Shown here: positions 1 through 64,000 of the stretch, one piece after another
Layout: every line of letters starts with the position of its first letter
Position numbering within the stretch: position 1 is the first letter of the stretch
Assembly (NCBI GenBank): GCA_965219995.1
Contig: CBDCOX010000002.1
Span: forward strand, 1,504,001 to 1,568,000
Length of the DNA stretch: 64,000 nucleotides
From: Candidatus Latescibacterota bacterium
GTDB taxonomy: Bacteria > Latescibacterota > UBA2968 > GCA-2709665
Reading direction: 5' to 3'
Position numbers and translations under genes: made by a program
The notes under the pieces: generated by a model
The model's input: only the letters and a program-made list of their open reading frames with translations
Databases searched by the model: none
Told to the model about the DNA's origin: nothing

Positions 1-134
1 CACCGGCTGTCGGACGCTTCGCCGAGGCCCACGGGACCGTCGTCCACGTACACCTTGATCAGCACGTGACCGGAGACGTGCCCGTAGAAGCGAGGCGTCT
101 CGATCTGGATGACCTCGATACTTTCGATGATCAC
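1..134 (-). CDS. Mandelate racemase/muconate lactonizing (enolase superfamily) enzyme, N-terminus; runs off window edge
   Basis: Manual translation from GTG at 134: MIIESIEVIQIETPRFYGHVSGHVLIKVYVDDGPVGLGEAS (typical N-terminal ..G.GE motif); GGGAG RBS upstream. Confidence 0.75.
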   Translation of the reverse strand, partial: MIIESIEVIQIETPRFYGHVSGHVLIKVYVDDGPVGLGEASDSR

Positions 135-183
135 GACTTTCTCCCGACTTCGTGGATGACACCCCGATTCAAGTAATGACAGT

Positions 184-368
184 TCACATGGATGAACAGG
201 ATAAACAGGATAAAACCCACAGGCCGGGAAGTTCCCGGTTACGGGATAAAGCGACGAGTCCGGCAACTCCGGACGCAACATCAACCAAAGAAGCGATCTG
301 GCACAATCAAGATTGTCATCTATTTCTGCGCTAACATGATTGAAAAACAACCTATAGAACAAAAAACA
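184..368 (+). repeat. Family B element copy 1 (ACAGGAT-repeat end plus IHF-like end), diverged
   Basis: ACATGGATGAACAGGATAAACAGGATAAAA ... ATTGAAAAACAACC; same two ends as the copies at 5.5, 43.8, 44.6 and 54.9 kb. Confidence 0.7.
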
Positions 369-749
369 CTGCCTTGCGTGAATAACTCGTTGAATTGCAC
401 AAAGCGGAAATTCACTTTGGATAGACAGGAAAAAAAAGCGGAAGCAGGAACCTGTCAAATCGGATACGAAGGGCTTCGCGACCCCCGACGTGCCGTCAGC
501 AACGGACCGCACCACGACAAGTTAGAATTCTTACGTCGAATCGCCAAGAGAGAAAGTCATCCGCCTTCTGAACCGGAAGGATTCGTCGGGAACGAGAAAT
601 TCCAACCGGTCGCACAGGAAGGAGCCGGTAGTCGCGTTGCCAGTCTTCCCACGTCGACGTGTCGTTTACGTATGTGAACACTGCGATGCTTTCGTACAGC
701 AACAATGGTGGCCGGTGTCAATATACTGCGGCTAAATGGGAGAAGATAG

Positions 750-1480
750 ATGTAAGAGGGTAAATGTAAGACGGGAGACGGGAGATGACCGTCCCGCGAT
801 CGAAGATCAGCGATCAGCTATTGGCGTACTGCGTCCGGCATGAATCAAAGTCGAACATCAAATTCAAAATCCCCTTTTCCCCAAATTCCGTGAAGAACGG
901 GTAGACGTAAGACGGGAGACGTGAGATGACATGAGTGCCCTACGGTTTTTCTCGTCGTTACCATAGTCGGTAAAGAAACAGGCACGGTTAGCGTGAAAAC
1001 ACTGTGGTAACGTTATCATCTACTGTCTCACCTCTACCCTCTTACCGCATTTGGCTGGGCGCGGGGCCTGCCATATGCATAGCGCGAACACCCTTACAGG
1101 ATGCACAAAATCCTCTGCCCTGACACCCCAGGCAGCACATCGATCTGCGCTGCTGGACGGATCAGCGCGCTCTGCTCAGGAAGTCCTCTCGAAACGCTAT
1201 TCTTACGTGTCTGCATTACACTCTTGTGAGCGAGGAGTAAACAGCTATCAGCGATAGGCTTTCGGCTAAAACCGACATCACTTCATGTGAGCGCTATGAA
1301 ACAGCACGACCGAAAGGAACGCAGACCTCTCCCCCCAAGCCCCACACACCTGAGTTAGATAGTAGACGTGAGATGTGAAAGATTGTTTGCCCGGTTCGGT
1401 TTCATTTCTCGACGGAGACATAAAGGAAAAACCAATCGGACAAGGATTTCTTCTACCGTCTTCCGTCTCACGTCTCACCG
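750..1480. repeat. Family D heptamer (GAGACGN-like) tandem tracts: forward at ~765-790, 901-930 and 1361-1380, inverted at ~1452-1480
   Basis: gtaagacgggagacgggagatgac; gtagacgtaagacgggagacgtgagatgac; inverted cgtctcacgtctcacc. Confidence 0.75.
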
Positions 1481-1539
1481 CCTTCAGGCGTCCATCAAGC
1501 GATGGCAGTTCCCAGACGATTCAGCATATTCCGATTGAG

Positions 1540-1743
1540 ATCCGACTCGATTTGCGGACCGTCGGTAGCACAACGCGGAGGCAAGCTACGGCGGCGCAAG
1601 TCAGAGCATCGATTAGAAAGCCGGTTGCGGACGGCGGCGATGCCACGTGGGAAAGGGTAACGGCTGCAGAATACGCCGAATCGTTCCCGGAGCCGGACCT
1701 CGTCAACCGGGAGGCCTTGAGATTGGTTAGGGAAGCTATTTGA
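1540..1743 (+). pseudogene. Possible 3' remnant of an unknown gene
   Basis: Protein-like C-terminus (..WERVTAAEYAESFPEPDLVNREALRLVREAI*); the ORF 5' part is made of repeat sequence. Confidence 0.35.
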
Positions 1744-1934
1744 GTGGGATGTTGTCTCGATACAGCTATTTTTCTACACAGTCGGATGGACGATCTAATT
1801 CCAGCTTTCACGTGAGAACTCGAACTCCGGATGCGACTGGTTGGATGCCAAACCGGGTACCTGCCATTTAAATTTCTGCTTCGTCGTCATTGACGATATA
1901 AGATTGAAATTTAACACGTTACAAAAAACATCAC

Positions 1935-1963
1935 TTGATTCCAGGCGGAAATCCTGATATATT
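1935..1963 (+). promoter_or_regulatory. Sigma70-like promoter of vapBC
   Basis: TTGATT-17 bp-TATATT with TG extension, 100 bp upstream of the antitoxin. Confidence 0.6.
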
Positions 1964-2062
1964 TTCTTTCAAGGACGTGAGACATAATATCGGCGTCTTA
2001 TCTCACGATCGGAAAGTGAGTTCCAGTTCTCGATACAATTGAAGAAAGGGGTGCAGGACGCG

Positions 2063-2299
2063 ATGAAGCAGACTATGGATGCTGTATATGAAAATGGAGT
2101 CTTCAGGCCATTAAATGCACCCGAACTGTCTGAGGGCCAATTCGTTCGCATTGAAATCGAAACTCCTTTAAAGGAAAGTTCCGATGATCTTCTTGAATTA
2201 GCCGCAAGAGTCTATGAAGGACTTTCCAAAAACGTTATTGACGCCGTAGAGAAGATTGCAAACGACCGACGCGGCTTTTTCGAAAACAGGAACCAATGA
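2063..2299 (+). CDS. AF2212/DUF104-like antitoxin
   Basis: MKQTMDAVYENGVFRPL signature; overlaps the PIN gene by ATGA. Confidence 0.85.
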   Translation: MKQTMDAVYENGVFRPLNAPELSEGQFVRIEIETPLKESSDDLLELAARVYEGLSKNVIDAVEKIANDRRGFFENRNQ

Positions 2300-2709
2300 T
2301 GGCACTGGCCAGGGTGGCGTTGGATACGAACATCCTCAGCGCCATTATGCGCCGAAAATCCTCAGTAATTCCAACGGCCGGGGCTTATCTCAGAGAGCAC
2401 CATCAGTTCCATATTTCCATTATAACACGATATGAGATTCTGCGTGGCCTTATGGCAAACGATGCGGTTCGACAGATTGTGTCGTTTGAGGATTTCTGTT
2501 CGCGAAATATCGTCCTTCCCTTAAATGAGGAAACCATATCTAAGGCCGCCGAAATTTACGCGGATTTGCACAAACGGGGCGAGCTGATCGGAGATGCAGA
2601 CATTTTAATTGCAGCTTCCGCAGTGGTTCACGGGCTTGGGGTCGTGACCAACAATGAGAGGCATTTTCGTCGGATTTCGGATCTCCATGTTGAGAATTGG
2701 TTAAAATAG
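2296..2709 (+). CDS. vapC: VapC PIN-domain toxin
   Basis: LDTNI, E, DADILIAASA and VTNNERHF PIN motifs. Confidence 0.93.
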   Translation: MMALARVALDTNILSAIMRRKSSVIPTAGAYLREHHQFHISIITRYEILRGLMANDAVRQIVSFEDFCSRNIVLPLNEETISKAAEIYADLHKRGELIGDADILIAASAVVHGLGVVTNNERHFRRISDLHVENWLK

Positions 2710-2748
2710 ACTACGCAGCAGACACATCAAGAAACGACGAACGATTTC

Positions 2749-2774
2749 GCGGCCTGGGTTGGGCCGTTTTTTTT
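2749..2774 (+). terminator. Intrinsic terminator after vapBC
   Basis: CGGCC-TGGGTTG-GGCCG followed by T8. Confidence 0.7.
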
Positions 2775-2951
2775 GTGCCTGTACTTGCAGAGTTCACAGG
2801 ATTGCGATCCCACCGACGCGATTGGTTTTGGGTTGATTCAGGCAATCTTGCAAAAAGCTCCAATATGGATGGATTCAGCGTCCCGGGAAAGGAATCATGT
2901 ATCCTCGGCCAATGGTGCCCGAAGCGGAACGAGGACGAGGGTATTACGCGA

Positions 2952-3287
2952 CTATTGGTGCGCGTCGGTAAGGATTCGCTCGATGGAATCGACGAGCCGT
3001 TGTTTGGGCACGGCGCCGACGAGGCGGTCCATTTCATGTCCATTCTTGAAGAGCAGGAGTGTGGGCAGGCTTTGGATGCCGTATCGGACCGCCGATGAAT
3101 GAGAGGAATCGAAATCCATCTTACCGACTTTCAGACGCCCGGCGTATTCGGCGGCCAGATCCTTCACAATCGGATCAATCAGCCGGCAGGGTCCGCACCA
3201 GTTTGCGCCTACGTCGACGAGGACCGGACGGTCTGAGGAAATCACCTCCGTTTCAAAGGTCGCGTCGGTGAACGTAGCGGGCGTCAT
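2952..3287 (-). CDS. trxA: Thioredoxin
   Basis: WCGPC and SLPTLLLFKNG; start MTPATFTDATF after GAGGA RBS. Confidence 0.92.
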   Translation of the reverse strand: MTPATFTDATFETEVISSDRPVLVDVGANWCGPCRLIDPIVKDLAAEYAGRLKVGKMDFDSSHSSAVRYGIQSLPTLLLFKNGHEMDRLVGAVPKQRLVDSIERILTDAHQ

Positions 3288-3291
3288 AAGT

Positions 3292-3543
3292 TCATCCTCC
3301 TCTCTCTGGCAGATTGCGTGGCAGGTTGAGCCGCGAATACCCCGGAAAAAAGAAATCAGGCCGGATGGACTGAATCCTTCCAAGGTCACACATGAGACCG
3401 ATGTGTTCCGCATTGGGCGAAATCCTGCCGGTCTCCCACCGGGCAACTGTGGACTGGGGAACGTCCAGGATTTCTCCCAGTTTCTGCTGGGTGATCCCCA
3501 CCGTTTTTCGAAACTCCCTGATCCGCGACCGGTCGAACGGCAT
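3292..3543 (-). CDS. XRE-family HTH regulator
   Basis: IREFRKTVGITQQKLGEILDVPQSTVARWETG; ends 4 bp upstream of trxA. Confidence 0.88.
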   Translation of the reverse strand: MPFDRSRIREFRKTVGITQQKLGEILDVPQSTVARWETGRISPNAEHIGLMCDLGRIQSIRPDFFFPGYSRLNLPRNLPERGG

Positions 3544-3571
3544 CAAAATCTCCAGTGAATATATCATCTTT

Positions 3572-3606
3572 GCTATAAAAATAGCCAAATATAGATCGAC
3601 TGTCAA
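3572..3606 (-). promoter_or_regulatory. Promoter with overlapping palindromic operator for the HTH-trxA pair
   Basis: TTGACA (3606-3601)-17 bp-TATTTT; inverted repeat GCTAT-N4-ATAGC (3572-3585) covers the -10. Confidence 0.65.
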
Positions 3607-3752
3607 GGGTGAAATCGTCCATACGATTTCGTCCGGTCAAGAGTCAGAAATTACGCAGTGGGAAGCGCAGGCGGGAGCTAACCGGTGTCGCGACGATGAC
3701 GCGTCTGCATGCGGGCGCGTCCCCGGATTCGCCCGGATCTTAGGCGCGGATT

Positions 3753-4778
3753 TCAGGAGGAGTTTGCGACCGCTGATCTCAGGGCGTCATAGCACGCGTT
3801 CCAGCGGTCCAACTCGTCCCGGACCGTTTCTTCGTCACCCATTGAAGTCCAGCAGGTGACCCCGTGAATGAACATCAGCATCCGTTCGATTGCCAGGGCC
3901 GCCGTTTCCTCCTCCCGCCAGGCAGGTTTGCAGACCTCCCGGTACGATTCGAGGAATGCGGCTTCCACGTTCTCGTCCACAACTCGATATCGCGTTGATT
4001 CGCCCCAGGGCGAATCAGAATGCGGAGCCAGGTAGTACATCGATACACAAACTTCGAACACCCGCCGACCTATTGACGCGTGGCTGCAGTCAATAAACCA
4101 GAGGTTACTCTCGTGATCGATGATCATATTCTGGGGACTGGTGTCCAGGTGCAGACCGGTTTCGACCAGGCGCGGTCGAAGCCTGTCGATCGCTTCGACG
4201 CAGCGCTCTGTATCCTTTACGTACGTGATAAACTGATCGTGAAATGCACTTCCTCCGGTTGAATCCCGCATCTTCCGGACGTTCGCCTGCAACCTGTTGA
4301 CAGCAAGATGATTCATGGTGAGACGTTCTTCGCCCGGCAGGTCCCGATATCCGACGCCTGCACTGTGAAGACGGGCAATTTCAGCCCCCGCCAGACGAAC
4401 GTCCGATCCAATCCCCTTCTTCGGCGACCTTCCCTCAACGAATGGAAAGACCTCGACAATCATCCCCTGCTCTTTCGTCAAAAAGGTCTTCCCGTCAAGT
4501 GACTGCAACGGAAGGACGGTTCGTACGCCGAGATTACTCAGGTGCATCTGGAATCGATGTACCTGTGAAAGACGACGAGCCAATGACGATGAACCCTCTG
4601 AGTTTCGCCCTGGATCGGATACCCGCAGGACGTAGGGTTTTCCGGTATTCCGGCACGCGATCCTGACAACATGGGCAATCTTGCCGCTCATGTCGCGATA
4701 TTGCCCATCCCAGACAATACCATAATTCCAATAGAGCCACTCGGGATCCGGAAGCGCGTCGCTCGGGCTCAACGCCAT
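3753..4778 (-). CDS. APH/homoserine kinase type II-like phosphotransferase
   Basis: IARLH, HLDTSPQN and FIDC kinase motifs. Confidence 0.85.
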   Translation of the reverse strand: MALSPSDALPDPEWLYWNYGIVWDGQYRDMSGKIAHVVRIACRNTGKPYVLRVSDPGRNSEGSSSLARRLSQVHRFQMHLSNLGVRTVLPLQSLDGKTFLTKEQGMIVEVFPFVEGRSPKKGIGSDVRLAGAEIARLHSAGVGYRDLPGEERLTMNHLAVNRLQANVRKMRDSTGGSAFHDQFITYVKDTERCVEAIDRLRPRLVETGLHLDTSPQNMIIDHESNLWFIDCSHASIGRRVFEVCVSMYYLAPHSDSPWGESTRYRVVDENVEAAFLESYREVCKPAWREEETAALAIERMLMFIHGVTCWTSMGDEETVRDELDRWNACYDALRSAVANSS

Positions 4779-4903
4779 ATCACCTTGTCCTCACGCCAGG
4801 GAGAACCGCAGAAGCCTCCAGTTCAACACCGACGGTCATGATGGCGAATCCATTCATCGTCGACTCCGATCAGCAGCAGGGTTCAACGGTGGCCGCCCGC
4901 GAA

Positions 4904-5497
4904 TCAGGCGCCCGACGCCGCCTCTCTCCGGACTCGACGCGCGTTGAAATACAGGGCGGCGTGCCCACGCGCGTCGTCGACCGGCTTATGGGTGTGCGCC
5001 AGGCCGCCCCGTACTTCCGCGGGGTATTCCGGGCGGTCCCCCAGGTATTCCAGGTTCAATGCCGCCTGAACGTAGGACGGCACGTCCACGCCGGCTCCCA
5101 CAAAGGGACAGCGGATTCGGAACGGTCCCCGGAAAACGGAGGCGTTGCAGAATCTCCGCAAATACCAGTCGAGCCAGATGCCGTCGAACATCAATGGATG
5201 GGCGGCCAGCGCCAATTCGGGCCCGAGGCTTTCAAGCCAGGACAGGCAACGTTCCATCCCCGCGGCGGGCGGTACGGTGTTGTGCCGAATGTGCGCCCAC
5301 GCCTCCGGCTGGGTCCGCCACCAGGCCATCACATTCTCTGCGCCGCGAGCGCCCTCCAACGCATCGAGGTTGATTTCGAACACGTCCAATTCGCACCCAT
5401 CTTCGTCGAATGCCGCAAATCCGAGGCTGAGCATCGAATTTACGCCCGGCGTCGGCCCGTCAACCTCAATATCCAGAAAACAATAGATCAAGCCCAT
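4904..5497 (-). CDS. DEDDh 3'-5' exonuclease/exoribonuclease
   Basis: LDIEVDG, FD and THKPVDDA motifs. Confidence 0.85.
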   Translation of the reverse strand: MGLIYCFLDIEVDGPTPGVNSMLSLGFAAFDEDGCELDVFEINLDALEGARGAENVMAWWRTQPEAWAHIRHNTVPPAAGMERCLSWLESLGPELALAAHPLMFDGIWLDWYLRRFCNASVFRGPFRIRCPFVGAGVDVPSYVQAALNLEYLGDRPEYPAEVRGGLAHTHKPVDDARGHAALYFNARRVRREAASGA

Positions 5498-5535
5498 ACG
5501 GGTCTCTTTCAGGTGAATTGTTCACGACAACCCAA

Positions 5536-5739
5536 GGTTTTGATGTATAACGGGTTGTTTTTCAATAAATCCAGCGGAGTATTATGCGACGGCATTTCAT
5601 GAATTGCGAAATTGATTGGTCAGGGTGATGTTTCGTAGCCCACCGAGGTAAGGATCCATCGGTTTGGCCCGGAATCGTGAGCATTTGTCCTGCTCCTGGT
5701 CTTTATCCTGTTCATCCTGTCCATCCATGTTAGTTCATG
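5536..5739 (-). repeat. Family B element copy 2
   Basis: Closely similar along its length to 54900-55103. Confidence 0.9.
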
Positions 5740-5831
5740 CTTAGTAAGTTATCCAGGTTTCAGACATTGGATTACGAATTACGTCTGGCGAACGTCCGGC
5801 GCCTCTGATGTCATTCGAAGCGTCGGCGAAT

Positions 5832-5952
5832 GCACTTCGGCAAGCTCAGCACAAGCAACGCAGGCAGGGAAAGCAGCGCAGACAATATAAACAACGTAGC
5901 GAGAGGGGATGAATCGTCGGAAGAATGGTGGGGTATTTCCGGGACAGGACAC
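5832..5952 (+). mobile_element. Partial family A MITE (one TIR) with an adjacent micro-element
   Basis: GGGATGAATC..AAGAATGGTG.GGTATTTCCGGGACAGGACAC matches the end of the 25565-25726 copy; GCACTTCGGCAAGCTCAGCACAAGC at 5832. Confidence 0.8.
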
Positions 5953-5956
5953 CAGG

Positions 5957-7117
5957 TCAGGTGAGCCCGATGCTCCGGATTCGGGCACGATAGTGACGCT
6001 CAAATGCCGTTCGCAACCGGGAGAATCCCCACGGCTTTCCCCGTCTCTTCATTGAATCGACGACGACCGAGCCGAAGCCGAAGGCCAAATAGTGGCGAAG
6101 GTCTGAAACATCCGCCTGGAAGAACCCGGCGTCCCTCAGACGCGAAAACAGTCGATGCGCCGGCCAGACCGGATTGTGAAGCAGTACGCCGACCAGTATC
6201 TCTCTGCTTCCGAGGAACGCCTGTTCGAAATCGATGAATTTGTGGACCACGCCATCCCGCAGGAACAGGTTCCGCTGATTCCAATCCAGTTTGATCAGCA
6301 CCTCGTCCGAAAGCTCGACATTCGCGACATTCTCGCCGAGCACCTTGAAAATCGGAGCGCATTCGTCGCCGTTTGATGCCAGCCGGCAGAGACTGTCGTG
6401 TAGCGAGTCAAGATTATCATCCGCCCCCCTGCCCTGGAAATACCGGATTTTCAGGTCCGTACAGGGCACTGGCACGTTGAATAACTCTACGATCGCGTCT
6501 ACGTAACGATCGGTCAGCACGTTCAGATCGACGGTCGTCAGGTCCACGTCGCGCATCAGATCGCCGGTCACCCGCTCGATGACGATGGAGGCGTCTTGAC
6601 TCGAATCCAACAGGGTCGGAATCAAGGGCGACCCGCCGTAGTGCCGGTAGAATCCGACTTCACGCCTGAACCTGCCTGCCGGATCGTCGTTCTGATTGTA
6701 GGTCTTCCTGATCGAACCGCGAGGCAGATAGTCAATCCGGCTCTTGCGGCCGAAAGGGCGCAGGCCTTCTCGCAACACGGTTGACCTGAAAAACCGTTCC
6801 TGGAATTCCGTCGTCGCGATGATTTGCGCGTCGGAGAATTCTGTGCCTTCAGGCACAACGACGAGCTTGTCATCGTTGTCGTCTGCTCTTTGAATGACGG
6901 CGATGCACCTTCCGCTGAAGGACTCGATCGGTCTATGGACGCCAAGGACGTAGGCATCGAGGTTGTCGCCGTCAGCCGCCGGCACGTCGTCCAGAAATCC
7001 GTAGTTGACCGGATAAACGAACCCCGTGTCAGGATGTCGGGAGCCGAGAGGCCGATCTATCGAGACCCGGACCGTCTTTCCGATAAACGTCCTCGCATCC
7101 ACGAATTCGGCTTTCAT
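5957..7117 (-). CDS. Inorganic pyrophosphatase domain fused to an APH/kinase-like domain
   Basis: N-terminal YPVNYGF, DGDNLD and DDKLV; C-terminal LDWNQRN and FIDFE. Confidence 0.8.
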   Translation of the reverse strand: MKAEFVDARTFIGKTVRVSIDRPLGSRHPDTGFVYPVNYGFLDDVPAADGDNLDAYVLGVHRPIESFSGRCIAVIQRADDNDDKLVVVPEGTEFSDAQIIATTEFQERFFRSTVLREGLRPFGRKSRIDYLPRGSIRKTYNQNDDPAGRFRREVGFYRHYGGSPLIPTLLDSSQDASIVIERVTGDLMRDVDLTTVDLNVLTDRYVDAIVELFNVPVPCTDLKIRYFQGRGADDNLDSLHDSLCRLASNGDECAPIFKVLGENVANVELSDEVLIKLDWNQRNLFLRDGVVHKFIDFEQAFLGSREILVGVLLHNPVWPAHRLFSRLRDAGFFQADVSDLRHYLAFGFGSVVVDSMKRRGKPWGFSRLRTAFERHYRARIRSIGLT

Positions 7118-7557
7118 GTTTGACCGGTCTCAAATTGAACGCGCGTATCATCTTCACCGACGATCGTGAACCCCAGCCTGCGGTAGAATGCGATACCACG
7201 GGTGTTGATCTTTAGTACCTGAAGGGTCACGGTCTTTTTCTGCGCACGGGCATCCGCGACAATGCGGTTCATGCAGGCTGTCCCAAACCCTTTGCCCTGG
7301 TACTCGGGGAGGATAAAGATCTGATGGACCCTGACCGAATCGGTTGTGGAGGACGTGGAAAAGTAACCGATGTCATTTGCTTGAAACCCGATAATTCGGA
7401 CATCCTGTGAAGCAAATCGCGCATCGTGCATTTTCCGCTGGCGGATATGGTCCCAACCCCAGACCTGGTCGACGTACTCCCTGAACGCCGCCTCTTTCAC
7501 GGCTAAGACGAAGTCGCTGTCCCCCTCGCACGCATGGCGAATGCTCAATCCATCCAT
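7114..7557 (-). CDS. GNAT acetyltransferase
   Basis: ILPEYQGKGFG and N..GIAFYRRLGF; the longer ORF start lies inside a repeat. Confidence 0.9.
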   Translation of the reverse strand: MDGLSIRHACEGDSDFVLAVKEAAFREYVDQVWGWDHIRQRKMHDARFASQDVRIIGFQANDIGYFSTSSTTDSVRVHQIFILPEYQGKGFGTACMNRIVADARAQKKTVTLQVLKINTRGIAFYRRLGFTIVGEDDTRVQFETGQT

Positions 7558-7569
7558 AACAGCGTCGAA

Positions 7570-7737
7570 ATCCCCCACCGCATCAGCCATCCCCGACCCT
7601 TCGACACGCTTCGACAAGCACAGGGACCGAACTCAGGGATCGGCTCGGCTTCTGCGACTCCCCCTCAAGGGGGGAGTGATCGGCCTGTCAATCGGGCACG
7701 CGCAATCACTTCCACCTATTTGGTTGCGGTTGAACTA
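7570..7737 (+). repeat. Family E composite palindromic element copy 1, with doubly nested micro-element
   Basis: CCCCCACCGCATCAGCC..GGCTCGGCTTCTGCGACTCCCCCTCAAGGGGGGAGTGAT..CTATTTGGTTGCGG shared with 63728-63920. Confidence 0.88.
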
Positions 7738-8306
7738 CGCGAATCAACGATAGGACGTATCTCGACGACGCGAAAATCGGGGCGGGACATGGCGACCCAG
7801 GAAGGCAGACCCAACCGTCTCCATAGCGCGAACGGTTCAAATTCGGAAATGCGGCTGACAAACAGGCTCAACACCGTGCCATGCGTAACGATTGCGATAT
7901 TCTTGTGTCGAAACCGGTCTGAGAGTCCATTCACGGCATTCGAAAACCTGTCGTGCGCTTGATCTGCGGTCTCGTCGCCGAAGACCGGGTCCTTTGGTCG
8001 GGAGAAAAACCGCTCGATTGACCGCTCGAATCGCTCACTTTTCAGGAAGCCGACGTTGGCGCGCTCATGTTCGTGCAATCCCTCGACGATTTCTATCGGG
8101 ACGTCCAGCGCGCCAGCCGCGATTTCAGCCGTCTCCAAGGCCTTGGGTTCGGTGCTGCTGGCAACGAGATCCAGATTGTATCGATCCAATCGGTCACCAA
8201 GTTTTCGCGCACGCCGGCGCCCTTCGCAGGAAAGCCGCCATTCCCTTGAAGGTACGGACGGATCGATCTGCGGCAGCGAATGTTTCACAAGAATGAGCGT
8301 TTGCAT
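7716..8306 (-). CDS. Histidine phosphatase family protein
   Basis: LVKHS, SSTEPKALETA, LHE and IVTHG. Confidence 0.85.
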   Translation of the reverse strand: MQTLILVKHSLPQIDPSVPSREWRLSCEGRRRARKLGDRLDRYNLDLVASSTEPKALETAEIAAGALDVPIEIVEGLHEHERANVGFLKSERFERSIERFFSRPKDPVFGDETADQAHDRFSNAVNGLSDRFRHKNIAIVTHGTVLSLFVSRISEFEPFALWRRLGLPSWVAMSRPDFRVVEIRPIVDSRSSTATK

Positions 8307-8350
8307 GAAGGCGCGATGGGATTGCCGAACACCTGTTGCGAGACCAAAAC

Positions 8351-8626
8351 CTACTTGAGGTTCAAAACCAGTTCCTTACCCAATGCCCTGGCGGCCTTTC
8401 TCAGCGTTGACAGCCGGATGTCTCCCGCGCGGTTTTCCAGGCGGGAAATCGCCGTTTTCTTTGTATGCATCAACCTGGCCAGCTGCTCCTGAGTCAGGCC
8501 GGCCTCCACCCGGGCCTGCCGAAGCAAGACACCGAATTCAAACTCCTTGTACCCTCCCTCAAAACCCTCTGCAAATTCAGGATCTGCCTTTTTTCGCCGC
8601 GCGATATACTCTTCGACATCACTCAT
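8351..8626 (-). CDS. HigA-like XRE antitoxin
   Basis: LRQARVEAGLTQEQLARLMHTKKTAISRLEN; start MSDVEEY. Confidence 0.88.
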   Translation of the reverse strand: MSDVEEYIARRKKADPEFAEGFEGGYKEFEFGVLLRQARVEAGLTQEQLARLMHTKKTAISRLENRAGDIRLSTLRKAARALGKELVLNLK

Positions 8627-8790
8627 GACTCCCGCTCCCGGTGACGATTCATATAATCCCTCATGTAACTCTCCGCTCTTTTGATTTCTCAAGTATCCAT
8701 TTTTGAAGCCTCCTTAGAGTGTCCATGAAAGAGAATGAGTCTGAACACCCCGAAAGGGCGCTAACAAAGATAACATATTCGTTAACTTCA
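8623..8790 (-). pseudogene. Decayed HigB/RelE (Gp49-like) toxin
   Basis: Manual frame LILFHGHSKEASKMDT*EIKRAESYMRDYMNRHRERES*; internal TGA at 8689-8691; ATGA overlap with the antitoxin. Confidence 0.75.
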
Positions 8791-8868
8791 GGCACCAAAA
8801 AAAACGCCGAATGAGATCCAGATAATTCCGGACATTCGGCGGGTTGCGGCGCCTGACGAATTCTTCGT

Positions 8869-9354
8869 TCATTCGCCCAGGTCAGAGGGTCCATCGGGCG
8901 GCTCGTTCCCGGATAGTTTCTCCAGTAGAGAATGAAGATCGCGCGGCGAAAACGTCTCTTCAGACCTGCCGATGTCGTCGATCGACCACCAGCGGAACTC
9001 GCGGAAGGCCGATGCCTCGCCGCGCGCGGGATTCGCGTCCATGGACGGTTCGAAGGGGTCAGTCTGAACCCGATAGAAGTACTCGTTCTGGCTATATTCG
9101 CGGTTGTCCCACGTGAATTCGCACCGCCTCGTCCATACCCGTTGTCCCACTGAGAATCTCGTGGCGCCCGTCTCCTCCGCAACCTCCCTGCGAAGTGCGT
9201 CCTCGTCAGACTCACCGGGCTCGAGACCTCCGCCTGGAGTCACCCAAAACTCATTTCCGGATATGGGCTCCTGCACCCTCAGCAGCAGGACATTACGGTC
9301 CGGCGTCATCATCACCGCTCGTACGACTCGTCTTCTGATCATGGGTGTGTCCAT
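8869..9354 (-). CDS. NUDIX hydrolase
   Basis: GGGLEPGESDEDALRREVAEETG. Confidence 0.93.
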   Translation of the reverse strand: MDTPMIRRRVVRAVMMTPDRNVLLLRVQEPISGNEFWVTPGGGLEPGESDEDALRREVAEETGATRFSVGQRVWTRRCEFTWDNREYSQNEYFYRVQTDPFEPSMDANPARGEASAFREFRWWSIDDIGRSEETFSPRDLHSLLEKLSGNEPPDGPSDLGE

Positions 9355-9384
9355 TCGATTATCCCCTCAACTCCCTACCCCGGG

Positions 9385-9640
9385 GGAGACGTTAGACGGG
9401 AGACGGTAGAGGATCACGTCGCGTCCACTGGATATCGACATGGCGTCGCGTCGTCAATTCATCAATGAGCGAAGGCATGTCTCTTGCAGGAATGGGTTTG
9501 TCGAGTGGATTGTCCGCATGTAGGCGACCTGTCAGGACGCGATGGATGAACCGCAGGCGGACCAACTCGTCTACCTTCTCACGTCTCACGTCTCACCGGT
9601 TTCAGGTCTTTCATCTCCCGTCTACCGGCTCCCGTCTCAA
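9385..9640. repeat. Family D element: inverted heptamer tracts flanking ~160 bp of non-coding DNA
   Basis: gagacgttagacgggagacggtag ... cgtctaccttctcacgtctcacgtctcacc..ctcccgtctaccggctcccgtctc. Confidence 0.8.
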
Positions 9641-9711
9641 CGCCATTAGGGTACCCTTCCCCCTTCCCATCGGAAACAGGTAGAACGATGAGGTGTTATT
9701 CGGACACAGCA

Positions 9712-10815
9712 CTACACCAGCCCGAGGTCCTCATAGATGGCGCTGTTGGTCTCCCGGTTGCGCACCTGGTGGGCGCGTTCTCCCGGTGTGCCGTTGAAAA
9801 TGCATACGACAACCAGGCTAGCATCGGGGTCCACGAAGGCGATCGACGACTGATAACCCGCATTGCCAAAGGATCGGGGCGAGGCGTAGCGTCCGAACCC
9901 GTACGGGACCGATTCCTTGCCGTAGATGTTCGAGTTGACATAGAAGCCCAGTCCCATATCCACAACGTGACCCAGGATTTCGTCCCTCAAGCCGGTTCGA
10001 TGGCGGGCGGTAATCGCTTCGACGGTCTGGGGAAGAAGCAGTTGCATCCCTTTGAACGTGCCATTCCCGAGCAGCATCTCGTAGAATCGACCCAACTCCC
10101 TCGCCGGACCCCTTCCGCTGCCGCCAGGAACACATCGACCGATCGTTCGCTGCAGATCCACGCTGTAGTGCGACGGCTCTGGCGCTCCCCCGGCGGTATC
10201 GTACATCAATCCGATCCGGTCCCGGTTCGCCTGATAGGTTGACGGATCCATCGAGAGGCTGCAGTTGGGCATATCGAGCGGCTCGAAAATCTCGTGATGG
10301 ACGTAGCTGTCGAAGGCCCTGCCGCTCTTTCGGGAGACGATCTCGGCAAGCACGAACCAGGCATTCGCCACGTCATATCTCGCCTGCCGCCCCGGCAGCC
10401 AGTCGTCTCGCAGGGGTGCATCGCAGATGGCTGCGACGATCTCGTCCCATGAAGATTCCGACCACGCGACGTCCACCGAGCCGATCCCGCCGGTGTGTGT
10501 CAACAGGTGCCGAAACTTCAGACCCGATTTCCCGCCGGCCCCGAAGTCCGGCAGGTGGAGGCAGACTGGATCGTCGATCTCGATCTGACCCTGCTCCCAC
10601 ATTTGAGCGACGGCAACCGCGGTGATACCCTTCGTCAACGACATCCAGACGGTCATCGTATCACTCGTCATCCCACGGGTCGTCGTCGCGTTCCCGACGG
10701 CCGCGTCTGCGACGACATTACCCTCCATAGACACGTAGAGTTGGGCACCCAAATGGAGGCCATCTCTGACGCCAGCATGAAGTAGATCAACGGTCCGTGT
10801 CAGCGATACACCCAT
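9712..10815 (-). CDS. Serine hydrolase (beta-lactamase class C-like)
   Basis: SLTK, LLTHTGG and catalytic Y; start MGVSLTR after GGAGG. Confidence 0.9.
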   Translation of the reverse strand: MGVSLTRTVDLLHAGVRDGLHLGAQLYVSMEGNVVADAAVGNATTTRGMTSDTMTVWMSLTKGITAVAVAQMWEQGQIEIDDPVCLHLPDFGAGGKSGLKFRHLLTHTGGIGSVDVAWSESSWDEIVAAICDAPLRDDWLPGRQARYDVANAWFVLAEIVSRKSGRAFDSYVHHEIFEPLDMPNCSLSMDPSTYQANRDRIGLMYDTAGGAPEPSHYSVDLQRTIGRCVPGGSGRGPARELGRFYEMLLGNGTFKGMQLLLPQTVEAITARHRTGLRDEILGHVVDMGLGFYVNSNIYGKESVPYGFGRYASPRSFGNAGYQSSIAFVDPDASLVVVCIFNGTPGERAHQVRNRETNSAIYEDLGLV

Positions 10816-10843
10816 CGGCCCTCCATGTCCCGAAAGCGCAAGA

Positions 10844-12748
10844 TCAGCACCGGTGCAGGTCCGGATCCTCCACGGCCTCGTAGACCACGCCGCCCTCGAC
10901 GTTGCGCGGCATGGGCGCGCCGGTGAGATAGCAGACGGTGGGCGCCACGTCGATAACGCGCACCTGCCGCTCGAGCGGTCCCGCCGAACGCACGCCCGCG
11001 CCCGCGGCGATGAAGGTCGAGTGCTGGCCGGCCATGCCGAAGGCCACCGACGGCAACTGCTTGCCATGGGCGCCGTCGAACTCCGGGCGCAGCGCGTACA
11101 CCACGTCGCCCACACGGTCCGACCAAAGGTTCACCATCTCCGCGTCCTCCCGGGTAAGGGCAAGGGCGAAGGTCCGCCGCCCCGTCTCCGGATCCTCGTA
11201 ATCGTGCAGCGCCTGGATGATATCCTTGCAGACCGCTTCGTAGTCCGCGGGATCGACGATGCCGCCAGGCTCCCTCCCCTTCAGGTTCACGAAGATGTGC
11301 ACGAGACCCACGTCCGCCGCCCGGGTGCGCGTCCAGTCGATGCGCCGGTCGGGGCCGTCGCCCACGTACTTCAGGAAACCGGCCTGCTCCAGCACCGAGG
11401 CGACGTTGACGACGGTGTGCCGCTGCGAGGTGCCGCCGTGGTCGGAGACCACGAAGAAGGCCGTATCGTCCCCCGCCAGCCGGCGAAGCCGGCCGATCCA
11501 GCGGTCGATGGAGGCGTAGGTACGCTCCACCCCCTCGCGGCAGCGCCGCTGCACCTCCGGCGGAGCCCCGGAGTGAGGATCGGCTGCGCGCAGGAAGAAA
11601 TGGCTCGTATAGTCCGATGCGTGCGTCTCCGTCATCAGCAGGTCCCAGTCCCTCGAGCCGGCGAGGTATTCGGCCACGTCGGCCAGGCGCTGGTGGTGGA
11701 ACTCGAGCAGTTCGAAGTACGTGTCGTCGTCAATCAGGCCCAGGGCGTCGCGGCCCGGGTTCTGCAGGAAGTTGCCCACGTGTTGGTCGATGTCACCGGC
11801 CGCGGAGGCGGGTTTCGTATACCCGTCGGGCGGCCAGATCTGGGGAATGAACAGCTCGAAGGCGTCTGCCCCGGGCGTCAGCGTAATCAGCTTCGCCCGC
11901 ACGTACCCGCGCACCTTCCCGCCGTCGATCTCGAACGGGTCCAGCCACCAGTCGCTCCACTCCCCTACCGCCAGATCGGCAATCGGCCGGGCGGCGTCCT
12001 TCGACCGGCACAGGCGCACCCGGTCGTAGCCGTTGGCGCCGCTGGCGTAGATCAGTGCGTGCAGCGGCACGGGGACGCCCTCACTCCCCCGGTTCATGCC
12101 CTCGCGGCCCCTCGTCAGGGGCTGGATGGTAAGCACTGTCTCTTTCGCCGGCAGCCTTGAATCGGGCGTTCCGGTCCAGCCCGCGGCGTCGACCAGGGTC
12201 ACGGGATCGAACTCGCGAACCCCCTGCAAGGCGCTCGGGTCCAGGGTCTCAGGATCCCGCTGGGCTTCGAGCCGCCTCGGCGCCCACTTGCCGCCCACGA
12301 AGAGGTGATAGCCCGCCACCTGGTGGTGGTTGGAAACGCCGGGACCCGTGCCCTCCACCTGCACCCCCGAGCGGACCGTGGGGGGCCACGACATCTCCCA
12401 CTTCACCAGGATCGGCGTCTTCCCGCCGCGCTCGAACGCGTTCCAGATGTACTCCGAGCGCGAGAGGGAGGTGTCGATGCCCCAAAGCGTGCGGTCCAGC
12501 GGCTGGCCCACGTGGCGGATGTTGAAGTCCAGGATCCCGTGGGTGCCCGGCCACGAGCCGGTGGACAGCGCCGTCCAGCCCGGCGGCGTGAGGGTGGGAA
12601 AGACGCCGACCATCGGCCGCCACGCACCCGCCTCCATCAGCGCGCGCACGTTGGGCATGTGGCCGGCATCGGCCATGTTCTTCACCAGTTCCATGCTGGC
12701 GCCGTCCATGCCGGCGACGATGGCGCGTCTCGCGGGAGCCGTACTCAT
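10844..12748 (-). CDS. Alkaline phosphatase family / type I phosphodiesterase-nucleotide pyrophosphatase
   Basis: GMDGA, PTLTPPGWTALSTG, SDHG and DVAPT. Confidence 0.9.
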   Translation of the reverse strand: MSTAPARRAIVAGMDGASMELVKNMADAGHMPNVRALMEAGAWRPMVGVFPTLTPPGWTALSTGSWPGTHGILDFNIRHVGQPLDRTLWGIDTSLSRSEYIWNAFERGGKTPILVKWEMSWPPTVRSGVQVEGTGPGVSNHHQVAGYHLFVGGKWAPRRLEAQRDPETLDPSALQGVREFDPVTLVDAAGWTGTPDSRLPAKETVLTIQPLTRGREGMNRGSEGVPVPLHALIYASGANGYDRVRLCRSKDAARPIADLAVGEWSDWWLDPFEIDGGKVRGYVRAKLITLTPGADAFELFIPQIWPPDGYTKPASAAGDIDQHVGNFLQNPGRDALGLIDDDTYFELLEFHHQRLADVAEYLAGSRDWDLLMTETHASDYTSHFFLRAADPHSGAPPEVQRRCREGVERTYASIDRWIGRLRRLAGDDTAFFVVSDHGGTSQRHTVVNVASVLEQAGFLKYVGDGPDRRIDWTRTRAADVGLVHIFVNLKGREPGGIVDPADYEAVCKDIIQALHDYEDPETGRRTFALALTREDAEMVNLWSDRVGDVVYALRPEFDGAHGKQLPSVAFGMAGQHSTFIAAGAGVRSAGPLERQVRVIDVAPTVCYLTGAPMPRNVEGGVVYEAVEDPDLHRC

Positions 12749-12803
12749 GGGATCTCTCCTGACGTGTAAGTTATGAGGTGAGCGGCGGAGCGGGTGGAAC
12801 TCC

Positions 12804-13874
12804 CTATGGAAGACGAGGTATGACCTCTTTCGCCATCAACTCCATCGAGCGCTTCATCTTCTCTTTGTCGTCCCAGTCGTGGCCGATCATCAGCACCGTG
12901 CCGAAACCGCCGGTGACGTCGTACAGCTCCTGCAGGCGTCTGGTTACCGTGTCGGGACCGCCGACGATGGCAATCTCGTCGATGATGTACGAGCGGCTGA
13001 CGTCCGCATCGGACATCTCCGGGTTCATCTTGGGAAGGTCGAGCATACTGGCCATTTCGAGCATGCCGCGGAGGTACACCAGCGAATCGGCGAATGCGCC
13101 GTTGAAGGCGTGCTCGCGAGCCTCGGCATCGGTCTCGCCCACGCAGATGCTTCGCGAAATCCGCCAGTCGTTTCGGTCCGGCTCGCGACGCCCCGCTTCC
13201 GCTGCGCCTTCGCAGACCATCTCCCACTGACGTTTCACCTTATGCGCCGGCGCCATATTGATGCTGATCGGCAGGAACCCGCGCCTGCCGGCTGTGGTGG
13301 CCGCCATCGATTCTTCCTTGACGATGCTCATGGCGATGGGCGGGTGGGGCTTCTGATACGGTTTCAATACCTCGCCCAACCCGAGTTCCGGCACTCTCGC
13401 GGCCATCGCGACATTCCAGAAATCGCCGTTGAACTCGAACGGGCCGTCTTCGGTCCAGAGTTTCAGGACGATTTCCATCGCCTCGAGATTCATCAGCCCC
13501 TGGGTGCGTGGGTCCGGCAAATCGAACAGTGGCCAGTCGGTGGGTACGCCCCCCTGTCCGAAGCCAACGTTGATGCGCCCCCGGGACAGGTGATCGAGAT
13601 AAGCGAGGCGGACTGCCACGTTGGCCGGATGATGCTGCGTCATGATGGTGACGCCCGTGCCCAGGCGGATCCTCTCCGTCTGCGGCAGGACGTGGGCGAT
13701 GAAGACGTCGTTGGCGGGAATCGGCTCCCACATCGCGGTATGGTGCTGGCCGATCCAGGCCTCGGCGAATCCGAGCTCCTCGGCCCACAGTACACACTCG
13801 ATATCTTCTTCGAATGTCTGCGTGCGGTTCTTCTGCGGCGGATGCAGCGGCATCATGAACGTACCGAGTTTCAT
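12804..13874 (-). CDS. LLM-class flavin-dependent monooxygenase
   Basis: MKLGTFMMPLH, AEELGF.EAWIGQHH, LDHLSRGR and PYQKPHPP. Confidence 0.92.
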   Translation of the reverse strand: MKLGTFMMPLHPPQKNRTQTFEEDIECVLWAEELGFAEAWIGQHHTAMWEPIPANDVFIAHVLPQTERIRLGTGVTIMTQHHPANVAVRLAYLDHLSRGRINVGFGQGGVPTDWPLFDLPDPRTQGLMNLEAMEIVLKLWTEDGPFEFNGDFWNVAMAARVPELGLGEVLKPYQKPHPPIAMSIVKEESMAATTAGRRGFLPISINMAPAHKVKRQWEMVCEGAAEAGRREPDRNDWRISRSICVGETDAEAREHAFNGAFADSLVYLRGMLEMASMLDLPKMNPEMSDADVSRSYIIDEIAIVGGPDTVTRRLQELYDVTGGFGTVLMIGHDWDDKEKMKRSMELMAKEVIPRLP

Positions 13875-13930
13875 TTCTCATTCTCCCGAACAGTTTGAAT
13901 TAACCTCAATTGGGAAATGGATAACCGCTA

Positions 13931-14067
13931 AATTGGCCACAAAAAGCACAAAAGACACAAAAGGTACCGGTGCGAAACAGCGTGTGTCGTAACGCGGTGA
14001 CCCTGAAGGTAACCCCGTGGCATCCAGATATATGTCCTGTCACAGGATAGCTGTTCTTGTGCCTTTC
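13931..14067 (+). repeat. Family C element copy 1 (GCCACAAAAAGCACAAAAGACACAAA end)
   Basis: Homologous to the reverse complement of 62810-62955. Confidence 0.88.
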
Positions 14068-14080
14068 ACTGTTGTCCGGC

Positions 14081-14974
14081 TTACCGTTTGTCCTCGTCGA
14101 CCGTGTCATTTCCCGGCTTTCGCAGGCTTTCAAAAACCGCGGCGGACAGGATGATCAGGCCGCCGATGATTTCCCTCTCGGACGGAATGGCGGCCAGCAG
14201 GATGATCGCGATGATCACGCCGTATACGGTTTCCAGCGCGAGCGTGACGCCGACAACTTTACCGGAAAGGTGACGCTGGCTGTTGACGAACAGAATCCTT
14301 GCGAATCCCGTCAGCACGACCCCAAGCGCCACAACGAGCAGGAGGTCCCTGGTACCGGGCAATTCAAAAAGGGTTCCATTGTAAATCATAAACGGGAGGA
14401 GGAGCAGGCCCGCGATGCCCATTTCATAGGCTGAAATATCCCAGCTATTGTACCTGTCGATAATCCGTTTCTTGCGCATCAGGATGAAGAGCGGGAGCAT
14501 GGCGCCGGAGGCCACGCCATACAGAACCCCCTGAAAATTCGCATCGGACAAATCGAAATCCGGCGCCAGGCAGTAGACTCCGATCAGTACCGCGACCGCA
14601 CTGGCGAAGTCGACGGCCCGCAGTCTGACGTTGAAGAACATGCTTTCGAGGAACACCATCAGTACCGGGTAGGTATACGTCGTCACCAGGCCGATTGCGA
14701 CCGTCGAGACCCTGATCGACTGGAAGAAGAGCACCCAGTGGACCGAAAGCAGGCCGGCGATCGCCGAAAAGGTCGCGAGGTCGTTCCAACTCTTGATCGG
14801 GCTGCGGCTCTTCAGACGCCTGGCGATGACGAAAATGACGACCGCCGCCAGAGACGTCCGCCAGAACACGATCTCGTATGGATCGAGCTCGACCGCTTTT
14901 CCGAGCGGCGCGATGAATCCATACAGGAGCGTCGCAACGTGCACTTCAATCAGCGCACGTGACCTATCCGTCAT
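14081..14974 (-). CDS. EamA/DMT transporter
   Basis: About ten hydrophobic helices in two repeats, 297 aa. Confidence 0.88.
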   Translation of the reverse strand: MTDRSRALIEVHVATLLYGFIAPLGKAVELDPYEIVFWRTSLAAVVIFVIARRLKSRSPIKSWNDLATFSAIAGLLSVHWVLFFQSIRVSTVAIGLVTTYTYPVLMVFLESMFFNVRLRAVDFASAVAVLIGVYCLAPDFDLSDANFQGVLYGVASGAMLPLFILMRKKRIIDRYNSWDISAYEMGIAGLLLLPFMIYNGTLFELPGTRDLLLVVALGVVLTGFARILFVNSQRHLSGKVVGVTLALETVYGVIIAIILLAAIPSEREIIGGLIILSAAVFESLRKPGNDTVDEDKR

Positions 14975-15058
14975 CTGTCAACCTTGCCTCGCCGATGATA
15001 TACCCGTCTTCGCGTGCACCGGGGATAGCCGGACGGTCGTGTCCTTGCATATCCGCGT

Positions 15059-15526
15059 TCAGGCGGGACTCCCCTTCTTTAGAGTATACCTGACTTCCTC
15101 GTAACCGTCCTTCAACTCGACTTCACCTCTCTTCCAGCCGAGATGTTCATAGAACCCTTCAGCGCGGGTGTTCGTTTCGGTGTCCAACCAGATCTCCCGG
15201 GCTCCATTTTCCCACAGCCATTCAACCGCAGCGTCCATCAGTCTCCGGCCGGTCCCGCGGCCTTCGTATGACGGCCGAACGAAAAGGGCCCAGATCGACC
15301 CGGAGTTGACATTTGCAATACAAAATCCGACGATTTGGCCGTTTGCCTCCGCTACCCAGCACCTGGCGTCAGTCCGCAGCAAGGAGGCGACGCGCTCAGG
15401 CGTGATTCCGGACGCCTTCAGTTCAACAGCCGTCATCACGTTCTCCGTCGTCGCCGTGCGAATCTCAAATGTAGCGGGAATATCGCCTGGATCGGCCTCG
15501 CGGATGACAATCGCATTCGTAGTCAA
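15059..15526 (-). CDS. GNAT acetyltransferase
   Basis: LFVRPSYEGRGTG and RAEGFYEHLGW. Confidence 0.92.
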   Translation of the reverse strand: MTTNAIVIREADPGDIPATFEIRTATTENVMTAVELKASGITPERVASLLRTDARCWVAEANGQIVGFCIANVNSGSIWALFVRPSYEGRGTGRRLMDAAVEWLWENGAREIWLDTETNTRAEGFYEHLGWKRGEVELKDGYEEVRYTLKKGSPA

Positions 15527-15591
15527 GTCGACTCTCCACGGTTGCCATACATATTTGTGTTTACCAATATTCCTTCTCGCTGATCCCCCAT

Positions 15592-16251
15592 TCAGCTGTA
15601 AATCCCGATCGTCAGCCGCCGCACCTTCGCCGAGGCCTCGCCATCCGCGAGCAGGGCCGTCCGGATTGCGGGGGCCAACACCTGGTCTGCCGGAAAGCCC
15701 TCCGGACCGCAGGAGACGTACGAATATCCGAGGTGCGCCTGGGCGGTTCTGGACTCGCTGTTTGCAATGACGGCCAGGTCTACGTCCTCGATCACCGTCC
15801 CGTCGCCGGAAATCTGCCCGTCGCCGCCTTCGGCGAAGAGGACCCTCTCACCATCCGAGTTTCCGTTCCGCAGCAAAAGCCGCACGCGGCCCTCCTCCGC
15901 CACGCCGGCGTCGCCAGGCACGGCTCCCAACTGTATCGCAGAGTTCCCATCCAGGTGCGACCCGAGTCCCAGGGTCAATTCCGCCGGCCCCGCCACGGTC
16001 ACCCCGACCGCTTCCAACTCCAGCACCTTCACCACGGACGTGCTCAGCGGGGCTCCCCGAAGGGTCACGCCGTCGCCGGCCCTTCCCCTGGCGACCATCG
16101 CATAGTGGCTCCCGTAGAGGTCCGTGTAATCGGCCGTGGACGCCGTGGACGATCCGGTCAGCGTTTCGTTCAGCCAGTCGGGGAGGCCGTGGGTGAAGTT
16201 GACCTCCTCGACCTCCGCGTGATACGTCGTTCGCAACAATCGCCGGTTCAT
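15592..16251 (-). CDS. Hypothetical beta-rich protein
   Basis: 219 aa ORF with GGGAG RBS and coding-like composition; no motif recognised. Confidence 0.65.
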   Translation of the reverse strand: MNRRLLRTTYHAEVEEVNFTHGLPDWLNETLTGSSTASTADYTDLYGSHYAMVARGRAGDGVTLRGAPLSTSVVKVLELEAVGVTVAGPAELTLGLGSHLDGNSAIQLGAVPGDAGVAEEGRVRLLLRNGNSDGERVLFAEGGDGQISGDGTVIEDVDLAVIANSESRTAQAHLGYSYVSCGPEGFPADQVLAPAIRTALLADGEASAKVRRLTIGIYS

Positions 16252-16306
16252 GGTTTATCTCCCGCCATACTATTGTCCGAGTTCGAAATGCGCGGCTTCC
16301 CGATCT

Positions 16307-17218
16307 CTACTTCCACTCGATGACCGCCGCGTTGATCCCGCCACACAAGAGATAGAGCTTGTCCTCGTGAAACACCGGAAACGGCCAGTGTCCGGAATCC
16401 AGGATGCGCCCCATATCCTCGTAGGGTCCCGTCACGTCGAAGCCCTCGGAAAGCGCGCCCGAGAGCCCTCGATCATCGTTGAAGAGCATCAACCAGCGGC
16501 CCCATAGCCGGACGAGGATCGACGCGAACGGCCCCCGGCTGCCAGGCATATTCCCCATAAGCGGTTTCTTCGACAGCCGCCAGTGGATCCCGTCGTCGCT
16601 CAACGCCAGGCCGGCCACGGTCGTCACGCCGTCCGCCTGCGCGTTCCACCCGAGCCCGTTCCCCTGAAACGTCCCGATGAACATGGGACCGTCCTTCACC
16701 ACCCGGACGTAGCTCACGCTCTGGCCGTACCAGTGGTTCTTGCGGTTGGGATGCGTCGTCATGATCGGGAACACCTTCTGCTCGAAATGCACGCCGTCCC
16801 TCGACGTCGCCAGCGCGGTCGGCTGCCTGCCGCTCGTGTGTACGCCATGGAAATACATGTACACCTCCCCGTCGTGAACTACGGCCGAGGGAGATGAGAT
16901 GTGCTTCGTGAACGACGTCGCCGAGAGTTCGAGTACGGCCGTCCGCCACGTCCAAGGTCCGAGCGGATGTCCGGCCGTCGCCAGCCAGATTTCGGAGCCG
17001 TCATGCGTCGCAACGTAGGCATAGTAAGCGTCGATCGGGTTCGGAAGTACGTCCGCCGTCGGTAGCACCGAGATGTACGTCGCGTCCTGCCCCGCGAACT
17101 CCTGGTCGTCGGTCGCCGTCAGGACCGGATTCCCCTCGTAATGCACCGCCCTCGGAAGGTGGAACGACATCTGTCCCGCCGCGGCCGCCGCCGTGAACTG
17201 TGATGGAAAGGTCTTCAT
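16307..17218 (-). CDS. Five-bladed beta-propeller glycoside hydrolase-like protein
   Basis: GNPVL, GPW, SSPSAV..VYMYFHG, ATSRDGVHF and SDDGIHW blades. Confidence 0.75.
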   Translation of the reverse strand: MKTFPSQFTAAAAAGQMSFHLPRAVHYEGNPVLTATDDQEFAGQDATYISVLPTADVLPNPIDAYYAYVATHDGSEIWLATAGHPLGPWTWRTAVLELSATSFTKHISSPSAVVHDGEVYMYFHGVHTSGRQPTALATSRDGVHFEQKVFPIMTTHPNRKNHWYGQSVSYVRVVKDGPMFIGTFQGNGLGWNAQADGVTTVAGLALSDDGIHWRLSKKPLMGNMPGSRGPFASILVRLWGRWLMLFNDDRGLSGALSEGFDVTGPYEDMGRILDSGHWPFPVFHEDKLYLLCGGINAAVIEWK

Positions 17219-17232
17219 AGGATCTCCCTTAC

Positions 17233-17249
17233 TGTATACGTTGTATACA
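17233..17249. promoter_or_regulatory. Palindromic operator (GntR-like)
   Basis: TGTATAC-GTT-GTATACA perfect inverted repeat just upstream of the RBS. Confidence 0.55.
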
Positions 17250-17507
17250 TCTATCTGCCGGCGACGCCATCCGATTGAAGGGCGTTAACCAGATCGTGAA
17301 ATGTATCGTAGATCTCACAGTCCGCACCGGCAAATCGAAACCTGTCCTGGTGCCCTTGCAAAACGACAAGCGGACGGCATCCCACGAAACATACATCCGC
17401 TCATTGAACACAATCCCCGCCAGCCAACCGCTCCAACGGGGATTCACGTGTATAAGACTTCGATTGTATTTTGCCGATTAAATGGTCATTAACCACTTCT
17501 TCAGGTG

Positions 17508-17747
17508 TCAGTCGTCATCAACATCTTTGTGAAGTGGTCGTCTGTTTTCCTTCGTGACCCGAATCAGGAATCGCAATGCTTCATTCACGGAGTTAGCGTC
17601 GGGAAACACTTTGGCAACATCAGGTTCCAGCTGAACGGCAAATTTACCGAAACTCTTTCGTCCAGGACCCACTTTCCTCACCGTCAGGCTTTTCAAGTCA
17701 TACTCAGCCCGCATTTCGTCCTGCAATGTCGCCTCAATCTTCTTCAT
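17508..17747 (-). CDS. BrnA-like antitoxin
   Basis: DEMRAEYDL..VQLEPDVAKVFPDANSVNEALRFL; overlaps brnT. Confidence 0.85.
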   Translation of the reverse strand: MKKIEATLQDEMRAEYDLKSLTVRKVGPGRKSFGKFAVQLEPDVAKVFPDANSVNEALRFLIRVTKENRRPLHKDVDDD

Positions 17748-18012
17748 AATCTCGTCGCTCCCTACGGGTTGCTTCTCTTGCACCAATCAGACGAATAACG
17801 TCGCCACGCTCGGTGTACGATACGATCAACAAGCGGCCTTGAGTTGACTGCCCAACCATGATAAATCGTTGCTCGTTGTAAGAATGGTCCGGGTCGTAGA
17901 AATCAACATGGAGCGGATCCTCGAAAACGGATTTCGCCTCATCAAATGCCACACCATGTTTTGATAAGTTAGCCGCTGCTTTTTCTTCGTTCCACTCGTA
18001 TTCCGTTGACAT
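17734..18012 (-). CDS. brnT: BrnT family toxin
   Basis: EWNEEKAAANLSKHGVAFDEA..EQRF..IRLIGAREAT. Confidence 0.92.
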   Translation of the reverse strand: MSTEYEWNEEKAAANLSKHGVAFDEAKSVFEDPLHVDFYDPDHSYNEQRFIMVGQSTQGRLLIVSYTERGDVIRLIGAREATRRERRDYEED

Positions 18013-18058
18013 CGGACCCTTGCCAAGCACGGCGCCTGATCATTTAAACACTCTGTAC

Positions 18059-18087
18059 AATATAGACGTGAATACTGGTAGCTGCAA
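18059..18087 (-). promoter_or_regulatory. Sigma70-like promoter of brnTA
   Basis: TTGCAG-17 bp-TATATT. Confidence 0.55.
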
Positions 18088-18172
18088 GGTCGATTTTCGA
18101 AGATTCCTAAATTCGGCCCGGCGAGAAATGTCTGGGTCCTGTGTTATATAGTCGGGATGCCTTCATCCGGCG

Positions 18173-19483
18173 TCAGCTGCCTTTCGTTCTTTCATTGCGT
18201 TCAATCGCGCCTCTGATTACTTCGATCACCTTCTTCAGGATTTGATCTTCAGAATCCCCGCAGCCTGCTTTCAACGGATTGATAAACACGGATGGGATAT
18301 ACGCGCTTCTGGACGATCCGACGAATTCCCGCGATGCCGGGTCTCCCTTCAGCGTGCCGTTGAAGACCTTCTGTTTGGTACATTGGAACCCGATTCCGGT
18401 ATGGGGCATCCGCATCGTATAGGCGGAACCCTCCAGCCCGGCCATTCTCGTTCCCACAACCGTTGCTCTGCCCAAAGCATCCAGGCTGATTGCCAACCCC
18501 TCCCCGGCGCTTCCCGTCCACCGGTTCACCAGGATGACGACCGGTTGTCTATACTGCGACTCGCCCCCAGGTTCGACCCGGCTAAGAAACGGCTCACCGT
18601 TTCGAGGCACGGTTCGCTGGTACACGCATTCCCGGTCGATCAGACGTCCGATGATTCCCTCAACGATCCCCGTATTGCCGCCGCCGACGCTGCGCAGATC
18701 GAGGATCAATCCTCCGGTGTCGCGCAATGCGTCCAGCGCGGCGTCGAAAAGCTCCAGGAGTCGACGGTCCGCCAGGTCGCCGTTGATGGTCACGTAGCCG
18801 ATGCGGGGTTCGATGGTACGGAATTCGAGCCTCGTCCGGTGTTGTGAATCGGATGCGGCATCGAACGCTTCGGGCGGGATGGAGACACGCTTCGTCTCGC
18901 CCTGGTATCTGACTCCGATCGTCCTCGTCTGATCCCGATATCCCGAGAGCACCTTTCTCAGCGTCCAGCCCTTTATTTCGCCATCGACCCGGGCGAATGA
19001 CCCGCCCATCCTCTCTTGGACAGCGTCTTCGATCGACATGCCGTCAAAGCGAAGTATCTCCATCCCCGCACACATACCCGCGGCTTGCGCGGGATAGCCC
19101 GGTCTGACGCCTGTGATGATCGCCTTCCCGTTCTTCCATTCGGCCCATATGTCCGTCCGCGACGGGACGATGTTCGGAGAAGATGCCGTATGCGTGTTCA
19201 GATGGACGTGGTCGTCGTACAGCTCCTCCAGGACCGTCTCCATCAACGCGACAAATTCCGATGTCGTAGTAACCGACCGGACCTTCGGCCTGTAGATCGT
19301 CCTGACCCGTTCCCAGTCCGTCTGCTTCTCGTCGAAATACGCGTAGTCCGTCCTGAACGTCTCCCAGAGAAAATCGAAGTCTTCTTCATATTGCTCCACG
19401 GTCAAATCGTTCTGTGCAAACGCGATGGAACAGCTGAGGAAATTGAACGTCACGACCGCGCAGAAGACGAACACAAAGAGCAT
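18173..19483 (-). CDS. Secreted S41 family peptidase
   Basis: Signal peptide; LILDLR.VGGG, TGSAGE and VVGTRMAG. Confidence 0.9.
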   Translation of the reverse strand: MLFVFVFCAVVTFNFLSCSIAFAQNDLTVEQYEEDFDFLWETFRTDYAYFDEKQTDWERVRTIYRPKVRSVTTTSEFVALMETVLEELYDDHVHLNTHTASSPNIVPSRTDIWAEWKNGKAIITGVRPGYPAQAAGMCAGMEILRFDGMSIEDAVQERMGGSFARVDGEIKGWTLRKVLSGYRDQTRTIGVRYQGETKRVSIPPEAFDAASDSQHRTRLEFRTIEPRIGYVTINGDLADRRLLELFDAALDALRDTGGLILDLRSVGGGNTGIVEGIIGRLIDRECVYQRTVPRNGEPFLSRVEPGGESQYRQPVVILVNRWTGSAGEGLAISLDALGRATVVGTRMAGLEGSAYTMRMPHTGIGFQCTKQKVFNGTLKGDPASREFVGSSRSAYIPSVFINPLKAGCGDSEDQILKKVIEVIRGAIERNERTKGS

Positions 19484-19515
19484 CGGATGCAGCCTTTTTA
19501 GCAGGATCCCATGCG

Positions 19516-20259
19516 TTAAAGTACGGAAAAAATAGCGTCGGGCAATTCGGACAGCGAGCCAATTGTGAGGTCGAATCGATCCGATCGACTTCCCCCGATC
19601 TTGACTGTCTTTGCGCCAAGCTTCCTGGCGGCCAGAAGTGGGAGCTCGTTATCGTCCACGACAACCGACGCGTCAGGTCGGGCCCCGACTTCCCTAAAAA
19701 TCCGCGAGTGGAAAGCGCTGTGCCCCTTTTGAAAGCCGACCAGATCAGACCCGTATGGCGTGCCTATCCGTTCACGGACACCCATGCGCGCCAGCACGGT
19801 TTCGATCACCCAGGATGGATTGCCGGATGCCGTATGGATTTCGAAATCGACAGCCAGAGACCTGATGGCTGCCGCGGATCCCGGAAAAACCGCATTGGTA
19901 TTCAGATACACGTGGTTGAATGCGCGTTCGGCGGCGTCTACACGCTCCTCGAATGTGCCTGGCGCCTTTACGCCCACTTCGTCGCACAACTGCCGGACCC
20001 ACTCCGCGTGGAGGCGGTCCCACCACCGGGACAGATTTAATTTCCGCAATCCCGGTGCCTCCCTGTACTCTTCGCTCCCACGACTCCAGACCTTCATCCA
20101 TATTCTGTCCTGATGTTCAGCCCAGACATTGGCGTCTCCACCGAGCAATTCGCTTAAGCGGGTTCCCGCCAACCTGCTGCTCTCTGATTCCCACAACGCG
20201 TTATCGAGAATCACACCGTCAAGATCCAGAAACAAGAACCTTCGTTCGCCGCCCATCAC
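19516..20259 (-). CDS. HAD-family hydrolase
   Basis: LDLDGVI, SGN, K and VVVDD. Confidence 0.88.
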   Translation of the reverse strand: MMGGERRFLFLDLDGVILDNALWESESSRLAGTRLSELLGGDANVWAEHQDRIWMKVWSRGSEEYREAPGLRKLNLSRWWDRLHAEWVRQLCDEVGVKAPGTFEERVDAAERAFNHVYLNTNAVFPGSAAAIRSLAVDFEIHTASGNPSWVIETVLARMGVRERIGTPYGSDLVGFQKGHSAFHSRIFREVGARPDASVVVDDNELPLLAARKLGAKTVKIGGSRSDRFDLTIGSLSELPDAIFSVL

Positions 20260-20291
20260 ATTTCTCGCTTTAGAAAGGCTTCAGCCCGCCA

Positions 20292-20813
20292 TCAAGTCTG
20301 GTAGGAATAGACGACACCGGCGTCAGTGAGGATCCCGGATAACTCGGTTACCGACCGTACCCAGATGAGTTGCAGGCGCCATCGTCGGATGATCTCAGGC
20401 ATCGCATACGATTCCGAGCCGATGGCTTCGACGGGTTGTCTGGAGACATATTCGTTACTGGGAACCTTGAAGAAGTGGCGTTCTTCGAATACATACACGT
20501 TGGCCTGAAACTCCATGATCTGCGTCTGATCTTCACTATTCACGAAAATGAAACAGCTCTTGCACGGATCGGTCTCATACCCCAGGGAATCAAGCTTGCG
20601 CCTGGAGCATTCAGAGTTCCTGACTCTTATTCGATGAATCCCGGGAAACAGGTGAATGGATATCTCGTCGAAATCGCCAACATAGAGCAAGCGATCCGGG
20701 ATATAGCCTGGTTTGGGCCTCCGGGTGCTGCTGCTGAAATCGCGGGTCCGGTAGAATCTCGTCGGGTGAAACACGTTGCTATCCCGGCGAGGTGTCACTT
20801 TATATAAGAGCAA
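20292..20813 (-). CDS. Hypothetical protein
   Basis: 173 aa ORF filling the gap in array orientation; GAGGAG RBS; EYVS motif. Confidence 0.7.
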   Translation of the reverse strand: MLLYKVTPRRDSNVFHPTRFYRTRDFSSSTRRPKPGYIPDRLLYVGDFDEISIHLFPGIHRIRVRNSECSRRKLDSLGYETDPCKSCFIFVNSEDQTQIMEFQANVYVFEERHFFKVPSNEYVSRQPVEAIGSESYAMPEIIRRWRLQLIWVRSVTELSGILTDAGVVYSYQT

Positions 20814-20979
20814 ATTTGCGACTCCTCGCTTGCGAGAGAATCACACCCAGGACGCAATCTCCCATCCGGAGGGAGAGTCCGAAATCATCACGAATTCGAA
20901 AGCGCCTCCAGTGAATGAATTCAGAACGCGCGGTCGGGAGTGAGATTTGTTCAATATTCAATGGGAGCGGCGAGACGGG

Positions 20980-21525
20980 TTAGTTCAAAAGCACTGTGCC
21001 CGGCACCCGAAGAATCTCGCACGTTTCGAACGCGCCTTCCTCGAATCTCAACCTGATCCCTTCACAGTAATTGCACGAAGGCCCCCACCGCTCGTGATCC
21101 GCGTCGGGCAGACAGCCGACCGCGCTGGCTTCGATAAACCCGCCGTGCGAGATAAACAGCGCCTGGCCGCCGTCCGGGAGCGACCTGGCGACGTTGAGGT
21201 GGAAATCAGCTAGCGTCTTGGCGAAGTTCGCGACGGCGCCGGCCGGATGTTGACGGATATATGAGGAAAATCCGCCGAATCCTACGTCGAAGGAGATCTC
21301 CGCGTCGGTCGGCATGGATGCGAGAAGTTCAACCTGGCGGTCGACCGCAAACCCCATCGCGATCGCCGTTTCGAATGCGCGAGGGACCGGACTGGTATAG
21401 ACCCTTTCGAACGCCGGCATTCCTTCCCCGACGCGCCTGGCGAGGTCAACGCCCGCCTGCGAGAGATGTTGTCCGGGCTTTGTCCTCATCGTGTGTCGTC
21501 GATGTTCGATGAATCTGGCGGCCAT
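20980..21525 (-). CDS. Histidine phosphatase family protein
   Basis: RRHT, LSQAG, TSPVPRAFETA and ISHGG. Confidence 0.85.
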   Translation of the reverse strand: MAARFIEHRRHTMRTKPGQHLSQAGVDLARRVGEGMPAFERVYTSPVPRAFETAIAMGFAVDRQVELLASMPTDAEISFDVGFGGFSSYIRQHPAGAVANFAKTLADFHLNVARSLPDGGQALFISHGGFIEASAVGCLPDADHERWGPSCNYCEGIRLRFEEGAFETCEILRVPGTVLLN

Positions 21526-21562
21526 TCGTTCATCCCCCAACAGGATTATGGAGTTAGCGTGT

Positions 21563-22432
21563 TCAGCCTGCCTTGCGGAAGAACGCCATCAGATCCAGGC
21601 GCACCCGCTCGCTTCCGTGAACGACGCTGTGAGGTTCTTCCGGATACACGCGGAATTCGGCGCCAGGAATCTTCGATGCCAGGTCCTCGCCCCATTCCAC
21701 CGGCACTTCCCGGTCCCTGGCGCCGTGGACCACAAGGGTGGGCGCTTTTATCCGTCGGCATTCGTCAGTCAGGTCCCTATCGAGATACGCGTCAATCGCA
21801 CGCAACTGAATCCCGTACCATTCGACACGTTTCTGCACGCTGGACCTCGCGGCGAGCTCTTCCACTCGCTCTTCGTAGTCCGCCAGCGTTCCCCGCTCTT
21901 CCATCTCATCCCGTTCCCACAGCACATCCAGGGACAACTCGACACCTTCCGGCCGGTTGTTCCACGCCGCACCAGCGCCCTCTCTGTCAAGGATTTCCAA
22001 CTGTCCTCGTACAAGGCGGGTCACCGGATCGTCATCCGGCCAGAGACGCGCGGCCGTACCGGCCAGCGCAAGTGTTCTGACACGCTCCGGATATCGCACA
22101 GCAAACAGAATTGCAATCGGACCCCCCGCGGAGGAACCGATCACGTGCGCCTTTTCCTCCGAAAGGTGGTCGAGCAATGCGACCAGGTCGCGCACCTGAT
22201 TTTCCAGGTCGTAGCCCGAATCCGGACGCGACGACAGCCAGCAGCCCCGGCGATCGTACATCACATACCGGAATTCAGACGCGAAGTCCATTTCCCATCC
22301 CCATGCACCGGTCGCATCCGCGCGGAGATGCATATCCAGCGAAGGAAATCCCCCGTGGACAAACGCGATGACATCGCCCTCGCCGCGCACGTCGTAGAAC
22401 ATCCTGAAACCGTTTATGGTCGCATATGGCAT
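21563..22432 (-). CDS. Alpha/beta hydrolase
   Basis: HGG, YDRRG, GSSAGG, HG.RD and H. Confidence 0.92.
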   Translation of the reverse strand: MPYATINGFRMFYDVRGEGDVIAFVHGGFPSLDMHLRADATGAWGWEMDFASEFRYVMYDRRGCWLSSRPDSGYDLENQVRDLVALLDHLSEEKAHVIGSSAGGPIAILFAVRYPERVRTLALAGTAARLWPDDDPVTRLVRGQLEILDREGAGAAWNNRPEGVELSLDVLWERDEMEERGTLADYEERVEELAARSSVQKRVEWYGIQLRAIDAYLDRDLTDECRRIKAPTLVVHGARDREVPVEWGEDLASKIPGAEFRVYPEEPHSVVHGSERVRLDLMAFFRKAG

Positions 22433-22540
22433 CGGCGTATCCTGGTGAGACCTCTACGCTCTTCCTGCTTTCAGGGTCTCGATTATCTGCTGGTCTGTCT
22501 CGTATGCCAGGTCCGCCTAAACAAGCATGCCGAAGCGTGG

Positions 22541-22650
22541 TCATTGAGCTTGTCGAAATGCCAACGCTTCGCGACCCGTCGGCAGCACTTCGCCGACCCT
22601 TCGATCCTTCGACAGGCTCAGGGAGCGACTCAGGGAAAGGCGCTCGAGCG
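22541..22650. repeat. Cluster of TTCGACARGCTCA micro-elements, one nested
   Basis: CATTGAGCTTGTCGAAATG; CCCTTCGA[TCCTTCGACAGGCTCAGGGAG]CGACTCAGGG. Confidence 0.85.
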
Positions 22651-22680
22651 ACATGTTCTGGGCACAATTGGAAACCCTGG

Positions 22681-23580
22681 CTAACATTCCCCGGTGTTGG
22701 TTCCCAAAAATATCCTTGGTGCATCCCGTGGCAGCTCGCAGACATGCACCAGGAAGGCCATCGCTCGTTCGGCGTTTTTCGCCGGAAACCGGAATCGATA
22801 GTGATTTCCGACGACCCTCGCGGCCCGTGTGAACAACCTTTGGATCGCGAACAGCGACTCCCGAATATCGTCGTAGTCGGATCCAGCGTATGTGCGCTCG
22901 AACTCCCGCCAGTCCTCGGACTCGAGGTGCTTCTCCAGGTCCCTGCCTTCGCTTCCCAGCGAACTCTCAAACCCCTTCGTTACGCCAATGTACCAACCGA
23001 GCATCAGGACGAGATCCTGCCGCAGGCGTTCGACGTGACACTTCAACAGTGGAAGCTTTCGTCGCCACAGAGTCTTCGGAATATGCGAGCCGAGGGTGAA
23101 GCAGAACGTGTTACAGCAATCGTCGTACAGCTTCTGTGTCGGTTCCGTGATGGAATGGCTTCGTTCACTGGGATTCGGGAGATCGGGGATGAGACCGTCC
23201 TTGTCCAGCAGGACCCGGGTCAGGCTGTCAAAAGGGCGCTTCTCCAGCATTTCGACAGGGAAAAATGCCATATCGATGCGATTGCCGTCGGTAAACTGGA
23301 CGTTGTATGTATAGCGACCGTCTCGTAGCCCGGGTCGGTAGACCTGATCCTCTACTTTCTCTACCAGCAACGGTACTCCAAAGTACGGAACGACGCGACT
23401 TTCTTCTCTGAAGGGTTCGACGTCGGTGACGAAGATTGAAATATCGTAATCCTGTAAGATGTCCCTCTCGGCGTTCGGGTTGGCACGAGACCCATTCATC
23501 ACAACCGCGCGAATGCGGTCATCGGACCGGGCGAATTCGAGGACCAGCGACAACACTTCCTCTTCGGTTTGCGTCCTCAA
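22681..23580 (-). CDS. Aminoglycoside 6-adenylyltransferase (AadE/AadK) family protein
   Basis: DDRIRAVVMNGSRAN..DILQDYDI, FTDGNRID and LLDKDG; likely TTG start after GAGGA. Confidence 0.88.
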   Translation of the reverse strand: MRTQTEEEVLSLVLEFARSDDRIRAVVMNGSRANPNAERDILQDYDISIFVTDVEPFREESRVVPYFGVPLLVEKVEDQVYRPGLRDGRYTYNVQFTDGNRIDMAFFPVEMLEKRPFDSLTRVLLDKDGLIPDLPNPSERSHSITEPTQKLYDDCCNTFCFTLGSHIPKTLWRRKLPLLKCHVERLRQDLVLMLGWYIGVTKGFESSLGSEGRDLEKHLESEDWREFERTYAGSDYDDIRESLFAIQRLFTRAARVVGNHYRFRFPAKNAERAMAFLVHVCELPRDAPRIFLGTNTGEC

Positions 23581-23791
23581 GTGATCCTCTTCACATCTCA
23601 AAACTGAGACTATCCGGCGCAGAATTCTGTACCAACCATCGTCAGTCCAGTAACAGTGGACAGACAGAATCCCGCTGGCGGTACTGGAAGTCCAACGGAT
23701 TGTCTCACATTGAAATTGCCAAGACATCTTTTCGACCTAGATCCCGTGGGATGGAGAAGCACAATTGCGCACAAAATCGGGTTCTACGCAC

Positions 23792-24700
23792 TTATCCCGT
23801 CCCCACAAGAACGAGCCCTACGAATAACACGGCGACGCCGATGTACTTAAGAACATATGCCGGTTCTTTAAGAATGAGTATACCCAAAACTGTCCCCATG
23901 GGAACGCTAATCTGCCGAAATGCAACGACATAGCTTACGTTTGAGACAAAGGCGAGACTGATAAGGACCAGAGTATAAGTGGCAAACATGCCGGCCCCTG
24001 CCAGTAGGGCTCGGGATGCCCGCGTTTCCAGAATTTCCCGTACAACCTTGCGACCACGGTGTCGAAATAGAACCCACATCCCCAGCCAGAGAGAGGTCGT
24101 AAGGCCCTCGAAAAATGCGTATAACATCGCGGCCTGCCACGCTGCAATGGGGAGGACGGAAGGTTCTCTCAGGCGTCGTAAAGCTTCGTCATCGATGATC
24201 GTATAGCCCGCCGTTGCGAAGGCGGCCGACAATGCAAACAATACAGATGAATTCAGGTAATTGCCAATTCGAAAATCGCCAAAGCTCTTCATGGGCAGTA
24301 CAAACATCCCAACCACTACCAGCACAATCCCACAGATGCATTGTGCGCTGACTTGGTCCGATCGCTTTAGGAGAATTGTGACAATTATGACCACGATGAT
24401 TGGAGAGGACCGCGCGATGGGATAGAGTATGGAAAGGTCTCCCCGACGGTAGGCGTTGGCCAATGCGAGCATATAGAGGGCCTGAACAAAACCTGTTGCG
24501 GCAAGCAGCAGCCATACTGAGGTAGGGAACACTGGAATTGCGGAACCGAATGGAATAAGTGTAGGCATCAAACACAGAAAACCAAACGTGTTGGCCAACA
24601 GAAAGAAAGCAGCGGACGGATGTTCCCGCTTGCCCAGCAAGTTCCAGCCTACGTGAGTTAAGGCCGAGATGAGAATCAGGATGACGGCGGTGAGGGTCAA
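23792..24700 (-). CDS. EamA/DMT transporter
   Basis: HVGWNLLGK, GDLSILYPIARS and YVVAFRQ.S..ILKE. Confidence 0.9.
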   Translation of the reverse strand: MTLTAVILILISALTHVGWNLLGKREHPSAAFFLLANTFGFLCLMPTLIPFGSAIPVFPTSVWLLLAATGFVQALYMLALANAYRRGDLSILYPIARSSPIIVVIIVTILLKRSDQVSAQCICGIVLVVVGMFVLPMKSFGDFRIGNYLNSSVLFALSAAFATAGYTIIDDEALRRLREPSVLPIAAWQAAMLYAFFEGLTTSLWLGMWVLFRHRGRKVVREILETRASRALLAGAGMFATYTLVLISLAFVSNVSYVVAFRQISVPMGTVLGILILKEPAYVLKYIGVAVLFVGLVLVGTG

Positions 24701-25010
24701 GGCTATATTTCTCAGATTCTACGGGGGTGTCTTCGTGGAGAATACCCTCATTTGGCAGATAGACTCGACGGCTACCGAATTTTACACTGACAAACAAATA
24801 CCCCTACGTGTCAATCTTATAGTATGACAATTCCTCTTTGAAAATAGAGAACAACGGAGAGTGCGAACGGGTATAGAACGATGTTTGATGTATCAGGTCG
24901 CGCAAAGGCCTCCAATAGAGCCTTGGTTCCTTTCACGATGGAACTCCTGCAACCCTCAAAACGGATCAAATCCGGTCTGCCGCCTGGACATGATTGGATG
25001 CAACTCCGGG

Positions 25011-26110
25011 TTACAATGCGATGGCATCGGATACGAACTGGCTGAAAGTATCCCGCAAGGCGTGCTGTGAGTCCGGCAGTTCAGGCCGCCACTGACGGGC
25101 GGCCATCCAACCCTGGGCGATTCTCGTTGCGGCAATCAGGTCGGGACCCTCGAGGCTCGCGAGTCCGGCTGACTGGCGCTTGACGGCCATTCTCCGGACG
25201 AGGTCCCGGTGGCCCGGGCGATTCCCGTCTCCTGAATTCAGGACCTGGAGGTACGCCGGATCCAGAATCCACGGTCGACGAATCGGGTGGACGTCAATCA
25301 GGACAGCGCGGTCACCACCGGGAGGCGGCTCTCTCATCAAACCGTTGCACATGTGGAAATCATCGAAGCAGGTTTCCGATCCGCATTTCTCGAAAACGAA
25401 ATCCCAGTGGTCTTCGACACTCGATAGAAGCACGTCGACGGGTCCGGGACATTGCCGCCGGATTGCGCCCTCCAGCCAGCCTGAGACTTCCGCTTGCGTC
25501 GTGACACCCAGCGCCGGATCGTCGATCAGATTCGCATGCTGATAGAAGCGAACCCCGGCGTCGAGTGTTCTGTCCCAGAAATAAGTTGCCTAAATTCGGC
25601 CGCAGAGTCGCCCGGCTCGCAAGGCGCCGGAGCGCAGGCGACCTGGCACGGTCGGCGAGCGATGGCAACGCCGCGAGGCGGGATGAATCTGCGGAAGAAT
25701 GGTGAGGTATTTCTGTGACAGGACACTTGCATCAGTTCGAACTCCCTGCCGTTCCAGGAATTGCCCAGGGGTCCGTACGGAATGGCTTCCAATGCGATCC
25801 AGTGGACGTCGATGTCCCCCAGGCGGGAACCCGCGGGATAGACCGCCGGTGTAAGATCGGGCGCCAGGCGATGGAGTTCCCGGCACCAGAAGTTCTCACG
25901 CGCGCCTGTGCCGACCTTGACAATCACGACAAGACCCGTTTCCCGGTGCAGACCCCGGAGATGGACCGCGATCAGCCCGTATTCCTGGACGAAAAGCTCG
26001 ACATCGCGGGCGATCGAAGTAATCGCTTCCGTCCGGTTCACGGCATCGAGAATCGTACATAAGACCTCGTCCTCGCGCGAGACCCGTCCGTTACGATCGA
26101 AGATCCGCAC
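25011..26110 (-). pseudogene. APH-like phosphotransferase interrupted by a family A MITE
   Basis: Removing 25565-25726 plus 2 bp joins ..GREFELM-L-DAGVRFYQHAN..VLLSSVEDHW..DDFHMCN..LIDV in one frame. Confidence 0.85.
25565..25726 (+). mobile_element. Family A MITE, 162 bp
   Basis: TIRs GTGTTCTGTCCCAGAAATA / TATTTCTGTGACAGGACAC; non-coding; homologues at 31497, 57391 and ~5900. Confidence 0.92.
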
Positions 26111-26143
26111 TGTGTTGCTCCTCTCCGGTCGTGCGCGTGTCGA

Positions 26144-27235
26144 TCAGAAATGGTCCGGCGCCCAGAAGATGACCTCGCGGCGGGGGAACCACTCGTCGAG
26201 TTGGCGGGCTTCTTCGGTCGACAGCGAGATGCCGCGGGCGCGGATAATCGGCGCCAGATCGCTGCCGGAGGCCTCGCCGAAGAGAAGCCGGCACATCAGA
26301 TCGGCCGGAAGCCTGCGGGACAGCGGCGTCGCTTCCGGTGCGGCCGTGTCGACCAGCGAACCGAGATCGCAAGGCAGCACCATCATCGAGTTGTCGCCCG
26401 TGATTTCCAGGTCGGCGTTAGCCGCAACGACCAGTGCGTCGACAAAAGGGTGGCTGTGCGGGATCGCTCCGCTTATTCGCGTCACGCCGGCCTCCGCGCA
26501 CGCGTCAAGCGCGCACTGCACAAGAGCATCCAGGGCCAGGGAGTTTTCGTTGGCGACCTCATGCACCACGGCGCCGTAATCGTCCGCTACCCAGTTGATG
26601 TATCCGCCCAGTCCCGCCGGGCCGCGGACCACGGTCGTGGGCAGCACACCGCGCACGCGAGACGGCGCATAGTCCCAGTACGGACGCGGACGCGACAGGC
26701 TGCCGCTGCGACCGGCGTTGTAGCGCTGATAGAGCGCGACCGTCTCCTCGAGATCACGCGTCTCGTCGAAGGGTAGCATTTCCAGGGCGGACCGACTCGC
26801 CGTTGGGACGCCGCGCAACTCGGCCCGAAAACCCGTCAGCGGCACGCAGCACCAGCCGAGACGCAGGTAGAAGCGTGCCGGGATCGCGGAGAACAGCAGG
26901 CCCAGATCGTAGCCATCGTCGCGCATGTACTCTACGGCGTGCTCCATCAACCGCGTCGCGATGCCACGTTCCCGAAAGTCGGGATGGGTTGTGACGCCGC
27001 CAATGCCGCCCATCCGGACGGGTGTGGCGCCGAGGTGAACCCGGCGGTCCCAGATCCGCAGCGTCGAGACAATCCGGCCTCCGACAACGACAACCGGCGT
27101 GTGCGACGGACACCAGGTCGGATCGCCTTGGATGTAGCCCGTGTAGCGCTCCCGGCCCGCGGGATTGTGCACCGCACAGAGCAGGTCCAGGAGTTCGTCG
27201 AGCTCCGACTCGTGGATGGGGCGAATGGTTTCCAT
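26144..27235 (-). CDS. Eis-like GNAT acetyltransferase
   Basis: GGIGGVTTHPDFRERGIA and FYLRLGW; tandem GNAT length. Confidence 0.88.
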   Translation of the reverse strand: METIRPIHESELDELLDLLCAVHNPAGRERYTGYIQGDPTWCPSHTPVVVVGGRIVSTLRIWDRRVHLGATPVRMGGIGGVTTHPDFRERGIATRLMEHAVEYMRDDGYDLGLLFSAIPARFYLRLGWCCVPLTGFRAELRGVPTASRSALEMLPFDETRDLEETVALYQRYNAGRSGSLSRPRPYWDYAPSRVRGVLPTTVVRGPAGLGGYINWVADDYGAVVHEVANENSLALDALVQCALDACAEAGVTRISGAIPHSHPFVDALVVAANADLEITGDNSMMVLPCDLGSLVDTAAPEATPLSRRLPADLMCRLLFGEASGSDLAPIIRARGISLSTEEARQLDEWFPRREVIFWAPDHF

Positions 27236-27286
27236 GGGAACTGTGATCGAAATGTCGGAGAAATTCAGCTGCGGGGCGGGTTGCCG

Positions 27287-28171
27287 TCACCCGCTGATTG
27301 TCAGCGACAATCCGTCAAATGCAATCCGGTATCCGTTTGCCGCGGCAAACCGGTCGAGTTCGTCGTGTTCCAGGTATCCTTCGTGAGAAATATGGGTCGC
27401 GTAAACCCGCGCGCCGTCCTTGAGAAGACGGTTTCGGCGAAACCGCTCGACGTGGTCAATGACGTCGACGGATGCCAGATGATCCGGCGGACTTGCGTCG
27501 ATCCCGACGCCGTACGTGTGATCGAGGACCAGCAGATCGAACCGTGTGCCGGCAGACAGCAGATGCTCCCACACCTGCTCCGAAAGGACCGAGGTATCGG
27601 TACCGTAAAATATGGCATGGGTGTCTTGTTCGATCGCGTAAAGCAGGGCCCCCTCAACGGATCCGTGGTTCGCGGGATACCCTGTAATCGAATATCTGCC
27701 GACCGCGTGTTTCCTGAACGGCTCGAAGATTACCGTCTCGATCCTCAGTACAAGCTGCGTCTGGCGATCGAAGATGCTCCCGTACTCGCTTCTCCGCGCC
27801 AGGTCCTCGTCAATGGACCTCAGCGTATCGATTGAACCGGCCAGAATCATATCCTTCGCGACGACCGTCCCGTAATCACCGTGCCTGGACATCAGAAACT
27901 CGGGGTCGTAGTGGTCCTCATGGGTGTGGGTCATGAGACAGACGTCGATTCCTGTGAGACAGACGTCGTGATCAAATGACGCGCTGACGACGTCCGGACC
28001 GATATCCACCAGCAAATCGTCGTTCACGATAATGGACGACCGCCTGCGAAGATTCTTTCCGCCCATCCGCCTCGCGCACTTGCAGGCCTGACACACGCAG
28101 AAGGGGCTTGGCACGGAAGGTGCCGCCGATGTGCCGAGAAATGTGACTTGCATCGGTAATCCGTACTCCAT
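27287..28171 (-). CDS. MBL-fold metallohydrolase (PhnP-like)
   Basis: FLGTSAA..CxCxxC, THTHEDH and THISH. Confidence 0.9.
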   Translation of the reverse strand: MEYGLPMQVTFLGTSAAPSVPSPFCVCQACKCARRMGGKNLRRRSSIIVNDDLLVDIGPDVVSASFDHDVCLTGIDVCLMTHTHEDHYDPEFLMSRHGDYGTVVAKDMILAGSIDTLRSIDEDLARRSEYGSIFDRQTQLVLRIETVIFEPFRKHAVGRYSITGYPANHGSVEGALLYAIEQDTHAIFYGTDTSVLSEQVWEHLLSAGTRFDLLVLDHTYGVGIDASPPDHLASVDVIDHVERFRRNRLLKDGARVYATHISHEGYLEHDELDRFAAANGYRIAFDGLSLTISG

Positions 28172-28187
28172 CGTGGAGCATCCCGAA

Positions 28188-29090
28188 TCACCCCAGATGC
28201 TCCGTCCTCAGTTCCCGGGACCACTCGAAGTAATCGTACAGCCGCACCAGCTCGAATTCATCGACGATATCGGCTGCGGTGCGCTCCTCAGACTCGCTGT
28301 AAATCACCGACGTGCCCACCTCCCCGGTGATGACAATGCGCACGGCCTCGCCGTATTTCCGGTGTATATCGTCGAACCTGGCGCGATTCTTGTCGAGATG
28401 CACCACTTCGAAGTCCAGATTGATGCGGGCGGAAGCCCAGCTTCTATAGTTATTGCTCCTGTCCAGGGTGGTCCCCTGCGGATCGATGATGGTGCATTGC
28501 GTACTCCTGTACACCGAGCCGACGAAATAGGCCTGCACGTCCAGAGCCCAGAAGTTCTGCACCAGCCCGCCGTGATACATGGAGCTGAAGAGCAGCAATT
28601 TGGGCCTCAGCTTCTTGTACTGGTCCCGCAATTCACCGAAGTTCAGATCGAAACAGATCACCCCGCCTACCGGCCCGAATTCGGTCCGGATCAGGGTCGC
28701 GCCGGGACCCGGCCGGGTGCCGCGGTCGAATTCCGGATAGACCGGAATGTATTTGCGGTAGATCCCGGCCAGTTCGCCCTGCCTGTCGAGCAACCCGAGG
28801 ACATTGAAGACCGCCTCGCTCTTGGGTTCCTTCTGATGCACCGGCACGGTAATATAGCAGCCGTATTCCCGGGCCAGTCCGGCCAGGAGTCGGGTCGTCG
28901 GTCCCTCGGGCACGTCTTCGACGCAGGTCCCGCAGATGGTCTCGGGGAGGACGATCAGATCGGGCGTGGTGGCCCGCGCGACCTGCCCCACCAGGTCCGT
29001 CAGGTCCTTGTGGGTCTGCTCCATCACCTTCTCGTCTTCGCCACCTATCGGGGCGTAGGAAACGCTCGACACGACGATGTAATTGCTCAT
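28188..29090 (-). CDS. Carbon-nitrogen hydrolase (nitrilase family)
   Basis: LPE, YRK and ICFD catalytic triad. Confidence 0.92.
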   Translation of the reverse strand: MSNYIVVSSVSYAPIGGEDEKVMEQTHKDLTDLVGQVARATTPDLIVLPETICGTCVEDVPEGPTTRLLAGLAREYGCYITVPVHQKEPKSEAVFNVLGLLDRQGELAGIYRKYIPVYPEFDRGTRPGPGATLIRTEFGPVGGVICFDLNFGELRDQYKKLRPKLLLFSSMYHGGLVQNFWALDVQAYFVGSVYRSTQCTIIDPQGTTLDRSNNYRSWASARINLDFEVVHLDKNRARFDDIHRKYGEAVRIVITGEVGTSVIYSESEERTAADIVDEFELVRLYDYFEWSRELRTEHLG

Positions 29091-29181
29091 GGGGTTTCCT
29101 TTCGTTAATCGACTCGTGTGGCCCGAGAACCGTGCTCCGACAGGGGTGTCTTTATGTGGACTGCGCGTCGGACAATCTCGA

Positions 29182-29547
29182 TCACCCTTCCGCCGGAGCA
29201 TCACGTTCGCCGACCCACACTTTGTTGCCGTCGGGATCGTGAACTCGAAATTCCGTCATGTCGTAAAATGTCACGCCGATAGGTTCGGGATCGAAACCAG
29301 CGGCGATCAGACGGTCCCGAACCCCTTCAATATCCGACGTATAGTAGTAAACGACGGTGGAGGCGTTCGATTCCGTGCGAATCGAACGGTCGATCATCAC
29401 CTGGCAGCCATGGTCGCCTCCCAGGATGGCGTGACCCCAATCGTCTCTGCGACGGATGACCTGCAGGCCCAATCCCTTCGCATAGAAGTCCAACGCCCGA
29501 TCCAGATCGGTTATTGGAACCATCGAGGTGATACGATGTATGCTCAA
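29182..29547 (-). CDS. VOC/glyoxalase protein
   Basis: DLDRALDFY..LGL and EFRVHDPDGN. Confidence 0.92.
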   Translation of the reverse strand: MSIHRITSMVPITDLDRALDFYAKGLGLQVIRRRDDWGHAILGGDHGCQVMIDRSIRTESNASTVVYYYTSDIEGVRDRLIAAGFDPEPIGVTFYDMTEFRVHDPDGNKVWVGERDAPAEG

Positions 29548-29627
29548 TGCTTTGCCTCCCAGCCAAAAATACAGCCCATCAAGGGCTTCAATTCATTGAA
29601 TCGCCATACCTTGATGCCAGCCACCAA

Positions 29628-30572
29628 TCAGCGTGCGGCATCCCACTCTCGTGCGTTGCCTTCATCACCGGATAAATTAAAGTAGCTCCGTAATCGAGCA
29701 TAAGCCTCCAGTTTGTATTCAGCAGGGAAACAATGGCCGCATTCTTGTACGGCAAGAAGAAGATGATCGGACAGCCCGAAGGGTTCATAGAACTCGCGCC
29801 GGGCGTCGTCGAAATAGCTTTGGATCCGTTCAATGGTTTCCGCGTCCTTTTCCAGGGACTGTAACACCGTCATCAGATATCGTGGCGCGATCGGAAACAG
29901 GTTCTTTTCCGTAACCCGCCCCGTCACAAGTCCAACGCGGACCCTCGGATCCCGAGCCATCGTATTCGCGGCCTGCGCCGAACCCATTGAGTGGCCAATC
30001 ACGCCAATGCGATCCGAATCGACAAGTTCGAGCCCATCAAGAACATCAACGGCCCGTATCCCGTCATATGCCTGTTTGATCCAGAATGGTCTTCCCAACG
30101 GGTCGCTCAATATCCGGTGGCAATGCTTGTTTTCAAAGGGATGTCTGACGGCAGGAATATGGCGTTCGCCGCAATTGATCGCTTCCGGCGCAAGGACGAC
30201 AAATCCCTGGATGACAAGCTCATAACCATACGCCTGATCGGGGCGTTGGACGGCTCTGCCGACAACTGCATCCTTTGCGATAATACAGTCGGTGTTGCAC
30301 TGATGGAAGGCAACCATCGCCGGATAGGGCGGCGCGTATCGCTCGTCTCTCGGAATCAAAAGGTATGCCGGTACGTTTCTACCGGATGACTCAGGCATCG
30401 TTTCTTCGGTTTCAACACAATATTCGATCTTCCATTCTTCGTATACATGATCCCGATCAGACCGATATTGCCTGTCCACAATGTTAATCTCCAGCGGAGG
30501 AGGGTCAGGATATTCAGCCAATTCATCGTCGATCTGCTTCAGGAATTGCTCACGTTTTTCTTGCAGCGACAT
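29628..30572 (-). CDS. Dienelactone hydrolase-like alpha/beta hydrolase
   Basis: PAYLLIP, GFVVLAP, RIGVIGHSMG and GH. Confidence 0.88.
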   Translation of the reverse strand: MSLQEKREQFLKQIDDELAEYPDPPPLEINIVDRQYRSDRDHVYEEWKIEYCVETEETMPESSGRNVPAYLLIPRDERYAPPYPAMVAFHQCNTDCIIAKDAVVGRAVQRPDQAYGYELVIQGFVVLAPEAINCGERHIPAVRHPFENKHCHRILSDPLGRPFWIKQAYDGIRAVDVLDGLELVDSDRIGVIGHSMGSAQAANTMARDPRVRVGLVTGRVTEKNLFPIAPRYLMTVLQSLEKDAETIERIQSYFDDARREFYEPFGLSDHLLLAVQECGHCFPAEYKLEAYARLRSYFNLSGDEGNAREWDAAR

Positions 30573-30643
30573 GATCGTCGGATTCCTTTATTGCTTTGGA
30601 TTCTGTAACGAGAAAGTTCATCAGCGCGGGCTTGTTTGCCCGT

Positions 30644-31141
30644 TTATCGAAAGCCGCGCCGCAAGCGGATTTGGCGCCCGCCATCCCGTGTGCCTCCGTC
30701 GCGTCTCCAACCCGTGGCCTCGTAGAATGCGATCCCCCGCTCGTAGCCCTCGACGGTCCACACGACTGCCTCGTCGTAGCCGTCCGTAGCCAGATAACGA
30801 AGAGCGACGGACATCAGTGCTTTCCCAATACCCGTGCGCCAGTAAACCGGACAAATTGCGATCGAATCAAGCTCGCCAAGGCGCGGATCTACCGGGTCCC
30901 GGCTGGGTCCGATCCCGGCGAACCCTGCAATGGAACCCGTGCATTCGGCAACCCACCAACGATGAGGGACAGGTTGCGCAAGATCGTGCCGCCACCGTTC
31001 ATTAAGTTCCGGCGTCACGATTCTATCGGCCCGGGATAGATGCGCGCCAAATCCGGCGTTCCACGACTCGATGTAAATCCGTGTGATAATCTCGACGTCA
31101 GCAGGCGTGGCCGATCGGATCGTCGGTGGGGACTCTCGCAC
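30644..31141 (-). CDS. GNAT acetyltransferase (start uncertain)
   Basis: IRSAT.AD, WRTGIGKALM and AFYEATGW. Confidence 0.88.
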   Translation of the reverse strand: MRESPPTIRSATPADVEIITRIYIESWNAGFGAHLSRADRIVTPELNERWRHDLAQPVPHRWWVAECTGSIAGFAGIGPSRDPVDPRLGELDSIAICPVYWRTGIGKALMSVALRYLATDGYDEAVVWTVEGYERGIAFYEATGWRRDGGTRDGGRQIRLRRGFR

Positions 31142-31261
31142 GTTGATATACCCGTGGGATGATGGTGTCTTATTTCGTCCGTAATACGCCGACAGCCCCC
31201 TTCGCTCCAGGCGGTAGAGGGCTGCTGTCAAGGTCGCGCCATCGCCTTGTGTTGCAATTCG

Positions 31262-31447
31262 CTACACCGATGTCTTCGGGCGTGCGCCGCCATAAAAACC
31301 AAGGCGCTCGTCCAGGGACATCTCTTTCGTCTGCAGGTAGTGCACCTGGCGAATAAAATGCATCTCTTGCATCATTCCATCATTTGGAAATTCCTTTCGA
31401 ACTTCCTCCCGGATCATCTCCTTCTCTTCCTGCGTCACTTCCCTCAT
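31262..31447 (-). CDS. Small protein, probable antitoxin of the upstream PIN gene
   Basis: 61 aa MREVTQEEKEMIREEVRKEFPND..; AGGAG RBS overlapping the PIN stop. Confidence 0.65.
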   Translation of the reverse strand: MREVTQEEKEMIREEVRKEFPNDGMMQEMHFIRQVHYLQTKEMSLDERLGFYGGARPKTSV

Positions 31448-31457
31448 AGCGGGTCTC

Positions 31458-32084
31458 CTACAGTTCGGGCGGGGCGATAATCTCAATCGGCCCGAGGTGT
31501 CCTGTCCCGGAAATATCTCGCCATTCTCCCACCGATTCATCCCGTCTCGCGGCGTTGCCCTCGCTCGCAGACCTTACGCAGGTCGCCTGCGCTCTGGCGC
31601 CTTGCGAGACGGGCGACTCGTCGGCCGAATTCAGGCAATCTATTTCCGGGACAGAACAGTCGCCCTTCAACGCATTAATCAAATTGACTTCTCGTCGTAT
31701 ATTCACGTTTACAAGGTGTGTGAAGTTCCAACTGCAAAAATACCCAATTCCGTTGGTCACCGCAACGGCAACATGATTGCCGTCATCTACATATTTCTGT
31801 GGAAAGACTTCCCTTCCAACGTACTCTTGTGCTAGCGCGTCGGCTTCTTCATCAAACACGAGGACTTTGCAATCCTTTACCAGGTTTTCTAACTGCCATC
31901 TCCTCTCCTCGTCAGGAGTGGCACGAATCTCCAACAAGACAACACTTGAAATTACGACTTCAAAGTCTGGCAGACGTTCATGCCAAAACTGAAGGGTCTG
32001 CCCCTGGCGTTCAGGGGTTCTCGAATCGAAATAGGCACTTGGAATCGTTGAATCAAGATAAACACTCTGTCTGGCTATTTTCAC
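31458..32084 (-). CDS. PIN-domain toxin carrying an in-frame 55-aa MITE-derived insertion
   Basis: VYLDSTIPS, DGNHVAVA, SWNFTHLVN and C-terminal PIEIIAPPEL. Confidence 0.88.
   Translation of the reverse strand: MKIARQSVYLDSTIPSAYFDSRTPERQGQTLQFWHERLPDFEVVISSVVLLEIRATPDEERRWQLENLVKDCKVLVFDEEADALAQEYVGREVFPQKYVDDGNHVAVAVTNGIGYFCSWNFTHLVNVNIRREVNLINALKGDCSVPEIDCLNSADESPVSQGARAQATCVRSASEGNAARRDESVGEWRDISGTGHLGPIEIIAPPEL
31497..31659 (-). mobile_element. Family A MITE, 163 bp
   Basis: TIRs GTGTCCTGTCCCGGAAATA / TATTTCCGGGACAGAACAG. Confidence 0.92.
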
Positions 32085-32174
32085 CGGCTGTCACCTTGAT
32101 TACAGAAACCGACGGACGTATTGTGTTGGTAGATTTACGCTCTTCCGTCTTGTAGGACTCTGATCCTTCTTCAT

Positions 32175-33140
32175 CTATCTGCCGAGACAACAATTCTTAT
32201 GCTTTTTTCCACTACCACATGGACATATCTCGTTTCGGCCAACTTTTCTCCCATTGGCTTTCGATGTACGATTGGCCACTTGATTGACGGCAAAATCGAG
32301 TCGCTTAGCCCCCCAAATGTTGCCAGTGAACCGCTTACATTGTTCAGGACTATAGGGTGTACGAGGTAACTCTTTGATTGCGTTCCATGACGTATTCACA
32401 TCAATGGCGAATTCGTTTGCTGTATCTTCGCTGGCTCGTAGCGTCTGTTTAAGCAGGGGATACCTATACTCCGTAACGGTTGACCCAGGCAAGAGAACTA
32501 GCGATCCTGCAAAAATTCGGACCTCGGTATTTTTACCACTACCGGCCGTGTTTACTGATTGACTGCCCAAATTGTGATGAACGTAGTCGCAGAGCGATTC
32601 GTACCTTTGCCAGATTCCTTCGAAACCCTTGGTATTCGTTAGGTTCTTTATACACCCGACAATATTGATGGGTTTTAGGACCGAATTGGACACACCCTGC
32701 TCTTTGAGTATTCGTTCGAATTCTGGATTTGACGTCGCAAATCGCGCTCTAACTATGTTCTTAAAGAATGACTCGCCACCACCTCTCCAATCTTGAGTCG
32801 CGCGATTCTTCGCGGAATCAAGCCTGGATTTCACTTCGACCAAAAAGGCACACAATTCCAATGCACTACGACCCGCCAGATAGAGGCCAATAGAACTGGT
32901 ATTCGCGAGCGCGAGATAGGTGTCAATTAGTTGTATGACCTTTATTTGGTTGCAGATGCGAAAGTTGTTGGCGTGTCCTAGACAGGATTGATGGATGTGT
33001 TTAAAAGTCCTCCCCTCTGAGTCAGATCGTGACTCTAGATCAAGACACTGCTTTGGCTCAGGCAACTGTATCGGAAGCTCCAAACTATCCAACATCCCCT
33101 GCCGCATACCGATGATTTTCTGGATCGCTAATTTGGACAC
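32175..33140 (-). CDS. SEC-C motif protein with a helical, possibly HEPN-like N-terminal domain
   Basis: VGRNEICPCGSGKKHKNCC; RSALE and YESLCDYVH motifs; AT-richer than its flanks. Confidence 0.82.
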   Translation of the reverse strand: MSKLAIQKIIGMRQGMLDSLELPIQLPEPKQCLDLESRSDSEGRTFKHIHQSCLGHANNFRICNQIKVIQLIDTYLALANTSSIGLYLAGRSALELCAFLVEVKSRLDSAKNRATQDWRGGGESFFKNIVRARFATSNPEFERILKEQGVSNSVLKPINIVGCIKNLTNTKGFEGIWQRYESLCDYVHHNLGSQSVNTAGSGKNTEVRIFAGSLVLLPGSTVTEYRYPLLKQTLRASEDTANEFAIDVNTSWNAIKELPRTPYSPEQCKRFTGNIWGAKRLDFAVNQVANRTSKANGRKVGRNEICPCGSGKKHKNCCLGR

Positions 33141-33246
33141 TTCACATATCCCTCAGGATTTGCGTTTCTCATTTTTCCCTGTCTGTTGGTTGTGGCGGTG
33201 AGAATTTAACGGGTACGTTCATCAAACGTAACGCAATGCCCGAATC

Positions 33247-33276
33247 ATTAAAACATGCACGGTGGTACGGTGTCAA
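33247..33276 (-). promoter_or_regulatory. Possible promoter of the SEC-C gene
   Basis: TTGACA-18 bp-TTTAAT with TG extension. Confidence 0.45.
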
Positions 33277-33471
33277 GCGCCGTTGCGAACTCGGAGAGAT
33301 ACTCCCGTAGGAATCTTCAGCTCATTTGTCTCCTGTCAAGGATCTTGAAGACTGTTGCTGCTACATTGGGCGAGAAATGCCCTACGTATTGGGCCTGCGA
33401 CTAACGGGTATAAACCAATAGTGCTCCCCGTATAATCTACACTCTCCATAGCAGCGGGCACTCTCGCAGGA

Positions 33472-33612
33472 CCGTTTCGACACGCTCAATGACGGCGTTT
33501 CGACAAGCTCAACGAACGTCATTGAGCCTACTCTCTGAGGCTGTGACTCGAGAATCCTGCCGTGAACCGCTCCCTGAGTCTGTCGAAGGGACGGCGAGTG
33601 GCAGTCGAAAAA
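33472..33612. repeat. Cluster of TTCGACARGCTCA micro-elements in both orientations
   Basis: TTTCGACACGCTCAATG, CGTTTCGACAAGCTCAACG and TCCCTGAGTCTGTCGAAGGGA. Confidence 0.85.
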
Positions 33613-33719
33613 CGGCCAAACGCGGCCGTTCTCCAGATCGATGTTGATCGGAGCCAGTCCCTACGGGATTCCTATATTTCCCGCCGCGAGATTTCGCAGC
33701 CGCAATTTCAGCGGCGCTG

Positions 33720-34187
33720 TTACTGCGGTTTCATGAATTCCATTCGGATGAATTCGAACTCACCCCCGTTCGTACGGTTCATATAGCGTTCGACTTCCCT
33801 GAAACCGACGCGTTCGTAAACCTTTATCGCCCGCTGGTTGAACGCCGCGACGCGAAGTTGAATGGTCTTCGGCGAGAACCGGGATTGCGCGAAATCCAGT
33901 CCCGCACAAACAAAACGCTCCCCCAGTCCCTTCCCCGTCAGATCCGGATGAAGACCCAGACCGTAATCCACGACGCCGACTGAGATTTGATACGCAAAAA
34001 ACCCGACCAATTCGCCAGCGTCATCCCGTACGGCGAACATGGAGTCGCCCCGAAGTGCGGGATCAAGAAGTTCCGCCAGGTCCTCGGCATCCGCTTCCGC
34101 GTCATAAAACGCATATTCGCCCTCGTAATGCCACGAAGCGATCGTTTCAGCGTCCGATTGACTCAGAGGTTCGATATCAAACCGCAT
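33720..34187 (-). CDS. GNAT acetyltransferase (RimJ/RimL-like)
   Basis: GLGLHPDLTGKGLG and FNQRAIKVYERVGF. Confidence 0.92.
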   Translation of the reverse strand: MRFDIEPLSQSDAETIASWHYEGEYAFYDAEADAEDLAELLDPALRGDSMFAVRDDAGELVGFFAYQISVGVVDYGLGLHPDLTGKGLGERFVCAGLDFAQSRFSPKTIQLRVAAFNQRAIKVYERVGFREVERYMNRTNGGEFEFIRMEFMKPQ

Positions 34188-35580
34188 CGGCCAACTCCCG
34201 GAGCACGTCGACTGCCAGTAGAACGTCCTCCTTCCGGCAATCGAACTGCCCGACCTGGAAGCGGATGACGAATCGTCCGTCGTGGATCGTATGTGTCAGG
34301 TAGATCCGGCCGTCGTCGTTCACCGCGCGGAGCAGGCGCTCGGTGGCCTCGTCGGCATTCCGCCCTTCCGGGGCGAACTGGAACGTGAAGAGCGAGAGGC
34401 GGCATTCCGTGGTCAGGCGGAAGCCGTCGAGCGATGCAATTGCGGCGGCGGCTTCCCCGGCCCAGGCGACGTGGTTCCGGATCCGATGTCGCAGATCTTC
34501 GAGACCGTGGGCGCGCAACAGGAACCAGAGTTTGAGGGCCCGAAAGCGGCGCCCCAATGGAATCGTCCACTCGCTGTAATTGGTGATCTCGGACTGCCCG
34601 AGCGTCTCGAGGTATTCGGGACGGATACCCAGGGTCCGGACCTGCGGCTCCGGGTCCGCGAGAAACTGGATCGAGCAATCGAACTGCGCGCCGAGCCACT
34701 TGTGGGGGTTGAAGACGATGCTGTCGGCGCCCTCGACGCCTTCCCACAGCTCCCGAAGTTCGGGACAGATCATCGCGGAGCCGGCCCACGCCGCGTCCAC
34801 GTGCACGTAGAGGTCATGCTCGCGCGCGACTGAGATGGCCGGGGCCGGACGGTCGGACGCGCCCATCGACGTACCGCCGATGCAGAGGACGACGCCGGCC
34901 GGCAGAAATCCCGCCGCGAGGTCGGCGTCGATCGCCGCCCCAAGCGCTTGGGAATCAAGCGCGCCGGAACCGTCGGTATGGACTTTGACGAGATTCCGCT
35001 GGCCGATCCCGGCGATCCGGATCGACTTGTCGATAGACGAATGGGTCTCCGGCGACGCGTAGATCCGCAATTGTCTCTCGCCCGTGATTCCGGAGTCGAT
35101 CCCGCGCCAACCCAGCGCGCGCTCCCGCATTGTCAGAACGGCGCAGAGGTTGGCCGACGTTGCGGTGTCCTGAATGACCCCCTGGAACCCTTCCGGCAAT
35201 CCCAGGGCCTGGCGCATCCAGTCCACCATCCGCGTCTCCATTTCAGTCGCCGCGGGCGAGGTCTGCCAGAGCATGCACTGGGCCGCCATCACCGCTGTCA
35301 GGTTCTCGGCGATCATCGAAACCGGCGCGGCGTTGGCCGCGAAATAGGCGAAGAAGCGCCGGTGCTGCCAGTGCGTCATCCCGTCCGGCACGATTCGCTC
35401 GAAGTCGGCGAAAATCGTCTCCATGTCTTCCGGCGCTTCCGGCGGCGCATCGGGAAGCATCGCGGCGATCTCACCAGGCGCGGTCTGTGCCCTCACGGGC
35501 CGCTCGTCGAGCGTGGACAGGTACTCAGCACCCCATCGGGCGGTTCGCTCAGCCCATTTATAGTAGTCTTCTCTTCTCAT
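34177..35580 (-). CDS. PLP-dependent aromatic-L-amino-acid decarboxylase (group II)
   Basis: GMTHWQH, SPAATEME, HVDAAWAG, FNPHKW and LGRRFRALKLW. Confidence 0.93.
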   Translation of the reverse strand: MRREDYYKWAERTARWGAEYLSTLDERPVRAQTAPGEIAAMLPDAPPEAPEDMETIFADFERIVPDGMTHWQHRRFFAYFAANAAPVSMIAENLTAVMAAQCMLWQTSPAATEMETRMVDWMRQALGLPEGFQGVIQDTATSANLCAVLTMRERALGWRGIDSGITGERQLRIYASPETHSSIDKSIRIAGIGQRNLVKVHTDGSGALDSQALGAAIDADLAAGFLPAGVVLCIGGTSMGASDRPAPAISVAREHDLYVHVDAAWAGSAMICPELRELWEGVEGADSIVFNPHKWLGAQFDCSIQFLADPEPQVRTLGIRPEYLETLGQSEITNYSEWTIPLGRRFRALKLWFLLRAHGLEDLRHRIRNHVAWAGEAAAAIASLDGFRLTTECRLSLFTFQFAPEGRNADEATERLLRAVNDDGRIYLTHTIHDGRFVIRFQVGQFDCRKEDVLLAVDVLRELADAV

Positions 35581-36139
35581 AGTAACGTTGACTCAATAAT
35601 CTTTACAGTTCAATTCGTTTCAGCTCCATTTCTGACCCAGACCCGCCGACCGTCCGGTGCTCGCTGCCGCGCCGATACACGAGGTTCAGACCCAGTCGCG
35701 ACTGTGGCCCATTGCTGAATTTCGCCGGCCTTGCGTAGATTTCATCGATTGATCACAACCATAGGGCTTTATTGTAGAAATTTCACATTTATTTATTATA
35801 TTTATTAGAATAACGCATATCGGCACGTCGAATGCCGATTTCGCGTTACCGTGCGGCTGTCCCGTGGCCACGACGGCAAGCATACAGCATGCTGCCCGCA
35901 AGATTCCACTCTCCAAGGGAGACCTTTATGGAAGACAAAGGGCCGATCCACCGCAGTTTCCCCGCAAGTTGATCTCGTCGATGCGGTCCACTTCCTCGAG
36001 GCATATATACAGCAAGAGCCGCGACCCGCCAAAGTCGCGGCACCCAGACATTAACCTCGCCCCCTCAAGGTGTGCTGAAATCTAACACAGTGAGAGCGCC
36101 AGGGCAATAACTTTCGGTCAAACGGAAAAGGAGGCGATC

Positions 36140-37531
36140 ATGTCAATGCGTGTCGCAATAATCGCACTTGCCGCATGCGTGAGTTGGAGTTGTGGTGGTG
36201 AGCGTGTTACGCAGATGCAGGAGCCAGAAGGTCAGGTGGGACGACCGCTGGGTAAAGTGGCCGCACAGTATGATGGCGGACATGCAGCGGTGATGGTCAC
36301 TCTAACGCAGGATGGCGCCCCGGTGATCGGCGCAACCGTAGAATTCGCGCGGTCTGTTTCCGGACAGGCGGCAGATTACACGGAGTTCGCCGGCGGGCCG
36401 AATACGACCGATGAGAATGGCCGGGCGAGACTGAAACTTTCAGGTAACAACGTAACGGGTTATTTTCGGGCGCGAGCCTCGAAAGATGGAGTTCAAGTCG
36501 GTTCCTGGTCGAGCATACCGATTAACGCCGGTTACAGGGTGTTGGTGAATCTGCCCATTGGCGACAAGGCCCGGCTGACAGGCTCATTCGCGCTTTCTGA
36601 ACAGACCATCGTCTTCAGCGAACTGAACTGGGCCAGTGCCCAGTTGCAGAACCGCATCGCACAATATATCGTGGAGCTGGGCTACGACTATCCTACCGAT
36701 CTGATCGCCGGCTCCACGCTGCCCCTGTTCGACAGCTTGCGCAAAGGTGACACCCATGTTTTCATGGAGGTCTGGCTGCCCAACCAGGACGAAGGCTGGG
36801 CAGAATCTCAGGCCGCCGGGGACGCGATTAACGTCGGCCCAAGTCTTGGCAGCGACTGGCAGTCGGCGTTTGTCATTCCCGCGTACCTCCAGGAGCAGTA
36901 TCCGGATCTGGACAGCGTAGAAGATCTCAAGGAAGACCGTTTCAAGAACCTGTTTGCGACCGCGGAGACGGGCGGCAAGGCGCGCCTGATGTCCTGCGTC
37001 AGCACCTGGGGCTGCGCAGAAATAAATGCAGCCCAGATTGAAGGCTACGGCCTGTCGGATCACGTACAGATCGTCACCCCCGAGGATGCAGAAGCGTTGG
37101 ACGCCGACCTTTACAGCGCCTACGAGAACGGAGATCCCTGGCTCGGTTTTCAGTGGGGCACCAACGATCCGGCCTTGCTCCTGAACCTGGTACGGCTCGA
37201 CGAGCCCGAGTATAGCGACGAGTGCTGGGAAACGAACAAGGCCTGCGCCTACGAGGCCGCAACCATCCTGATTGCGGTGCATTCCAGTCTGCCGGCCAGG
37301 GCCCCCGACGTCGTCGACATGCTCCGGGCCTGGGGCCTCGACATCGACCGCTACAAGGAGGTTGCCGTCTGGCAGAGCGAGAACCCGGAGGCCGGAATCA
37401 ACGACGCGGCTCTCTGGTGGCTGGGCGCCAAGTCCGATCATTGGAGCGGCTGGGTTACCGGCAATGCTGCTGCCGCCATCAAGACCGCCCTCGATGCCAA
37501 CGAAATACCCGATGGCTGGCCTGAAGAGTAG
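36140..37531 (+). CDS. Lipoprotein: Ig-like N-terminal module plus glycine betaine/choline ABC substrate-binding domain
   Basis: Lipobox-like SWSC; TTDENGRA; NWASA, MEVWLPN and WGC (ProX-like); AAGGAGG RBS. Confidence 0.85.
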   Translation: MSMRVAIIALAACVSWSCGGERVTQMQEPEGQVGRPLGKVAAQYDGGHAAVMVTLTQDGAPVIGATVEFARSVSGQAADYTEFAGGPNTTDENGRARLKLSGNNVTGYFRARASKDGVQVGSWSSIPINAGYRVLVNLPIGDKARLTGSFALSEQTIVFSELNWASAQLQNRIAQYIVELGYDYPTDLIAGSTLPLFDSLRKGDTHVFMEVWLPNQDEGWAESQAAGDAINVGPSLGSDWQSAFVIPAYLQEQYPDLDSVEDLKEDRFKNLFATAETGGKARLMSCVSTWGCAEINAAQIEGYGLSDHVQIVTPEDAEALDADLYSAYENGDPWLGFQWGTNDPALLLNLVRLDEPEYSDECWETNKACAYEAATILIAVHSSLPARAPDVVDMLRAWGLDIDRYKEVAVWQSENPEAGINDAALWWLGAKSDHWSGWVTGNAAAAIKTALDANEIPDGWPEE

Positions 37532-37609
37532 GTCTGGTCAATGTCCGCGTCAGGGACGCCAAAAACATCGTTCGTAAAGATCACTTTCCGACTGACAAGG
37601 AAAAACCAA

Positions 37610-38884
37610 ATGGATACCCTTCCGCTACCTGCCCGTCCCGTACTCGCGCACTACGTGAAACGCGCCAAGGACCTCGTCAGCGCCGCTCATTCGGAGAACA
37701 CGAACGCAGTTAAGGAGTTCTGCAACAATTGGCTCGACGAGATTGTCCGCGTGTCCGGGCCCGACCTGACGGACTTTGTGCGGGGCAGCTGGGAACGGGC
37801 CATCGGCGAAGTCGAAAAAAGCGCCGGTGACGTGTCGGCGAAGGCTGGAGATGAGAGCCATCGGTTTTCGATTGCGGACGCTCAGTCGCTCATCGCAGGG
37901 GCGCATAGCTTCGAAGGCTGGGACGCGTTTGCCGACTTCATTAAGCGCGACACGCGCCAGACGCCCGAGGGCGCCGAGTTCGAGGTCGCGGCCGACGCCG
38001 TGGTCGATGGAGACCTCGCCAGGCTTGAGCCCCTTCTGCGCGGGAATCCGGCCCTGGCCCACGCCAGATCGGCGCGCATTCACCGGGCGACGCTGCTGTA
38101 CTATCTCGCCGCCAACGGCATCGAGGACTTCCGCCAGCGGTCGCCCGCCAATGCGCCGGAGGTCGCGCGGTTTCTGCTGGATGCCGGCGCCGAGGTGGAT
38201 GCCCTGTGCGGACCGGGCGATTCGGGAGACACGCCGATGCTGGCGCTCGTAACCAGCGTTCATCCGCACTACAGGGGTGTTGCGACCGAACTGATCGAGA
38301 TGTTCGTGGAGGCGGGTTCGAAGGTGGATGGGGTCAACGGAGACGGCGCGCCGGTCCGTCTGGCCTTCAAGTTCGGGTATCCCGAGTCTGCCGCCGCACT
38401 GGTGCGTCTCGGGGCCGAGGTGAAAACCGTAGCGATGGCCGCGGGGCTGGGCCAACTGGACCTGACAGAGGAATTCGTGGAAGAACGCGGCGTTTCTGAG
38501 GCAGACCTGGCGGTCGCGTTTGAAGATGCCTGCCGGTTCGGACGGACGGAGATCGCCGAATACCTGCTGGCGCAGGGCGCCGACGTGGACGGACAGGGCA
38601 CGTGGGATATGACGGGCCTGATGTGGGCCGCTTCCCAGGGACATCTCGACACCCTGTCACTGATCCTCGATCGCGGCCCGTCGCTTGAATTGAAAAACGA
38701 GTTCGGCGGCACCGCGATGGGCACGACCCTGCATTTCGCGATCAATTCGCCGAACCCCGGGGCGGACTATCCAGCGGCGATCGACATGTTGCTGAACGCG
38801 GGGCTGAAATCCGAGGGCTCCAGGAAAGGAACGGGGCGGGATGATATCGACGCCGTGCTTCGCAGGCACGGTCGGATCGACTGA
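37610..38884 (+). CDS. Ankyrin-repeat protein
   Basis: LLDAGAEVDA, LLAQGADVD and TGLMWAASQGH; N-terminal LP.RP..KRAKDL..ADAQ module. Confidence 0.9.
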   Translation: MDTLPLPARPVLAHYVKRAKDLVSAAHSENTNAVKEFCNNWLDEIVRVSGPDLTDFVRGSWERAIGEVEKSAGDVSAKAGDESHRFSIADAQSLIAGAHSFEGWDAFADFIKRDTRQTPEGAEFEVAADAVVDGDLARLEPLLRGNPALAHARSARIHRATLLYYLAANGIEDFRQRSPANAPEVARFLLDAGAEVDALCGPGDSGDTPMLALVTSVHPHYRGVATELIEMFVEAGSKVDGVNGDGAPVRLAFKFGYPESAAALVRLGAEVKTVAMAAGLGQLDLTEEFVEERGVSEADLAVAFEDACRFGRTEIAEYLLAQGADVDGQGTWDMTGLMWAASQGHLDTLSLILDRGPSLELKNEFGGTAMGTTLHFAINSPNPGADYPAAIDMLLNAGLKSEGSRKGTGRDDIDAVLRRHGRID

Positions 38885-38910
38885 TCCGGCAGTCCATTGA
38901 CCGGCATCAC

Positions 38911-38945
38911 AAAAACAAGGCGCTGCCATCACGGCGGCGCCTTTT
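38911..38945. terminator. Probably bidirectional intrinsic terminator
   Basis: AAAAAC-AAGGCGCTGCC-ATCAC-GGCGGCGCCTT-TT between convergent units. Confidence 0.7.
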
Positions 38946-38980
38946 CCGTTGAGCCTCGGAAACAGACGGGCGAACTCTTG

Positions 38981-39012
38981 CGTTGAGCCTGTTGAAATGG
39001 CTTGTCGAAACG
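38981..39012 (-). repeat. Nested/degenerate micro-element
   Basis: CGTTGAGCCTGTTGAAATGGCTTGTCGAAACG. Confidence 0.7.
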
Positions 39013-39230
39013 CCCGTATACCGGGTTCCCAACGAACCCGCGCCGCCTCGGCATGACCTTCCGGGCGCAAACGTGCCGCCTTTCAGGCTTGGGACACGTA
39101 CAAATCACACTGGTGTGTACCGATGCCGCAGTAGATCCTTCGTCAGCCGGCCTGCCGGTGATTCGGTGGCAGGCCGGACCGCTTCCTCAGGATGACAGTT
39201 TGGGCTAACGGATGACGGATACATTTCAAC

Positions 39231-39640
39231 GATGGCTATTGCAAGACATGTCATTCTGAGCGAAGCGAAGAATCTCCCGTCTTCTCGGCTTGACGTGTGG
39301 CGGAAGCCTTCACCAACCCATATGCGCGGAGGCCTGGTTTCCCTGGCGGCTTTCTCACAGTCTGGGCGCACGTCGGCAGACAGGAATGTCTGCCCCACCC
39401 TCACAGCGGCTTCTTCACAGTTCGGCGCAGGCATGGCCGAGACATTTCGCCCATGGCAATCGCCCTACATGTCATTCTGAGCGCAGCGAAGAATCCCCCG
39501 TCTTCTCGGCTTGACGTGCGGCAGAAGCCTTCGCCAACCGGTATGCGCGGAGGCCTGGTTTCCCTGGCGGCTTCCTCACAGTTGCAGCGCACGTCGGCAG
39601 ACAGGAATGTCCGCCCCACCCTCGAAACGGCTTCTTCATC
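39231..39640 (+). repeat. Tandem composite repeat with 221 bp period (GTCATTCTGAGCGAAGCGAAGAATC palindrome plus GTGG-type REP)
   Basis: CATGTCATTCTGAGCG at 39247 and 39468; GGCAGACAGGAATGTCYGCCCCAC in both units. Confidence 0.92.
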
Positions 39641-39657
39641 GTCTACACCGTGCACGT

Positions 39658-39683
39658 GTAGGGGCGTCCCTTGTGGGCGCCCT
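39658..39683 (+). repeat. GTAG-type REP
   Basis: GTAG-GGGCGTCC-CTTGT-GGGCGCCC; reverse copy at 61561-61587. Confidence 0.85.
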
Positions 39684-39694
39684 GCGATATGATC

Positions 39695-40078
39695 TTACGT
39701 CTGCATGATTTGGATGAGATTTCCGCATGTATCGTCGAAGATCGCCAGCATAACGTCCTGATAGTTGGTCGGCTCCATCGTAAACGAGACGCCGAGCGCC
39801 TTCAATCGCTCAAACTCGGCTTGAGTATCCTCAACGCCGAACGATGCCGCGGGGATGCCCTGTTCGAAGAGTCCCTTTTGGTATGCCTTTGCCACCTGAT
39901 TCCCGTTCGGCTCGAGCAAGAGTTCGGGACCGTCGGGGTTTTCGGGAGAGACGACGGTGAGCCATTTGAACTCCCCGACGGGAACGTCATGCTTCTTCAC
40001 AAAACCCAGCGTTTCCGTATAGAACTTCAGGGCTTTGTCCTGGTCTTCCACAAATACGCCTGTGAGTACGATTTTCAT
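39695..40078 (-). CDS. VOC/glyoxalase protein
   Basis: VEDQDKALKFYTETLGF and FDDTCGNLIQ. Confidence 0.93.
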   Translation of the reverse strand: MKIVLTGVFVEDQDKALKFYTETLGFVKKHDVPVGEFKWLTVVSPENPDGPELLLEPNGNQVAKAYQKGLFEQGIPAASFGVEDTQAEFERLKALGVSFTMEPTNYQDVMLAIFDDTCGNLIQIMQT

Positions 40079-40171
40079 ATCGCGATTCTCCTGGTTATCG
40101 GTCGGTTTCGGGTACGAACGTTTGATGGTATTGCGACAGCTCCAACAAGCGATCGATCGCTACTGTAATTC

Positions 40172-40972
40172 TCACGCGGCCATGAAGGCGGCAAAAGTAC
40201 ACCCCGTTGGATGACAGTAGTTGTATTTGAAGTACGACCTGAATCCAATCTTCCGGTAGACCGGCTCTCCCATCTTCGACGCCTGCAGTACGGCAATCCT
40301 GTACCCCATTTGGCGAGCGTCCTTCATAGGCGCCAGCGTCATCGCAGTTCCGATTCCCTTCCTTCGATGCTCCGGCGAAACTTCCACCTGATAGATTCCC
40401 GCAACCCCGGATGACAGAAACAACATCGAAGTCCCGACCGGCTCGCCGTCGATCCGCCCCACGTAGAGTCGCACCAGGGGCGATTGGATGAGAACCTTGA
40501 ACATTTTGAACTCGAACAGAGTGAAGAAAGACAGCCATTCGCGCAGTCCGTTGTCATCACCCACCCGTTCTAATCTGAGGTCGAGCGGAAATGGACGCAC
40601 TCCATTCATCGCATCCAGTTCCATGGCCATCCCGGGAGGATTGTGATCCATCGCCACGAAGCCGTTTCTCAAGAGTTCATTTCTCAGATTCGCCGGCTGT
40701 GCCTTAGGACCGAACTTGAGAAGCGGCGGCAGCTCCCTTTGCTCAATACCCTCGCGAATACATTGGATACGTTTCTTGAGCATCGCTTCGTGGAAGCGCG
40801 GTTCGACCAGGTAATTCGGCCACCACGGTTTGCCGATGACGCCGGTGTAATCTTCCTCTCTCAGGATCGTCTTACCTCCCGATTCCGCGGCGAAGAGAAA
40901 CAGATCGATGTTGTTCTGCTCGATCGCGACAGTGACAGCGGAATCCGAAGAATCATTCAATATATCTGTCAT
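40172..40972 (-). CDS. GNAT acetyltransferase
   Basis: VSPEHRRKGIG and LQASKMGEPVYRKIGF. Confidence 0.9.
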   Translation of the reverse strand: MTDILNDSSDSAVTVAIEQNNIDLFLFAAESGGKTILREEDYTGVIGKPWWPNYLVEPRFHEAMLKKRIQCIREGIEQRELPPLLKFGPKAQPANLRNELLRNGFVAMDHNPPGMAMELDAMNGVRPFPLDLRLERVGDDNGLREWLSFFTLFEFKMFKVLIQSPLVRLYVGRIDGEPVGTSMLFLSSGVAGIYQVEVSPEHRRKGIGTAMTLAPMKDARQMGYRIAVLQASKMGEPVYRKIGFRSYFKYNYCHPTGCTFAAFMAA

Positions 40973-41045
40973 TCAGGAACCTTTCTCGCCCGATCCAGTG
41001 TCAATAGCAACCGCGTCTGCGACTCCCAATACCCGGTTAAGGCAT

Positions 41046-41453
41046 TCATCGCGGTTCGGCTTGAACCGTTTTCGATATGATCGATTGCAGATCCGGTTCG
41101 GTAAACCGATCCGACTTCAACACTTTGCCGTCCTCCCTGTATATCGGTTTACCGTGCTCATCCAGTTTACTCATGTTGCTCCGGTGGACTTCGTCAAAGA
41201 GCTCTTCGGCAATGTCCTGCAGTCCATGGGTGATGAATGTGCCCAGGAGTACGTAGAGCAAATCGGTAAGGGCGTCCGCGATCTCCACGATATCCCGGTC
41301 TTGTACGGCCTCTCGATATTCCTCCAGTTCCTCCAGGAGCATCCTGACCCGCCATTCGCTTAACTCCGCGGGTACGATTGCGGTAGGCGTGCGCTCTATG
41401 TGCGCTCCGAACACCTCATGAAATCGTCTCACGCTATTCAGTTGATCTTTCAC
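41046..41453 (-). CDS. MazG-like/PRA-PH nucleoside triphosphate pyrophosphohydrolase
   Basis: EELEEY, EIADALTD, EVHRSNMSK and DGKVLK. Confidence 0.92.
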   Translation of the reverse strand: MKDQLNSVRRFHEVFGAHIERTPTAIVPAELSEWRVRMLLEELEEYREAVQDRDIVEIADALTDLLYVLLGTFITHGLQDIAEELFDEVHRSNMSKLDEHGKPIYREDGKVLKSDRFTEPDLQSIISKTVQAEPR

Positions 41454-41621
41454 ACGGCATCTCCCGATAGGCTCTGCCTCAAATGTTGTCGGAATGTCTA
41501 TTGTCTCGCGAACCCAATGATTGTCGTCCCGGCTGATTGGGCGACCGTGAACCCTCTCAGCCGAAGCGCAGACCCTCACGGCGCGCCGATGGGGGGTCTC
41601 CAGTCGGAGCGTCGATTCAAG

Positions 41622-42410
41622 CTATCGTCGATGCTTCAGCAGGAAGATCATCTCAGGCGCTGCCGGATCTATCGGTTTCCGGTCAAAAGACCCGAATTCC
41701 CCCACGGTCTCGAGACCGGCGGCGTGAAAAAGCGCCTTGAGATGAGGATAGGTATACACGCTCATCCTGAATGGCTCTTCTTCCTCGGACAGTACGCGGC
41801 CGCCTTTATACAGCCGGAAGATAAACCTGCCGGCGAAACCCATGTTAACCGGATCGAATCCTTCCTTGACGAAGAATCTCCGGATGGTCCGACCGGTCCC
41901 GTCGCCGGCCGACCATTCCAGTTCCAGGTGTTCCTCGCCGTCGCCGGATAGAAGCTTGTCGAAGCGGGGATTGAACACGTCGAACGCGAGGACGCCTCCA
42001 TCCTTCAGATGTTTCCCGGCGTTTCTCAGCGCGGCCAGTTGATCTTCCACGGTGTACATATGCTGCATGGGTCTGAATGGAATGATTACCAGGGAGAAAC
42101 GATCCCTGAGAGAAAGGGTCCTGAAATCGCCCTCGACAACGCGTACCCTGCGTCTGGCGCCTGCAGGTTCTTTGGCGAGCTTTGTGCGCAGAGCCTCCAG
42201 CATCGCGCGAGAAGCATCAACCCCCGTGACATCGTGGCCCTGCCGCGCAAGCGGCAACGTGATTCTGCCGGTCCCGCAGCCCAGCTCCAGTACAGGCCCG
42301 CCATATTCCCCGGCCAGGTCCAGATAGAAGTCTCTGTCAACCAGGTCTTCCTTAACGCTGTATGCGGCGTCGTAGTGCTTCGCCGCCAGACTGTAGGCAT
42401 CATCGATCAT
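41622..42410 (-). CDS. Class I SAM-dependent methyltransferase
   Basis: VLELGCGTGR. Confidence 0.93.
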   Translation of the reverse strand: MIDDAYSLAAKHYDAAYSVKEDLVDRDFYLDLAGEYGGPVLELGCGTGRITLPLARQGHDVTGVDASRAMLEALRTKLAKEPAGARRRVRVVEGDFRTLSLRDRFSLVIIPFRPMQHMYTVEDQLAALRNAGKHLKDGGVLAFDVFNPRFDKLLSGDGEEHLELEWSAGDGTGRTIRRFFVKEGFDPVNMGFAGRFIFRLYKGGRVLSEEEEPFRMSVYTYPHLKALFHAAGLETVGEFGSFDRKPIDPAAPEMIFLLKHRR

Positions 42411-43240
42411 CGCGAGTTTCCGATCACATTCTCAGAGCCAACCAGTTTCTCCCTCAGTTCAATCGCTGCCTGGAAGGCATCCGCAAGGAATTCAGAAGGG
42501 GCTTGAGCGAAATCCTGGGGCACTGACTCGATCATAATGGGACCCCGGCGGGATGCGGGATATGCTCTTGCAACGGTGTCCCAATTGACAATTCCCTTCA
42601 TCGGCAACCAGTGAACGTCGCCATGGCCGTCTGTATCCGAGAAATGGGTCGTGATAAGACGATGCGCCCATTTCTCAAGCACGGCGCCGGGCGTACTGGA
42701 ATACAGGAAATCGTGCGAGCTATCGTAACACAAGCCGAGGCTCGCCAGAGGAAGCTCAGTCAGAATGAAATCCAGACGATCGGTCAGCCTTGTATTCTCC
42801 AGAGCCAGCGCGACCCCACAGTTTGCCGCCTCCTCGCCCAACCGCCGTAAGGTTTCCAGACCTTCCGCACAAGGCGGAGGCGGCGATGGCCCCTTCGTTA
42901 CGTGAAGCACGATGCGGGAAATGGAATGCCGGCTGCAATACTCGATCAGCTTGACGTTCTCATTCACCAACGCGTCACGTTCTCCCTGCCGATCGGACCA
43001 GAAAGCATTCGCGTTGTCGTAGGGTGCGTGGACGTGATCGACGGCGAGCCCGGCATCTGCAACCATTCCCGGCATTTCGTGGGCACGACCCGATGCAACC
43101 AGGGGTTCTTTGTTGCCCATCCAAAGAAAGGTGTGACTGAATCCACTCTGTCTGATCAGACGTAAGCGTTCATAGAGAGGCAGTTCGTAGCCGAACCATG
43201 AGAATATTCCGAGAGGGGCCCGGGCGCTACCGGAGGTCAT
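42407..43240 (-). CDS. Sugar phosphate isomerase/epimerase (AP endonuclease 2 TIM barrel)
   Basis: HAP, ALEN, CYDSSH and HFSD..HWLP. Confidence 0.9.
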   Translation of the reverse strand: MTSGSARAPLGIFSWFGYELPLYERLRLIRQSGFSHTFLWMGNKEPLVASGRAHEMPGMVADAGLAVDHVHAPYDNANAFWSDRQGERDALVNENVKLIEYCSRHSISRIVLHVTKGPSPPPPCAEGLETLRRLGEEAANCGVALALENTRLTDRLDFILTELPLASLGLCYDSSHDFLYSSTPGAVLEKWAHRLITTHFSDTDGHGDVHWLPMKGIVNWDTVARAYPASRRGPIMIESVPQDFAQAPSEFLADAFQAAIELREKLVGSENVIGNSR

Positions 43241-43318
43241 GGGTTGCTCTTTTTTTCATGTTGTACCATTCGTTTCGTCCATTTCTGTCTCAAGCTGTCG
43301 CTCCGATACAGCAGGGCA

Positions 43319-43732
43319 TCAGAGCCGTTGTTGTTTCTTGAGTTCCGGGACGATGTGGTTCCGCAGAATGGGATTCAACTGGTATTTCCCGGATTCGAGA
43401 TCCGCCATGGATGCCCAGGCGATCTCGAGTACTTCGTCCTGGTCGGGAACGGGTTCTCCTTCAAAACCTGCGACGTAAGCCCTGACCCTCACGATGTGCC
43501 GGTCTCCGGATTCCTCAGGGTTGGCCAGACGCTCGTATTCCCCGAAGAATTCAGCGTCCGTCGGGGTGATGTTCAGCTCTTCCTTCAACTCTCTTCGCAG
43601 TGTATCCAGGTCCGACTCGCCGTCTTCGACCTTTCCGCCCGGCAGGAGATAATCGTCGATGCCGTCGCACTTCACGAGCAGGAGGCCATCGTGGGAAATC
43701 AGAATTCCCGAAATGCGAACGAATGTCTTCAT
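43319..43732 (-). CDS. NUDIX hydrolase
   Basis: PGGKVEDGESDLDTLRRELKEEL. Confidence 0.92.
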   Translation of the reverse strand: MKTFVRISGILISHDGLLLVKCDGIDDYLLPGGKVEDGESDLDTLRRELKEELNITPTDAEFFGEYERLANPEESGDRHIVRVRAYVAGFEGEPVPDQDEVLEIAWASMADLESGKYQLNPILRNHIVPELKKQQRL

Positions 43733-43759
43733 TGCCTGCTTTCAGGTACCCGATTTATT

Positions 43760-43950
43760 CATGAACCGGAACTTACATGGATGGACAGGATCGACAGGAT
43801 AAAAACCAGGAACCGGAATAATTCACCCAATTCAAGGTTATCGCGATGAATCGGTCTACCGTAAGCTACACCACGAGACCCCGATCGTACCATGTCTCAG
43901 GTTGACGAAATTCCCTAAGGCAAATTTACTGAAAAGCAGCCGCTTATAAA
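43760..43950 (+). repeat. Family B element copy 3
   Basis: ACATGGATGGACAGGATCGACAGGATAAAAACCAGGA ... TACTGAAAAGCAGCCGCTTATA. Confidence 0.75.
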
Positions 43951-44072
43951 GTAGACGATCACGATTTGTGGGAAAACTACCGGTATTGACATAAGACGAA
44001 GATCTGTAATCTTTCTATTCTCTCCGGCGGCTGCGCCACCGATCCACAGTCCGCCGGAATTGCCCTTCCTGT

Positions 44073-44567
44073 TTACGCCAATTCCTCCACCTTCAGGGAC
44101 TTAACCGTTACAGTGGACCCCCACCCCGGTCCGATACATACCGGCCCAATGAGGCCGTTGTAGTTATTTCGTTGAAACTCATCCGGGGTCTCGCCTTCGT
44201 TGCTGTAACGCAACTCACCGTCGACCAGCACCCGCATGAAATCCTCCTTTATCTCCCACGTCACCCTCACCCATGTATCCCGCGGAACCTGCCCCTGGCC
44301 CTCCGCGAAGAACGTATGGCCGTAGACCGGTTCGTAACCCGCCATCTCTTCCAGTGCGACTTCCCAGTTCAAGATCACGTGCCCCTTTGCAAAATGAAGC
44401 CGCAGGTTTGTGGAATCCGTCTTCGCCACCGCTTCGATCCGCAGCGGCACGGCGTAAATACCAGGAGTGCGAACGTATCCGTATCCCGTAAGGCTCAGCT
44501 GCTCACTGTTGCATTTTGCGACACATTCGCTGACCGGGACCAACCGGGAAAGTGGTATCTCCGGCAT
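44073..44567 (-). CDS. Hypothetical beta-sandwich (ConA/LamG-like) protein
   Basis: WVRVTWEI..MRVLVDGE..VTVKSLKV; GGAGG RBS. Confidence 0.7.
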   Translation of the reverse strand: MPEIPLSRLVPVSECVAKCNSEQLSLTGYGYVRTPGIYAVPLRIEAVAKTDSTNLRLHFAKGHVILNWEVALEEMAGYEPVYGHTFFAEGQGQVPRDTWVRVTWEIKEDFMRVLVDGELRYSNEGETPDEFQRNNYNGLIGPVCIGPGWGSTVTVKSLKVEELA

Positions 44568-44602
44568 CTCAACCTCCTCTTAACCCCTTTAATTCATATA
44601 AC

Positions 44603-44844
44603 GAAACTAACATGGATGGACAGGATGGACAGGATGAAAACCAAATCCGATCAGGAATTACAGGATTAGAAGGGATTAATAACCAGGAGCAGAGCAATTG
44701 CTCACTCTTCCAAGCAACAGCGATGAATCTGGCCACCCTGAGACCACGACAATACCCTGGTTGACCCGACTCCTGACTATTCAAGGTTTTCGTCATATAC
44801 ACTGCTAATGTTATTCAAAATCAACCGATTATACAACAAACTCA
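44603..44844 (+). repeat. Family B element copy 4, with perfect IHF consensus
   Basis: ACATGGATGGACAGGATGGACAGGATG; AATCAACCGATTA at 44819-44831 fits WATCAANNNNTTR. Confidence 0.82.
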
Positions 44845-44867
44845 CTGGTCTTCATGAATAATTCGGA

Positions 44868-45707
44868 TCAAATCAGTCCGATTTTCCTGAACAGAAACAG
44901 GGCTTCAACGGTAAAGCTCGCCCGGTGTTCCTCACCGTGGCCGGTAATCCAGCCCCCGTCCTCCTGTTGGTTGCTGGTCACGCTGGCCAACGAAAGTTTA
45001 AAGAGGTCTTCCGCAACGTCACCGGCAAGATGGCTGGCGTGCGCAATGGAGATGACGTCTCCCGGATCCCCTTTGCCCTGTTCCACAGTATCATACAATA
45101 TCCTCCTGCATCCGCTGACAATCTCTTCGTCCGTCCCATTGCCGGATTCGTGGAGATGAAACAGTGGCAGCGCCATCCAGTGCGTGTGGTTGTAGTCCGG
45201 AAATCTCTCGCCATTCCATCCTCGCCGGATGAACTCCACGGCTTTTGCGAAATCCACCTCGTGCTGCATGCCCGATTCCATCAGTTTGCAGCACAGCGCC
45301 GAGGTCAGCCAGACCTGATTTCCGTACCGGCCGGGCAGCATCCAGAACGGCGGATTGAAATCCACAATGGCTTCCGGCTCATCCCAGCTTCCGTCTTCGC
45401 GCTGGGTTCTTCGGAGATAGTCGAGTGTATTCAGCAACACTGAACTGTCGCGATCTCCAATCCAATTCAGCCATTGAAGCGCGACGAACGTCGCGGTGAT
45501 GATCGACAGGTCGCCCTGAAAGTCCTTGTCCGTTCTCGTCCAGCCACCGTCATCTCTCTGATTGAAGGCGAGGGCCTCGATAACCTCGCCGCGACTGCAA
45601 TCTCCCGTTGCAAATCTGGCCAAACTCGAAAGTGCGGGATCGTCGGAATCAAGGACGAAAGCCACGGCTTTTAGCGGATCAATTCTGCTCACGATTCCTT
45701 CCTCCAA
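44868..45707 (-). CDS. Prenyltransferase/squalene-cyclase repeat (QW-motif) protein
   Basis: QRDDGGW, QREDGSW and QQEDGGW. Confidence 0.82.
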   Translation of the reverse strand: MEEGIVSRIDPLKAVAFVLDSDDPALSSLARFATGDCSRGEVIEALAFNQRDDGGWTRTDKDFQGDLSIITATFVALQWLNWIGDRDSSVLLNTLDYLRRTQREDGSWDEPEAIVDFNPPFWMLPGRYGNQVWLTSALCCKLMESGMQHEVDFAKAVEFIRRGWNGERFPDYNHTHWMALPLFHLHESGNGTDEEIVSGCRRILYDTVEQGKGDPGDVISIAHASHLAGDVAEDLFKLSLASVTSNQQEDGGWITGHGEEHRASFTVEALFLFRKIGLI

Positions 45708-45771
45708 CGGTCATTCGAACTTGGTGGCCGAAGAGCGGGATTCCTTGGCTGCTCGCGTCCAGCCACGCGCT

Positions 45772-46830
45772 TCAACTGGCAAGGCTGGGCAACACGTCTT
45801 CCGCCCTTCCAGCCAGGTATAGGTCATCCTCGTGCAGAAACTCCGGGCGGTCCGGAGAGACCGCGGCGACTCTCAGGCCACTGTCGCGCGAATAGCTGAT
45901 CAATCCGTGTTCATCTCTACCAAGACCGATCGCGAGGAGAACCTTCCCGTCCTTGAACCACCCCCATCCACGAGCGCCGGGCTTGAAGTCATCCGGATTC
46001 TTCACGTGGACGTTGACTGATCCCGCCCGTTCGTGGAGCCTGTCTCCATTCCCTGTAATAACGCGGAGAACGAAGCCTCTATCCTCCAGGTTAGCCAATG
46101 CTCGATGTGCGCCATTTGGTTCCGCCTGCAGGAAGGCGGCTTGAAAACTCCCAAGAATCTCCGCGAGTTTACGTGGCTTTTCAATCATCAAGTCCGCGAC
46201 GGCGCCCGGAAACGGTTCATGCAGCGGGAAATGGCGCTCCAGACCCTCGGAACCCCTGAAGCTGGGGATCCCGCTCCCTGTGGATATTCCGGCACCGGTG
46301 ATTGCGACCGCGGGGTTTTGAGACACGAGCGTCTTCAGGTCCGAAATCGTGATGCTCTTTGCAGCTTCCGGACGCGCATTTGCGCTAACCGGATAGTACT
46401 GGTTTCTCGCGGCGAGACCGCCTCCTGACGCCGAAACCCTCGGCTCGAATCGACGGAAGTGCGATTCTTGAAGATCCTCTGAGTCCCCGTAGGTGAGGAC
46501 GAGGTGACTCGCCATTGTTCCGCGGCCGGTATGTGAAGACAACAGTTCAATCCGGAATTCGACCGTTCCACTGCCGGGCGCGGTGGAAACGGAAGCCAGC
46601 TTCCGTCTGAGCTGTTCGACCTCGTCATCGAACTCATCTTTCGCATATTCTCCGGAACAAGCGACGCATAGATCGAGCAATTCGACCGTTCCCGCTCGGT
46701 CCACCCCGAGTCGGCCGTAGAATCCAAATGTCCTTCCCCGACCCACAAAAGTCCAGTCGAAGTCAGCAAAACTCCCCCAGATCAACCTGTAGGATTCAAG
46801 CTGCGAGTTTGTGAGATTGACAACAAGCAT
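45772..46830 (-). CDS. Atypical Sir2-family protein with an unknown N-terminal domain
   Basis: TGAGISTGSGIPSFRG, PNGAHRALA and TGNGDRLHERAG; no HG/Zn subdomain. Confidence 0.82.
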   Translation of the reverse strand: MLVVNLTNSQLESYRLIWGSFADFDWTFVGRGRTFGFYGRLGVDRAGTVELLDLCVACSGEYAKDEFDDEVEQLRRKLASVSTAPGSGTVEFRIELLSSHTGRGTMASHLVLTYGDSEDLQESHFRRFEPRVSASGGGLAARNQYYPVSANARPEAAKSITISDLKTLVSQNPAVAITGAGISTGSGIPSFRGSEGLERHFPLHEPFPGAVADLMIEKPRKLAEILGSFQAAFLQAEPNGAHRALANLEDRGFVLRVITGNGDRLHERAGSVNVHVKNPDDFKPGARGWGWFKDGKVLLAIGLGRDEHGLISYSRDSGLRVAAVSPDRPEFLHEDDLYLAGRAEDVLPSLAS

Positions 46831-46926
46831 ATTTCAGATTGTGCCGGGTGAGCAACCGCCGACGTTTTCGCCGCGCGCGAGTCGTAACTGCTATCCTATA
46901 GTCCGAAAAACCATCGTCGATTTACC

Positions 46927-47490
46927 CTATGCTTTTCTTGCCTGCTTCAAGTCATACGCAAATCGGTACAGTTCACCGAAGTCCGGGGATTCCGGACCGA
47001 ACAGCGCCGGCACCTCGCTAAAATGGACGGCCCGGACTTCGACAATCCCACTATGCGGATCAGGATCAGATCTGTCTTCGGTGTTCGGGACCACGTCCGC
47101 CCACGATACCACTCGCACATGGACCGGATGAGGGACGTGGGGCAATCTTGGTCGGTCGTTTCGAGAGACGCAATAGTACATCCCCATGGGATGAAGCTTT
47201 CCCGGAACCCACCCGGTCTCCTCCAACAGTTCGCGACGACCGGCCTCCTCCCAGCTCTCGCCAGGCTCGACGGTGCCTCCCGGCAGGACCCATTTTCCGT
47301 TAGACCGCCTGGTCACGAGACAATGCGTATCCGATACGAAGGGAATGACATAAGACGAGCCGCAAGCGGTCGACGCCATTTCAGCTTCGAACCCGCGGAA
47401 GTGGACGTCGGGACGCAACTTCCCCTTCTCCCCGCTGAGCACGGGGTATTTCGCTATCAATTGATCGAACTGCGCAGGATCCACGTTCAA
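46927..47490 (-). CDS. NUDIX hydrolase
   Basis: PGGTVEPGESWEEAGRRELLEETG. Confidence 0.92.
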   Translation of the reverse strand: MNVDPAQFDQLIAKYPVLSGEKGKLRPDVHFRGFEAEMASTACGSSYVIPFVSDTHCLVTRRSNGKWVLPGGTVEPGESWEEAGRRELLEETGWVPGKLHPMGMYYCVSRNDRPRLPHVPHPVHVRVVSWADVVPNTEDRSDPDPHSGIVEVRAVHFSEVPALFGPESPDFGELYRFAYDLKQARKA

Positions 47491-47571
47491 TCTGGTCCGT
47501 TTCCCGAGTCGAGTCCTGCCTCGCAGCGATGACAGTCGTTCAAGCCCGGTGGCGCGCGTCGCGGTTTCGTT

Positions 47572-48375
47572 TCAGTCGAGTGGCTTTCCCCATGTTACTC
47601 TCGTTTGAAGATCGAAGCTGAGAATCCCGCGTTCGTCGGCGTATTCGAAGAGGACGTCCGATAGCCGGGCATCAAAAGCCGCAGCGTTGACCTCCCCCAT
47701 GTGTTCCACGGACATGCTCTCACGCGAGTGAAAGGAACCGACGTAGTCCCGAATCGACTGCAAAAAAGGAACGGGCGCGGTCAGTACATCCGCCAGCCGC
47801 AGAAAGTGTCCGCGGTCCTCGAGCTCTTGAATCAAATCAATGTCTTCGTAATGCGGGTTCGTCGAATATTCGCGAATCAGCGAGAGCTCTGCTTCCCGCC
47901 ATGGCGGTTGGATGGGTCGATCGCCGTCGATAATGACAACGTGCCCGCCATCCGGCATCGCTTTCCTGAATCTCGGAAAGACGGTCTTCCACTCCATCCA
48001 GTGGATGCTTGCGCCCGCTGTCACGAGGGTGTAGGGCGGGTCCCATTCCACCTCCTCGACGCGTCCGTGAATCCATCTGAGGCGCGTATGTTCTCCGTTG
48101 GGCAGCGACTTTCCCACACGAATCATGTCTTCCGAAAAGTCGATTGCATCCACGCCATCCGCGTAATCCACAAGCCTTCGAGCGATCTTGCCCGTACCGC
48201 AGCCGGCGTCCAGGACTCTGCCCGGCGCCCGCCCGAGCAAGTCTCTGAGTATTTTGAACACTTCTTCCGGATATGGAGGACGTAGCTCGTAGGCGTCCGC
48301 AAGGCTCTTATGCTTGAACCGCGACGCATAATCATCCCAGTACTGACGCGGCCTCGTGGAGATGTCTGTGGCCAT
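47572..48375 (-). CDS. Class I SAM-dependent methyltransferase
   Basis: RPPYP, VLDAGCGTG and SIHW. Confidence 0.92.
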   Translation of the reverse strand: MATDISTRPRQYWDDYASRFKHKSLADAYELRPPYPEEVFKILRDLLGRAPGRVLDAGCGTGKIARRLVDYADGVDAIDFSEDMIRVGKSLPNGEHTRLRWIHGRVEEVEWDPPYTLVTAGASIHWMEWKTVFPRFRKAMPDGGHVVIIDGDRPIQPPWREAELSLIREYSTNPHYEDIDLIQELEDRGHFLRLADVLTAPVPFLQSIRDYVGSFHSRESMSVEHMGEVNAAAFDARLSDVLFEYADERGILSFDLQTRVTWGKPLD

Positions 48376-48439
48376 CCTAATCAGCCCTATAACGTAGCGT
48401 GGCTATTTGGACCGGTCCACCTGTTGACGTCCGTGAAAT

Positions 48440-49153
48440 CTAACGGGTTTCCGTGATCGAATGGATCGCCGAAGGCAGGGAATACAGGTTGGAAATTGTC
48501 TCGTCCGGGAATTCATCTGGCACGCGAGGTTCCAACGCCGCGTATCTGCCTTGCCGCATCCAAACGGTCCGAAGGCCAACCTGCTTCGAGGGAATGATAT
48601 CGTTGTCGAGGCGATCGCCGATCATAATCGCCTCCGAAGGCGCAAATCCCGCCCGGTCAAGTAATGTGCGGAAGAATCGCTCATCAGGCTTCTTGATCCC
48701 GAGGCTGCCTGACACGTCCGTATGGCGAAACCATCGCAATACACCAAGATCGTCCAGGACGTCAACAATACTCGCGGGCGCGTTACCGGCCAGCGCGAGC
48801 GTGTATTCTCCGGCCAAGCGTTTGAGAACCACATCGGCCCCGGGATACAGCTGGCAACCGAGTGCCCGGATCTCCGGGTAGTGCGATCGCACTTCCCCGG
48901 TGATCTCGTTGAAGAGGCGCACATCAGACCCGGCGAAGTGCCACGTGATCGCGTGCATGGCGCTCGGAACGAACCGCGAAATCTTGTCGCTGTCCAACTG
49001 TCTGTACTCTGCAATGGACAACTCAAAGCCGAAGTTGCCAAGCGTGGTTCGATGCACCTCCATCAACGCATCCTGTTGACCGGCAGCGTCGAGAAGGGTC
49101 TCTCCGATATCGAACAGCAGCACCGAAATCATGGGAGTCTCAGCTTGGTTCAT
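48440..49153 (-). CDS. HAD-family hydrolase
   Basis: FDIGETL, KPD and GDRLDND. Confidence 0.92.
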   Translation of the reverse strand: MNQAETPMISVLLFDIGETLLDAAGQQDALMEVHRTTLGNFGFELSIAEYRQLDSDKISRFVPSAMHAITWHFAGSDVRLFNEITGEVRSHYPEIRALGCQLYPGADVVLKRLAGEYTLALAGNAPASIVDVLDDLGVLRWFRHTDVSGSLGIKKPDERFFRTLLDRAGFAPSEAIMIGDRLDNDIIPSKQVGLRTVWMRQGRYAALEPRVPDEFPDETISNLYSLPSAIHSITETR

Positions 49154-49198
49154 CCAATATACGGCGCGAAGTCATCCAACGTCGTCAGCTCTTGCAAG

Positions 49199-50173
49199 TC
49201 AACTCTCCCCGTATGACGTTAACACGGCGTCCCATGCGAGCTCGGAAGCGATGAATCCGATGTCGAATTCATCCAGGGTTTTCGTCTTGACTTCATTTGT
49301 GGTGACGGCATACAGGATATCGCCGTCATATTGGGTGTGAAAGGGCTGAATCGCCTGCGACATGGAGCTATGCACCTGTTTCGCCAATTGATGGAAAGAT
49401 CCCGAATCCAACTGACGGTTGGTGACGACCAACGTCAGGGTCGTGTTTTCGCGAGAAGGGATGCTCTTTTTCGATCTGCCAGATCTGCGTTCAACCCGAT
49501 CGCGTATATGAACGCGGTTTCCTGTCTTGGGATCCCGATTCCCCCTGACGACCCGCCCCTGCCGATCGACAATCGCCCCGAGCGCATTCACAACGGTAAA
49601 TACAGCAATTCTCGTACGTCCGATCTGTCGAAAGGCGGCGCCCTGTCCGGATGATTCCCGAACACCCAGCCCGGATCCGCCGCCCACGTTCGCCGAACGA
49701 CCTGCACCGCGCGCGCCGAGCGGAAAGGCGCCGGTTCGGCCTGCTCTCAGAGCGGCACGACCTAGTCTCATATCCGGATAGATGGCGTTGTTCCTCCCTC
49801 TCCAATCCCAGATAATAGCTCCCGACACAAGGGGAATATTCTCCCAGTTAATGGAATAATTCTGCATCGCGAGAAGCTCGGCGCGCACGCCGAGGGCTGC
49901 TTCAAGGCCGTAAAGCGAACCGCCGGCAAAGCAAATGGCGTGGGACCAGCCATAGCCCGTCTCGATTGCGCCAACGCTGCCTCCTCGAATATCCACAGCC
50001 GTGGAAACCCCTTTCGGGAAGTGGAACACGGTACAACCGGTCGGACCCTCTTCATACTCAGCGATACCGACCTTCATCATCGGAAAGTTGAACTCGAGGG
50101 TTGGACCGTCAAAGTCGGTCTTTGGATTCAACTGCACGGTATCATGTGAGACCGGTTTTCTTCGCTTTGCCAT
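49199..50173 (-). CDS. P1/S58 (DmpA-like) peptidase
   Basis: TGCTV, GGSLYGL, VVNALG, NTTL and PFHTQYDGD. Confidence 0.9.
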   Translation of the reverse strand: MAKRRKPVSHDTVQLNPKTDFDGPTLEFNFPMMKVGIAEYEEGPTGCTVFHFPKGVSTAVDIRGGSVGAIETGYGWSHAICFAGGSLYGLEAALGVRAELLAMQNYSINWENIPLVSGAIIWDWRGRNNAIYPDMRLGRAALRAGRTGAFPLGARGAGRSANVGGGSGLGVRESSGQGAAFRQIGRTRIAVFTVVNALGAIVDRQGRVVRGNRDPKTGNRVHIRDRVERRSGRSKKSIPSRENTTLTLVVTNRQLDSGSFHQLAKQVHSSMSQAIQPFHTQYDGDILYAVTTNEVKTKTLDEFDIGFIASELAWDAVLTSYGES

Positions 50174-50176
50174 TGC

Positions 50177-51520
50177 TCAATCCTGCTTGGAATCGCCTTT
50201 CGCCAGGCTGGCGCAGACAAGCTCCTCATCGTTGCGGACGAAAACGTGTTTATAAGCGAACGCGGGGTGCGCCCATGTGACGCCGCCTCGACGATTCAAC
50301 TGATCGCGCGTCGGTTCGATCAGTTTCGCGCGACTGATGACATTCAGTCCGTCCGGTGAAAGGGTCGTAATCAGGAGTTCGCCGCGCTCATTGAACATCC
50401 AGACCCTGTCGCCGTTCCTGATGAAATGGATATTGCTCCAGCGGGCTTTGGGTACCGCTGTCAGGTCTTCCCAGATCCGTTCGCCGTTGCGGGCATCCAG
50501 GCAGCGGAGTTCTCCGTAACTGTCCACCCCGTAGATGTAATCACCAAGTCGGACCGGAGTCGACATCGTGGAATGCAAGGCATCCGTGTTCCGCTCGTCC
50601 TTGCCCTTACGGTGCCACCCGAATTGCATCTCCGGCTTATCCGGATTCACCTTCAGCAGCAACGATCCATCGAAGAAATCCGTAAAAAACAACTCGTTGC
50701 GATAAAAAACCGGGGATGCGATGCCGATCTCCATGCGTTTCGGCGGAAAAGGATGGCGCCAGTACACGCCGCCGGTCGCCGGGTTGAGTCCGACGATACT
50801 CTCGGCCGTCCGACAGACCAGGACGCGCTTATTGCCCTGCGTAATCGCAATCGGCGCCGAGTACGATGCCTTGTCGTCCAGTGCCTTCCATTTCTCGACG
50901 CCGGTTTCGCGGTCGAATGCGACGATGCAGGCGCCCGGCGTTCCGCCGGCCTGGACGATGACGTTTGAACCTTCAACGATCGGCGCGCTTGCAATGCCCC
51001 AGGTCGGCATCGCGATATTGTATTCGGAGTTCAGGTCTCTCTTCCACTTCAATGCGCCTGTGGCCGCGTCGAAGCAGTGGAGGTGGCCCATCGCGCCAAG
51101 GGCGTACGCCAGGCCGTTGTGAACGGTTACCGTCGCGCGGGGTCCCGCGACATAGTTGATCCGGTACTCGCAGTCGTACGTGTAGGACCAGATCAGTTCT
51201 CCCGTTTCCCACGCAAAACAGTGGACCCGTTCGACCTGTTTCGGTTTCGGGAGACGGTCCGTCACGTAGACGCGCCCGTTGACGACGCTCGGGCCGCTAT
51301 AGCCGCTGCCGATCGGTACTCGCCAGCGGACCGGGATCTCCGGACCGTCGAACACATCGATGATCCCGGCCTCTCGCCAGACACCGTCCCTGGCCGGTCC
51401 CCGCCACTGCGGCCATTCGTCGGCCGCAATCGAAGAGATGGGGATCAATACTGCCAACAACAACACCGCAATTCTCAATTGAACCACTCTCCTGCTTCGT
51501 CCTGTCTTCTGGTCTGACAC
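50177..51520 (-). CDS. Secreted PQQ-like beta-propeller protein
   Basis: Signal peptide; DEWPQWRGP and repeated DA.TG..KW. Confidence 0.9.
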   Translation of the reverse strand: MSDQKTGRSRRVVQLRIAVLLLAVLIPISSIAADEWPQWRGPARDGVWREAGIIDVFDGPEIPVRWRVPIGSGYSGPSVVNGRVYVTDRLPKPKQVERVHCFAWETGELIWSYTYDCEYRINYVAGPRATVTVHNGLAYALGAMGHLHCFDAATGALKWKRDLNSEYNIAMPTWGIASAPIVEGSNVIVQAGGTPGACIVAFDRETGVEKWKALDDKASYSAPIAITQGNKRVLVCRTAESIVGLNPATGGVYWRHPFPPKRMEIGIASPVFYRNELFFTDFFDGSLLLKVNPDKPEMQFGWHRKGKDERNTDALHSTMSTPVRLGDYIYGVDSYGELRCLDARNGERIWEDLTAVPKARWSNIHFIRNGDRVWMFNERGELLITTLSPDGLNVISRAKLIEPTRDQLNRRGGVTWAHPAFAYKHVFVRNDEELVCASLAKGDSKQD

Positions 51521-51724
51521 ATAAATCTCCTTGAGTTATCGACGCTTCCAGCGTTTGCGGCCGCCGCGAGCCTGACGGGCACGAGCGGCACGAGCGGCGT
51601 CGCAGACCTCGTCCTTCGCGCTCGATTACAAGCCGCCGATTCCGCCGTGAAACCGAATCGTCTTTGACGGCGAGATCCGGTAACGAGACCCAGCCCGATC
51701 ATCACAACCTGCTATCGGGTCTCG

Positions 51725-52108
51725 TTACAGTCTCTGACCAATGTCGATTCGGTTGCCATCGGGATCTGCGATGACGAAATCCCGAAGACCGTATTCCTGA
51801 TCGCGAAGACCCTTGATAATCCGTACTCCCGACTTGCACAGGTGATCATAGAGGGCGCTTGCATCGCTCACGATGAGGTGCGCGACATTGTGCGTCGTGG
51901 GCTTCGGATCGCGCGACAACGACAGGTGCAGTTCAGCCCGGTCCTTTTTCAGGATCACGAAGCCAACCGGATTCCCGTTCTCGAACGTCTTGCGCATTCC
52001 CAATATGGAAGTGTAGAATGCGACGGATTTCTCAATATCACTGACTCGAATCCCGGGCGCCATGCGCCCGAACTCAACTGAATCGGGGAAATTCGATGAA
52101 TCGCCCAT
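51725..52108 (-). CDS. VOC/glyoxalase protein
   Basis: VSDIEKSVAFY and YGLRDFVIADPDGN. Confidence 0.92.
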   Translation of the reverse strand: MGDSSNFPDSVEFGRMAPGIRVSDIEKSVAFYTSILGMRKTFENGNPVGFVILKKDRAELHLSLSRDPKPTTHNVAHLIVSDASALYDHLCKSGVRIIKGLRDQEYGLRDFVIADPDGNRIDIGQRL

Positions 52109-52257
52109 GAACTCTGCCTCCTTCAATGGCCACACGCCCGGAACCAAGGCAATGCTCAATGCAGGACAATGGCCGGCTATAGGAAGCCGAGGCGGTGCTC
52201 GGATCGATGATCGGGCTGAGTGCTACGTCGTCAGACGGCAAATCAATCGCCCCGGTC

Positions 52258-53376
52258 TCAGAGCGCTGCGGTCGTCTCATTCAACGACCGGAGCAGCCTT
52301 CTTACTTCGGATCCATATGAAGGTCCGCCGTTTCCGATGGCCTTTCGCGCGGTCAGAGTCCAAATGAGTTCCTGCAGGCTGTAAAGGAGATGGACCGATT
52401 CCCACGACGGACCGTCAAGTCCCCTCGTGTGCAGGTACTCGCCCCAAAGAGCCTCTCTGAACGCCGAAAAATCGCTTCGGTATCGCCAAAGCTCCCCTCC
52501 CCACTCACCGAAGTTGAACTCGAGGACCGGATTTCCGATCCCGGCGTTTCCCCAATCCAGGATTCCGGTGACTTCCAGGTCCACGTCTGATCGGACCAGA
52601 ATCTGGTCCTCGTGGATATCCCCGTGAAGTACCACGTCCTCCATCGCGGCGAGCGCTCCAAGTGCCCGCTGCCATTTTTCGTAACTCGCTGCGGAATTCA
52701 ACGCTCCGAATTCCTCCGTGCTGTCCTCGGCAGCCAATTCCCGGATCGACGAAGCAACTGAATCCGGTGCGATTCCCAGGGTACCCGATTTGAGCGCTCC
52801 GTACAGCCATCGATACGAGTCGCCATGATCGCCGTCGACGTCGTGAGACTGTGGTTTCAGGAAGGCAGTTTCGGGACCCAATGGCAGGTTGTGCCAGATT
52901 CCGGCGAGCCGTCCGACGGCGCAGATCACATTTCCATAGTCGGTCGTACTGCACGCATGTTCGATACTGCCAAGCAGCACCCCTTGCAGACGCGTGACAA
53001 CGCCGAACCTGTACGAGCTCATCTCGCGGTTTTCGACCCATTCGACAAGCCTGGGAACCGGCAATCCGTTCAGTCTGTTCAACAGGTCATATACTGCAAG
53101 CTCTAGATCCAGCGAACACTGGTACCTGGGATGCCTTGGAAACAGAAACGCATGATCCCGGGACTTGATCACGTGCTTGGACCATCCGGTAAAGTCGGCT
53201 TCAAGCTCACCAGGTTTCAGCCCGAACGCTTCACAGAAACGATCGAGTTGAGGCCTGATCAATATGGCTTCGAGTGCATTAGAGTCTGCCACGATGCGGT
53301 GATCCCCGTACGTACGCCGATTGCTGATTCTGCGGGACGTCCGCGGTCCAGCAGATCCAGTCGGTGAATGCGCCAC
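52258..53376 (-). CDS. Aminoglycoside phosphotransferase-family protein (start possibly GTG at 53292)
   Basis: HGDIHEDQIL and GILDWG. Confidence 0.88.
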   Translation of the reverse strand: MAHSPTGSAGPRTSRRISNRRTYGDHRIVADSNALEAILIRPQLDRFCEAFGLKPGELEADFTGWSKHVIKSRDHAFLFPRHPRYQCSLDLELAVYDLLNRLNGLPVPRLVEWVENREMSSYRFGVVTRLQGVLLGSIEHACSTTDYGNVICAVGRLAGIWHNLPLGPETAFLKPQSHDVDGDHGDSYRWLYGALKSGTLGIAPDSVASSIRELAAEDSTEEFGALNSAASYEKWQRALGALAAMEDVVLHGDIHEDQILVRSDVDLEVTGILDWGNAGIGNPVLEFNFGEWGGELWRYRSDFSAFREALWGEYLHTRGLDGPSWESVHLLYSLQELIWTLTARKAIGNGGPSYGSEVRRLLRSLNETTAAL

Positions 53377-53400
53377 GGTTTGACTCGTTTGGAGGGCATA

Positions 53401-53772
53401 TCAGATCTGAGTATCTGCATAGAAGTTGACGATGTTGCCATCCGGATCGCGGAACCACACGGACCGACGCCCCCAAGGCTGGGTTGTCGGCGGTTTGACA
53501 AACTTGACATTCATGGCCTGCAGACGTACGAACTCCCGGTCGACGTCGTCTACTTCAAATTCGACCGTATAGCTGCCGGTACCAGCACCGTTCAGGCATC
53601 CGGGCGCCATCTTCTCCGTGCGTTCCGAGGAGTAGATGGACAGAACCGCACCCTCCGTCGGGATGATCTCGAAGATATTCGCCTCTTCAGGCTCGAGTTC
53701 CAGGATTTCCCTGTAGAACGCGCAGAGACGAGGCACGTTTTCTGTTACAATACAAATGCCAGTGAACCGCAT
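53401..53772 (-). CDS. VOC/glyoxalase protein
   Basis: EFEVDDVD and PWGRRSVWFRDPDGN. Confidence 0.93.
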   Translation of the reverse strand: MRFTGICIVTENVPRLCAFYREILELEPEEANIFEIIPTEGAVLSIYSSERTEKMAPGCLNGAGTGSYTVEFEVDDVDREFVRLQAMNVKFVKPPTTQPWGRRSVWFRDPDGNIVNFYADTQI

Positions 53773-53856
53773 GGTGACCCTCAGTGAGTCTTCGTGGGAT
53801 TATCACTCGCACGGAGCCGCCGTCGCACATGCCCCCGAATAGAAAGAACTCGATTG

Positions 53857-54669
53857 TTACGCCTCGAGCAACGGTCCCCAATCGGCGGCGAAGTCATTGG
53901 AAGGACCGTTGGAGAGATTGACCAGGTTCCCACCGTCAACATCGATCCGGTAAATCTGCTGCCGGCCGTCTTCGTGGCCTGTAAAAACGATCTGTCGGCC
54001 GGTCGGAGACCATGAGAGTTCTGCTACGCCCGTTACCTGGTCAGTGAGGCGTTCGGGATCCGATCCGTCGGCTTTCATAACGTAGACCTGCCTGACACCG
54101 TCACGGTCAGAGTTGAAGGCAATCCACTTTCCGTCCGGCGACCAGACAGGGTCTCCGTCATCGCCCTCCGAAACGTGCAGGCGTCGCTGCCCGCTTCCGT
54201 CCCCGTTCATCACGTAGATCTGCGAGCGTCCGTCACGGTCGGACGTGAAGGCGATCCGGGAGCCGTCGGGAGAAAAGGTCGATTCCAGTTCGCACGCCGG
54301 ATGATTTGTCAGGTTTCTCTGGTTGGAACCATCGCGGTTCATCGCGTAGATTTCGACGTTGTCGTCTCGATCGGTGGTAAAGATGATCGTCTCCCCGTCC
54401 GGCGACCAGTGCGGCCGGAGATCCGGCGCCGTATTCCGGGTCAATCGCACGGGCCGGCTCCCGTCCGCGTCAATCAGGTAGATTTCCCCTTTCCCGTAAC
54501 GTCTGTCGCAGTAAGCGATGCGCGTGCCGTCGGGCGACCATCGCGGATGGTCTTCCTCCCAATCCTCGGTACGGGTGATATTCGTCTGATTGCTTCCGTC
54601 CTCGTCCATGACGAAGAGATCGAACGTACCATCCCGATCGCTGACAAACGTGATCTTCGAAGAATTCAT
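53857..54669 (-). CDS. TolB-like PD40 beta-propeller protein
   Basis: Repeated P.WSPDG..IAF.SDRDG; the ORF-track 5' extension runs through a palindromic repeat. Confidence 0.9.
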   Translation of the reverse strand: MNSSKITFVSDRDGTFDLFVMDEDGSNQTNITRTEDWEEDHPRWSPDGTRIAYCDRRYGKGEIYLIDADGSRPVRLTRNTAPDLRPHWSPDGETIIFTTDRDDNVEIYAMNRDGSNQRNLTNHPACELESTFSPDGSRIAFTSDRDGRSQIYVMNGDGSGQRRLHVSEGDDGDPVWSPDGKWIAFNSDRDGVRQVYVMKADGSDPERLTDQVTGVAELSWSPTGRQIVFTGHEDGRQQIYRIDVDGGNLVNLSNGPSNDFAADWGPLLEA

Positions 54670-54744
54670 GACGGCGCCCACGTCGACTGGTCGGGTTTTG
54701 GATTCAAGCTGATTGGTGAACGCTGATCGCTGCTCTTGCTCCGC

Positions 54745-54787
54745 TTCCTCCCCTCTCCCCTTGGGAGATGGGGCTGGGGCGTGAGGG
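54745..54787 (-). repeat. CCCTCACCCC..CTCTCCC..GGGAGAGGG-type palindrome
   Basis: Reverse strand CCCTCACGCCCCAGCCCCATCTCCCAAGGGGAGAGGGGAGG. Confidence 0.7.
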
Positions 54788-54899
54788 TCACCACTTCGCA
54801 ACAGACGCATCCAATGCCGAATCGAGACATGATGCAATAGGAAAGTGATATGAATTTTCGCAACATAAGAATCTATGATGGATTATTCGCGAAAACCCT

Positions 54900-55103
54900 G
54901 GTTTTGATGTATAACGGGTTGTTTTTCAATAGATTCTGCGAAATATCACGCGTCAGCATTTCATGAATTACGAAATTGATTGGTCAGGGAGATGTTTTGT
55001 AGCCCACCGAGGTAAAGATCCATCGGTTTGGCCCGGAATAGTGAGCATTTGTCCTGCTCTTGGTCTTTATCCTGTTCATCCTGTCCATCCATGTAAGTTC
55101 ATG
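54900..55103 (-). repeat. Family B element copy 5
   Basis: Closely similar to 5536-5739. Confidence 0.9.
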
Positions 55104-55112
55104 TTTAGTGAA

Positions 55113-55802
55113 TTATTCAGGCTCTATGTCATGTTTCCTCAGGACGAGAAGCTCATCTTCCTGGGCCGCCTCCAGGGTAAAATTGAACCGGTCCGCGTCC
55201 AGACACATATCGACGTCTCGTGGATTTATGCCCGGGTAGTCCTCTGCCGCTGCCTGACGAATATCGTCTGCAGCCCCGGACTCGGTGGCTCTCCGGATAT
55301 ACGGGGCTGGATCGGTCTGCGGGTCCCGAATGAGCGCATCGATGTACTGGGCGCACGCCAGGTCCTCTTCAGCCGCCCCGTCCTCGCCTGTCACGACGTA
55401 GGTCAACTCCTTCGGCGCCAGTTCGCGCAATCTGCGAGCGACAGAAGATGCGCAGACGAAACCCGTGCAGATCAGCGGCTTGCAGTGGCGCACGGCAACG
55501 GCGCCGATTGTGCCGGCCGTTGTCCGTTGCACGATGGTTTTCCCGCGAATGTCCGCTTCCCGCAAGTCCGCGGGTGAATTGTACAGATCGAATCCCTTTG
55601 CAGGCGCGCCGTCCTTCAACGCCAGGGATCCAGGAATCCGCGCCTTGATTTCAAGAGCTTCCTTGAGGTCGTCAATCAGAATCATCCTCGACGCGCCAAT
55701 GTGCAAGGCCCATGCAGCAACGGTATACGCTCGCATCACGTCGATAACAACTGCTGCGCCGGAGACCGAGTCACACTCACCGATTCCTAAAAACCTTGCC
55801 AT
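55113..55802 (-). CDS. 2-phosphosulfolactate phosphatase (ComB-like)
   Basis: VVIDVMRA, NSP, TTAGT and EDLACA. Confidence 0.9.
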   Translation of the reverse strand: MARFLGIGECDSVSGAAVVIDVMRAYTVAAWALHIGASRMILIDDLKEALEIKARIPGSLALKDGAPAKGFDLYNSPADLREADIRGKTIVQRTTAGTIGAVAVRHCKPLICTGFVCASSVARRLRELAPKELTYVVTGEDGAAEEDLACAQYIDALIRDPQTDPAPYIRRATESGAADDIRQAAAEDYPGINPRDVDMCLDADRFNFTLEAAQEDELLVLRKHDIEPE

Positions 55803-55814
55803 GAAATAGTCCCT

Positions 55815-56621
55815 TCAATGAACGCGTTCCGGATATGGATTCTCGGGAAGTCTAACTCCCCCTACCCAGGCTACATGGTGTGTGGTCTCGATTTCACCGG
55901 ATGATGTCGTGTTGCGTTCAGCGAACAGCTTCAGGCGAGGGTCATCATAGCGGGGAAGGGATCCCCCGCCCCAGGCCCAGATGGAACACTGGAACTGAAG
56001 CCAATCGTAGATATCCGGATAGATCCTTTTCTCAATGACGTCGGCTGCGAAACGAATCCCTACACCGCTCCTTTCCATTGAGACGCGCATCTGGTCCTGA
56101 ACAGTTATCGTCTGGGATAGCCGTGTACTATTCCCGAAGATTTCCTTCACCTCCTGATGGTGCAACTCCCCAATCAGTTCAAAGAAGATCAGACCTTCCG
56201 GCTTCAGGACACGCAGTGCGGCCTGAACACCATAGATGTCGTACCCGATGGGCGCGCGTTCGGAGTAGACGAAGTCGAACGATTCCGGCGCCAGGGAGTC
56301 GCTCTCTGCAAGGAAATCGAGACGCCTGAATTCAACGTTCTGCGCATCACTCTTTCTCAGGGCGTTCTCGGCCAGTTCTAAGTGTCTGGGGTCGTTTTCG
56401 ACACCGAGAGCCGAGTCAAAGCGAACGGCATTCTGCAGTAGCATTCCGCCGTTCCCGCACCCGATGTCCAGGACTCGCATCTGAGGGCGGAACTGAGACG
56501 CAATGATCTCCGTTGCCCGAGGCGCGATGTTTCCATCGGTCCGGTATTTCGCCGGTCGCGATCCGTAGTAGGAGTGTTCCTCATTCAGAATCGACTTCAG
56601 GCGATTCTGGTCAAGTTCCAC
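55815..56621 (-). CDS. Class I SAM-dependent methyltransferase
   Basis: VLDIGCGNG and SFDFV. Confidence 0.9.
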   Translation of the reverse strand: MELDQNRLKSILNEEHSYYGSRPAKYRTDGNIAPRATEIIASQFRPQMRVLDIGCGNGGMLLQNAVRFDSALGVENDPRHLELAENALRKSDAQNVEFRRLDFLAESDSLAPESFDFVYSERAPIGYDIYGVQAALRVLKPEGLIFFELIGELHHQEVKEIFGNSTRLSQTITVQDQMRVSMERSGVGIRFAADVIEKRIYPDIYDWLQFQCSIWAWGGGSLPRYDDPRLKLFAERNTTSSGEIETTHHVAWVGGVRLPENPYPERVH

Positions 56622-56708
56622 AGATTGAATCTCCGTTCGGATAGAGCTGAACTGAAGTGGGGAGACGCGCCAAGGCTTCGAGCCGCAGGCTACATCAAAA
56701 ATACCTGA

Positions 56709-57371
56709 TTACGGCCGCGCACCTCTCACGGCAAAGAAAAACGGATGGACCTCTTCCGCAGTATCGGCACCTTTAAGCCCGGCGCCCACGACACCTTCCT
56801 GTTCAATCTCAAACCCGGTTTCAGCGAGAATCTTCCTGTACGTTCCGGGCCCAAAGTTGCTCCAATACATGGTTTCGCCGAAGAAGTCATCCTCCGTGTA
56901 TCCGGGCCCGTCATCTTTCGGTGCGACCGTAAACAGAAGGAGTCCACCCGGCCTGATCCACCGCGCGAACCGCCGAAAGAGTTCCCGATGCTCCTGTCTC
57001 GGAATATGGAAGATCGCGTAGTAGCTGACAATTGCGTCAAAGCTGCCTTCGGGGAATTCGGTCTCCGTAACGTCAGCGTGGATGAACCTGGCGGTAGAGA
57101 CGTTTTCCCTGGCCATGGCTATCATGCTCGAGGAGATGTCGATCCCCGTAACTGAAAAATTATCAGCAAGTTCCTTCACAAAGGGGATACCTGACCCACA
57201 GCCGACGTCAAGAATCCTTGAACCCGGTTCCAGGCGCCCCGCGATCAGGTTGATCTCCGCCCAGGGCCTGGCACTTCGTTGGCTCGCATATTCCGACGCG
57301 CATCGGTCGTAGGCCGCTCTGACAAACGCTCGATAATCGGCCTCTGGATCGTTTGCAATCTTGAAAGACAT
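56709..57371 (-). CDS. Class I SAM-dependent methyltransferase
   Basis: ILDVGCGSG and YAIFHIPR. Confidence 0.92.
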   Translation of the reverse strand: MSFKIANDPEADYRAFVRAAYDRCASEYASQRSARPWAEINLIAGRLEPGSRILDVGCGSGIPFVKELADNFSVTGIDISSSMIAMARENVSTARFIHADVTETEFPEGSFDAIVSYYAIFHIPRQEHRELFRRFARWIRPGGLLLFTVAPKDDGPGYTEDDFFGETMYWSNFGPGTYRKILAETGFEIEQEGVVGAGLKGADTAEEVHPFFFAVRGARP

Positions 57372-57390
57372 TTCTCTTCACCCGATTCTA

Positions 57391-57597
57391 GTGTTTCGTC
57401 CCAAAAATTCCTCACCATTCGACCGGCAATTCATCCCGTCTATTGACGTTGCTTGCGCTGAGCTTGTCGAAGTGCCCTCGCTCGCCGACTATACGCATGT
57501 CGCCTGCACTCAGGCGCTGGGTCCTGAGCCTGTCGAAGGATGCGAGACGGGCGACTCGGCGGTCGAATTTAGGCAACTTATTTCCGGGACAGAACAC
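57391..57597 (-). mobile_element. Family A MITE, 207 bp, carrying two micro-element insertions
   Basis: Aligns to 31497-31659 except for +23 bp (57453-57475) and net +21 bp (57518-57540); intact CTAG at the left junction. Confidence 0.9.
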
Positions 57598-57718
57598 CAG
57601 GAATTCGCTTCGAAAGCAGTTATTCGGCCTTTCCCGGGAGGAAACTCGCCATCTGGCATATTGATATCCAGGCGATATTGTGACCGTCGCAATCACGGTT
57701 CCGGGACAGCAGTGATCA

Positions 57719-60088
57719 TTACTCGTCGCGAAGGGCGTCTACGGGATTCAGCCTTGCCGCCCGAAGGGTTTGTCCGGCGACAATGAAGACAACGATCGAT
57801 AACGCGAGCAACGTCGAATAGACAAACACATCGACAGTCATCTGAATCCTGTAGGAGAAATCCTGCAGCCATCGGGACATCACATAGTATGCGACAGGCC
57901 ACGCCAGGACGCTGGCCAGGAGTCCTGCAAATATAAACTTCCCTGAGTACATCGCCACAACACGCCATTTCGATGCGCCCAGAACGCGACGAACGCCAAT
58001 TTGCTTCGTATCCCGTTCAAGGGTCGATCTGACGAGTCCCGCCAGACCCATTCCGGACAACAACAGCGTGATGCATACGCAGATGCCAACTATCCTGTTT
58101 AAGCCACGTTCTCTTGCGTACCATCGCTCAAACCTCTCGGTCAAGAACCCGCTATTTGACGAGAATGCCGTCTGTGGTGCAACTTTGGACCATGTCAGAC
58201 GAATCCAATCCACGGCATCTTCCACACGTTCCGGATGAATTCTTGCCAGAATGACTGGACCGCTTTTGACGAGGAAAATGCCCAGTGGTTCGACCGGATT
58301 TTGCGGTGACATAAAATGGAAATCCTTGACAACACCCACGACCGTTCGGCGTCTGCGCCACCAGGTGATTTCCTCCCCGATCGGCGAGTCCAGTCCCAGC
58401 AGTCTTACGGCTGTTTCATTGAGCAGACAGGCGTGCAGGGTTTCATCCTGGGCGGAAAAACCTCGTCCCTCATTGATTTCAATGCCCAGGGTCTCCAGGT
58501 AGCGACGACTCGCCGCGAGACTTCGGATGGATACATTGCCGGAAACGGAACGACCCCGCGCCGTATAGCTTTGCAGATTACCTCCCGGGATGCCGCCGGA
58601 TGCAACATACAGAATGGATGGCGATCGATTCAATTCCCGCTCTATCGTCAGGCGTTGATGCGTCGAAAAGCCCGGCGTGGAAAAATAGAAGACCTGTTCG
58701 GGCGACAGACCCAGGTTCCCTTTGTCGATATGGTCCAACTGCAAGTATACGATTGAAGCAACAATCAGCAGAAGTGTGGAAATCCCTACCTGAAACAGGA
58801 ACGGCACATTCCGCAACCACGCTGCCGTTCTGAATGCCAATCTGCCTTCCACGATATTTGCGGGCTTTCCCCTGACCAGCCAGAGGACGGGCAAACTCCC
58901 GGCGCCGATACAAACCAGGAAGACTGGCACGCAAAGTGTGGTTAATACTCCGGTAACATGTTCGAACCCGTAAGATCGGACCGTAAGTGTGATACGATTC
59001 AACCAGGGCAGACACAAGTAGGCGAGTGCGATAGCAAACAATAACGCAATTGCGACAATCAAGAGTGAGTCGGCCACGAAATGCAATGCCAGTTCGGTTC
59101 GATCTCCTCCGAAGACCCTCCTGGCTCCAATTTCCCTCGAGCGGTCCAGAAATCGGGCCGTGTTGAAATTCACAACATTCGTACAGACACCGACCAAAAT
59201 GAAAAACGCCAGGACTGCAGGGACGTAGATATAGACGGATCGGCTGAGACTCACGTTTGCCGAGAACTGTTGATTCTGCGATGGGTCAAGATGGATATCC
59301 GTCAATGGCTGGAGAGAGAGCTGAAAGCGCCTGGCGTCTCGATTTCCATAGAATTCCCGGATGAATTCGCGCTCCTGAAGATCGAAATCGTCGGATGTAT
59401 AGCCTTCATCAAGCAGCACGTACGTGTAGACGGACATCCAGCGTTTGGAATTAAAATAGGTCGGGAGATGGCTGGTAACGCTGTTTATCGAGAAAAGATA
59501 GTCAAAGGAAATGTGCGAATTCCGGGGAATGTCCTTCAGGACACCGGTTACCGTCAGGAAATACGCTTTGCCCTTGAATTCTCCCGCTTTGATTACGCTT
59601 CCCATGGGATCCGAATCCCCAAACAGCCTTCTTGCCAGGGATTCTGTAATCACAATCGAAAAGGGTTTTGCGAGCGCAGTCCGGGCGTCTCCCCTGACCA
59701 GCGGGAAGGTGAATATATCGAATACGTTGGCGTCGACGCTGTAACCTGACGCACGAAATTTACGATCATCGTGCTCAACCACCCGGTTAAAACGGAAAAA
59801 ACGGACGTAATCAAGAATATAGGGATATTCTTCAGACAGACGCGTGCCCATAAACCACGCGGATTGATGCCAGATGCGCTCCCCGTTTTCGAATTGTCGT
59901 CGTACGGTAAGGCGATATATCCGGTCGGCATTCTCATGAAAACGATTATAGCCGAATTCATCCAGCACGTTGACGCCGTTCAGCAATACAGCAGCAATAC
60001 CGACGGCCATCCCTGAGATATTTATGGTTGATGCGACTTTGTGCCTTTTCAGGTTTCGCCAGGAAACGATGAGGTGCGATTTCAACAT
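57719..60088 (-). CDS. MacB/FtsX-family ABC transporter permease (no ATPase gene adjacent)
   Basis: WRNLKRHK..INISG, REIGARRVFG, GVVKDFH and NPVDALRDE. Confidence 0.92.
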   Translation of the reverse strand: MLKSHLIVSWRNLKRHKVASTINISGMAVGIAAVLLNGVNVLDEFGYNRFHENADRIYRLTVRRQFENGERIWHQSAWFMGTRLSEEYPYILDYVRFFRFNRVVEHDDRKFRASGYSVDANVFDIFTFPLVRGDARTALAKPFSIVITESLARRLFGDSDPMGSVIKAGEFKGKAYFLTVTGVLKDIPRNSHISFDYLFSINSVTSHLPTYFNSKRWMSVYTYVLLDEGYTSDDFDLQEREFIREFYGNRDARRFQLSLQPLTDIHLDPSQNQQFSANVSLSRSVYIYVPAVLAFFILVGVCTNVVNFNTARFLDRSREIGARRVFGGDRTELALHFVADSLLIVAIALLFAIALAYLCLPWLNRITLTVRSYGFEHVTGVLTTLCVPVFLVCIGAGSLPVLWLVRGKPANIVEGRLAFRTAAWLRNVPFLFQVGISTLLLIVASIVYLQLDHIDKGNLGLSPEQVFYFSTPGFSTHQRLTIERELNRSPSILYVASGGIPGGNLQSYTARGRSVSGNVSIRSLAASRRYLETLGIEINEGRGFSAQDETLHACLLNETAVRLLGLDSPIGEEITWWRRRRTVVGVVKDFHFMSPQNPVEPLGIFLVKSGPVILARIHPERVEDAVDWIRLTWSKVAPQTAFSSNSGFLTERFERWYARERGLNRIVGICVCITLLLSGMGLAGLVRSTLERDTKQIGVRRVLGASKWRVVAMYSGKFIFAGLLASVLAWPVAYYVMSRWLQDFSYRIQMTVDVFVYSTLLALSIVVFIVAGQTLRAARLNPVDALRDE

Positions 60089-60191
60089 TCAGCTGCTCAT
60101 CCTGAAAGACAACTCCAGCGTATCGTACTCGCCGGATATCTTAGTCATATAACGAGTCGGAATTTCGGCGCTGTGTTCCACGGACCGAGTT

Positions 60192-60560
60192 CTACGCGTT
60201 CTTGTCCTGTGCAATACACAGACTGTTACCGTCGGGATCCTCGAAGCTGAACTCGATATTTCCCCAGCTCTGGTCCCAGAGCTTTCCAACAGGAATACCC
60301 GCCTGCCTATACTCCTCGTAGACGGCCGCCGCGTCCTCGACGTAGATCTGTACCGTCCGCGTCCCCGGCGGACCGTCGCCGGGAAACGAGGAGACGACAA
60401 TGTGGGCCGAATCCCGGACAACACCCATGTAGCACGGGTCCCGCTTTGTCGAGTGTGGCCGCCAGGCGTACACGCGGCGAAACCCGAGTTTTCCGCAGTA
60501 GAACTCCTCCGCAGCCACTGAACTCGATACACCCAGAATTGGTACCGCCTCTTTGAACAC
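60192..60560 (-). CDS. VOC/bleomycin-resistance-like protein
   Basis: AVPIL..EFYCGKLGF and WGNIEFSFEDPDGN; GTG start after GGAGG. Confidence 0.9.
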   Translation of the reverse strand: MFKEAVPILGVSSSVAAEEFYCGKLGFRRVYAWRPHSTKRDPCYMGVVRDSAHIVVSSFPGDGPPGTRTVQIYVEDAAAVYEEYRQAGIPVGKLWDQSWGNIEFSFEDPDGNSLCIAQDKNA

Positions 60561-60704
60561 GCTATAACCTCCAATTTTGCTTTGCAATCGGAAGGACCGG
60601 CACTGAAGAACGGGGCTGCGCAACGGCCGACTCCAGTCTGCCTGTTTCACGCAACCCCAATGCTCCGCCAGTTTGAATGACAACACACCGAGCGCTGGGG
60701 ATGA

Positions 60705-61502
60705 TCACGTCTTCCGGAGTATCACGTAGACGTTTCCATGTTCACCGGACACATGCTCCCTATCCCCGAGTGCTACGAAATCCTCTCCGTAAATCGCGGC
60801 GACTTCGAATTCTTCAGATTTGTGTGCCAGTTTCTCCAGATCAGAAAATAGCCAGAGCCTCAACGTATGGCTCTCCTTGTATCGATCCGTTTTCCCGTTT
60901 TGCTCGACCGCAATCGTGCATTCCTGGTGACATAATCTCGATTCTCGGTCTTCGTCGAGAATTCTCCACCAAGTACTCACTCGGACGCCCTCCCGTTCAC
61001 TTGTCCAATGATCGCCATCCGGAAGTACGGCTTCGTGGGCGAAGTTGAGGTGGACAATGTAGATTCCGTTCTGACGAAGTGACGAACCTGTAGCTCGCAG
61101 ATGGGAGACGATTTCGTCATCCGAATGGAGATATCCGATGCTGTTGATCGAATTCAGCGCGGCATCGAATACGCCGGGGACCTCAGCGGATACCATTTCC
61201 CCGGGCACGACGCGGACAATCAGGGCGTATCCTGCCGCTGCAACCGAGTCGATTGCATATTGAACCATATAGCGGTTGGCGTCATACCCTGCAACGTCGA
61301 ATCCACCCGCAGCCAGGGCCCTTAGCATGCGCCCCGTTCCACAGGCGGGTTCCAGAATGTGCCTAACTGGGAAGGGAACGTGCGATTCAAAGACGCGTTT
61401 GAAGAAGCGTATCTCCTCGGACAGATCCCATGAGAACGCGATGTCATAGATCCGAGGATGGTTGTAGAGCTCGAACCTGTCAGTCCGTTCGTGCGTAGTC
61501 AC
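60705..61502 (-). CDS. Class I SAM-dependent methyltransferase
   Basis: YDIAF and ILEPACGTGR. Confidence 0.92.
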   Translation of the reverse strand: MTTHERTDRFELYNHPRIYDIAFSWDLSEEIRFFKRVFESHVPFPVRHILEPACGTGRMLRALAAGGFDVAGYDANRYMVQYAIDSVAAAGYALIVRVVPGEMVSAEVPGVFDAALNSINSIGYLHSDDEIVSHLRATGSSLRQNGIYIVHLNFAHEAVLPDGDHWTSEREGVRVSTWWRILDEDRESRLCHQECTIAVEQNGKTDRYKESHTLRLWLFSDLEKLAHKSEEFEVAAIYGEDFVALGDREHVSGEHGNVYVILRKT

Positions 61503-61560
61503 ATGATTCTCCCTGTCGTTCAAGGTTCCCGGCGCCCCCGACCTCGCGATTGTCAGGCAC

Positions 61561-61587
61561 AGGGCGCCCACATGGGACGCCCCTACA
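61561..61587 (-). repeat. GTAG-type REP
   Basis: Reverse strand GTAGGGGCGTCCCATGTGGGGCGCCCT. Confidence 0.8.
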
Positions 61588-61743
61588 AGACGAGGGGGTT
61601 GTTTCAGACCCGAAGACGCTTGATCACGTAACGCAAACTGTCAGTTTGCGCTGCTGTCGCAGAGCCGTTGTCCTGAGTTTACGGTTCCTGAGTGTCGTAC
61701 CGGGGACGGATGTCGCGTGGTTGGCCGACCGGCGTGGTTCAGG

Positions 61744-61857
61744 CTAGCCGTACTGTTCCTCCAGCCACGCGACCACGAAGTCCGCCAGGTCCCTGGCGTC
61801 GATCAAGCAGGAGTCTGCGGCGCCAACCGGACCCTCTGCGCAGCGTCCCAGGGCCAT
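61744..61857 (-). pseudogene. Probable 3' gene remnant
   Basis: ..LIDARDLADFVVAWLEEQYG* reads like a hydrolase C-terminal helix. Confidence 0.4.
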
Positions 61858-61900
61858 ATACGCAGACGTTTTGTTGGATACAGACCTGCGCGAGTAATTA

Positions 61901-62581
61901 CTACGAATCCCACCCCCAACTTTTGACCAGACCCCGGTCCGCGCCCCCCTGAACCAGCAATGGTATCAGCTCCGGATGCTTCTGGCGCACGGCCGTATTG
62001 CACAAGAGCCGGGTATAGGGCTTCACGAGTGCGCCTTCTCCGATCAGCCACCGGGCGAGTTGCTCGTGGCCTCCCGCCACGGCAAAGTGCAGGGGGGTCA
62101 CGCGCCAGACGGTGTCGTCCTCCTGTTCCCCGGTCAACAGGTCCGGCTCGGCATTCAGATGGTGTCGTACCCGTTCAGTGTCACCCAAGTAGCACGCCGA
62201 GTAGATATCCAGTACGGTCCCTGCTTTTTCCAACATCCGGGCGAGTTCCAACCGACGATAACGTCGCGCAATACAGTAGGGCTTCAGGAGAACCGTGATC
62301 TCTGCCCGGATCCGCCCCGGGATATTGGGATCGGCTCCCTCGCGCAGCAGGAACCGCACGACGTTGATCCGATTGCCGCGCGTTGCCTCCCAAAGAAACG
62401 TCCTGTTGTGCCCGCCGCTCTTGGCATGCAGGAGCGTCGGATCCTGTCTCAGATACCGCTTCAAGGCCCTCAAATCGCCGCGCCGTACCTCCTTTAATAT
62501 CTTGTCGATACCGAAACGACCGCTGTGGCCCGCGCGCGGCTTCGTCTCATTTCCCCATCCGTTGTCGTCCGAAGACATCAC
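61901..62581 (-). CDS. Ankyrin-repeat protein
   Basis: FLLREGADPN and TPLHFAVAGGH. Confidence 0.88.
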   Translation of the reverse strand: MMSSDDNGWGNETKPRAGHSGRFGIDKILKEVRRGDLRALKRYLRQDPTLLHAKSGGHNRTFLWEATRGNRINVVRFLLREGADPNIPGRIRAEITVLLKPYCIARRYRRLELARMLEKAGTVLDIYSACYLGDTERVRHHLNAEPDLLTGEQEDDTVWRVTPLHFAVAGGHEQLARWLIGEGALVKPYTRLLCNTAVRQKHPELIPLLVQGGADRGLVKSWGWDS

Positions 62582-62809
62582 TCATCTTCCTTTGACAGTT
62601 TAGGGCGGAGATTGACCTTGATTCGTCATTCTTCCGGGACGTTAATTCGAATATATGCAAGCGAATAAAGACGATTTGACGTCGGATTTCCACGAACCTT
62701 CAGGTCACTGGACGTGAACAAAAAAAAATGTGCTTCCGGACGACCTTTACGCCCCGTTTCGAAAGTATTCTCCACAGTGTCGGCTTGCTGGATTTTTCGA
62801 TGCAAGGCA

Positions 62810-62955
62810 AATTGCCACAAGAGGCACAAAAACAGCTATTCTGTTACAGAGCGTATCGCCGAAAGACAAGGAAATACGTTCAGGGTCACGGCGTTACGAC
62901 ACACGCCGTTTCGCACCGATACCCTTTGTGTCTTTTGTGCTTTTTGTGGCCAATT
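62810..62955 (-). repeat. Family C element copy 2, complete with terminal inverted repeats
   Basis: AATTGCCACAAGAGGCACAAA ... TTTGTGTCTTTTGTGCTTTTTGTGGCCAATT. Confidence 0.88.
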
Positions 62956-63100
62956 TTTCGATTTTCTTTTTTTTAAATTGAGATTGATAGCTGTGGAGAT
63001 TTCCCGGTGCGCGAAATTCCGGTGGCTGCTGTTTGAAGGCCTGAATGCGCCGCGCCCGTCGCCTTCGAATTGGCGACCTGCACGGAAGTCGTGCGAATGT

Positions 63101-63556
63101 TCAGCCGGTCTTTCGCAGTTCAGCGTTCAGCCTGTCCAGGCTGTCTTTAGGCCATGTCTCAATCCTGTCATACCCCTTATCAAACTGAGGAACGTGGGCC
63201 GGCAGTCCGAGCCAGGCGTGCTTTTCCCTGGTCCAGATGTGTGCGTTAATTTCCAGAACCCTCAAATCGTCCAGCGTCTGCGACCGCAATAACGCCGTGC
63301 ATGGGTGATGAGTCGCAGTACTGTAGATCACATCCTCGCACGACTGGCAGATGAACGTCGTTCGATTCGCCGCGACAGACTTCGAGACGAACTCTCCCTT
63401 GTCGCACGTTACATCGGTTTCCAACACAATGATGGTAATTCCAAATGCCGAGCCGGAAGCCTTTTGACAGTCCACGCAATGACACGCATGCACAAAGAGA
63501 GGCGCATTCAGAAGTCTGTAACGCACCTCTCCGCACCGGCAGCCACCGGAATACAT
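63101..63556 (-). CDS. GFA (glutathione-dependent formaldehyde-activating) family protein
   Basis: GGCRCGEVRY, CHCVDCQKASG, FICQSC and HIW. Confidence 0.92.
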   Translation of the reverse strand: MYSGGCRCGEVRYRLLNAPLFVHACHCVDCQKASGSAFGITIIVLETDVTCDKGEFVSKSVAANRTTFICQSCEDVIYSTATHHPCTALLRSQTLDDLRVLEINAHIWTREKHAWLGLPAHVPQFDKGYDRIETWPKDSLDRLNAELRKTG

Positions 63557-63727
63557 ACGGTTCCCGTTCACCGAATCAACCGAAGGATTATGGTGAGTTA
63601 ACTGAGAAAATCGATCGTTTATCCGTATAGCAAGTTGCACTTAGACGGGTTTGAGTCTTGCAGTAATGCTTCTCTGAAAAATGCGTTCATGTTTCTTCAT
63701 GCTGTGTACAACAATCGATGTGCTGCG

Positions 63728-63920
63728 ATCCCCCCACCGCATCAGCCGTCGCCGGTCCTTCGACAATCCTTCGACATTTCGACAAGCTCAATGCAGGCAT
63801 GCTCAGGACAGTGGCTCAGGGGACGGCTCGGCTTCTGCGACTCCCCCTCAAGGGGGGAGTGATTCGACCCTAAGACGGGCTCGCGCTTTTGCAACGATCT
63901 ATTTGGTTGCGGCTGAACAC
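63728..63920 (+). repeat. Family E element copy 2, with triply nested micro-element
   Basis: Homologous to 7570-7737; three TTCGACA halves followed by three GCTCA halves. Confidence 0.88.
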
Positions 63921-63958
63921 CTCGAAACCGGGCTGGGTAACTTATCGCGGAAACCAAT

Positions 63959-64000
63959 GGTTTTGTTATATAACCAGTTGTATTTCAAGAAATTATGGGA
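63959..64000 (-). repeat. Family B element copy 6 (IHF-like end; truncated by window edge)
   Basis: GGTTTTGTTATATAACCAGTTGTATTTCAA resembles GGTTTTGATGTATAACGGGTTGTTTTTCAA. Confidence 0.6.

Follow-up and report, generated by a model that had tools for sequence, protein, structure and literature searches.

A giant integrase-less gene array in a Latescibacterota bacterium, with a probably attC-eroded, domesticated tail

The window analyzed here, a 64,000-nt stretch of a Candidatus Latescibacterota genome (G000), is occupied mainly by small enzyme genes on the minus strand (Table 1). Pfam analysis of its 68 ORFs identified six GNAT genes (7114, 15059, 26144, 30644, 33720 and 40172), five VOC genes (29182, 39695, 51725, 53401 and 60192), five methyltransferases (41622, 47572, 55815, 56709 and 60705), three NUDIX genes (8869, 43319 and 46927), an AadE-like PF04439 protein at 22681 and two toxins, PIN at 2296 on the plus strand and BrnT at 17734. 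The recurrent paralogue families listed in the original prediction are therefore present, except that only one APH gene (52258) lies in the window instead of four; six more are found further along the array to which the window belongs. The tight gene junctions described there are also found, with overlaps at 7114/7117, 42407/42410 and 34177/34187 and a gap of 3 nt at 50173/50177. The median gene length of 237 aa is above that of typical cassette ORFs, which counts against a cassette origin. Some window genes resemble core genes, likewise a point against a cassette reading; an example is the BamB-like gene at 50177-51520, which has ∼80% nucleotide identity in a second family of the order.

Table 1. 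Coordinates of the features discussed in the text (window coordinates unless preceded by C2)
Feature	Coordinates	Strand	Basis or remark
Whole array	C2:∼1,490,800 to ∼1,659,700 (window coordinates -13 kb to +155.7 kb)	genes mainly minus	gene calls
Co-oriented small enzyme genes: GNAT, VOC, SAM-methyltransferase, NUDIX, HAD, His-phosphatase, APH, AadE-like and others	2952-63640	-	gene calls, Pfam
Plus-strand island: small ORF (2039-2299), then PIN-domain toxin gene (2296-2709)	2039-2709	+	gene calls, Pfam
Gene without Pfam family	9688-10242	+	Pfam, relatives; conserved in G010, G013 and G008, with relative orientation kept
BrnT toxin gene (17734-18030) and overlapping downstream small ORF (17508-17786)	17508-18030	-	Pfam
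OpuAC-type binding protein and ankyrin-repeat protein pair	36140-38884	+	Pfam
Methyltransferase gene	47572-48375	-	Pfam; G008 orthologue
APH-family gene	52258-53376	-	Pfam; G015 homologue
MITE-like element with terminal inverted repeats	31497-31658		related copy 57391-57596; partial copies 5892-5952 and 25666-25726
REP-like palindromic 'GACGGGAGACG' repeats	758-1488		second location 9383-9650
attC-like sites, 15-16	C2:1,574,876-1,655,985	-	covariance model, HMM; outside window
Element E, three copies	C2:1,588,173-1,588,279; 1,651,155-1,651,273; 1,658,541-1,658,654		outside window

A codon-usage gene caller placed 59 of 62 crude gene calls between 2952 and 63556, and 59 of 63 in the whole window, on the minus strand, versus 2049 of 3938 genome-wide. 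Among the 118 other 63-gene blocks of the genome, the largest strand majority is 0.889 (median 0.603), and the three longest same-strand runs of the genome (52, 32 and 26 genes) all fall within C2:1,514,844-1,644,202. The co-orientation that had been noted is thus confirmed at a level that no other block reaches, and a strand bias of the genome as a whole, raised as a simpler explanation, is unlikely to account for it; the replichore overall shows a bias of only about 55-70%. Gene-to-gene shifts in base composition had also been noted, and the spread of per-gene GC is indeed raised, but only modestly (SD 0.042; blocks: median 0.0335, highest value elsewhere 0.055). The mean gene GC of the window (0.574, genome 0.609) is below that of every other block. 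The co-oriented genes continue past both window ends and form an array of ∼169 kb and ∼150 genes, 142 of 150 in the same orientation; positions beyond the window end are written below as +kb in window coordinates. The upstream boundary of the array, where a PG_binding gene lies beside a PolB gene, is kept in the related genomes G010, G013 and G008.

Palindromic repeat families exist in the window, as had been noted, and a role for them as recombination sites was considered and rejected. The heptamer motif of the REP-like repeats occurs in 155 copies genome-wide, four of them in the array, and the MITE terminal repeat in 39 copies, six of them in the array. Since both families are genome-wide and not array-specific, they are unlikely to serve as recombination sites.

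No attC-like site was detected in the window. A covariance model run with filters off gave a best E of 0.29, its weak matches being split six plus to six minus, and HMM searches gave best E-values of 0.83 (attC-like sites) and 0.33, with no remnant of a site or of element E, a conserved element described below. In the closest relative, G010, the corresponding stretch also yielded no site (best E 0.48; weak matches 13 minus and 12 plus). The TIGR02249 integrase profile, run against the whole G000 genome, returned nothing above its 265-bit cut-off; the best scores, 92 and 61 bits, belong to Xer-like genes 0.6 and 1.6 Mb off. In the bacterial family (22 genomes), only G017 has a TIGR02249 integrase (464.5 bits). 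Both absences in the original prediction are thus upheld: that of recognizable attC sites, by covariance model and HMM, and that of an integrase, throughout the genome.

The array nevertheless carries attC-like sites, distributed along a gradient: the part between -13 and +70 kb has none, that between +70 and +152 kb has 16. These 15-16 sites, in the upstream part of the array (+71 to +152 kb), are TAAC...GTTA hairpins with covarying L boxes, and the first lies 7 kb past the window end. The 11 seed sites (+82.7 to +146 kb) fold as R''(TAAC)-L''...L'-R'(GTTA), with 70.6% of cells paired versus 34-42% when the partner columns are slid. Across 120 sites of four other genomes, 72.8% of cells are paired versus 27-43% slid, the covariation score is 0.326 versus at most 0.09, and TAAC and GTTA are kept in at least 87% of sites. 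This helix structure was set by hand, because RNAalifold on the MAFFT alignment missed the long-range helices, and tested by pair counts. Genome-wide, the covariance model gave 15 matches at E<0.06, all minus, at C2:1,586,661-1,655,985, and an HMM built from the relatives' sites only gave 16, all minus, at +70.9 to +151.2 kb, with none elsewhere in the genome; both models were made in the present analysis, and the HMM was seeded with covariance-model matches, hence the two are not fully independent. All 16 sites are intergenic and on the gene strand, nine of them begin -10 to +43 nt from a stop codon, and their median length is 97 nt. Outside the window, the array thus contains what the CALIN definition describes, at least two attC-type hairpins 3' of ORFs in ORF orientation; by that definition the hairpins are imperfect, run from AAC to GTT with an L-box helix and a variable center, and measure some 60-150 nt. 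The label ‘integron-like’ proves apt, whereas the proposal of a platform different from IntI/attC is not supported as far as the sites are concerned, since attC-type sites occur in this array and between orthologues of its genes in relatives.

Single sites have only modest folding z-scores, between -1.7 and +1.2, which counts against the cassette reading. Less specific searches returned little. Hairpins of the pattern RYYYAAC...GTTRRRY, which is too strict for these sites, were not enriched in the array when the whole genome was scanned, and no motif dominated in an 8-mer enrichment analysis covering 126 array spacers. Rfam matched nothing in the window at the gathering threshold and nothing in three site-rich loci at the E-value threshold; either Rfam is without an attC family or its attC family misses these sites. 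A generic palindrome heuristic, strand-blind and of low sensitivity, proposed three candidates per strand in locus L146, where the covariance model identifies 14 sites.

Nineteen of the 22 family genomes carry sites of this same type. Sites are strand-consistent within each relative genome (94/94, 120/120 and 220/220), with a median spacing of 903-954 nt in G016 and G015. Genomic comparison further reveals attC-flanked cassettes between orthologues of window genes: in G013, a GNAT cassette lies between two sites, flanked by orthologues of 47572 and 50177. Of the 63 window genes, seven have homologues, at 49-80% aa identity, that are immediately followed by a site in the parts of the relatives' arrays examined; the small number of such genes also counts against a cassette origin of the window. 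The G008 orthologue of the 47572 methyltransferase (80% aa identity) has an attC-like site directly 3', where the G000 counterpart has an 81-nt spacer with no site match. The G015 homologue of the 52258 APH (70% aa identity) is directly followed by a site of 65.8 bits, and a BrnT homologue in G015 is a cassette between attC-like sites.

Gene order in relatives agrees in part with the predicted orientation-preserving shuffling. Strand is kept by 41/41 window orthologues in G013 and 45/45 in G008, with 21/40 and 29/44 adjacencies surviving, respectively, and in these more distant relatives window genes are transposed singly, with no inversion in the window part. However, the 45 window genes shared with G010 are fully collinear (44/44 adjacencies). 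With no sites and all adjacencies shared with its closest relative, the window is not a shuffling platform that is active at present. Genes align between G000 and G010 at 75-98% identity, mostly 84-98%, whereas spacers are mostly unalignable and of variable length. The site-rich part is reordered even relative to G010 (39/59 adjacencies), and orthologues in G013 and G008 were found for 41-45 of 63 window genes versus 24-31 of 72 genes of the site-rich part. The block is conserved in at least 14 species of one genus.

Window genes are under purifying selection, with a median dN/dS of 0.155 (86 pairs) compared to 0.111 for flanking core genes, and dS of 0.77 compared to 0.61. Cumulative GC skew has its maximum at ∼0.9 Mb and its minimum at ∼3.9 Mb, with dnaA at 3.38 Mb; judging from these positions, the array gene strand corresponds to the replication leading strand, which would place attC bottom strands on the leading-strand template. 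This matches the rule for sedentary chromosomal integrons, of which 25 of 30 are reported to have attC bottom strands on that template (PMC5371416). The same orientation is equally a plain leading-strand orientation, which speaks against a cassette reading.

These observations bear on a reading that treats the window as an ordinary stretch, passed on vertically, of accessory ‘house-cleaning’ enzymes, selected for leading-strand orientation, which lies beside a CALIN and receives occasional cassettes in some relatives, its own genes never having been cassettes. The absence of sites, the full collinearity with G010, the dS and dN/dS values similar to those of core genes, and the mostly minus orientation of the flanking core genes as well, on what is here the leading strand, are all in its favor. 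We nonetheless consider it unlikely: the strand majority of 94-95% is above that of any of the 118 other blocks and far from the bias of the replichore, single genes have been relocated between species with strand always kept in G013 and G008, and mean gene GC is the lowest of all blocks. In addition, the same gene families populate the site-bearing part of the array, and homologues of window genes are found as attC-bounded cassettes.

The window is thus probably the attC-eroded, domesticated distal tail of a giant integrase-less cassette array of the CALIN type, and we infer that its genes themselves arrived as cassettes. Under this model, genes would have been captured as cassettes by a tyrosine recombinase acting at attC-type hairpin sites, whose polarity would impose a single insert orientation and hence the 95% co-orientation. 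The window would be the integrase-distal and oldest part of the array; the recombinase gene would have been lost in the G000 lineage, and the sites of the older part would have decayed or been deleted, its genes being retained by selection and now vertically inherited. CALINs with degenerate attC sites have been proposed as a step toward the stabilization of captured genes (Cury et al. 2016, PMC4889954).

Candidates for such a recombinase are found in relatives. IntI-like recombinases that lack the additional domain (AD) occur at or in the arrays of G012, G013, G016, G017 and G031, the array-head enzymes being short of ∼41 residues where IntI has the AD. These AD-less enzymes have at least 581 homologues. 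Of 17 recombinase loci examined, 10 have attC-like sites within ∼5 kb, co-oriented and downstream in nine of the 10, and the same head layout appears in Bacillota (Desulfitobacterium), Thermodesulfobacteriota, Ignavibacteriota, Nitrospirota and a Methanoperedenaceae archaeon. Element E, ∼120 nt long with conservation ending at GTT, follows AD-less recombinase genes or their 3' fragments in G012, G013 and G008; one of its three G000 copies lies at the array head. The idea of a recombinase other than IntI thus still has some basis in the arrays of relatives, but not in G000, which, like G010, encodes no AD-less recombinase. A possible relic of such a gene at +85 kb was discarded, since the sequence proved to be the first part of an unrelated ORF, to which the G013 recombinase appears to be fused or into which it appears to be inserted.

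It could be argued from these data that an AD-less IntI-like tyrosine recombinase runs, or recently ran, the array through the attC-like sites and element E as an attI-like site, the window being reachable in trans. The position of these recombinases in five related genomes, the sites at 10 of 17 loci, the placement and GTT end of element E with three copies remaining in G000, the difference in gene order between G000 and G010 in the site-rich part, and the recurrence of the layout in other phyla are consistent with this. We regard this as very unlikely: the window offers no sites, and neither G000 nor its closest relative encodes such an enzyme. Moreover, the G013 recombinase is apparently inserted in another gene, the G031 recombinase belongs to an IS91-family element (whose transposase, used as a query, gave no match in G000), and the AD is reported to be necessary for integron recombination (cited in PMC9668308). 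A broader proposal can be offered as a tentative possibility, that a second integron-like class, with an AD-less IntI-like recombinase at the head, a GTT-ending site and co-oriented attC-type cassettes, spans this array and those of other phyla.

The favored reading, an array with an eroded, domesticated tail, relates the locus to several known systems. Co-oriented cassettes, heterogeneous attC-type sites and the lack of IntI nearby or in the genome are shared with CALINs (PMC4889954). However, CALINs are described as averaging five attC sites, compared to ∼169 kb and ∼150 genes here; over half of this array, the whole window included, is without a detectable site, and the block extends across those 14 or more species. 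Size class, co-orientation, a lineage-specific attC family, TA cassettes and attC bottom strands on the leading-strand template resemble the sedentary chromosomal integrons of the Vibrio type (Loot et al. 2017, PMC5371416). Unlike these, the present array has no IntI, far sparser sites (16 per ∼72 genes, then none) and longer genes that are largely conserved between species. In Xanthomonas, integrons whose intI is inactivated are reported to have been acquired ancestrally, to have lost integrase activity and to hold stable arrays passed on vertically (Colombi et al. 2025, PMC12444791), as proposed here. Those arrays are small and retain recognizable intI remnants and attC sites, whereas in G000 no integrase is left and sites have disappeared across 80 kb or more. 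Archaeal integrons likewise show a recombinase, a conserved site ending in GTT, the canonical insertion point (in that case attI, immediately downstream of a co-oriented intI), and then co-oriented cassettes, but their IntIs carry the AD (Ghaly et al. 2022, PMC9668308), whereas the array-head recombinases found here lack ∼41 residues in that place.

If correct, this reading would allow successive stages of cassette domestication to be followed along a single array, as in a natural time series, with a variable, site-rich head and a frozen, site-less tail that is nevertheless under selection and genus-wide. This contrast between head and tail would make the proposed path from integron capture to permanent residence in the chromosome directly testable. 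Standard integron callers, which rely on attC sites within a few kb and on an IntI with the AD, would catch only scraps of the 169-kb structure. If AD-less recombinases do serve such arrays, integron-like capture would have to be defined more broadly and would extend to more hosts, among them Bacillota, from which integrons are reported to be nearly absent. Should the tentative second class prove real, G000 would be a recombinase-less fossil of it, and many ‘CALINs’ would not be orphans.

The studied span (window 2952..63556) belongs to a co-oriented gene array extending, in window coordinates, between roughly -13 kb and +155.7 kb, with the same gene families throughout and 142 of 150 genes on the minus strand; the window itself is G000:C2:1,504,001-1,568,000. 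Within the span, the predicted strand bias proved both local and extreme: 59 of 62 genes are encoded on the minus strand, against 2049 of 3938 across the genome (5.43 Mb, 60.7% GC), and the strand majority in the 118 other 63-gene blocks reaches at most 0.889 (median 0.603). All gene counts derive from a crude codon-usage caller, whose 3938 calls cover 85% of the chromosome and miss small genes. The genome's three longest same-strand runs, of 52, 32 and 26 genes, are all located at 1.515-1.644 Mb. Upstream, the array ends at a PG_binding gene; beside it is a PolB-like gene on the plus strand, and next comes a cytochrome-oxidase operon. The closest relative, G010, and two further same-genus genomes, G013 and G008, share this boundary. 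A gene for a family-B DNA polymerase, including an RNase H-like exonuclease part, occupies the exact position of the boundary in all four genomes. In the ESM Atlas, the neighbours of one window protein come most often from Planctomycetota, a tentative taxonomic lead.

Among the 68 window ORFs, Pfam recovers most of the cassette-type families of the original prediction (6 GNAT, 5 VOC, 5 methyltransferases, 3 NUDIX, AadE-like, PIN and BrnT), with one APH protein rather than four. The gene-to-gene GC spread is raised, but only modestly, and the mean gene GC of the block (0.574) is the lowest of all blocks. The palindromic repeat families exist but are not specific to the array: the genome contains 155 motif copies of the 'GACGGGAGACG' units, with 4 in the array, and 39 copies of a MITE-like terminal repeat, with 6 in the array. 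Two spacers of the window also share a 229-nt direct repeat at 90% identity.

Some spacers beyond the window contain a common repeat with the anatomy of an attC site. Eleven aligned copies share R''(..TAAC), a spacer, L'', a variable centre, L', a spacer and R'(GTTA..); 70.6% of cells pair, compared with 34-42% after a shift of the partner columns by 1-3 positions, and both sides have changed in 14 of 23 pairs. A covariance model of these sites (R1) returns 15 matches at E<0.06 over the whole genome, all of them minus-strand and located at C2:1,586,661-1,655,985, and, among 22 genomes from the bacterial family, detects the sites in 19. An Rfam search returned no family matching the sites. In two sets of fetched relatives' arrays, site strand equals array strand in 94/94 and 120/120 matches. 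The 120 sites (from G015, G016, G012 and G003) pair in 72.8% of cells versus 27-43% when slid, with a covariation score of 0.326 versus at most 0.09, in an alignment fitted to the R1 model and thus favouring its structure. Their consensus is 5'-AC.TCnnnTAACA...AACGTTAnnnG(A/C)(A/C)A-3'; their median length is 97 nt, and in G016 and G015 they are spaced 903-954 nt apart. An HMM built from these 120 sites and run on all 5.4 Mb of the genome under study gives 16 matches, all intergenic, all on the minus strand and all between +70.9 and +151.2 kb, with none elsewhere. The window itself yields no site with the HMM, nor with R1 with filters off (best E 0.29; weak matches 6 plus, 6 minus), as the prediction of no recognisable attC sites had it, and the window's homologue in G010 likewise contains no attC-like sites.

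Cumulative GC skew peaks at ~0.9 Mb and is lowest at ~3.9 Mb, ~0.5 Mb from dnaA at 3.38 Mb, with replichores of unequal size (~2.4 and 3.0 Mb). These positions make the array's minus strand the leading strand and place the bottom strands of the sites on the template of the leading strand. In this respect the array resembles sedentary chromosomal integrons, 25 of 30 of which, including all large ones, are reported to have this arrangement (PMC5371416).

The predicted absence of an integrase also stands: the integron integrase profile TIGR02249 matches only Xer-like genes in this genome. Within the bacterial family, a true IntI occurs in G017 only (464.5 bits, 338 aa, with the IntI-specific additional domain, AD), in two copies, one full and one partial; both are followed after ~400 nt by the same IS91-type recombinase gene, with no attC-like site within ~18 kb. 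A second group of recombinases scores 214-241 bits on TIGR02249 and lacks ~41 residues exactly at the AD position. These are found at or within arrays in G012, G013, G016 and G017, and in G031 as part of 2.5-kb IS91-family units, with co-oriented attC-like sites lying 2-3 kb downstream of five of the six copies. The right end of the unit, ...AATCGTTA (...CGTTA), is followed by copy-specific nnnGnnA, and the junction falls inside an R'-type box; from its sequence, this looks like a crossover within the R' box.

AttC-like sites lie within ~5 kb of 10 of the 17 AD-less recombinase loci with scanned flanks, downstream and co-oriented in 9 of the 10. Homologues are widespread (581 confirmed stretches, 80 loci kept), and only 1 of the 80 adjoins an IS91-type transposase. 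R1 matches in the kept loci are downstream and co-oriented in 9/9 cases, as are 16/16 with filters off in five of them; the genomes of these five loci contain no IntI above the TIGR02249 cut-off. A generic TAAC...GTTA hairpin heuristic gives 36 plus and 39 minus candidates in 272 kb downstream of recombinase genes, versus 5 and 7 in 605 kb upstream. No description of this layout was found in the open literature searched, including passages of PMC4889954, PMC9024848 and PMC9668308. Since integron recombination is stated to require the AD (PMC9668308, with reference to Messier and Roy 2001), the role of these recombinases in the arrays is putative.

Array heads are marked by a conserved element, E, of ~120 nt, which contains GAACGTTCGCAGATC and ends CCGTAGTT; conservation stops at GTT, after which the copies diverge. 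E follows the recombinase gene in G013 and G012; it is also preceded by 3' fragments of the gene in G013, G012 and G008. Of the three copies in the genome under study, one lies at the array head and one retains ~13 codons from the end of a recombinase gene.

Coordinates of the array-associated features (G000, genome under study; C2, its contig; L numbers, single loci; other G numbers, relatives)
Feature	Location	Remarks
Element E, beyond window	G000:C2:1,651,155-1,651,273; 1,658,541-1,658,654; 1,588,173-1,588,279	
Element E, relatives	G013 L049/L050/L048; G012 L155; G008 L052/L054; G015 L145	
2.5-kb unit, G031	L172, L174/L175, L176, L177, L179	tyrosine recombinase + IS91-family transposase; 6 copies
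~10 attC-like sites after AD-less recombinase	L070 10001-20730	Desulfitobacterium sp. chromosome; co-oriented; R1, filters off
AD-less IntI-like recombinase, then co-oriented attC-like sites	L069, L077, L082, L064, L071, L134	
Canonical IntI copies	G017 L032; G017:C1:2158606-2160397	
GHL6-family gene and its site, beyond window	G000:C2:1,637,788-1,638,830; G013 L034 1-1043	
Family-B DNA polymerase gene	L019:3818-5944 (+)	
229-nt direct repeat	window 5529-5757; 54893-55121	intergenic
Tight gene pairs	window 5957-7117/7114-7617; 49199-50173/50177-51520	
dnaA	G000:C2:3381978-3382463	

Gene order differs between the two parts of the array. In the window part, strand is kept in every comparison, and synteny is conserved with G010 (strand 45/45, adjacencies 44/44) but only partly with G013 (41/41 and 21/40; longest collinear subset 33) and G008 (45/45 and 29/44; 38). 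The site-rich part keeps strand in 60/60 orthologues and only 39/59 adjacencies even with G010, and is thus rearranged relative to the closest relative; the right-hand core flank is fully collinear. Gene alignments with G010 show 75-98% identity (most 84-98%), whereas spacers are mostly unalignable and differ in length (e.g., 31 vs 204 nt, 15 vs 742 nt). Window genes are under purifying selection, with a median dN/dS of 0.155 (86 pairs) and dS of 0.77, compared with 0.111 and 0.61 for flanking core genes; dS is lower (0.35) for the genes shared in the site-rich part. The tight junctions originally noted are present in the gene coordinates, and two such pairs, abutting or overlapping here, have orthologues 6-13 kb apart in G013, so these junctions formed secondarily. 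Beyond the window, a GHL6-family gene and its site share 97.4% nucleotide identity with G013, compared with ~75-85% for window genes, which at the sequence level suggests recent exchange of this cassette between species.

Most window genes are present in same-genus relatives with relative strand kept. Between the orthologues of the genes at 47572 and 50177, G013 contains a GNAT gene with a site on each side, and in G008 the 47572 orthologue still has a weak site on its 3' side. Homologues at 49-80% identity that carry a site immediately 3' exist for seven of 63 window genes (15059, 17734, 30644, 33720, 46927, 47572 and 52258), mostly in other genera, among the fetched parts of relatives' arrays. 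We infer that the window genes are themselves of cassette origin. On the best explanation, the window is the oldest section of a giant array of the CALIN type (an attC cluster without integrase), furthest from the head, with its sites lost and its genes domesticated. CALINs with degenerate attC sites were proposed by Cury et al. as an intermediate towards stabilisation (PMC4889954), and Xanthomonas arrays are described as stabilised after intI inactivation (PMC12444791); this locus would then represent an extreme along that path.

Follow-up and report, generated by a model that had tools for sequence, protein, structure and literature searches.

A MITE-like repeat of a Candidatus Latescibacterota genome carries two copies of a widespread 23-nt hairpin module

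The window analysed here is a stretch of 64,000 nt from the genome of a Candidatus Latescibacterota bacterium (assembly GCA_965219995.1, contig CBDCOX010000002.1, positions 1,504,001 to 1,568,000 of the forward strand). It contains three copies of a MITE-like palindromic repeat, here called family A. The copy at positions 57391–57597 (plus strand) is a long form of 207 bp bounded by terminal inverted repeats (GTGT..GTCCC and GGGAC..ACAC), and the copies at 31497–31659 (plus strand) and 25565–25727 (minus strand) are short forms of approximately 163 bp. Alignment of the three revealed exactly two indels between the long and the short copies, with no others of note. A preliminary description of this DNA had explained the 44-bp excess of the long copy by two motif units, one of 23 bp and one adding a net 21 bp, and had described both sites as empty in the two short copies. 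The alignment confirms both statements.

The first indel comprises 23 columns (insert 1, 57453–57475, plus strand) and has TGC at either edge, so that its placement can slide by 3 nt. In the frame common to other copies this insert lies at 57451–57473 of the plus strand and reads CTTG-CGC-loop-GTG. The second indel amounts to 21 columns net: 23 nt at 57518–57540 (insert 2, plus strand, TGGG-TCC-loop-GGA) stand in place of the two nucleotides CT of the short form, which reads GGCGCCTTGCGAG at this site. Each indel contains one copy of the same motif, a conserved 13-nt loop on the plus strand (TGAGCTTGTCGAA at 57459–57471 in insert 1 and TGAGCCTGTCGAA at 57525–57537 in insert 2), with an inverted repeat of 3–4 bp around it.

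A BLAST search found 21 full-length family A copies in the genome that contains the window (G000), 18 of them without either insert. The closest genomes compared, G001 and G010, are about 90% identical to it. The copies at 25565 and 57391 are absent from the orthologous sites of both, and the repeat at 25565 is thus itself an insertion relative to them; no target duplication of family A could be made out in the comparison with these sites. Short, non-autonomous, with inverted termini and with empty sites in relatives, family A is a repeat of the MITE kind.

The two inserts share the layout of a much larger set of hairpins, referred to as the module in the following. It consists of a leader of 4–5 nt, a 3-bp stem, a 13-nt loop (TGAGCYTGTCGAA) and the return stem, in total about 23 nt. 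The stem is free in sequence and the loop, TGAGCYTGYCGAA, is almost invariant: positions 1–4 and 10–13 hardly change, and positions 6 and 9 vary by transitions. Exactly three pairs adjoin the loop. They are Watson-Crick pairs in 85–98% of unique contexts and occur as at least nine different stems, and pairing breaks at the fourth position, which is almost never paired. Within one subfamily the stems differ by transitions that preserve pairing through G.T. The excess of G.T pairs (18) over A.C pairs (4) indicates that the hairpin is favoured on the strand reading TGAGC.... Nearest-neighbour folds leave all 13 loop nucleotides open; in our reading of the sequence the loop layout would allow a T-A pair, two sheared G.A pairs and a G-C pair closing a 5-nt apical loop. 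The right edge of the unit is fixed 3 nt past the loop and the left edge lies 7–8 nt before it. The four nucleotides 5' of the stem differ among subfamilies (TGGT, CGCT, GGTG, CCTG, CGGT, CGAT, CTTG and others).

The 13-mer loop occurs in the genome in 142 exact copies and 62 copies with one mismatch, compared to 2 and 18 for the reversed pattern. In the window, a 14-mer pattern with at most two mismatches gave 14 matches against 0.88 expected, the highest value among shuffled sequences being 4. On the minus strand, the loop of an insert-1-type module (CTTG-TGC-loop-GTG) lies at 5836–5848 in a family-A-like fragment, and a decayed nested copy with loop TGTGC... and stem CCC/GCG, which has an orthologous copy in G010, lies at 7610–7622. 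Another nested copy with a decayed loop is found at 38984–38996 (plus strand), again with an orthologous nested copy in G010. A copy at 22545–22557 (plus strand) sits in a long-stem context (ggtcat-loop-atgcc) and one at 22608–22620 (minus strand) in the context gctccc-loop-gga. Two adjacent copies occupy 33476–33511 of the minus strand (loops 33476–33488 and 33499–33511), followed by a copy with the one-mismatch loop TGAGTCTGTCGAA at 33575–33587 (plus strand). At 63775–63797 (minus strand) a nested module, CCTG-CAT-loop-ATG, lies in the loop of an older copy and has a paralogous empty partner at C2:3297165. The hairpin-bearing spacers of the window at 22.5 kb, 33.5 kb and 63.7 kb could not be aligned to G001 and G010.

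Empty sites were sought by a BLAST search of each copy with its 110-nt flanks against its own genome, which yielded 37 filled loci with an empty paralogue. The cleanest pairs have 25 of 25 identical bases on each side and zero placement ambiguity. These are catTG[CTTGTGC-loop-GTA]AGCTTG at C2:4579849, cccTG[CTTGTGC-loop-GCA]AGCTTG at C2:1481227, cattg[CCTGTGC-loop-GTA]agcttg at C2:3339254 and cccTGAGC[ CGCTGTCC-loop-GGG ]TTGTCGAA at C2:3297165. In all four the module has entered the loop of an older copy. The inserted unit totals 22–24 nt (leader of 4–5 nt, stem of 3 nt, loop, return stem of 3 nt), and no target duplication by the module was seen in these clean events. Furthermore, two loci, C2:1625325 and C2:1631095, carry CTTG-YAT-loop-ATG at TGAGCTTG^TCGAA between unique flanks and are empty in their G010 orthologues; this orthologous comparison covered 1.2 Mb of G010 and gave few clean pairs. 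With 37 paralogous and two orthologous pairs at hand, the proposal that the extra segments of the long MITE copy are discrete members of an independent repeat family is well founded.

A formal scan of the genome found 61 of the 204 copies nested in the loop of another copy, with insert lengths of 22 nt (15 cases), 23 nt (22 cases) and 24 nt (23 cases) and insertion points after loop positions 2, 5, 6 and 7/8. In 12 of 15 events TG immediately precedes the insert on its left side; the other three have AGC or CGC there. Target bases are sometimes lost, one nucleotide in one class of inserts (net gain of 22) and two in the case of insert 2. The module thus multiplies as a discrete unit of 22–24 nt without target duplication, and it lands mainly in the unpaired DNA of other hairpins, above all in the loops of its relatives, giving rise to nested hairpins. 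A nearest-neighbour fold of the short MITE predicts one long hairpin in which site 1 is a helix edge adjoining a 4-nt internal loop and site 2 is a 2-nt bulge. As far as this predicted fold goes, the two MITE sites (n = 2) agree with a preference for unpaired hairpin DNA.

Two further proposals of the preliminary description did not survive these comparisons. The apparent duplication of TGC at insert 1 is a coincidence: the insert at C2:2812570 has the stem GTA and no duplication, and the junctions of the four clean events are free of ambiguity. The stem had also been thought to be templated from the target or selected to match it. The 3' arm equals the three nucleotides preceding the insert in only one of 15 events, the window copy at 63778. 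A single target, TTG, carries five different stems (GTA, GTG, ATG, ACG and GGG), and the subfamily CTTG-YRY-loop-RYR is found at unrelated targets, namely the MITE site, three kinds of loop and the orthologous pair. Identity between stem and empty site reaches 21 of 45 positions against approximately 11 expected, mostly owing to a common final G and middle T. A loose bias of stem towards target may exist; templating is not supported.

Insert 1 is present at the same site in three of the 21 full-length family A copies (the window copy, C2:1776510 and C2:2812570) and insert 2 in the window copy only. A partial copy at C2:2367876–2367958 also carries insert 2, the loop of which in turn contains another module. 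In G010 and G001, insert-1-type modules are likewise found at site 1 of family A copies and insert 2 occurs in at least six copies; in one G010 copy a CGGT-CCC-loop-GGG module is nested inside the loop of insert 2. The family A copies of these two genomes show neither insert, insert 1 only, insert 2 only and both. Among 37 aligned copies from the three genomes, 28 have neither, three insert 1 only, four insert 2 only and two both. The set comprises 39 aligned copies minus L260 and L247, which were too divergent or truncated; L174, L175 and L177, which have large extra insertions, were also left out of the tree. The presence of all four combinations means that single gains are insufficient and that recurrence at the same site, loss or recombination is needed.

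A tree of family A copies had been proposed as the way to tell gain from loss, and its answer is partial: the short majority is clear, but the tree (162 columns) is unrooted and has no well-supported branch. It requires three changes for insert 1 and four for insert 2. Holding the insert-1 copies as one clade costs 19.8 log-likelihood units and is rejected (p-AU 0.033), and the same constraint on the insert-2 copies is not rejected (p-AU 0.38). The short copies are scattered over the tree.

That the long form is ancestral, and that exact loss of the hairpins produced the short copies, we regard as highly improbable. In two copies insert 1 does lie between TGC direct repeats, at which slippage could occur, and the tree carries no root that would contradict this order. 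Against it, excision of insert 2 would leave GGCGC-TGCGAG without the CT that the short copies have, the short forms are the scattered majority just described, and the module family of the inserts numbers hundreds of copies, spread over unrelated contexts and phyla. Insertion is the better polarity, since short copies predominate, the module family occurs in unrelated contexts, excision would not restore CT, and orthologous empty sites are found elsewhere.

The history of the window locus itself was approached through close strains. Contigs from public runs were aligned to window positions 57000–58000; the comparison is one of contigs rather than reads, at low depth (5.3 and 2.05). In run X6 a single contig of 8316 nt covers the full kilobase with 21 other letters and 44 gaps per 1001 positions. 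Depth falls solely over the two insert intervals, which means that X6 has the MITE at this locus but lacks both inserts. In run X5 a contig spanning 57000–57542 shows four other letters and 23 gaps; this allele lacks insert 1 and has insert 2. The 23 missing letters are spread across 57442–57475, and six of the 11 bases preceding site 1 differ from the window, compared to three differences in the other approximately 509 aligned bases. The window version of these 11 bases resembles that of the insert-1-bearing copies of G010 and G001. This pattern in the X5 flank sequence points to a patch copied from another MITE copy, and in our view at least insert 1 came into, or was lost from, the window copy through recombination between copies. 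The three strain alleles (window, X5 and X6) form an unrootable set. Filled and empty alleles differ among close strains, which makes the module a marker of very recent genome change.

The preliminary description had held that empty and filled sites prove insertion into this MITE copy. Empty and filled pairs are indeed widespread, and strains lacking one or both inserts at the very locus exist. For the window copy, the four combinations and the clustered flank changes in X5 speak for exchange between MITE copies and not for fresh insertion, and point to filled and empty states that move between copies by recombination. Two independent insertions of the modules directly into the window copy are therefore considered unlikely. 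The X6 and X5 alleles, with neither insert and with insert 2 only, can be read as a stepwise series at one locus, and the genome contains no other full-length insert-2 copy that could have served as donor. Yet X5 differs from the window by insert 1 together with six of the 11 adjacent bases, in which the window version matches the insert-1-bearing copies of G010 and G001. In the tree the window copy clusters with copies from these two genomes that bear the same inserts (support 81/91), and every combination of the inserts exists.

The explanation that we prefer as a whole, to which we give about an even chance, combines a tiny selfish module with later reshuffling by MITE transposition and recombination. 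On this view family A began without either module, and each gained entry to a family A copy on one or a few occasions. The filled states would then have spread and been reshuffled by transposition of the MITE and short-patch recombination between its copies, and the window copy probably gained at least insert 1 second-hand. For annotation this serves as a warning, as differences between MITE copies can come from secondary insertion and inter-copy recombination and not from simple descent.

The module extends well beyond this genome. All 14 congeners contain it in 39–154 exact copies each, other genera of the family in 1–17, and 90 of 125 genomes sampled from the phylum have at least one copy. 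Copy numbers are uneven: in genus g33 one genome (G041) has a single copy and another (G042) 346, in genus g6 one genome (G021) has 40 against at most two in 20 other genomes, and genus g20 ranges from 0 to 27. A 19-mer, CCC-loop-GGG, was found at more than 121 loci in a collection of species-representative genomes (10 for the reversed control) and at no fewer than 126 loci in viral contigs (control 0). The record titles of the matches name many phyla, including lineages of the candidate phyla radiation. The flanks of cross-phylum matches are unrelated and match the composition of each host. Outside the phylum, the commonest form has the leader CCGTTCG, seen in 53 of 195 genome-locus copies and 33 of 162 viral-locus copies among the loci listed.

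A loop so conserved could be a functional site, either protein-binding DNA or structured RNA, that is kept by selection and owes its spread to selection rather than mobility. The conservation across phyla and the position of 185 of the 204 copies outside coding-like ORFs are in favour of this. Nevertheless, the copies show no preferred orientation with regard to the neighbouring genes (54 in the same and 59 in the opposite direction) and do not favour convergent or divergent spacers, which argues against a terminator-like or mRNA role. Screened against Rfam 15, the window as a whole gave nothing at gathering score, the region around the MITE gave only chance-level matches, and a related repeat locus in G010 gave none. 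Old orthologous copies are decayed, with broken loops and stems, as expected for selfish DNA. Nesting at several levels and copy numbers of 0–346 among congeners also fit selfish spread, and we consider maintenance as a functional site very unlikely. If, as we prefer, the module is selfish, it would account for a recurrent class of intergenic hairpins and for the spurious small ORFs that translate them.

In its logic, a hairpin with a 4-nt 5' extension and no duplication, the module is closest to REP/REPIN and IS200/IS605 elements (PMC3479197), yet it lacks a conserved leader, a cognate Y1 transposase and a two-ended structure. REP sequences have a conserved 5' tetranucleotide of GTAG type, a guide at the foot of the hairpin (PMC3479197). 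The likeness lies in short, extragenic, imperfect hairpins with tens to hundreds of copies, in strand-specific folding, in a selfish population within a lineage, in a 4-nt extension at the 5' foot and in head-to-head doublets, which the module forms in some genomes (G042). The module is indeed a short, multi-copy, extragenic palindrome, but its loop is conserved and its stem free, no leader of the GTAG type is conserved, and the unit is only 23 nt and nests in its own loop. REP sequences are lineage-specific, in contrast to a motif that spans many phyla and viral contigs.

A search for the Y1 transposase family PF01797, the one mobilising-protein family tested, found none in the genome of the window (98.6% complete), in six of the 14 congeners or in G042 with its 346 copies. 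None of ten Y1 loci examined was flanked by a stem-flanked module copy. A link to Y1 or RAYT proteins was rejected on these grounds. Of 28 regions merged from repeats of 600 bp or longer, none has the motif at its ends as a feature of the family, and no IS-like autonomous partner emerged from them. One copy of a 1164-bp repeat lies between two module copies by chance of insertion.

A dedicated accessory enzyme that follows REP/RAYT or IS200/IS605 logic and belongs to another family could cut the folded strand at fixed distances and paste it elsewhere. The REP-like architecture, with a hairpin and a 4-nt extension at its 5' foot as in REPs (PMC3479197), would agree with such an enzyme, and so would the discrete unit, the lack of duplication and the bursts in single lineages. 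The absence of PF01797 and of flanked Y1 loci speaks against it, as do the unconserved leader (CTTG, CCTG, CGGT, CGCT, TGGT and others) and the weak strand bias. The latter amounts to 55–61%, with p from 0.22 to 0.002, and varies with the choice of origin (dnaA at 3.38 Mb or the GC-skew minimum at 3.95 Mb). A stronger replication-strand bias would be expected of classic single-strand transposition. The module would resemble IS200/IS605 'peel and paste' transposition in making no target duplication, in requiring a hairpin, in the possibility of seamless loss and in inserting often just 3' of a short fixed sequence, here TG. It differs in being one hairpin rather than two subterminal ones, in having no Y1 transposase, in some insertions that do not follow TG and in its weak replication-strand bias. 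Overall, we think it unlikely that an enzyme of this kind is at work.

Alternatively, the module could spread by copy-choice with no enzyme of its own: the polymerase would stall in a loop, switch at a short match (often TG), copy the module, be released as it folds, and return. The lack of target duplication with a loss of 0–2 target nucleotides, the left junction after TG, the fixed right edge next to a left edge that varies between 7 and 8 nt, the failure to link the module to a transposase or an IS-like partner, and its presence in small genomes and viral contigs are all in keeping with this. On the other hand, near-invariance of eight loop positions from phylum to phylum is not an obvious requirement of a purely physical stall site. 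The edges of the unit are also kept at family A site 1, where the target has no homology on the right side, and copy numbers of 1 and 346 occur within one genus. We rate copy-choice as possible, though on the improbable side.

A conserved function of the host, able to recognise the folded loop, is our first choice for the agent, held with somewhat less than even confidence. It is favoured because the same loop is found across phyla, in minimal genomes and in viral contigs, and because no gene travels with the module. The uneven abundance is compatible with a host function, as it can reflect invasion history. Against the preferred explanation stand the two imprecise classes of insert, whose loss of 1–2 nt of target is easier to reconcile with repair or template switching than with a site-specific enzyme. 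The module would fold where DNA is single-stranded or extruded, using one of the two strands, and the folded form may then be copied, or cut and pasted, into the loop of another hairpin.

Other small repeats share some of these properties. Like MITEs, the module is a non-autonomous repeat in many copies whose presence varies between genomes, and nested MITEs are a known case of one small repeat inserted into another. Unlike them, it has no terminal inverted repeats beyond its 3-bp stem and no target duplication, no related IS was found for it, and its 23 nt fall far short of the size of a MITE. The GC clusters of yeast mitochondria and the palindromes of green-algal organelles are hairpins of very small size for which insertion into one another has been reported, and to our knowledge such organelle micro-repeats spread without a known dedicated enzyme. 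They are restricted to organelles and lineage-specific, whereas a single loop sequence of the module recurs in different bacterial phyla and on viral contigs. In quasi-palindrome template-switch mutagenesis, a hairpin directs templated copying during replication, with no duplication, and the arms within one palindrome are corrected; we know of no case in which it disperses a defined 23-nt module genome-wide. Integron attC sites, folded single-strand recombination sites with conserved core boxes that go with an integron integrase, offer an analogy, in that the module may likewise be a structure-specific single-strand substrate.

Full-text searches of the open literature, by sequence and by description, found no published account of the hairpin. 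It is a very widespread and apparently undescribed family, and there is a real chance that it constitutes a new class of small hairpin repeat. More tentatively, and as a possibility rather than an expectation, it may represent an undescribed class of replicator: a gene-less 23-nt hairpin with a structured 13-nt loop, present in most bacterial phyla and in viruses, that inserts in the loops of hairpins including its own and probably hijacks a universal DNA-processing function. If true, the module would be among the smallest self-propagating DNA units known and one of few that are nearly unchanged across bacterial phyla and phage-like contigs. This raises the question of which cellular activity recognises the loop and puts 23 nt into the loop of another hairpin. 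The nesting rule makes mobility testable, with an empty loop as a trap. Nested 23-nt units are also found in G015, G021 and G042 and at three loci of other phyla. In G042 they occur as repeated nesting of CGGA-CAC-loop-GTG alongside the head-to-head doublets, and in G015 the nesting is three to four levels deep.

A separate small repeat of ~130 nt, which has the ends CCACTTGCG...CGCAAGTGG and no match in Rfam, carries one copy of the hairpin within it. Both of its paralogues in G000, the genome that contains the window (C2:1625100-1625550 and 1630900-1631300), have gained an identical 23-nt module, and the three paralogues in the closely related genome G010 (C1:1638170, 1651583 and 1678915) are empty. 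A composite repeat of ~100 nt with the structure GGGGGAGTCGCAGAAGCCGAGCC...hairpin...GGCGACGGCTGATGCGGTGGGGGG often houses nested modules. This composite is found at window 63700-63870, where it is adjoined by a G/C-rich, terminator-like hairpin. Some 17 further loci also have it, among them C2:395352, 2472699 and 3642973.

Comparison with G001 and G010, the two closest of the genomes compared, revealed an empty site for the palindromic family A copy at window 25565-25727. The window sequence around this copy is otherwise well conserved with that of the two genomes and is broken by the copy; the empty site reads ggcgtcga^gcatca. Relative to this empty site, the copy showed no discernible target duplication, and the DNA flanking the copy looks coding-like. 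A family-A-like fragment is located at window 5836-5952; its leftmost 61 nt are 85% identical, and it bears a module of the insert 1 type, the hairpin module at window 57453-57475, after which the sequence diverges. The fragment is the fourth bearer of insert 1 in G000. Some family A copies from G010 and G001 (L174, L177 and L246) contain a palindromic insert of ~33 nt, gcctgcctgcgcag...ctgcgctgcaggcag, which is distinct from the hairpin module. It is placed in the left arm, at alignment columns 38-70, and could represent another type of small hairpin insertion.

An IS-like repeat of 1164 bp is present in four to five copies in G000. One copy, at C2:972231-973459, is located exactly between two hairpin copies and may reflect IS insertion within a cluster of hairpins; the remaining copies have no hairpin copies close by. 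In the 8.1 Mb genome of G017, which belongs to the same taxonomic family, the Y1 transposase family is matched 32 times. Most of these matches share a single score, suggesting that an IS200-like expansion took place, yet the hairpin motif occurs just once in this genome.

The position of the replication origin of G000 is uncertain. Over the whole C2 contig, cumulative GC skew reaches its minimum at about 3.95 Mb, some 0.57 Mb away from dnaA (3.38 Mb), and its curve shows a plateau from 3.5 to 4.5 Mb, so that neither marker fixes the origin.

The head-to-head doublet was not observed as the predominant form of the hairpin in G000. Most hairpin copies in G042 and G040, two further genomes of the same phylum, are arranged in head-to-head pairs with a spacing of 25-45 nt, resembling the doublet form of REPINs.

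Follow-up and report, generated by a model that had tools for sequence, protein, structure and literature searches.

Hairpin ends, seamless removal and the lack of a target duplication are the marks of single-strand transposition as carried out by IS200/IS605 elements, and the miniature elements known to us are several-fold larger than the unit of 23-24 nt that is described here. In heterocyst-forming cyanobacteria, Elhai et al. in 2008 reportedly found mobile SDRs of 21-27 nt that showed compensatory changes and occurred nested or in heptamer tandem repeats, and that work is said to have named no associated enzyme. GIY-YIG homing endonucleases are either intron-encoded or free-standing, the phage T4 types being examples, and they cut a site that is then copied into. 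GIY-YIG enzymes are not known to form a covalent DNA intermediate. To our knowledge, the small GIY-YIG proteins of the UPF0213 type (~100 aa) are a very common orphan family with no known function. We know of no bacterial DNA element that is driven by a GIY-YIG nuclease, and of no defined mobile unit smaller than 23 nt.

The window analysed here is a stretch of 64 kb from a genome (G000) of 5.43 Mb with 60.6% G+C and a completeness of 98.6%. As listed in Table 1, it holds a three-level nest of short hairpin units within a larger repeat, called family E, and several further copies of the same motif. In the nest, the left half TTCGACA starts at 63759, 63770 and 63778, and the right half GCTCA starts at 63786, 63801 and 63814. 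A preliminary description of this DNA had named three left halves and three right halves with a stem for each pair, and reading of the sequence confirmed this. Removal of 23 nt by a script gave TTCGACATGCTCA, and the further removal of 24 nt gave TTCGACAAGCTCA, which reproduced the collapse to one 13-nt motif that had been proposed. Excision of the innermost unit joined TTCGA with CATGCTCA, and both of the 13-mers recovered from the nest carried a pairing 3-nt stem. The level-2 unit is itself 24 nt long (63767-74 plus 63798-63813) and is inserted at offset 8 of the outer host. The unit size, given at first as 21-24 bp, was corrected to 23-24 nt. The folding energy of the nested region had a z value of -1.05, and 32 of 200 shuffles folded equally well, so that folding energy lends no support to the 3-bp stems.

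Table 1. Features of the window that carry the motif; positions are counted from the first nucleotide of the window.
Feature	Position	Strand	Composition or basis
Family E repeat, about 210 nt, multicopy, with the nest in its variable centre	63720..63933	+	Repeat search in genome and genus, paralog alignment
Whole three-level nest (outermost host unit, split after base 8)	63756..63821	+	TCC TTCGACAA ^ GCTCA GGG
Arms of the outer host	TCC 63756-58, TTCGACAA 63759-66; GCTCA 63814-18, GGG 63819-21		Direct reading
Level-2 unit, split after base 5 of its own 13-mer	63767..63813	+	TCC TTCGA ^ CATGCTCA GGA, tail CAGTG
Innermost 23-nt unit	63775..63797	+	CAT + TTCGACAAGCTCA (63778-63790) + ATG + tail CAGG
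Second copy of family E (C2:1511578), variable part of 58 nt	7578..7680	+	Degenerate two-level form at 7597-7641
Single unit CAT-13mer-ATG	22545..22557	-	Inverted doublet with 22597-22635
Unbalanced nest	22586..22635	+	Left arms TTCGCCGA-CCC and TTCGA-TCC; core TTCGACAGGCTCA; one extra right arm (AGCGACTCA GGG)
Tandem pair, 23 nt apart	33473..33518	+	13-mers at 33476 and 33499
Diverged third copy beside the tandem pair	33575-33587	-	
Two units	57459..57537	-	13-mers at 57459-57471 and 57525-57537

The pattern TTCGACNNGCTCA had seven matches in the window versus 0.11 expected, and none of 100 shuffles reached seven. When up to two mismatches were allowed, 13 matches were obtained versus 1.66 expected, and all of the sites listed in the preliminary description were recovered (5836, 7610, 22545, 22608, 33476/33499/33575, 38984, 57459 and 57525). 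The two-level nesting claimed at 7597-7638 and 22597-22635 held in part: the first site is a degenerate form, and the second is unbalanced, as three left arms face only two on the right. The stretch 22586-22635 was not scored as nested by the recursive parser described below. The sites at 33476-33591 are real, but they had been taken for single copies, and those at 33476 and 33499 form a pair in tandem.

Across the genome, the pattern TTCGACNN[AG]CTCA had 162 matches, of which 119 were TTCGACAAGCTCA and 23 were TTCGACAGGCTCA. The unit opens with a 3-nt stem, which is followed by the 13-mer, by the 3 nt that pair with the stem and by a tail of 4-5 nt, giving a total of 23-24 nt. Exactly three complementary flanking bases, with G-T counted as a pair, were found at 126 of the 162 copies. 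The stem triplets in the genome were CCC/GGG, CAT/ATG, CGC/GCG, CGT/ACG, TGC/GCA and CAC/GTG. The copies are mostly intergenic, as 29 of 147 lay in open frames of at least 300 codons and such frames make up 80.6% of the genome. The strand bias was mild (89 vs 58).

A deletion scan was carried out in which every stretch of 15-39 nt holding a 13-mer was removed and the joint was checked for a new 13-mer. A 13-mer was restored 192 times at a length of 23 nt and 87 times at 24 nt. At lengths of 15-22 or 25-30 nt, there were at most 6 restorations per length, and the peaks at 35-36 nt corresponded to jumps across two levels. A recursive parser set to 23/24 nt assigned 116 seeds to depth 1, 30 to depth 2 and 16 to depth 3 (46/162 nested), and with six control length pairs it found 0-7 nested seeds. 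Scan and parser thus bear out the earlier proposal that the unit sits inside its own 13-mer, because only the removal of 23/24 nt restores the motif. Insertion into the host 13-mer had occurred after base 8 at 34 levels, after base 5 at 21, after base 11 at five and after base 7 at two. All three stem positions were paired in 33 of the 46 hosts restored at level 2 and in 13 of the 16 restored at level 3. At C2:3755265, four left arms of 14 nt each are followed by four right arms of 9 nt each. The stacks are strictly hierarchical because the innermost 13-mer alone stays intact. Most of the depth-3 nests are copies of one composite. Many nested copies thus arose by propagation of composites, and the number of independent events is much smaller than that of the copies.

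Part 1421-1634 of locus L153, which is the family E repeat, has further copies both in this genome and throughout the genus. By the length of their variable part, family E copies fall into classes of 34-37 nt (14 copies), 58-59 nt (five copies) and 81-82 nt (three copies). The outermost host of the window nest corresponds to a single CCC-TTCGACAAGCTCA-GGG in 14 depth-1 paralogs. In the class of 58-59 nt, different inserts were present at offsets 5, 8 and 11. At C2:3297132, the level-2 unit is uninterrupted at the same position and the innermost unit is missing, and the window copy and C2:3564967 have the identical three-level arrangement. Different inserts at different offsets among paralogs of one larger repeat fit insertion of the unit into its own core, as the preliminary description had suggested. 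In G001 and G010, family E was absent from the corresponding intergenic sequence, which cannot be aligned at this place.

Of the longer copies of family E, about half were irregular in length (43, 44, 47, 61, 66, 69, 72 and 91 nt) or had unequal arms, indicating that slippage or decay acts too. At C2:2883383, the left arm is doubled and the right arm is single (+8 nt), and at C2:1569 the reverse holds (+12 nt). Replication slippage might be the whole explanation: the left arms, repeating every 8, 11 or 14 nt, and the right ones, repeating every 15-16, 12-13 or 9 nt, would then be separate tandem duplications that were matched by selection for pairing, and nothing would have moved. The unbalanced arms at these two loci and at 22586-22635 of the window agree with it, and so do plain tandem arrays such as 33476/33499 of the window and those at the loci L369, L255 and L259. 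However, the arms are split as 8+15/16, 11+12/13 and 14+9 nt and their sum is constantly 23-24 nt, which is predicted by insertion of a fixed length and not by independent slippage. Furthermore, the innermost 23-mer of the window nest (CAT...CAGG) recurs in at least three other host contexts of the genome, which share at most the 13-mer halves. Slippage without any movement of a unit is therefore distinctly improbable, and the comparison of related genomes also speaks against it.

For this comparison, 800 kb of G010 were used, which is one of the two nearest relatives and is 85-98% identical and collinear. Between G000 and G010, each of the two flanks of C2:1631095 was 95% identical. The right flank of C2:1625325 was 100% identical over 271 nt, and its left flank was non-homologous. 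At both loci, G000 carries CCC TTCGA[CAT TTCGACAGGCTCA ATG/ATA CAAG]CAAGCTCA and G010 carries the uninterrupted CCC TTCGACAAGCTCA. The contrast of filled and empty sites named in the preliminary description was thus found, as G000 has a 23-nt unit where the 13-mer of G010 is intact. The difference is a single contiguous block of 23 nt, and the host bases are neither duplicated nor lost. The block is bounded by just 2 nt of microhomology, which counts against slippage. The precise presence or absence of 23 nt at loci with matching flanks is a firm observation.

All three copies were empty in G010. The more distant relative G002 was filled at C2:1625325, and G005 and G006 were filled at other loci. 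At locus a of the G000/G010 comparison, the element was absent from the remaining genomes. By parsimony, the best-resolved locus favours a precise loss in G010 rather than a gain. Gene conversion among paralogs, or repeated gain, could also have produced the pattern of filled and empty sites. The larger elements that bear the motif, including family E, were present in G000 and absent at the matching sites of G010 and G001.

Every one of the 15 genus genomes had the nested pattern with offset 5 (3-22 copies each), none of 26 genomes outside the genus had it, and the reversed control gave 0. The presence of nests in all 15 assemblies of the genus indicates that they are not an artefact of assembly. 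That the nests arose from misassembly of a repeat-rich genome is hardly credible, since the 15 genomes were assembled separately, seven of them as single contigs (G002, G008, G009, G010, G014 and others), two paralogs of family E share one three-level arrangement, and the nest of 66 nt is shorter than most sequencing reads.

All 15 genomes of the genus were rich in the 13-mer, with 39-155 copies each. Sister genera had few copies (0-17), as did the neighbouring family (0-3), and only G024 with 40 copies and G038 with 17 stood out. G024 alone was rich in the motif within its genus (40 copies vs 0-2). The exact 19-mer CCC-13mer-GGG was found at no fewer than 116 loci of a species-level genome collection, and at least 120 viral contigs carried it. 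The titled records listed for the 19-mer belonged to Bacteroidota, Cyanobacteria, Actinobacteria, alpha-, beta- and gamma-proteobacteria, candidate-phyla-radiation groups, Acidobacteria, Chloroflexi, Planctomycetes, NC10, Binatia, Eremiobacterota and others. In other phyla, 71 of 93 non-seed 13-mers had at least three flanking Watson-Crick pairs, formed by 14 different triplets, and the shifted control gave 0/93. The claim of a conserved core with co-varying stems thus extends across phyla. Stems of 6 bp were read by eye in some low-GC contigs. A strict parser found nested forms outside the genus for 4/218, 1/207 and 3/107 seeds, and the controls gave 0-1.

Deep stacks were visible by eye in the Binatia locus L056. 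Tandem arrays of units were seen in the viral locus L369, with a spacing of 23 nt, and in L255 and L259, and the motif lay inside heptamer arrays in L019 and L006. There are low-GC contigs with the motif that look Bacteroidota-like, with a Por-secretion sorting tail in several of the neighbouring genes. As the 13-nt loop is identical from these Bacteroidota-like contigs to Actinobacteria and viral contigs, a wide horizontal spread is implied. The nested anatomy, the constant unit of 23/24 nt, the co-varying stems and the wide spread of the loop are all firmly observed.

Many of the proteobacterial copies are inverted doublets, each arm of which has its own complementary triplets, and the doublets form long palindromes that resemble terminators. 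This resemblance, the mostly intergenic position of the copies and the occurrence of the same 13-mer across phyla would agree with a hairpin that mainly serves the host or works as RNA, for instance as a terminator, a site bound by a protein or an RNA that regulates the nuclease gene. Such an element would be kept by selection and spread by larger repeats, and nesting would be a by-product. However, no relevant Rfam family was found in the whole window at gathering thresholds, in its part 63400-64000 at E <= 10 or, at E <= 0.1, in 12 related loci. The motif is also patchy among relatives (0-2 copies vs 40 in G024) and differs at matching sites, which a mobile element explains better, and an exact insertion of 23/24 nt into its own loop would stay unexplained. 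We regard a functional element as very unlikely.

The preliminary description had named small GIY-YIG nuclease genes of other bacteria as being flanked by the motif. The genome had two GIY-YIG matches, uvrC and one gene for a protein of 103 aa. As had been said, no such gene lies in the window; the small gene was found 1.6 Mb away, at C2:3166153-3166461 on the minus strand. The 103-aa protein matched PF01541 with an E value of 4.3e-18 over profile positions 2-76 of 78, and the nearest solved structures were those of the UPF0213 proteins 1zg2 (E 3e-15) and 1ywl. It thus has a full-length catalytic domain of the GIY-YIG superfamily and stands alone at ~100 aa, as UPF0213-type proteins do. It is a bare GIY-YIG domain, and no separate DNA-binding domain was detected in it. 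PADLOC and PHROGs gave nothing for the nuclease, and the model TIGR01453 for group I intron endonucleases scored 17.9 bits, the cut-off being 56 bits.

The motif lies 90-180 bp from this gene, the only small GIY-YIG gene of the genome, on both sides. The proposed link between the motif and small GIY-YIG genes held in the genome, in its relatives, in other phyla and in metagenomic homologues. Among 41 related genomes, homologues with at least 70% identity were found in G000, G005, G009 and G024, and 4 of 4 were flanked by the motif. G024, the one motif-rich genome of its genus, is also the sole holder of a close homologue there. Flanked homologues were also found in Binatia, Microbacterium, Rhizobacter (one side only) and Eremiobacterota, with 63%, 51%, 43% and 44% identity to the G000 protein, respectively. 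No flanked GIY-YIG gene was found in two of five other genomes with the motif (Sphingopyxis and NC10).

The metagenomic set comprised the best 80 homologues, with 58-76% identity, on contigs of 32-58% G+C, and a flank limit of 300 bp was used. Loop type A flanked 27 of the 80 and type B (TTCGAGNRCCTCA) 37, and 16 had neither. Type A had 94 hits in 45.5 kb near the gene and 13 hits in 191 kb farther out on the same contigs, which is an enrichment of about 30-fold. The C-terminal tails of the proteins differ between the type A and type B groups. When the 64 labelled proteins were placed on a tree, from which the 16 without a label were omitted, the A/B label changed three times versus a mean of 20.8 for shuffled labels, and 0 of 500 shuffles were as low; this tree has weak support, and labels are shared among related sequences. 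The specific association of the motif with one GIY-YIG clade is firm.

An enzyme of another kind might move the unit, for example an unrecognised single-strand transposase, host recombination or repair, or a phage protein, and the GIY-YIG gene would then be a passenger or a favoured landing site. G003, G004, G006, G012 and G014 have 79-154 copies of the motif, including nested forms, and no GIY-YIG homologue at E <= 0.001, and G002 has 137 copies and a homologue that is just 40% identical. The nuclease is therefore dispensable for the persistence of copies, and copy number does not track the gene. A small GIY-YIG gene is also lacking in G010, three copies of which are without the unit. The seamless removal without target duplication, which is typical of HUH single-strand transposition, the presence of the 19-mer in so many viral contigs and the strand bias, which fits a single-strand mechanism, would also suit another enzyme.

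However, PF01797, the profile of the Y1 HUH transposase, had no match in the 98.6%-complete genome, and control genomes were matched. The enrichment is specific to the neighbourhood of one GIY-YIG clade: 0 of 26 more distant homologues among the 41 genomes had the motif within 300 bp, and 0 of 5 UvrC-sized GIY-YIG genes were flanked by it. The loop variant also follows the protein tree, which would not be predicted for a passive landing site. We consider another enzyme unlikely, and the nuclease the more probable of the two. A homologue was found at one of the at least 116 genome loci with the motif and at one of the at least 120 viral loci. Few such loci are expected if copies far outnumber genes, and this count adds no support.

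In G000, the gene and its hairpins form a cassette of 780 bp between an ogt-like gene and uvrC, and G010, G001 and G007 have 10-43 nt at this place. In G005 and G009, the small GIY-YIG gene lies on the opposite side of the ogt-like gene. A short direct repeat at the 780-bp cassette overlaps the tail of the element itself. These sequence comparisons indicate that the GIY-YIG cassette, too, is mobile.

The explanation that we hold to be somewhat more probable than the others together is that the unit of 23-24 nt is a non-autonomous mobile hairpin and that its family is mobilised in trans by a UPF0213-type GIY-YIG nuclease of ~100 aa. The unit would enter the 13-nt loop TTCGACARGCTCA of another copy after base 5, 8 or 11 and would also leave it precisely. 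Repeated events would give strictly nested stacks in which only the innermost loop is intact. The unit would be the smallest member of a multi-phylum family of hairpin repeats, which also occurs as REPIN-like doublets and as a passenger in larger repeats. The nuclease is predicted to recognise the loop within the hairpin and to cut in or beside it, and its gene lies in a mobile cassette that has these hairpins at its borders. The steps that we infer are the recognition of the hairpin, its cleavage by the GIY-YIG protein, and the copying and joining of the unit. As no covalent intermediate is known for GIY-YIG enzymes, rejoining would need host functions. A broader proposal, for which we see a little less than an even chance, is that UPF0213 GIY-YIG proteins serve as the 'transposase' of the multi-phylum hairpin family, with clade-specific loops TTCGACARGCTCA/TTCGAGARCCTCA, and that they mobilise their own cassette, the doublets and the 23-nt unit.

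If the link to the nuclease is true, a role is found for the orphan family of UPF0213 or small GIY-YIG proteins, and the enzymes that spread short bacterial repeats are of three kinds rather than two. A unit of 23 nt that is gained and lost seamlessly probes the lower size limit of mobile DNA. The units also create spurious open reading frames, shift gene starts, as in the ogt-like gene here, and hamper assembly and annotation.

In the open literature searched, neither the motif nor a link between GIY-YIG proteins and repeats was found. The motif string and its reverse complement had no match there. Searches for GIY-YIG with repeat, hairpin or mobile element gave organellar or phage topics only, those with MITE or repetitive element gave nothing relevant, and GIY-YIG tied to REPIN/RAYT in the relevant sense was not found among the matches listed, in which the terms came together only in a paper on a restriction enzyme. 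Papers on UPF0213, YhbQ and COG2827 contained nothing on repeats. PMC1839093 mentions three small copies for Caulobacter.

Compared with GIY-YIG homing endonucleases, the system shares the catalytic domain (PF01541) and the setting of the gene in a small cassette that some close relatives have and others lack. It differs in the presumed target, which is a multicopy hairpin repeat and not a single gene site. As in the single-strand transposition of IS200/IS605 elements and their miniature derivatives (PATEs), the family has hairpin ends and is removed seamlessly without target duplication, and as in these elements and in MITEs generally, its short non-autonomous copies far outnumber the gene. 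It differs from IS200/IS605 in that no TnpA (PF01797) was found, and its insertion points after base 5, 8 and 11 have no common preceding tetranucleotide, whereas IS200/IS605 elements insert 3' of a fixed tetra- or pentanucleotide. It also differs from MITEs, which have terminal inverted repeats and a target-site duplication, as no host bases are duplicated around the 23-nt unit and the only inverted repeat is the 3-nt stem.

The likeness to SDRs, as these are reportedly defined, lies in units of 23/24 nt, of which 46/162 are nested, in co-varying stems and in the heptamer arrays of L019 and L006. The difference is that the genome here has 60.6% G+C and that the motif is spread across many phyla.

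With REP/REPIN sequences, as they are described in PMC3116915, PMC3337134 and PMC3733652, the family has in common that it consists of short extragenic hairpin repeats, of which there are some 100 copies or more and which frequently form inverted doublets. The likeness to the REP/REPIN-RAYT system is that the associated gene is single-copy here and flanked by repeats, that protein clades pair with repeat variants and that both are lineage-specific. In contrast to RAYT, a Y1 HUH protein (PF01797), the protein associated here is a GIY-YIG protein of ~100 aa. The foot of the REP hairpin bears a conserved GTAG or CGTC tag according to PMC3733652, and neither tag was found at the stem foot in the unit sequences of this genome. 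The conserved part is the stem with its GTAG/CGTC tag in REP sequences and the 13-nt loop here, the stems of which are variable. Furthermore, the loop is common to many phyla and viral contigs, and the units nest in their own loop, in which they differ from REP/REPIN sequences. By our best reading, the unit is a REP/REPIN-like non-autonomous hairpin element, which the GIY-YIG nuclease would probably mobilise.

Throughout the genome to which the window belongs (G000), intact copies of the 13-mer loop carried A or G at position 8, and host 13-mers interrupted by an inserted unit very often carried T there (CATGCTCA after the insert). All four bases were found at this position across the genus. 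On the whole of contig C2, with replichores assigned by GC skew, the lagging-strand side held 89 motif copies and the leading-strand side 58; these copies are not independent of one another.

Metagenome loci such as L216, L227, L255 and L259 contained another version of the loop, TTCGAGARCCTCA. Compared with the motif of the window, positions 6 and 9 are changed from C..G to G..C. This variant formed hairpins of its own as well as tandem arrays with a period of 21–23 nt.

As the table shows, the G000 genome has a cassette of a small GIY-YIG nuclease gene (UPF0213 type) and flanking hairpins. The cassette gave the ogt-like gene a predicted start region different from that in the related genomes G010 and G001, in both of which the gap between the ogt-like gene and uvrC was 10 nt. 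Two other multicopy repeats flank the window locus (L153) in G000, and neither was present at the corresponding positions of G001.

Coordinates of the cassette, the multicopy repeats and the 19-mers (CCC, 13-mer, GGG)
Feature	Source	Position	Setting
GIY-YIG cassette, 780 bp	G000 contig C2	3165940–3166720 (= locus L123 1290–2070)	between ogt-like gene and uvrC
Multicopy repeat, about 365 nt	window	62615–62980 (= L153 316–681)	flanks locus in G000
Multicopy repeat, about 250 nt	window-equivalent	65140–65395 (= L153 2842–3095)	flanks locus in G000
19-mer	L019 (Chloroflexaceae MAG)	477–495	within or next to tandem heptamer repeats
19-mer	L006 (Leptolyngbyaceae MAG)	1212–1230	within or next to tandem heptamer repeats
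19-mer	L014 (Staskawiczbacteria MAG)	414–432	directly after putative tRNA gene 3' end

The neighbours of metagenomic GIY-YIG cassettes were counted as the largest open frame of at least 110 codons starting or ending no more than 900 bp from the cassette, with six frames from three duplicate loci excluded. In 27 of the 75 metagenome loci (range L185–L264), this frame was a type I restriction-modification gene with HsdS, HsdM or HsdR domains. A frequent neighbour of this restriction-modification gene was a Fic, RhuM or Bro-N gene.

The viral contig L369 contained a tandem array of three exact 19-mers (4018–4082) with a spacing of 23 nt, equal to the unit length of the window's hairpin element. 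The small dispersed repeats (SDR elements) of heterocyst-forming cyanobacteria reportedly occur among tandem heptamer repeats, the same setting as that of the 19-mer in the Chloroflexaceae and Leptolyngbyaceae genomes.
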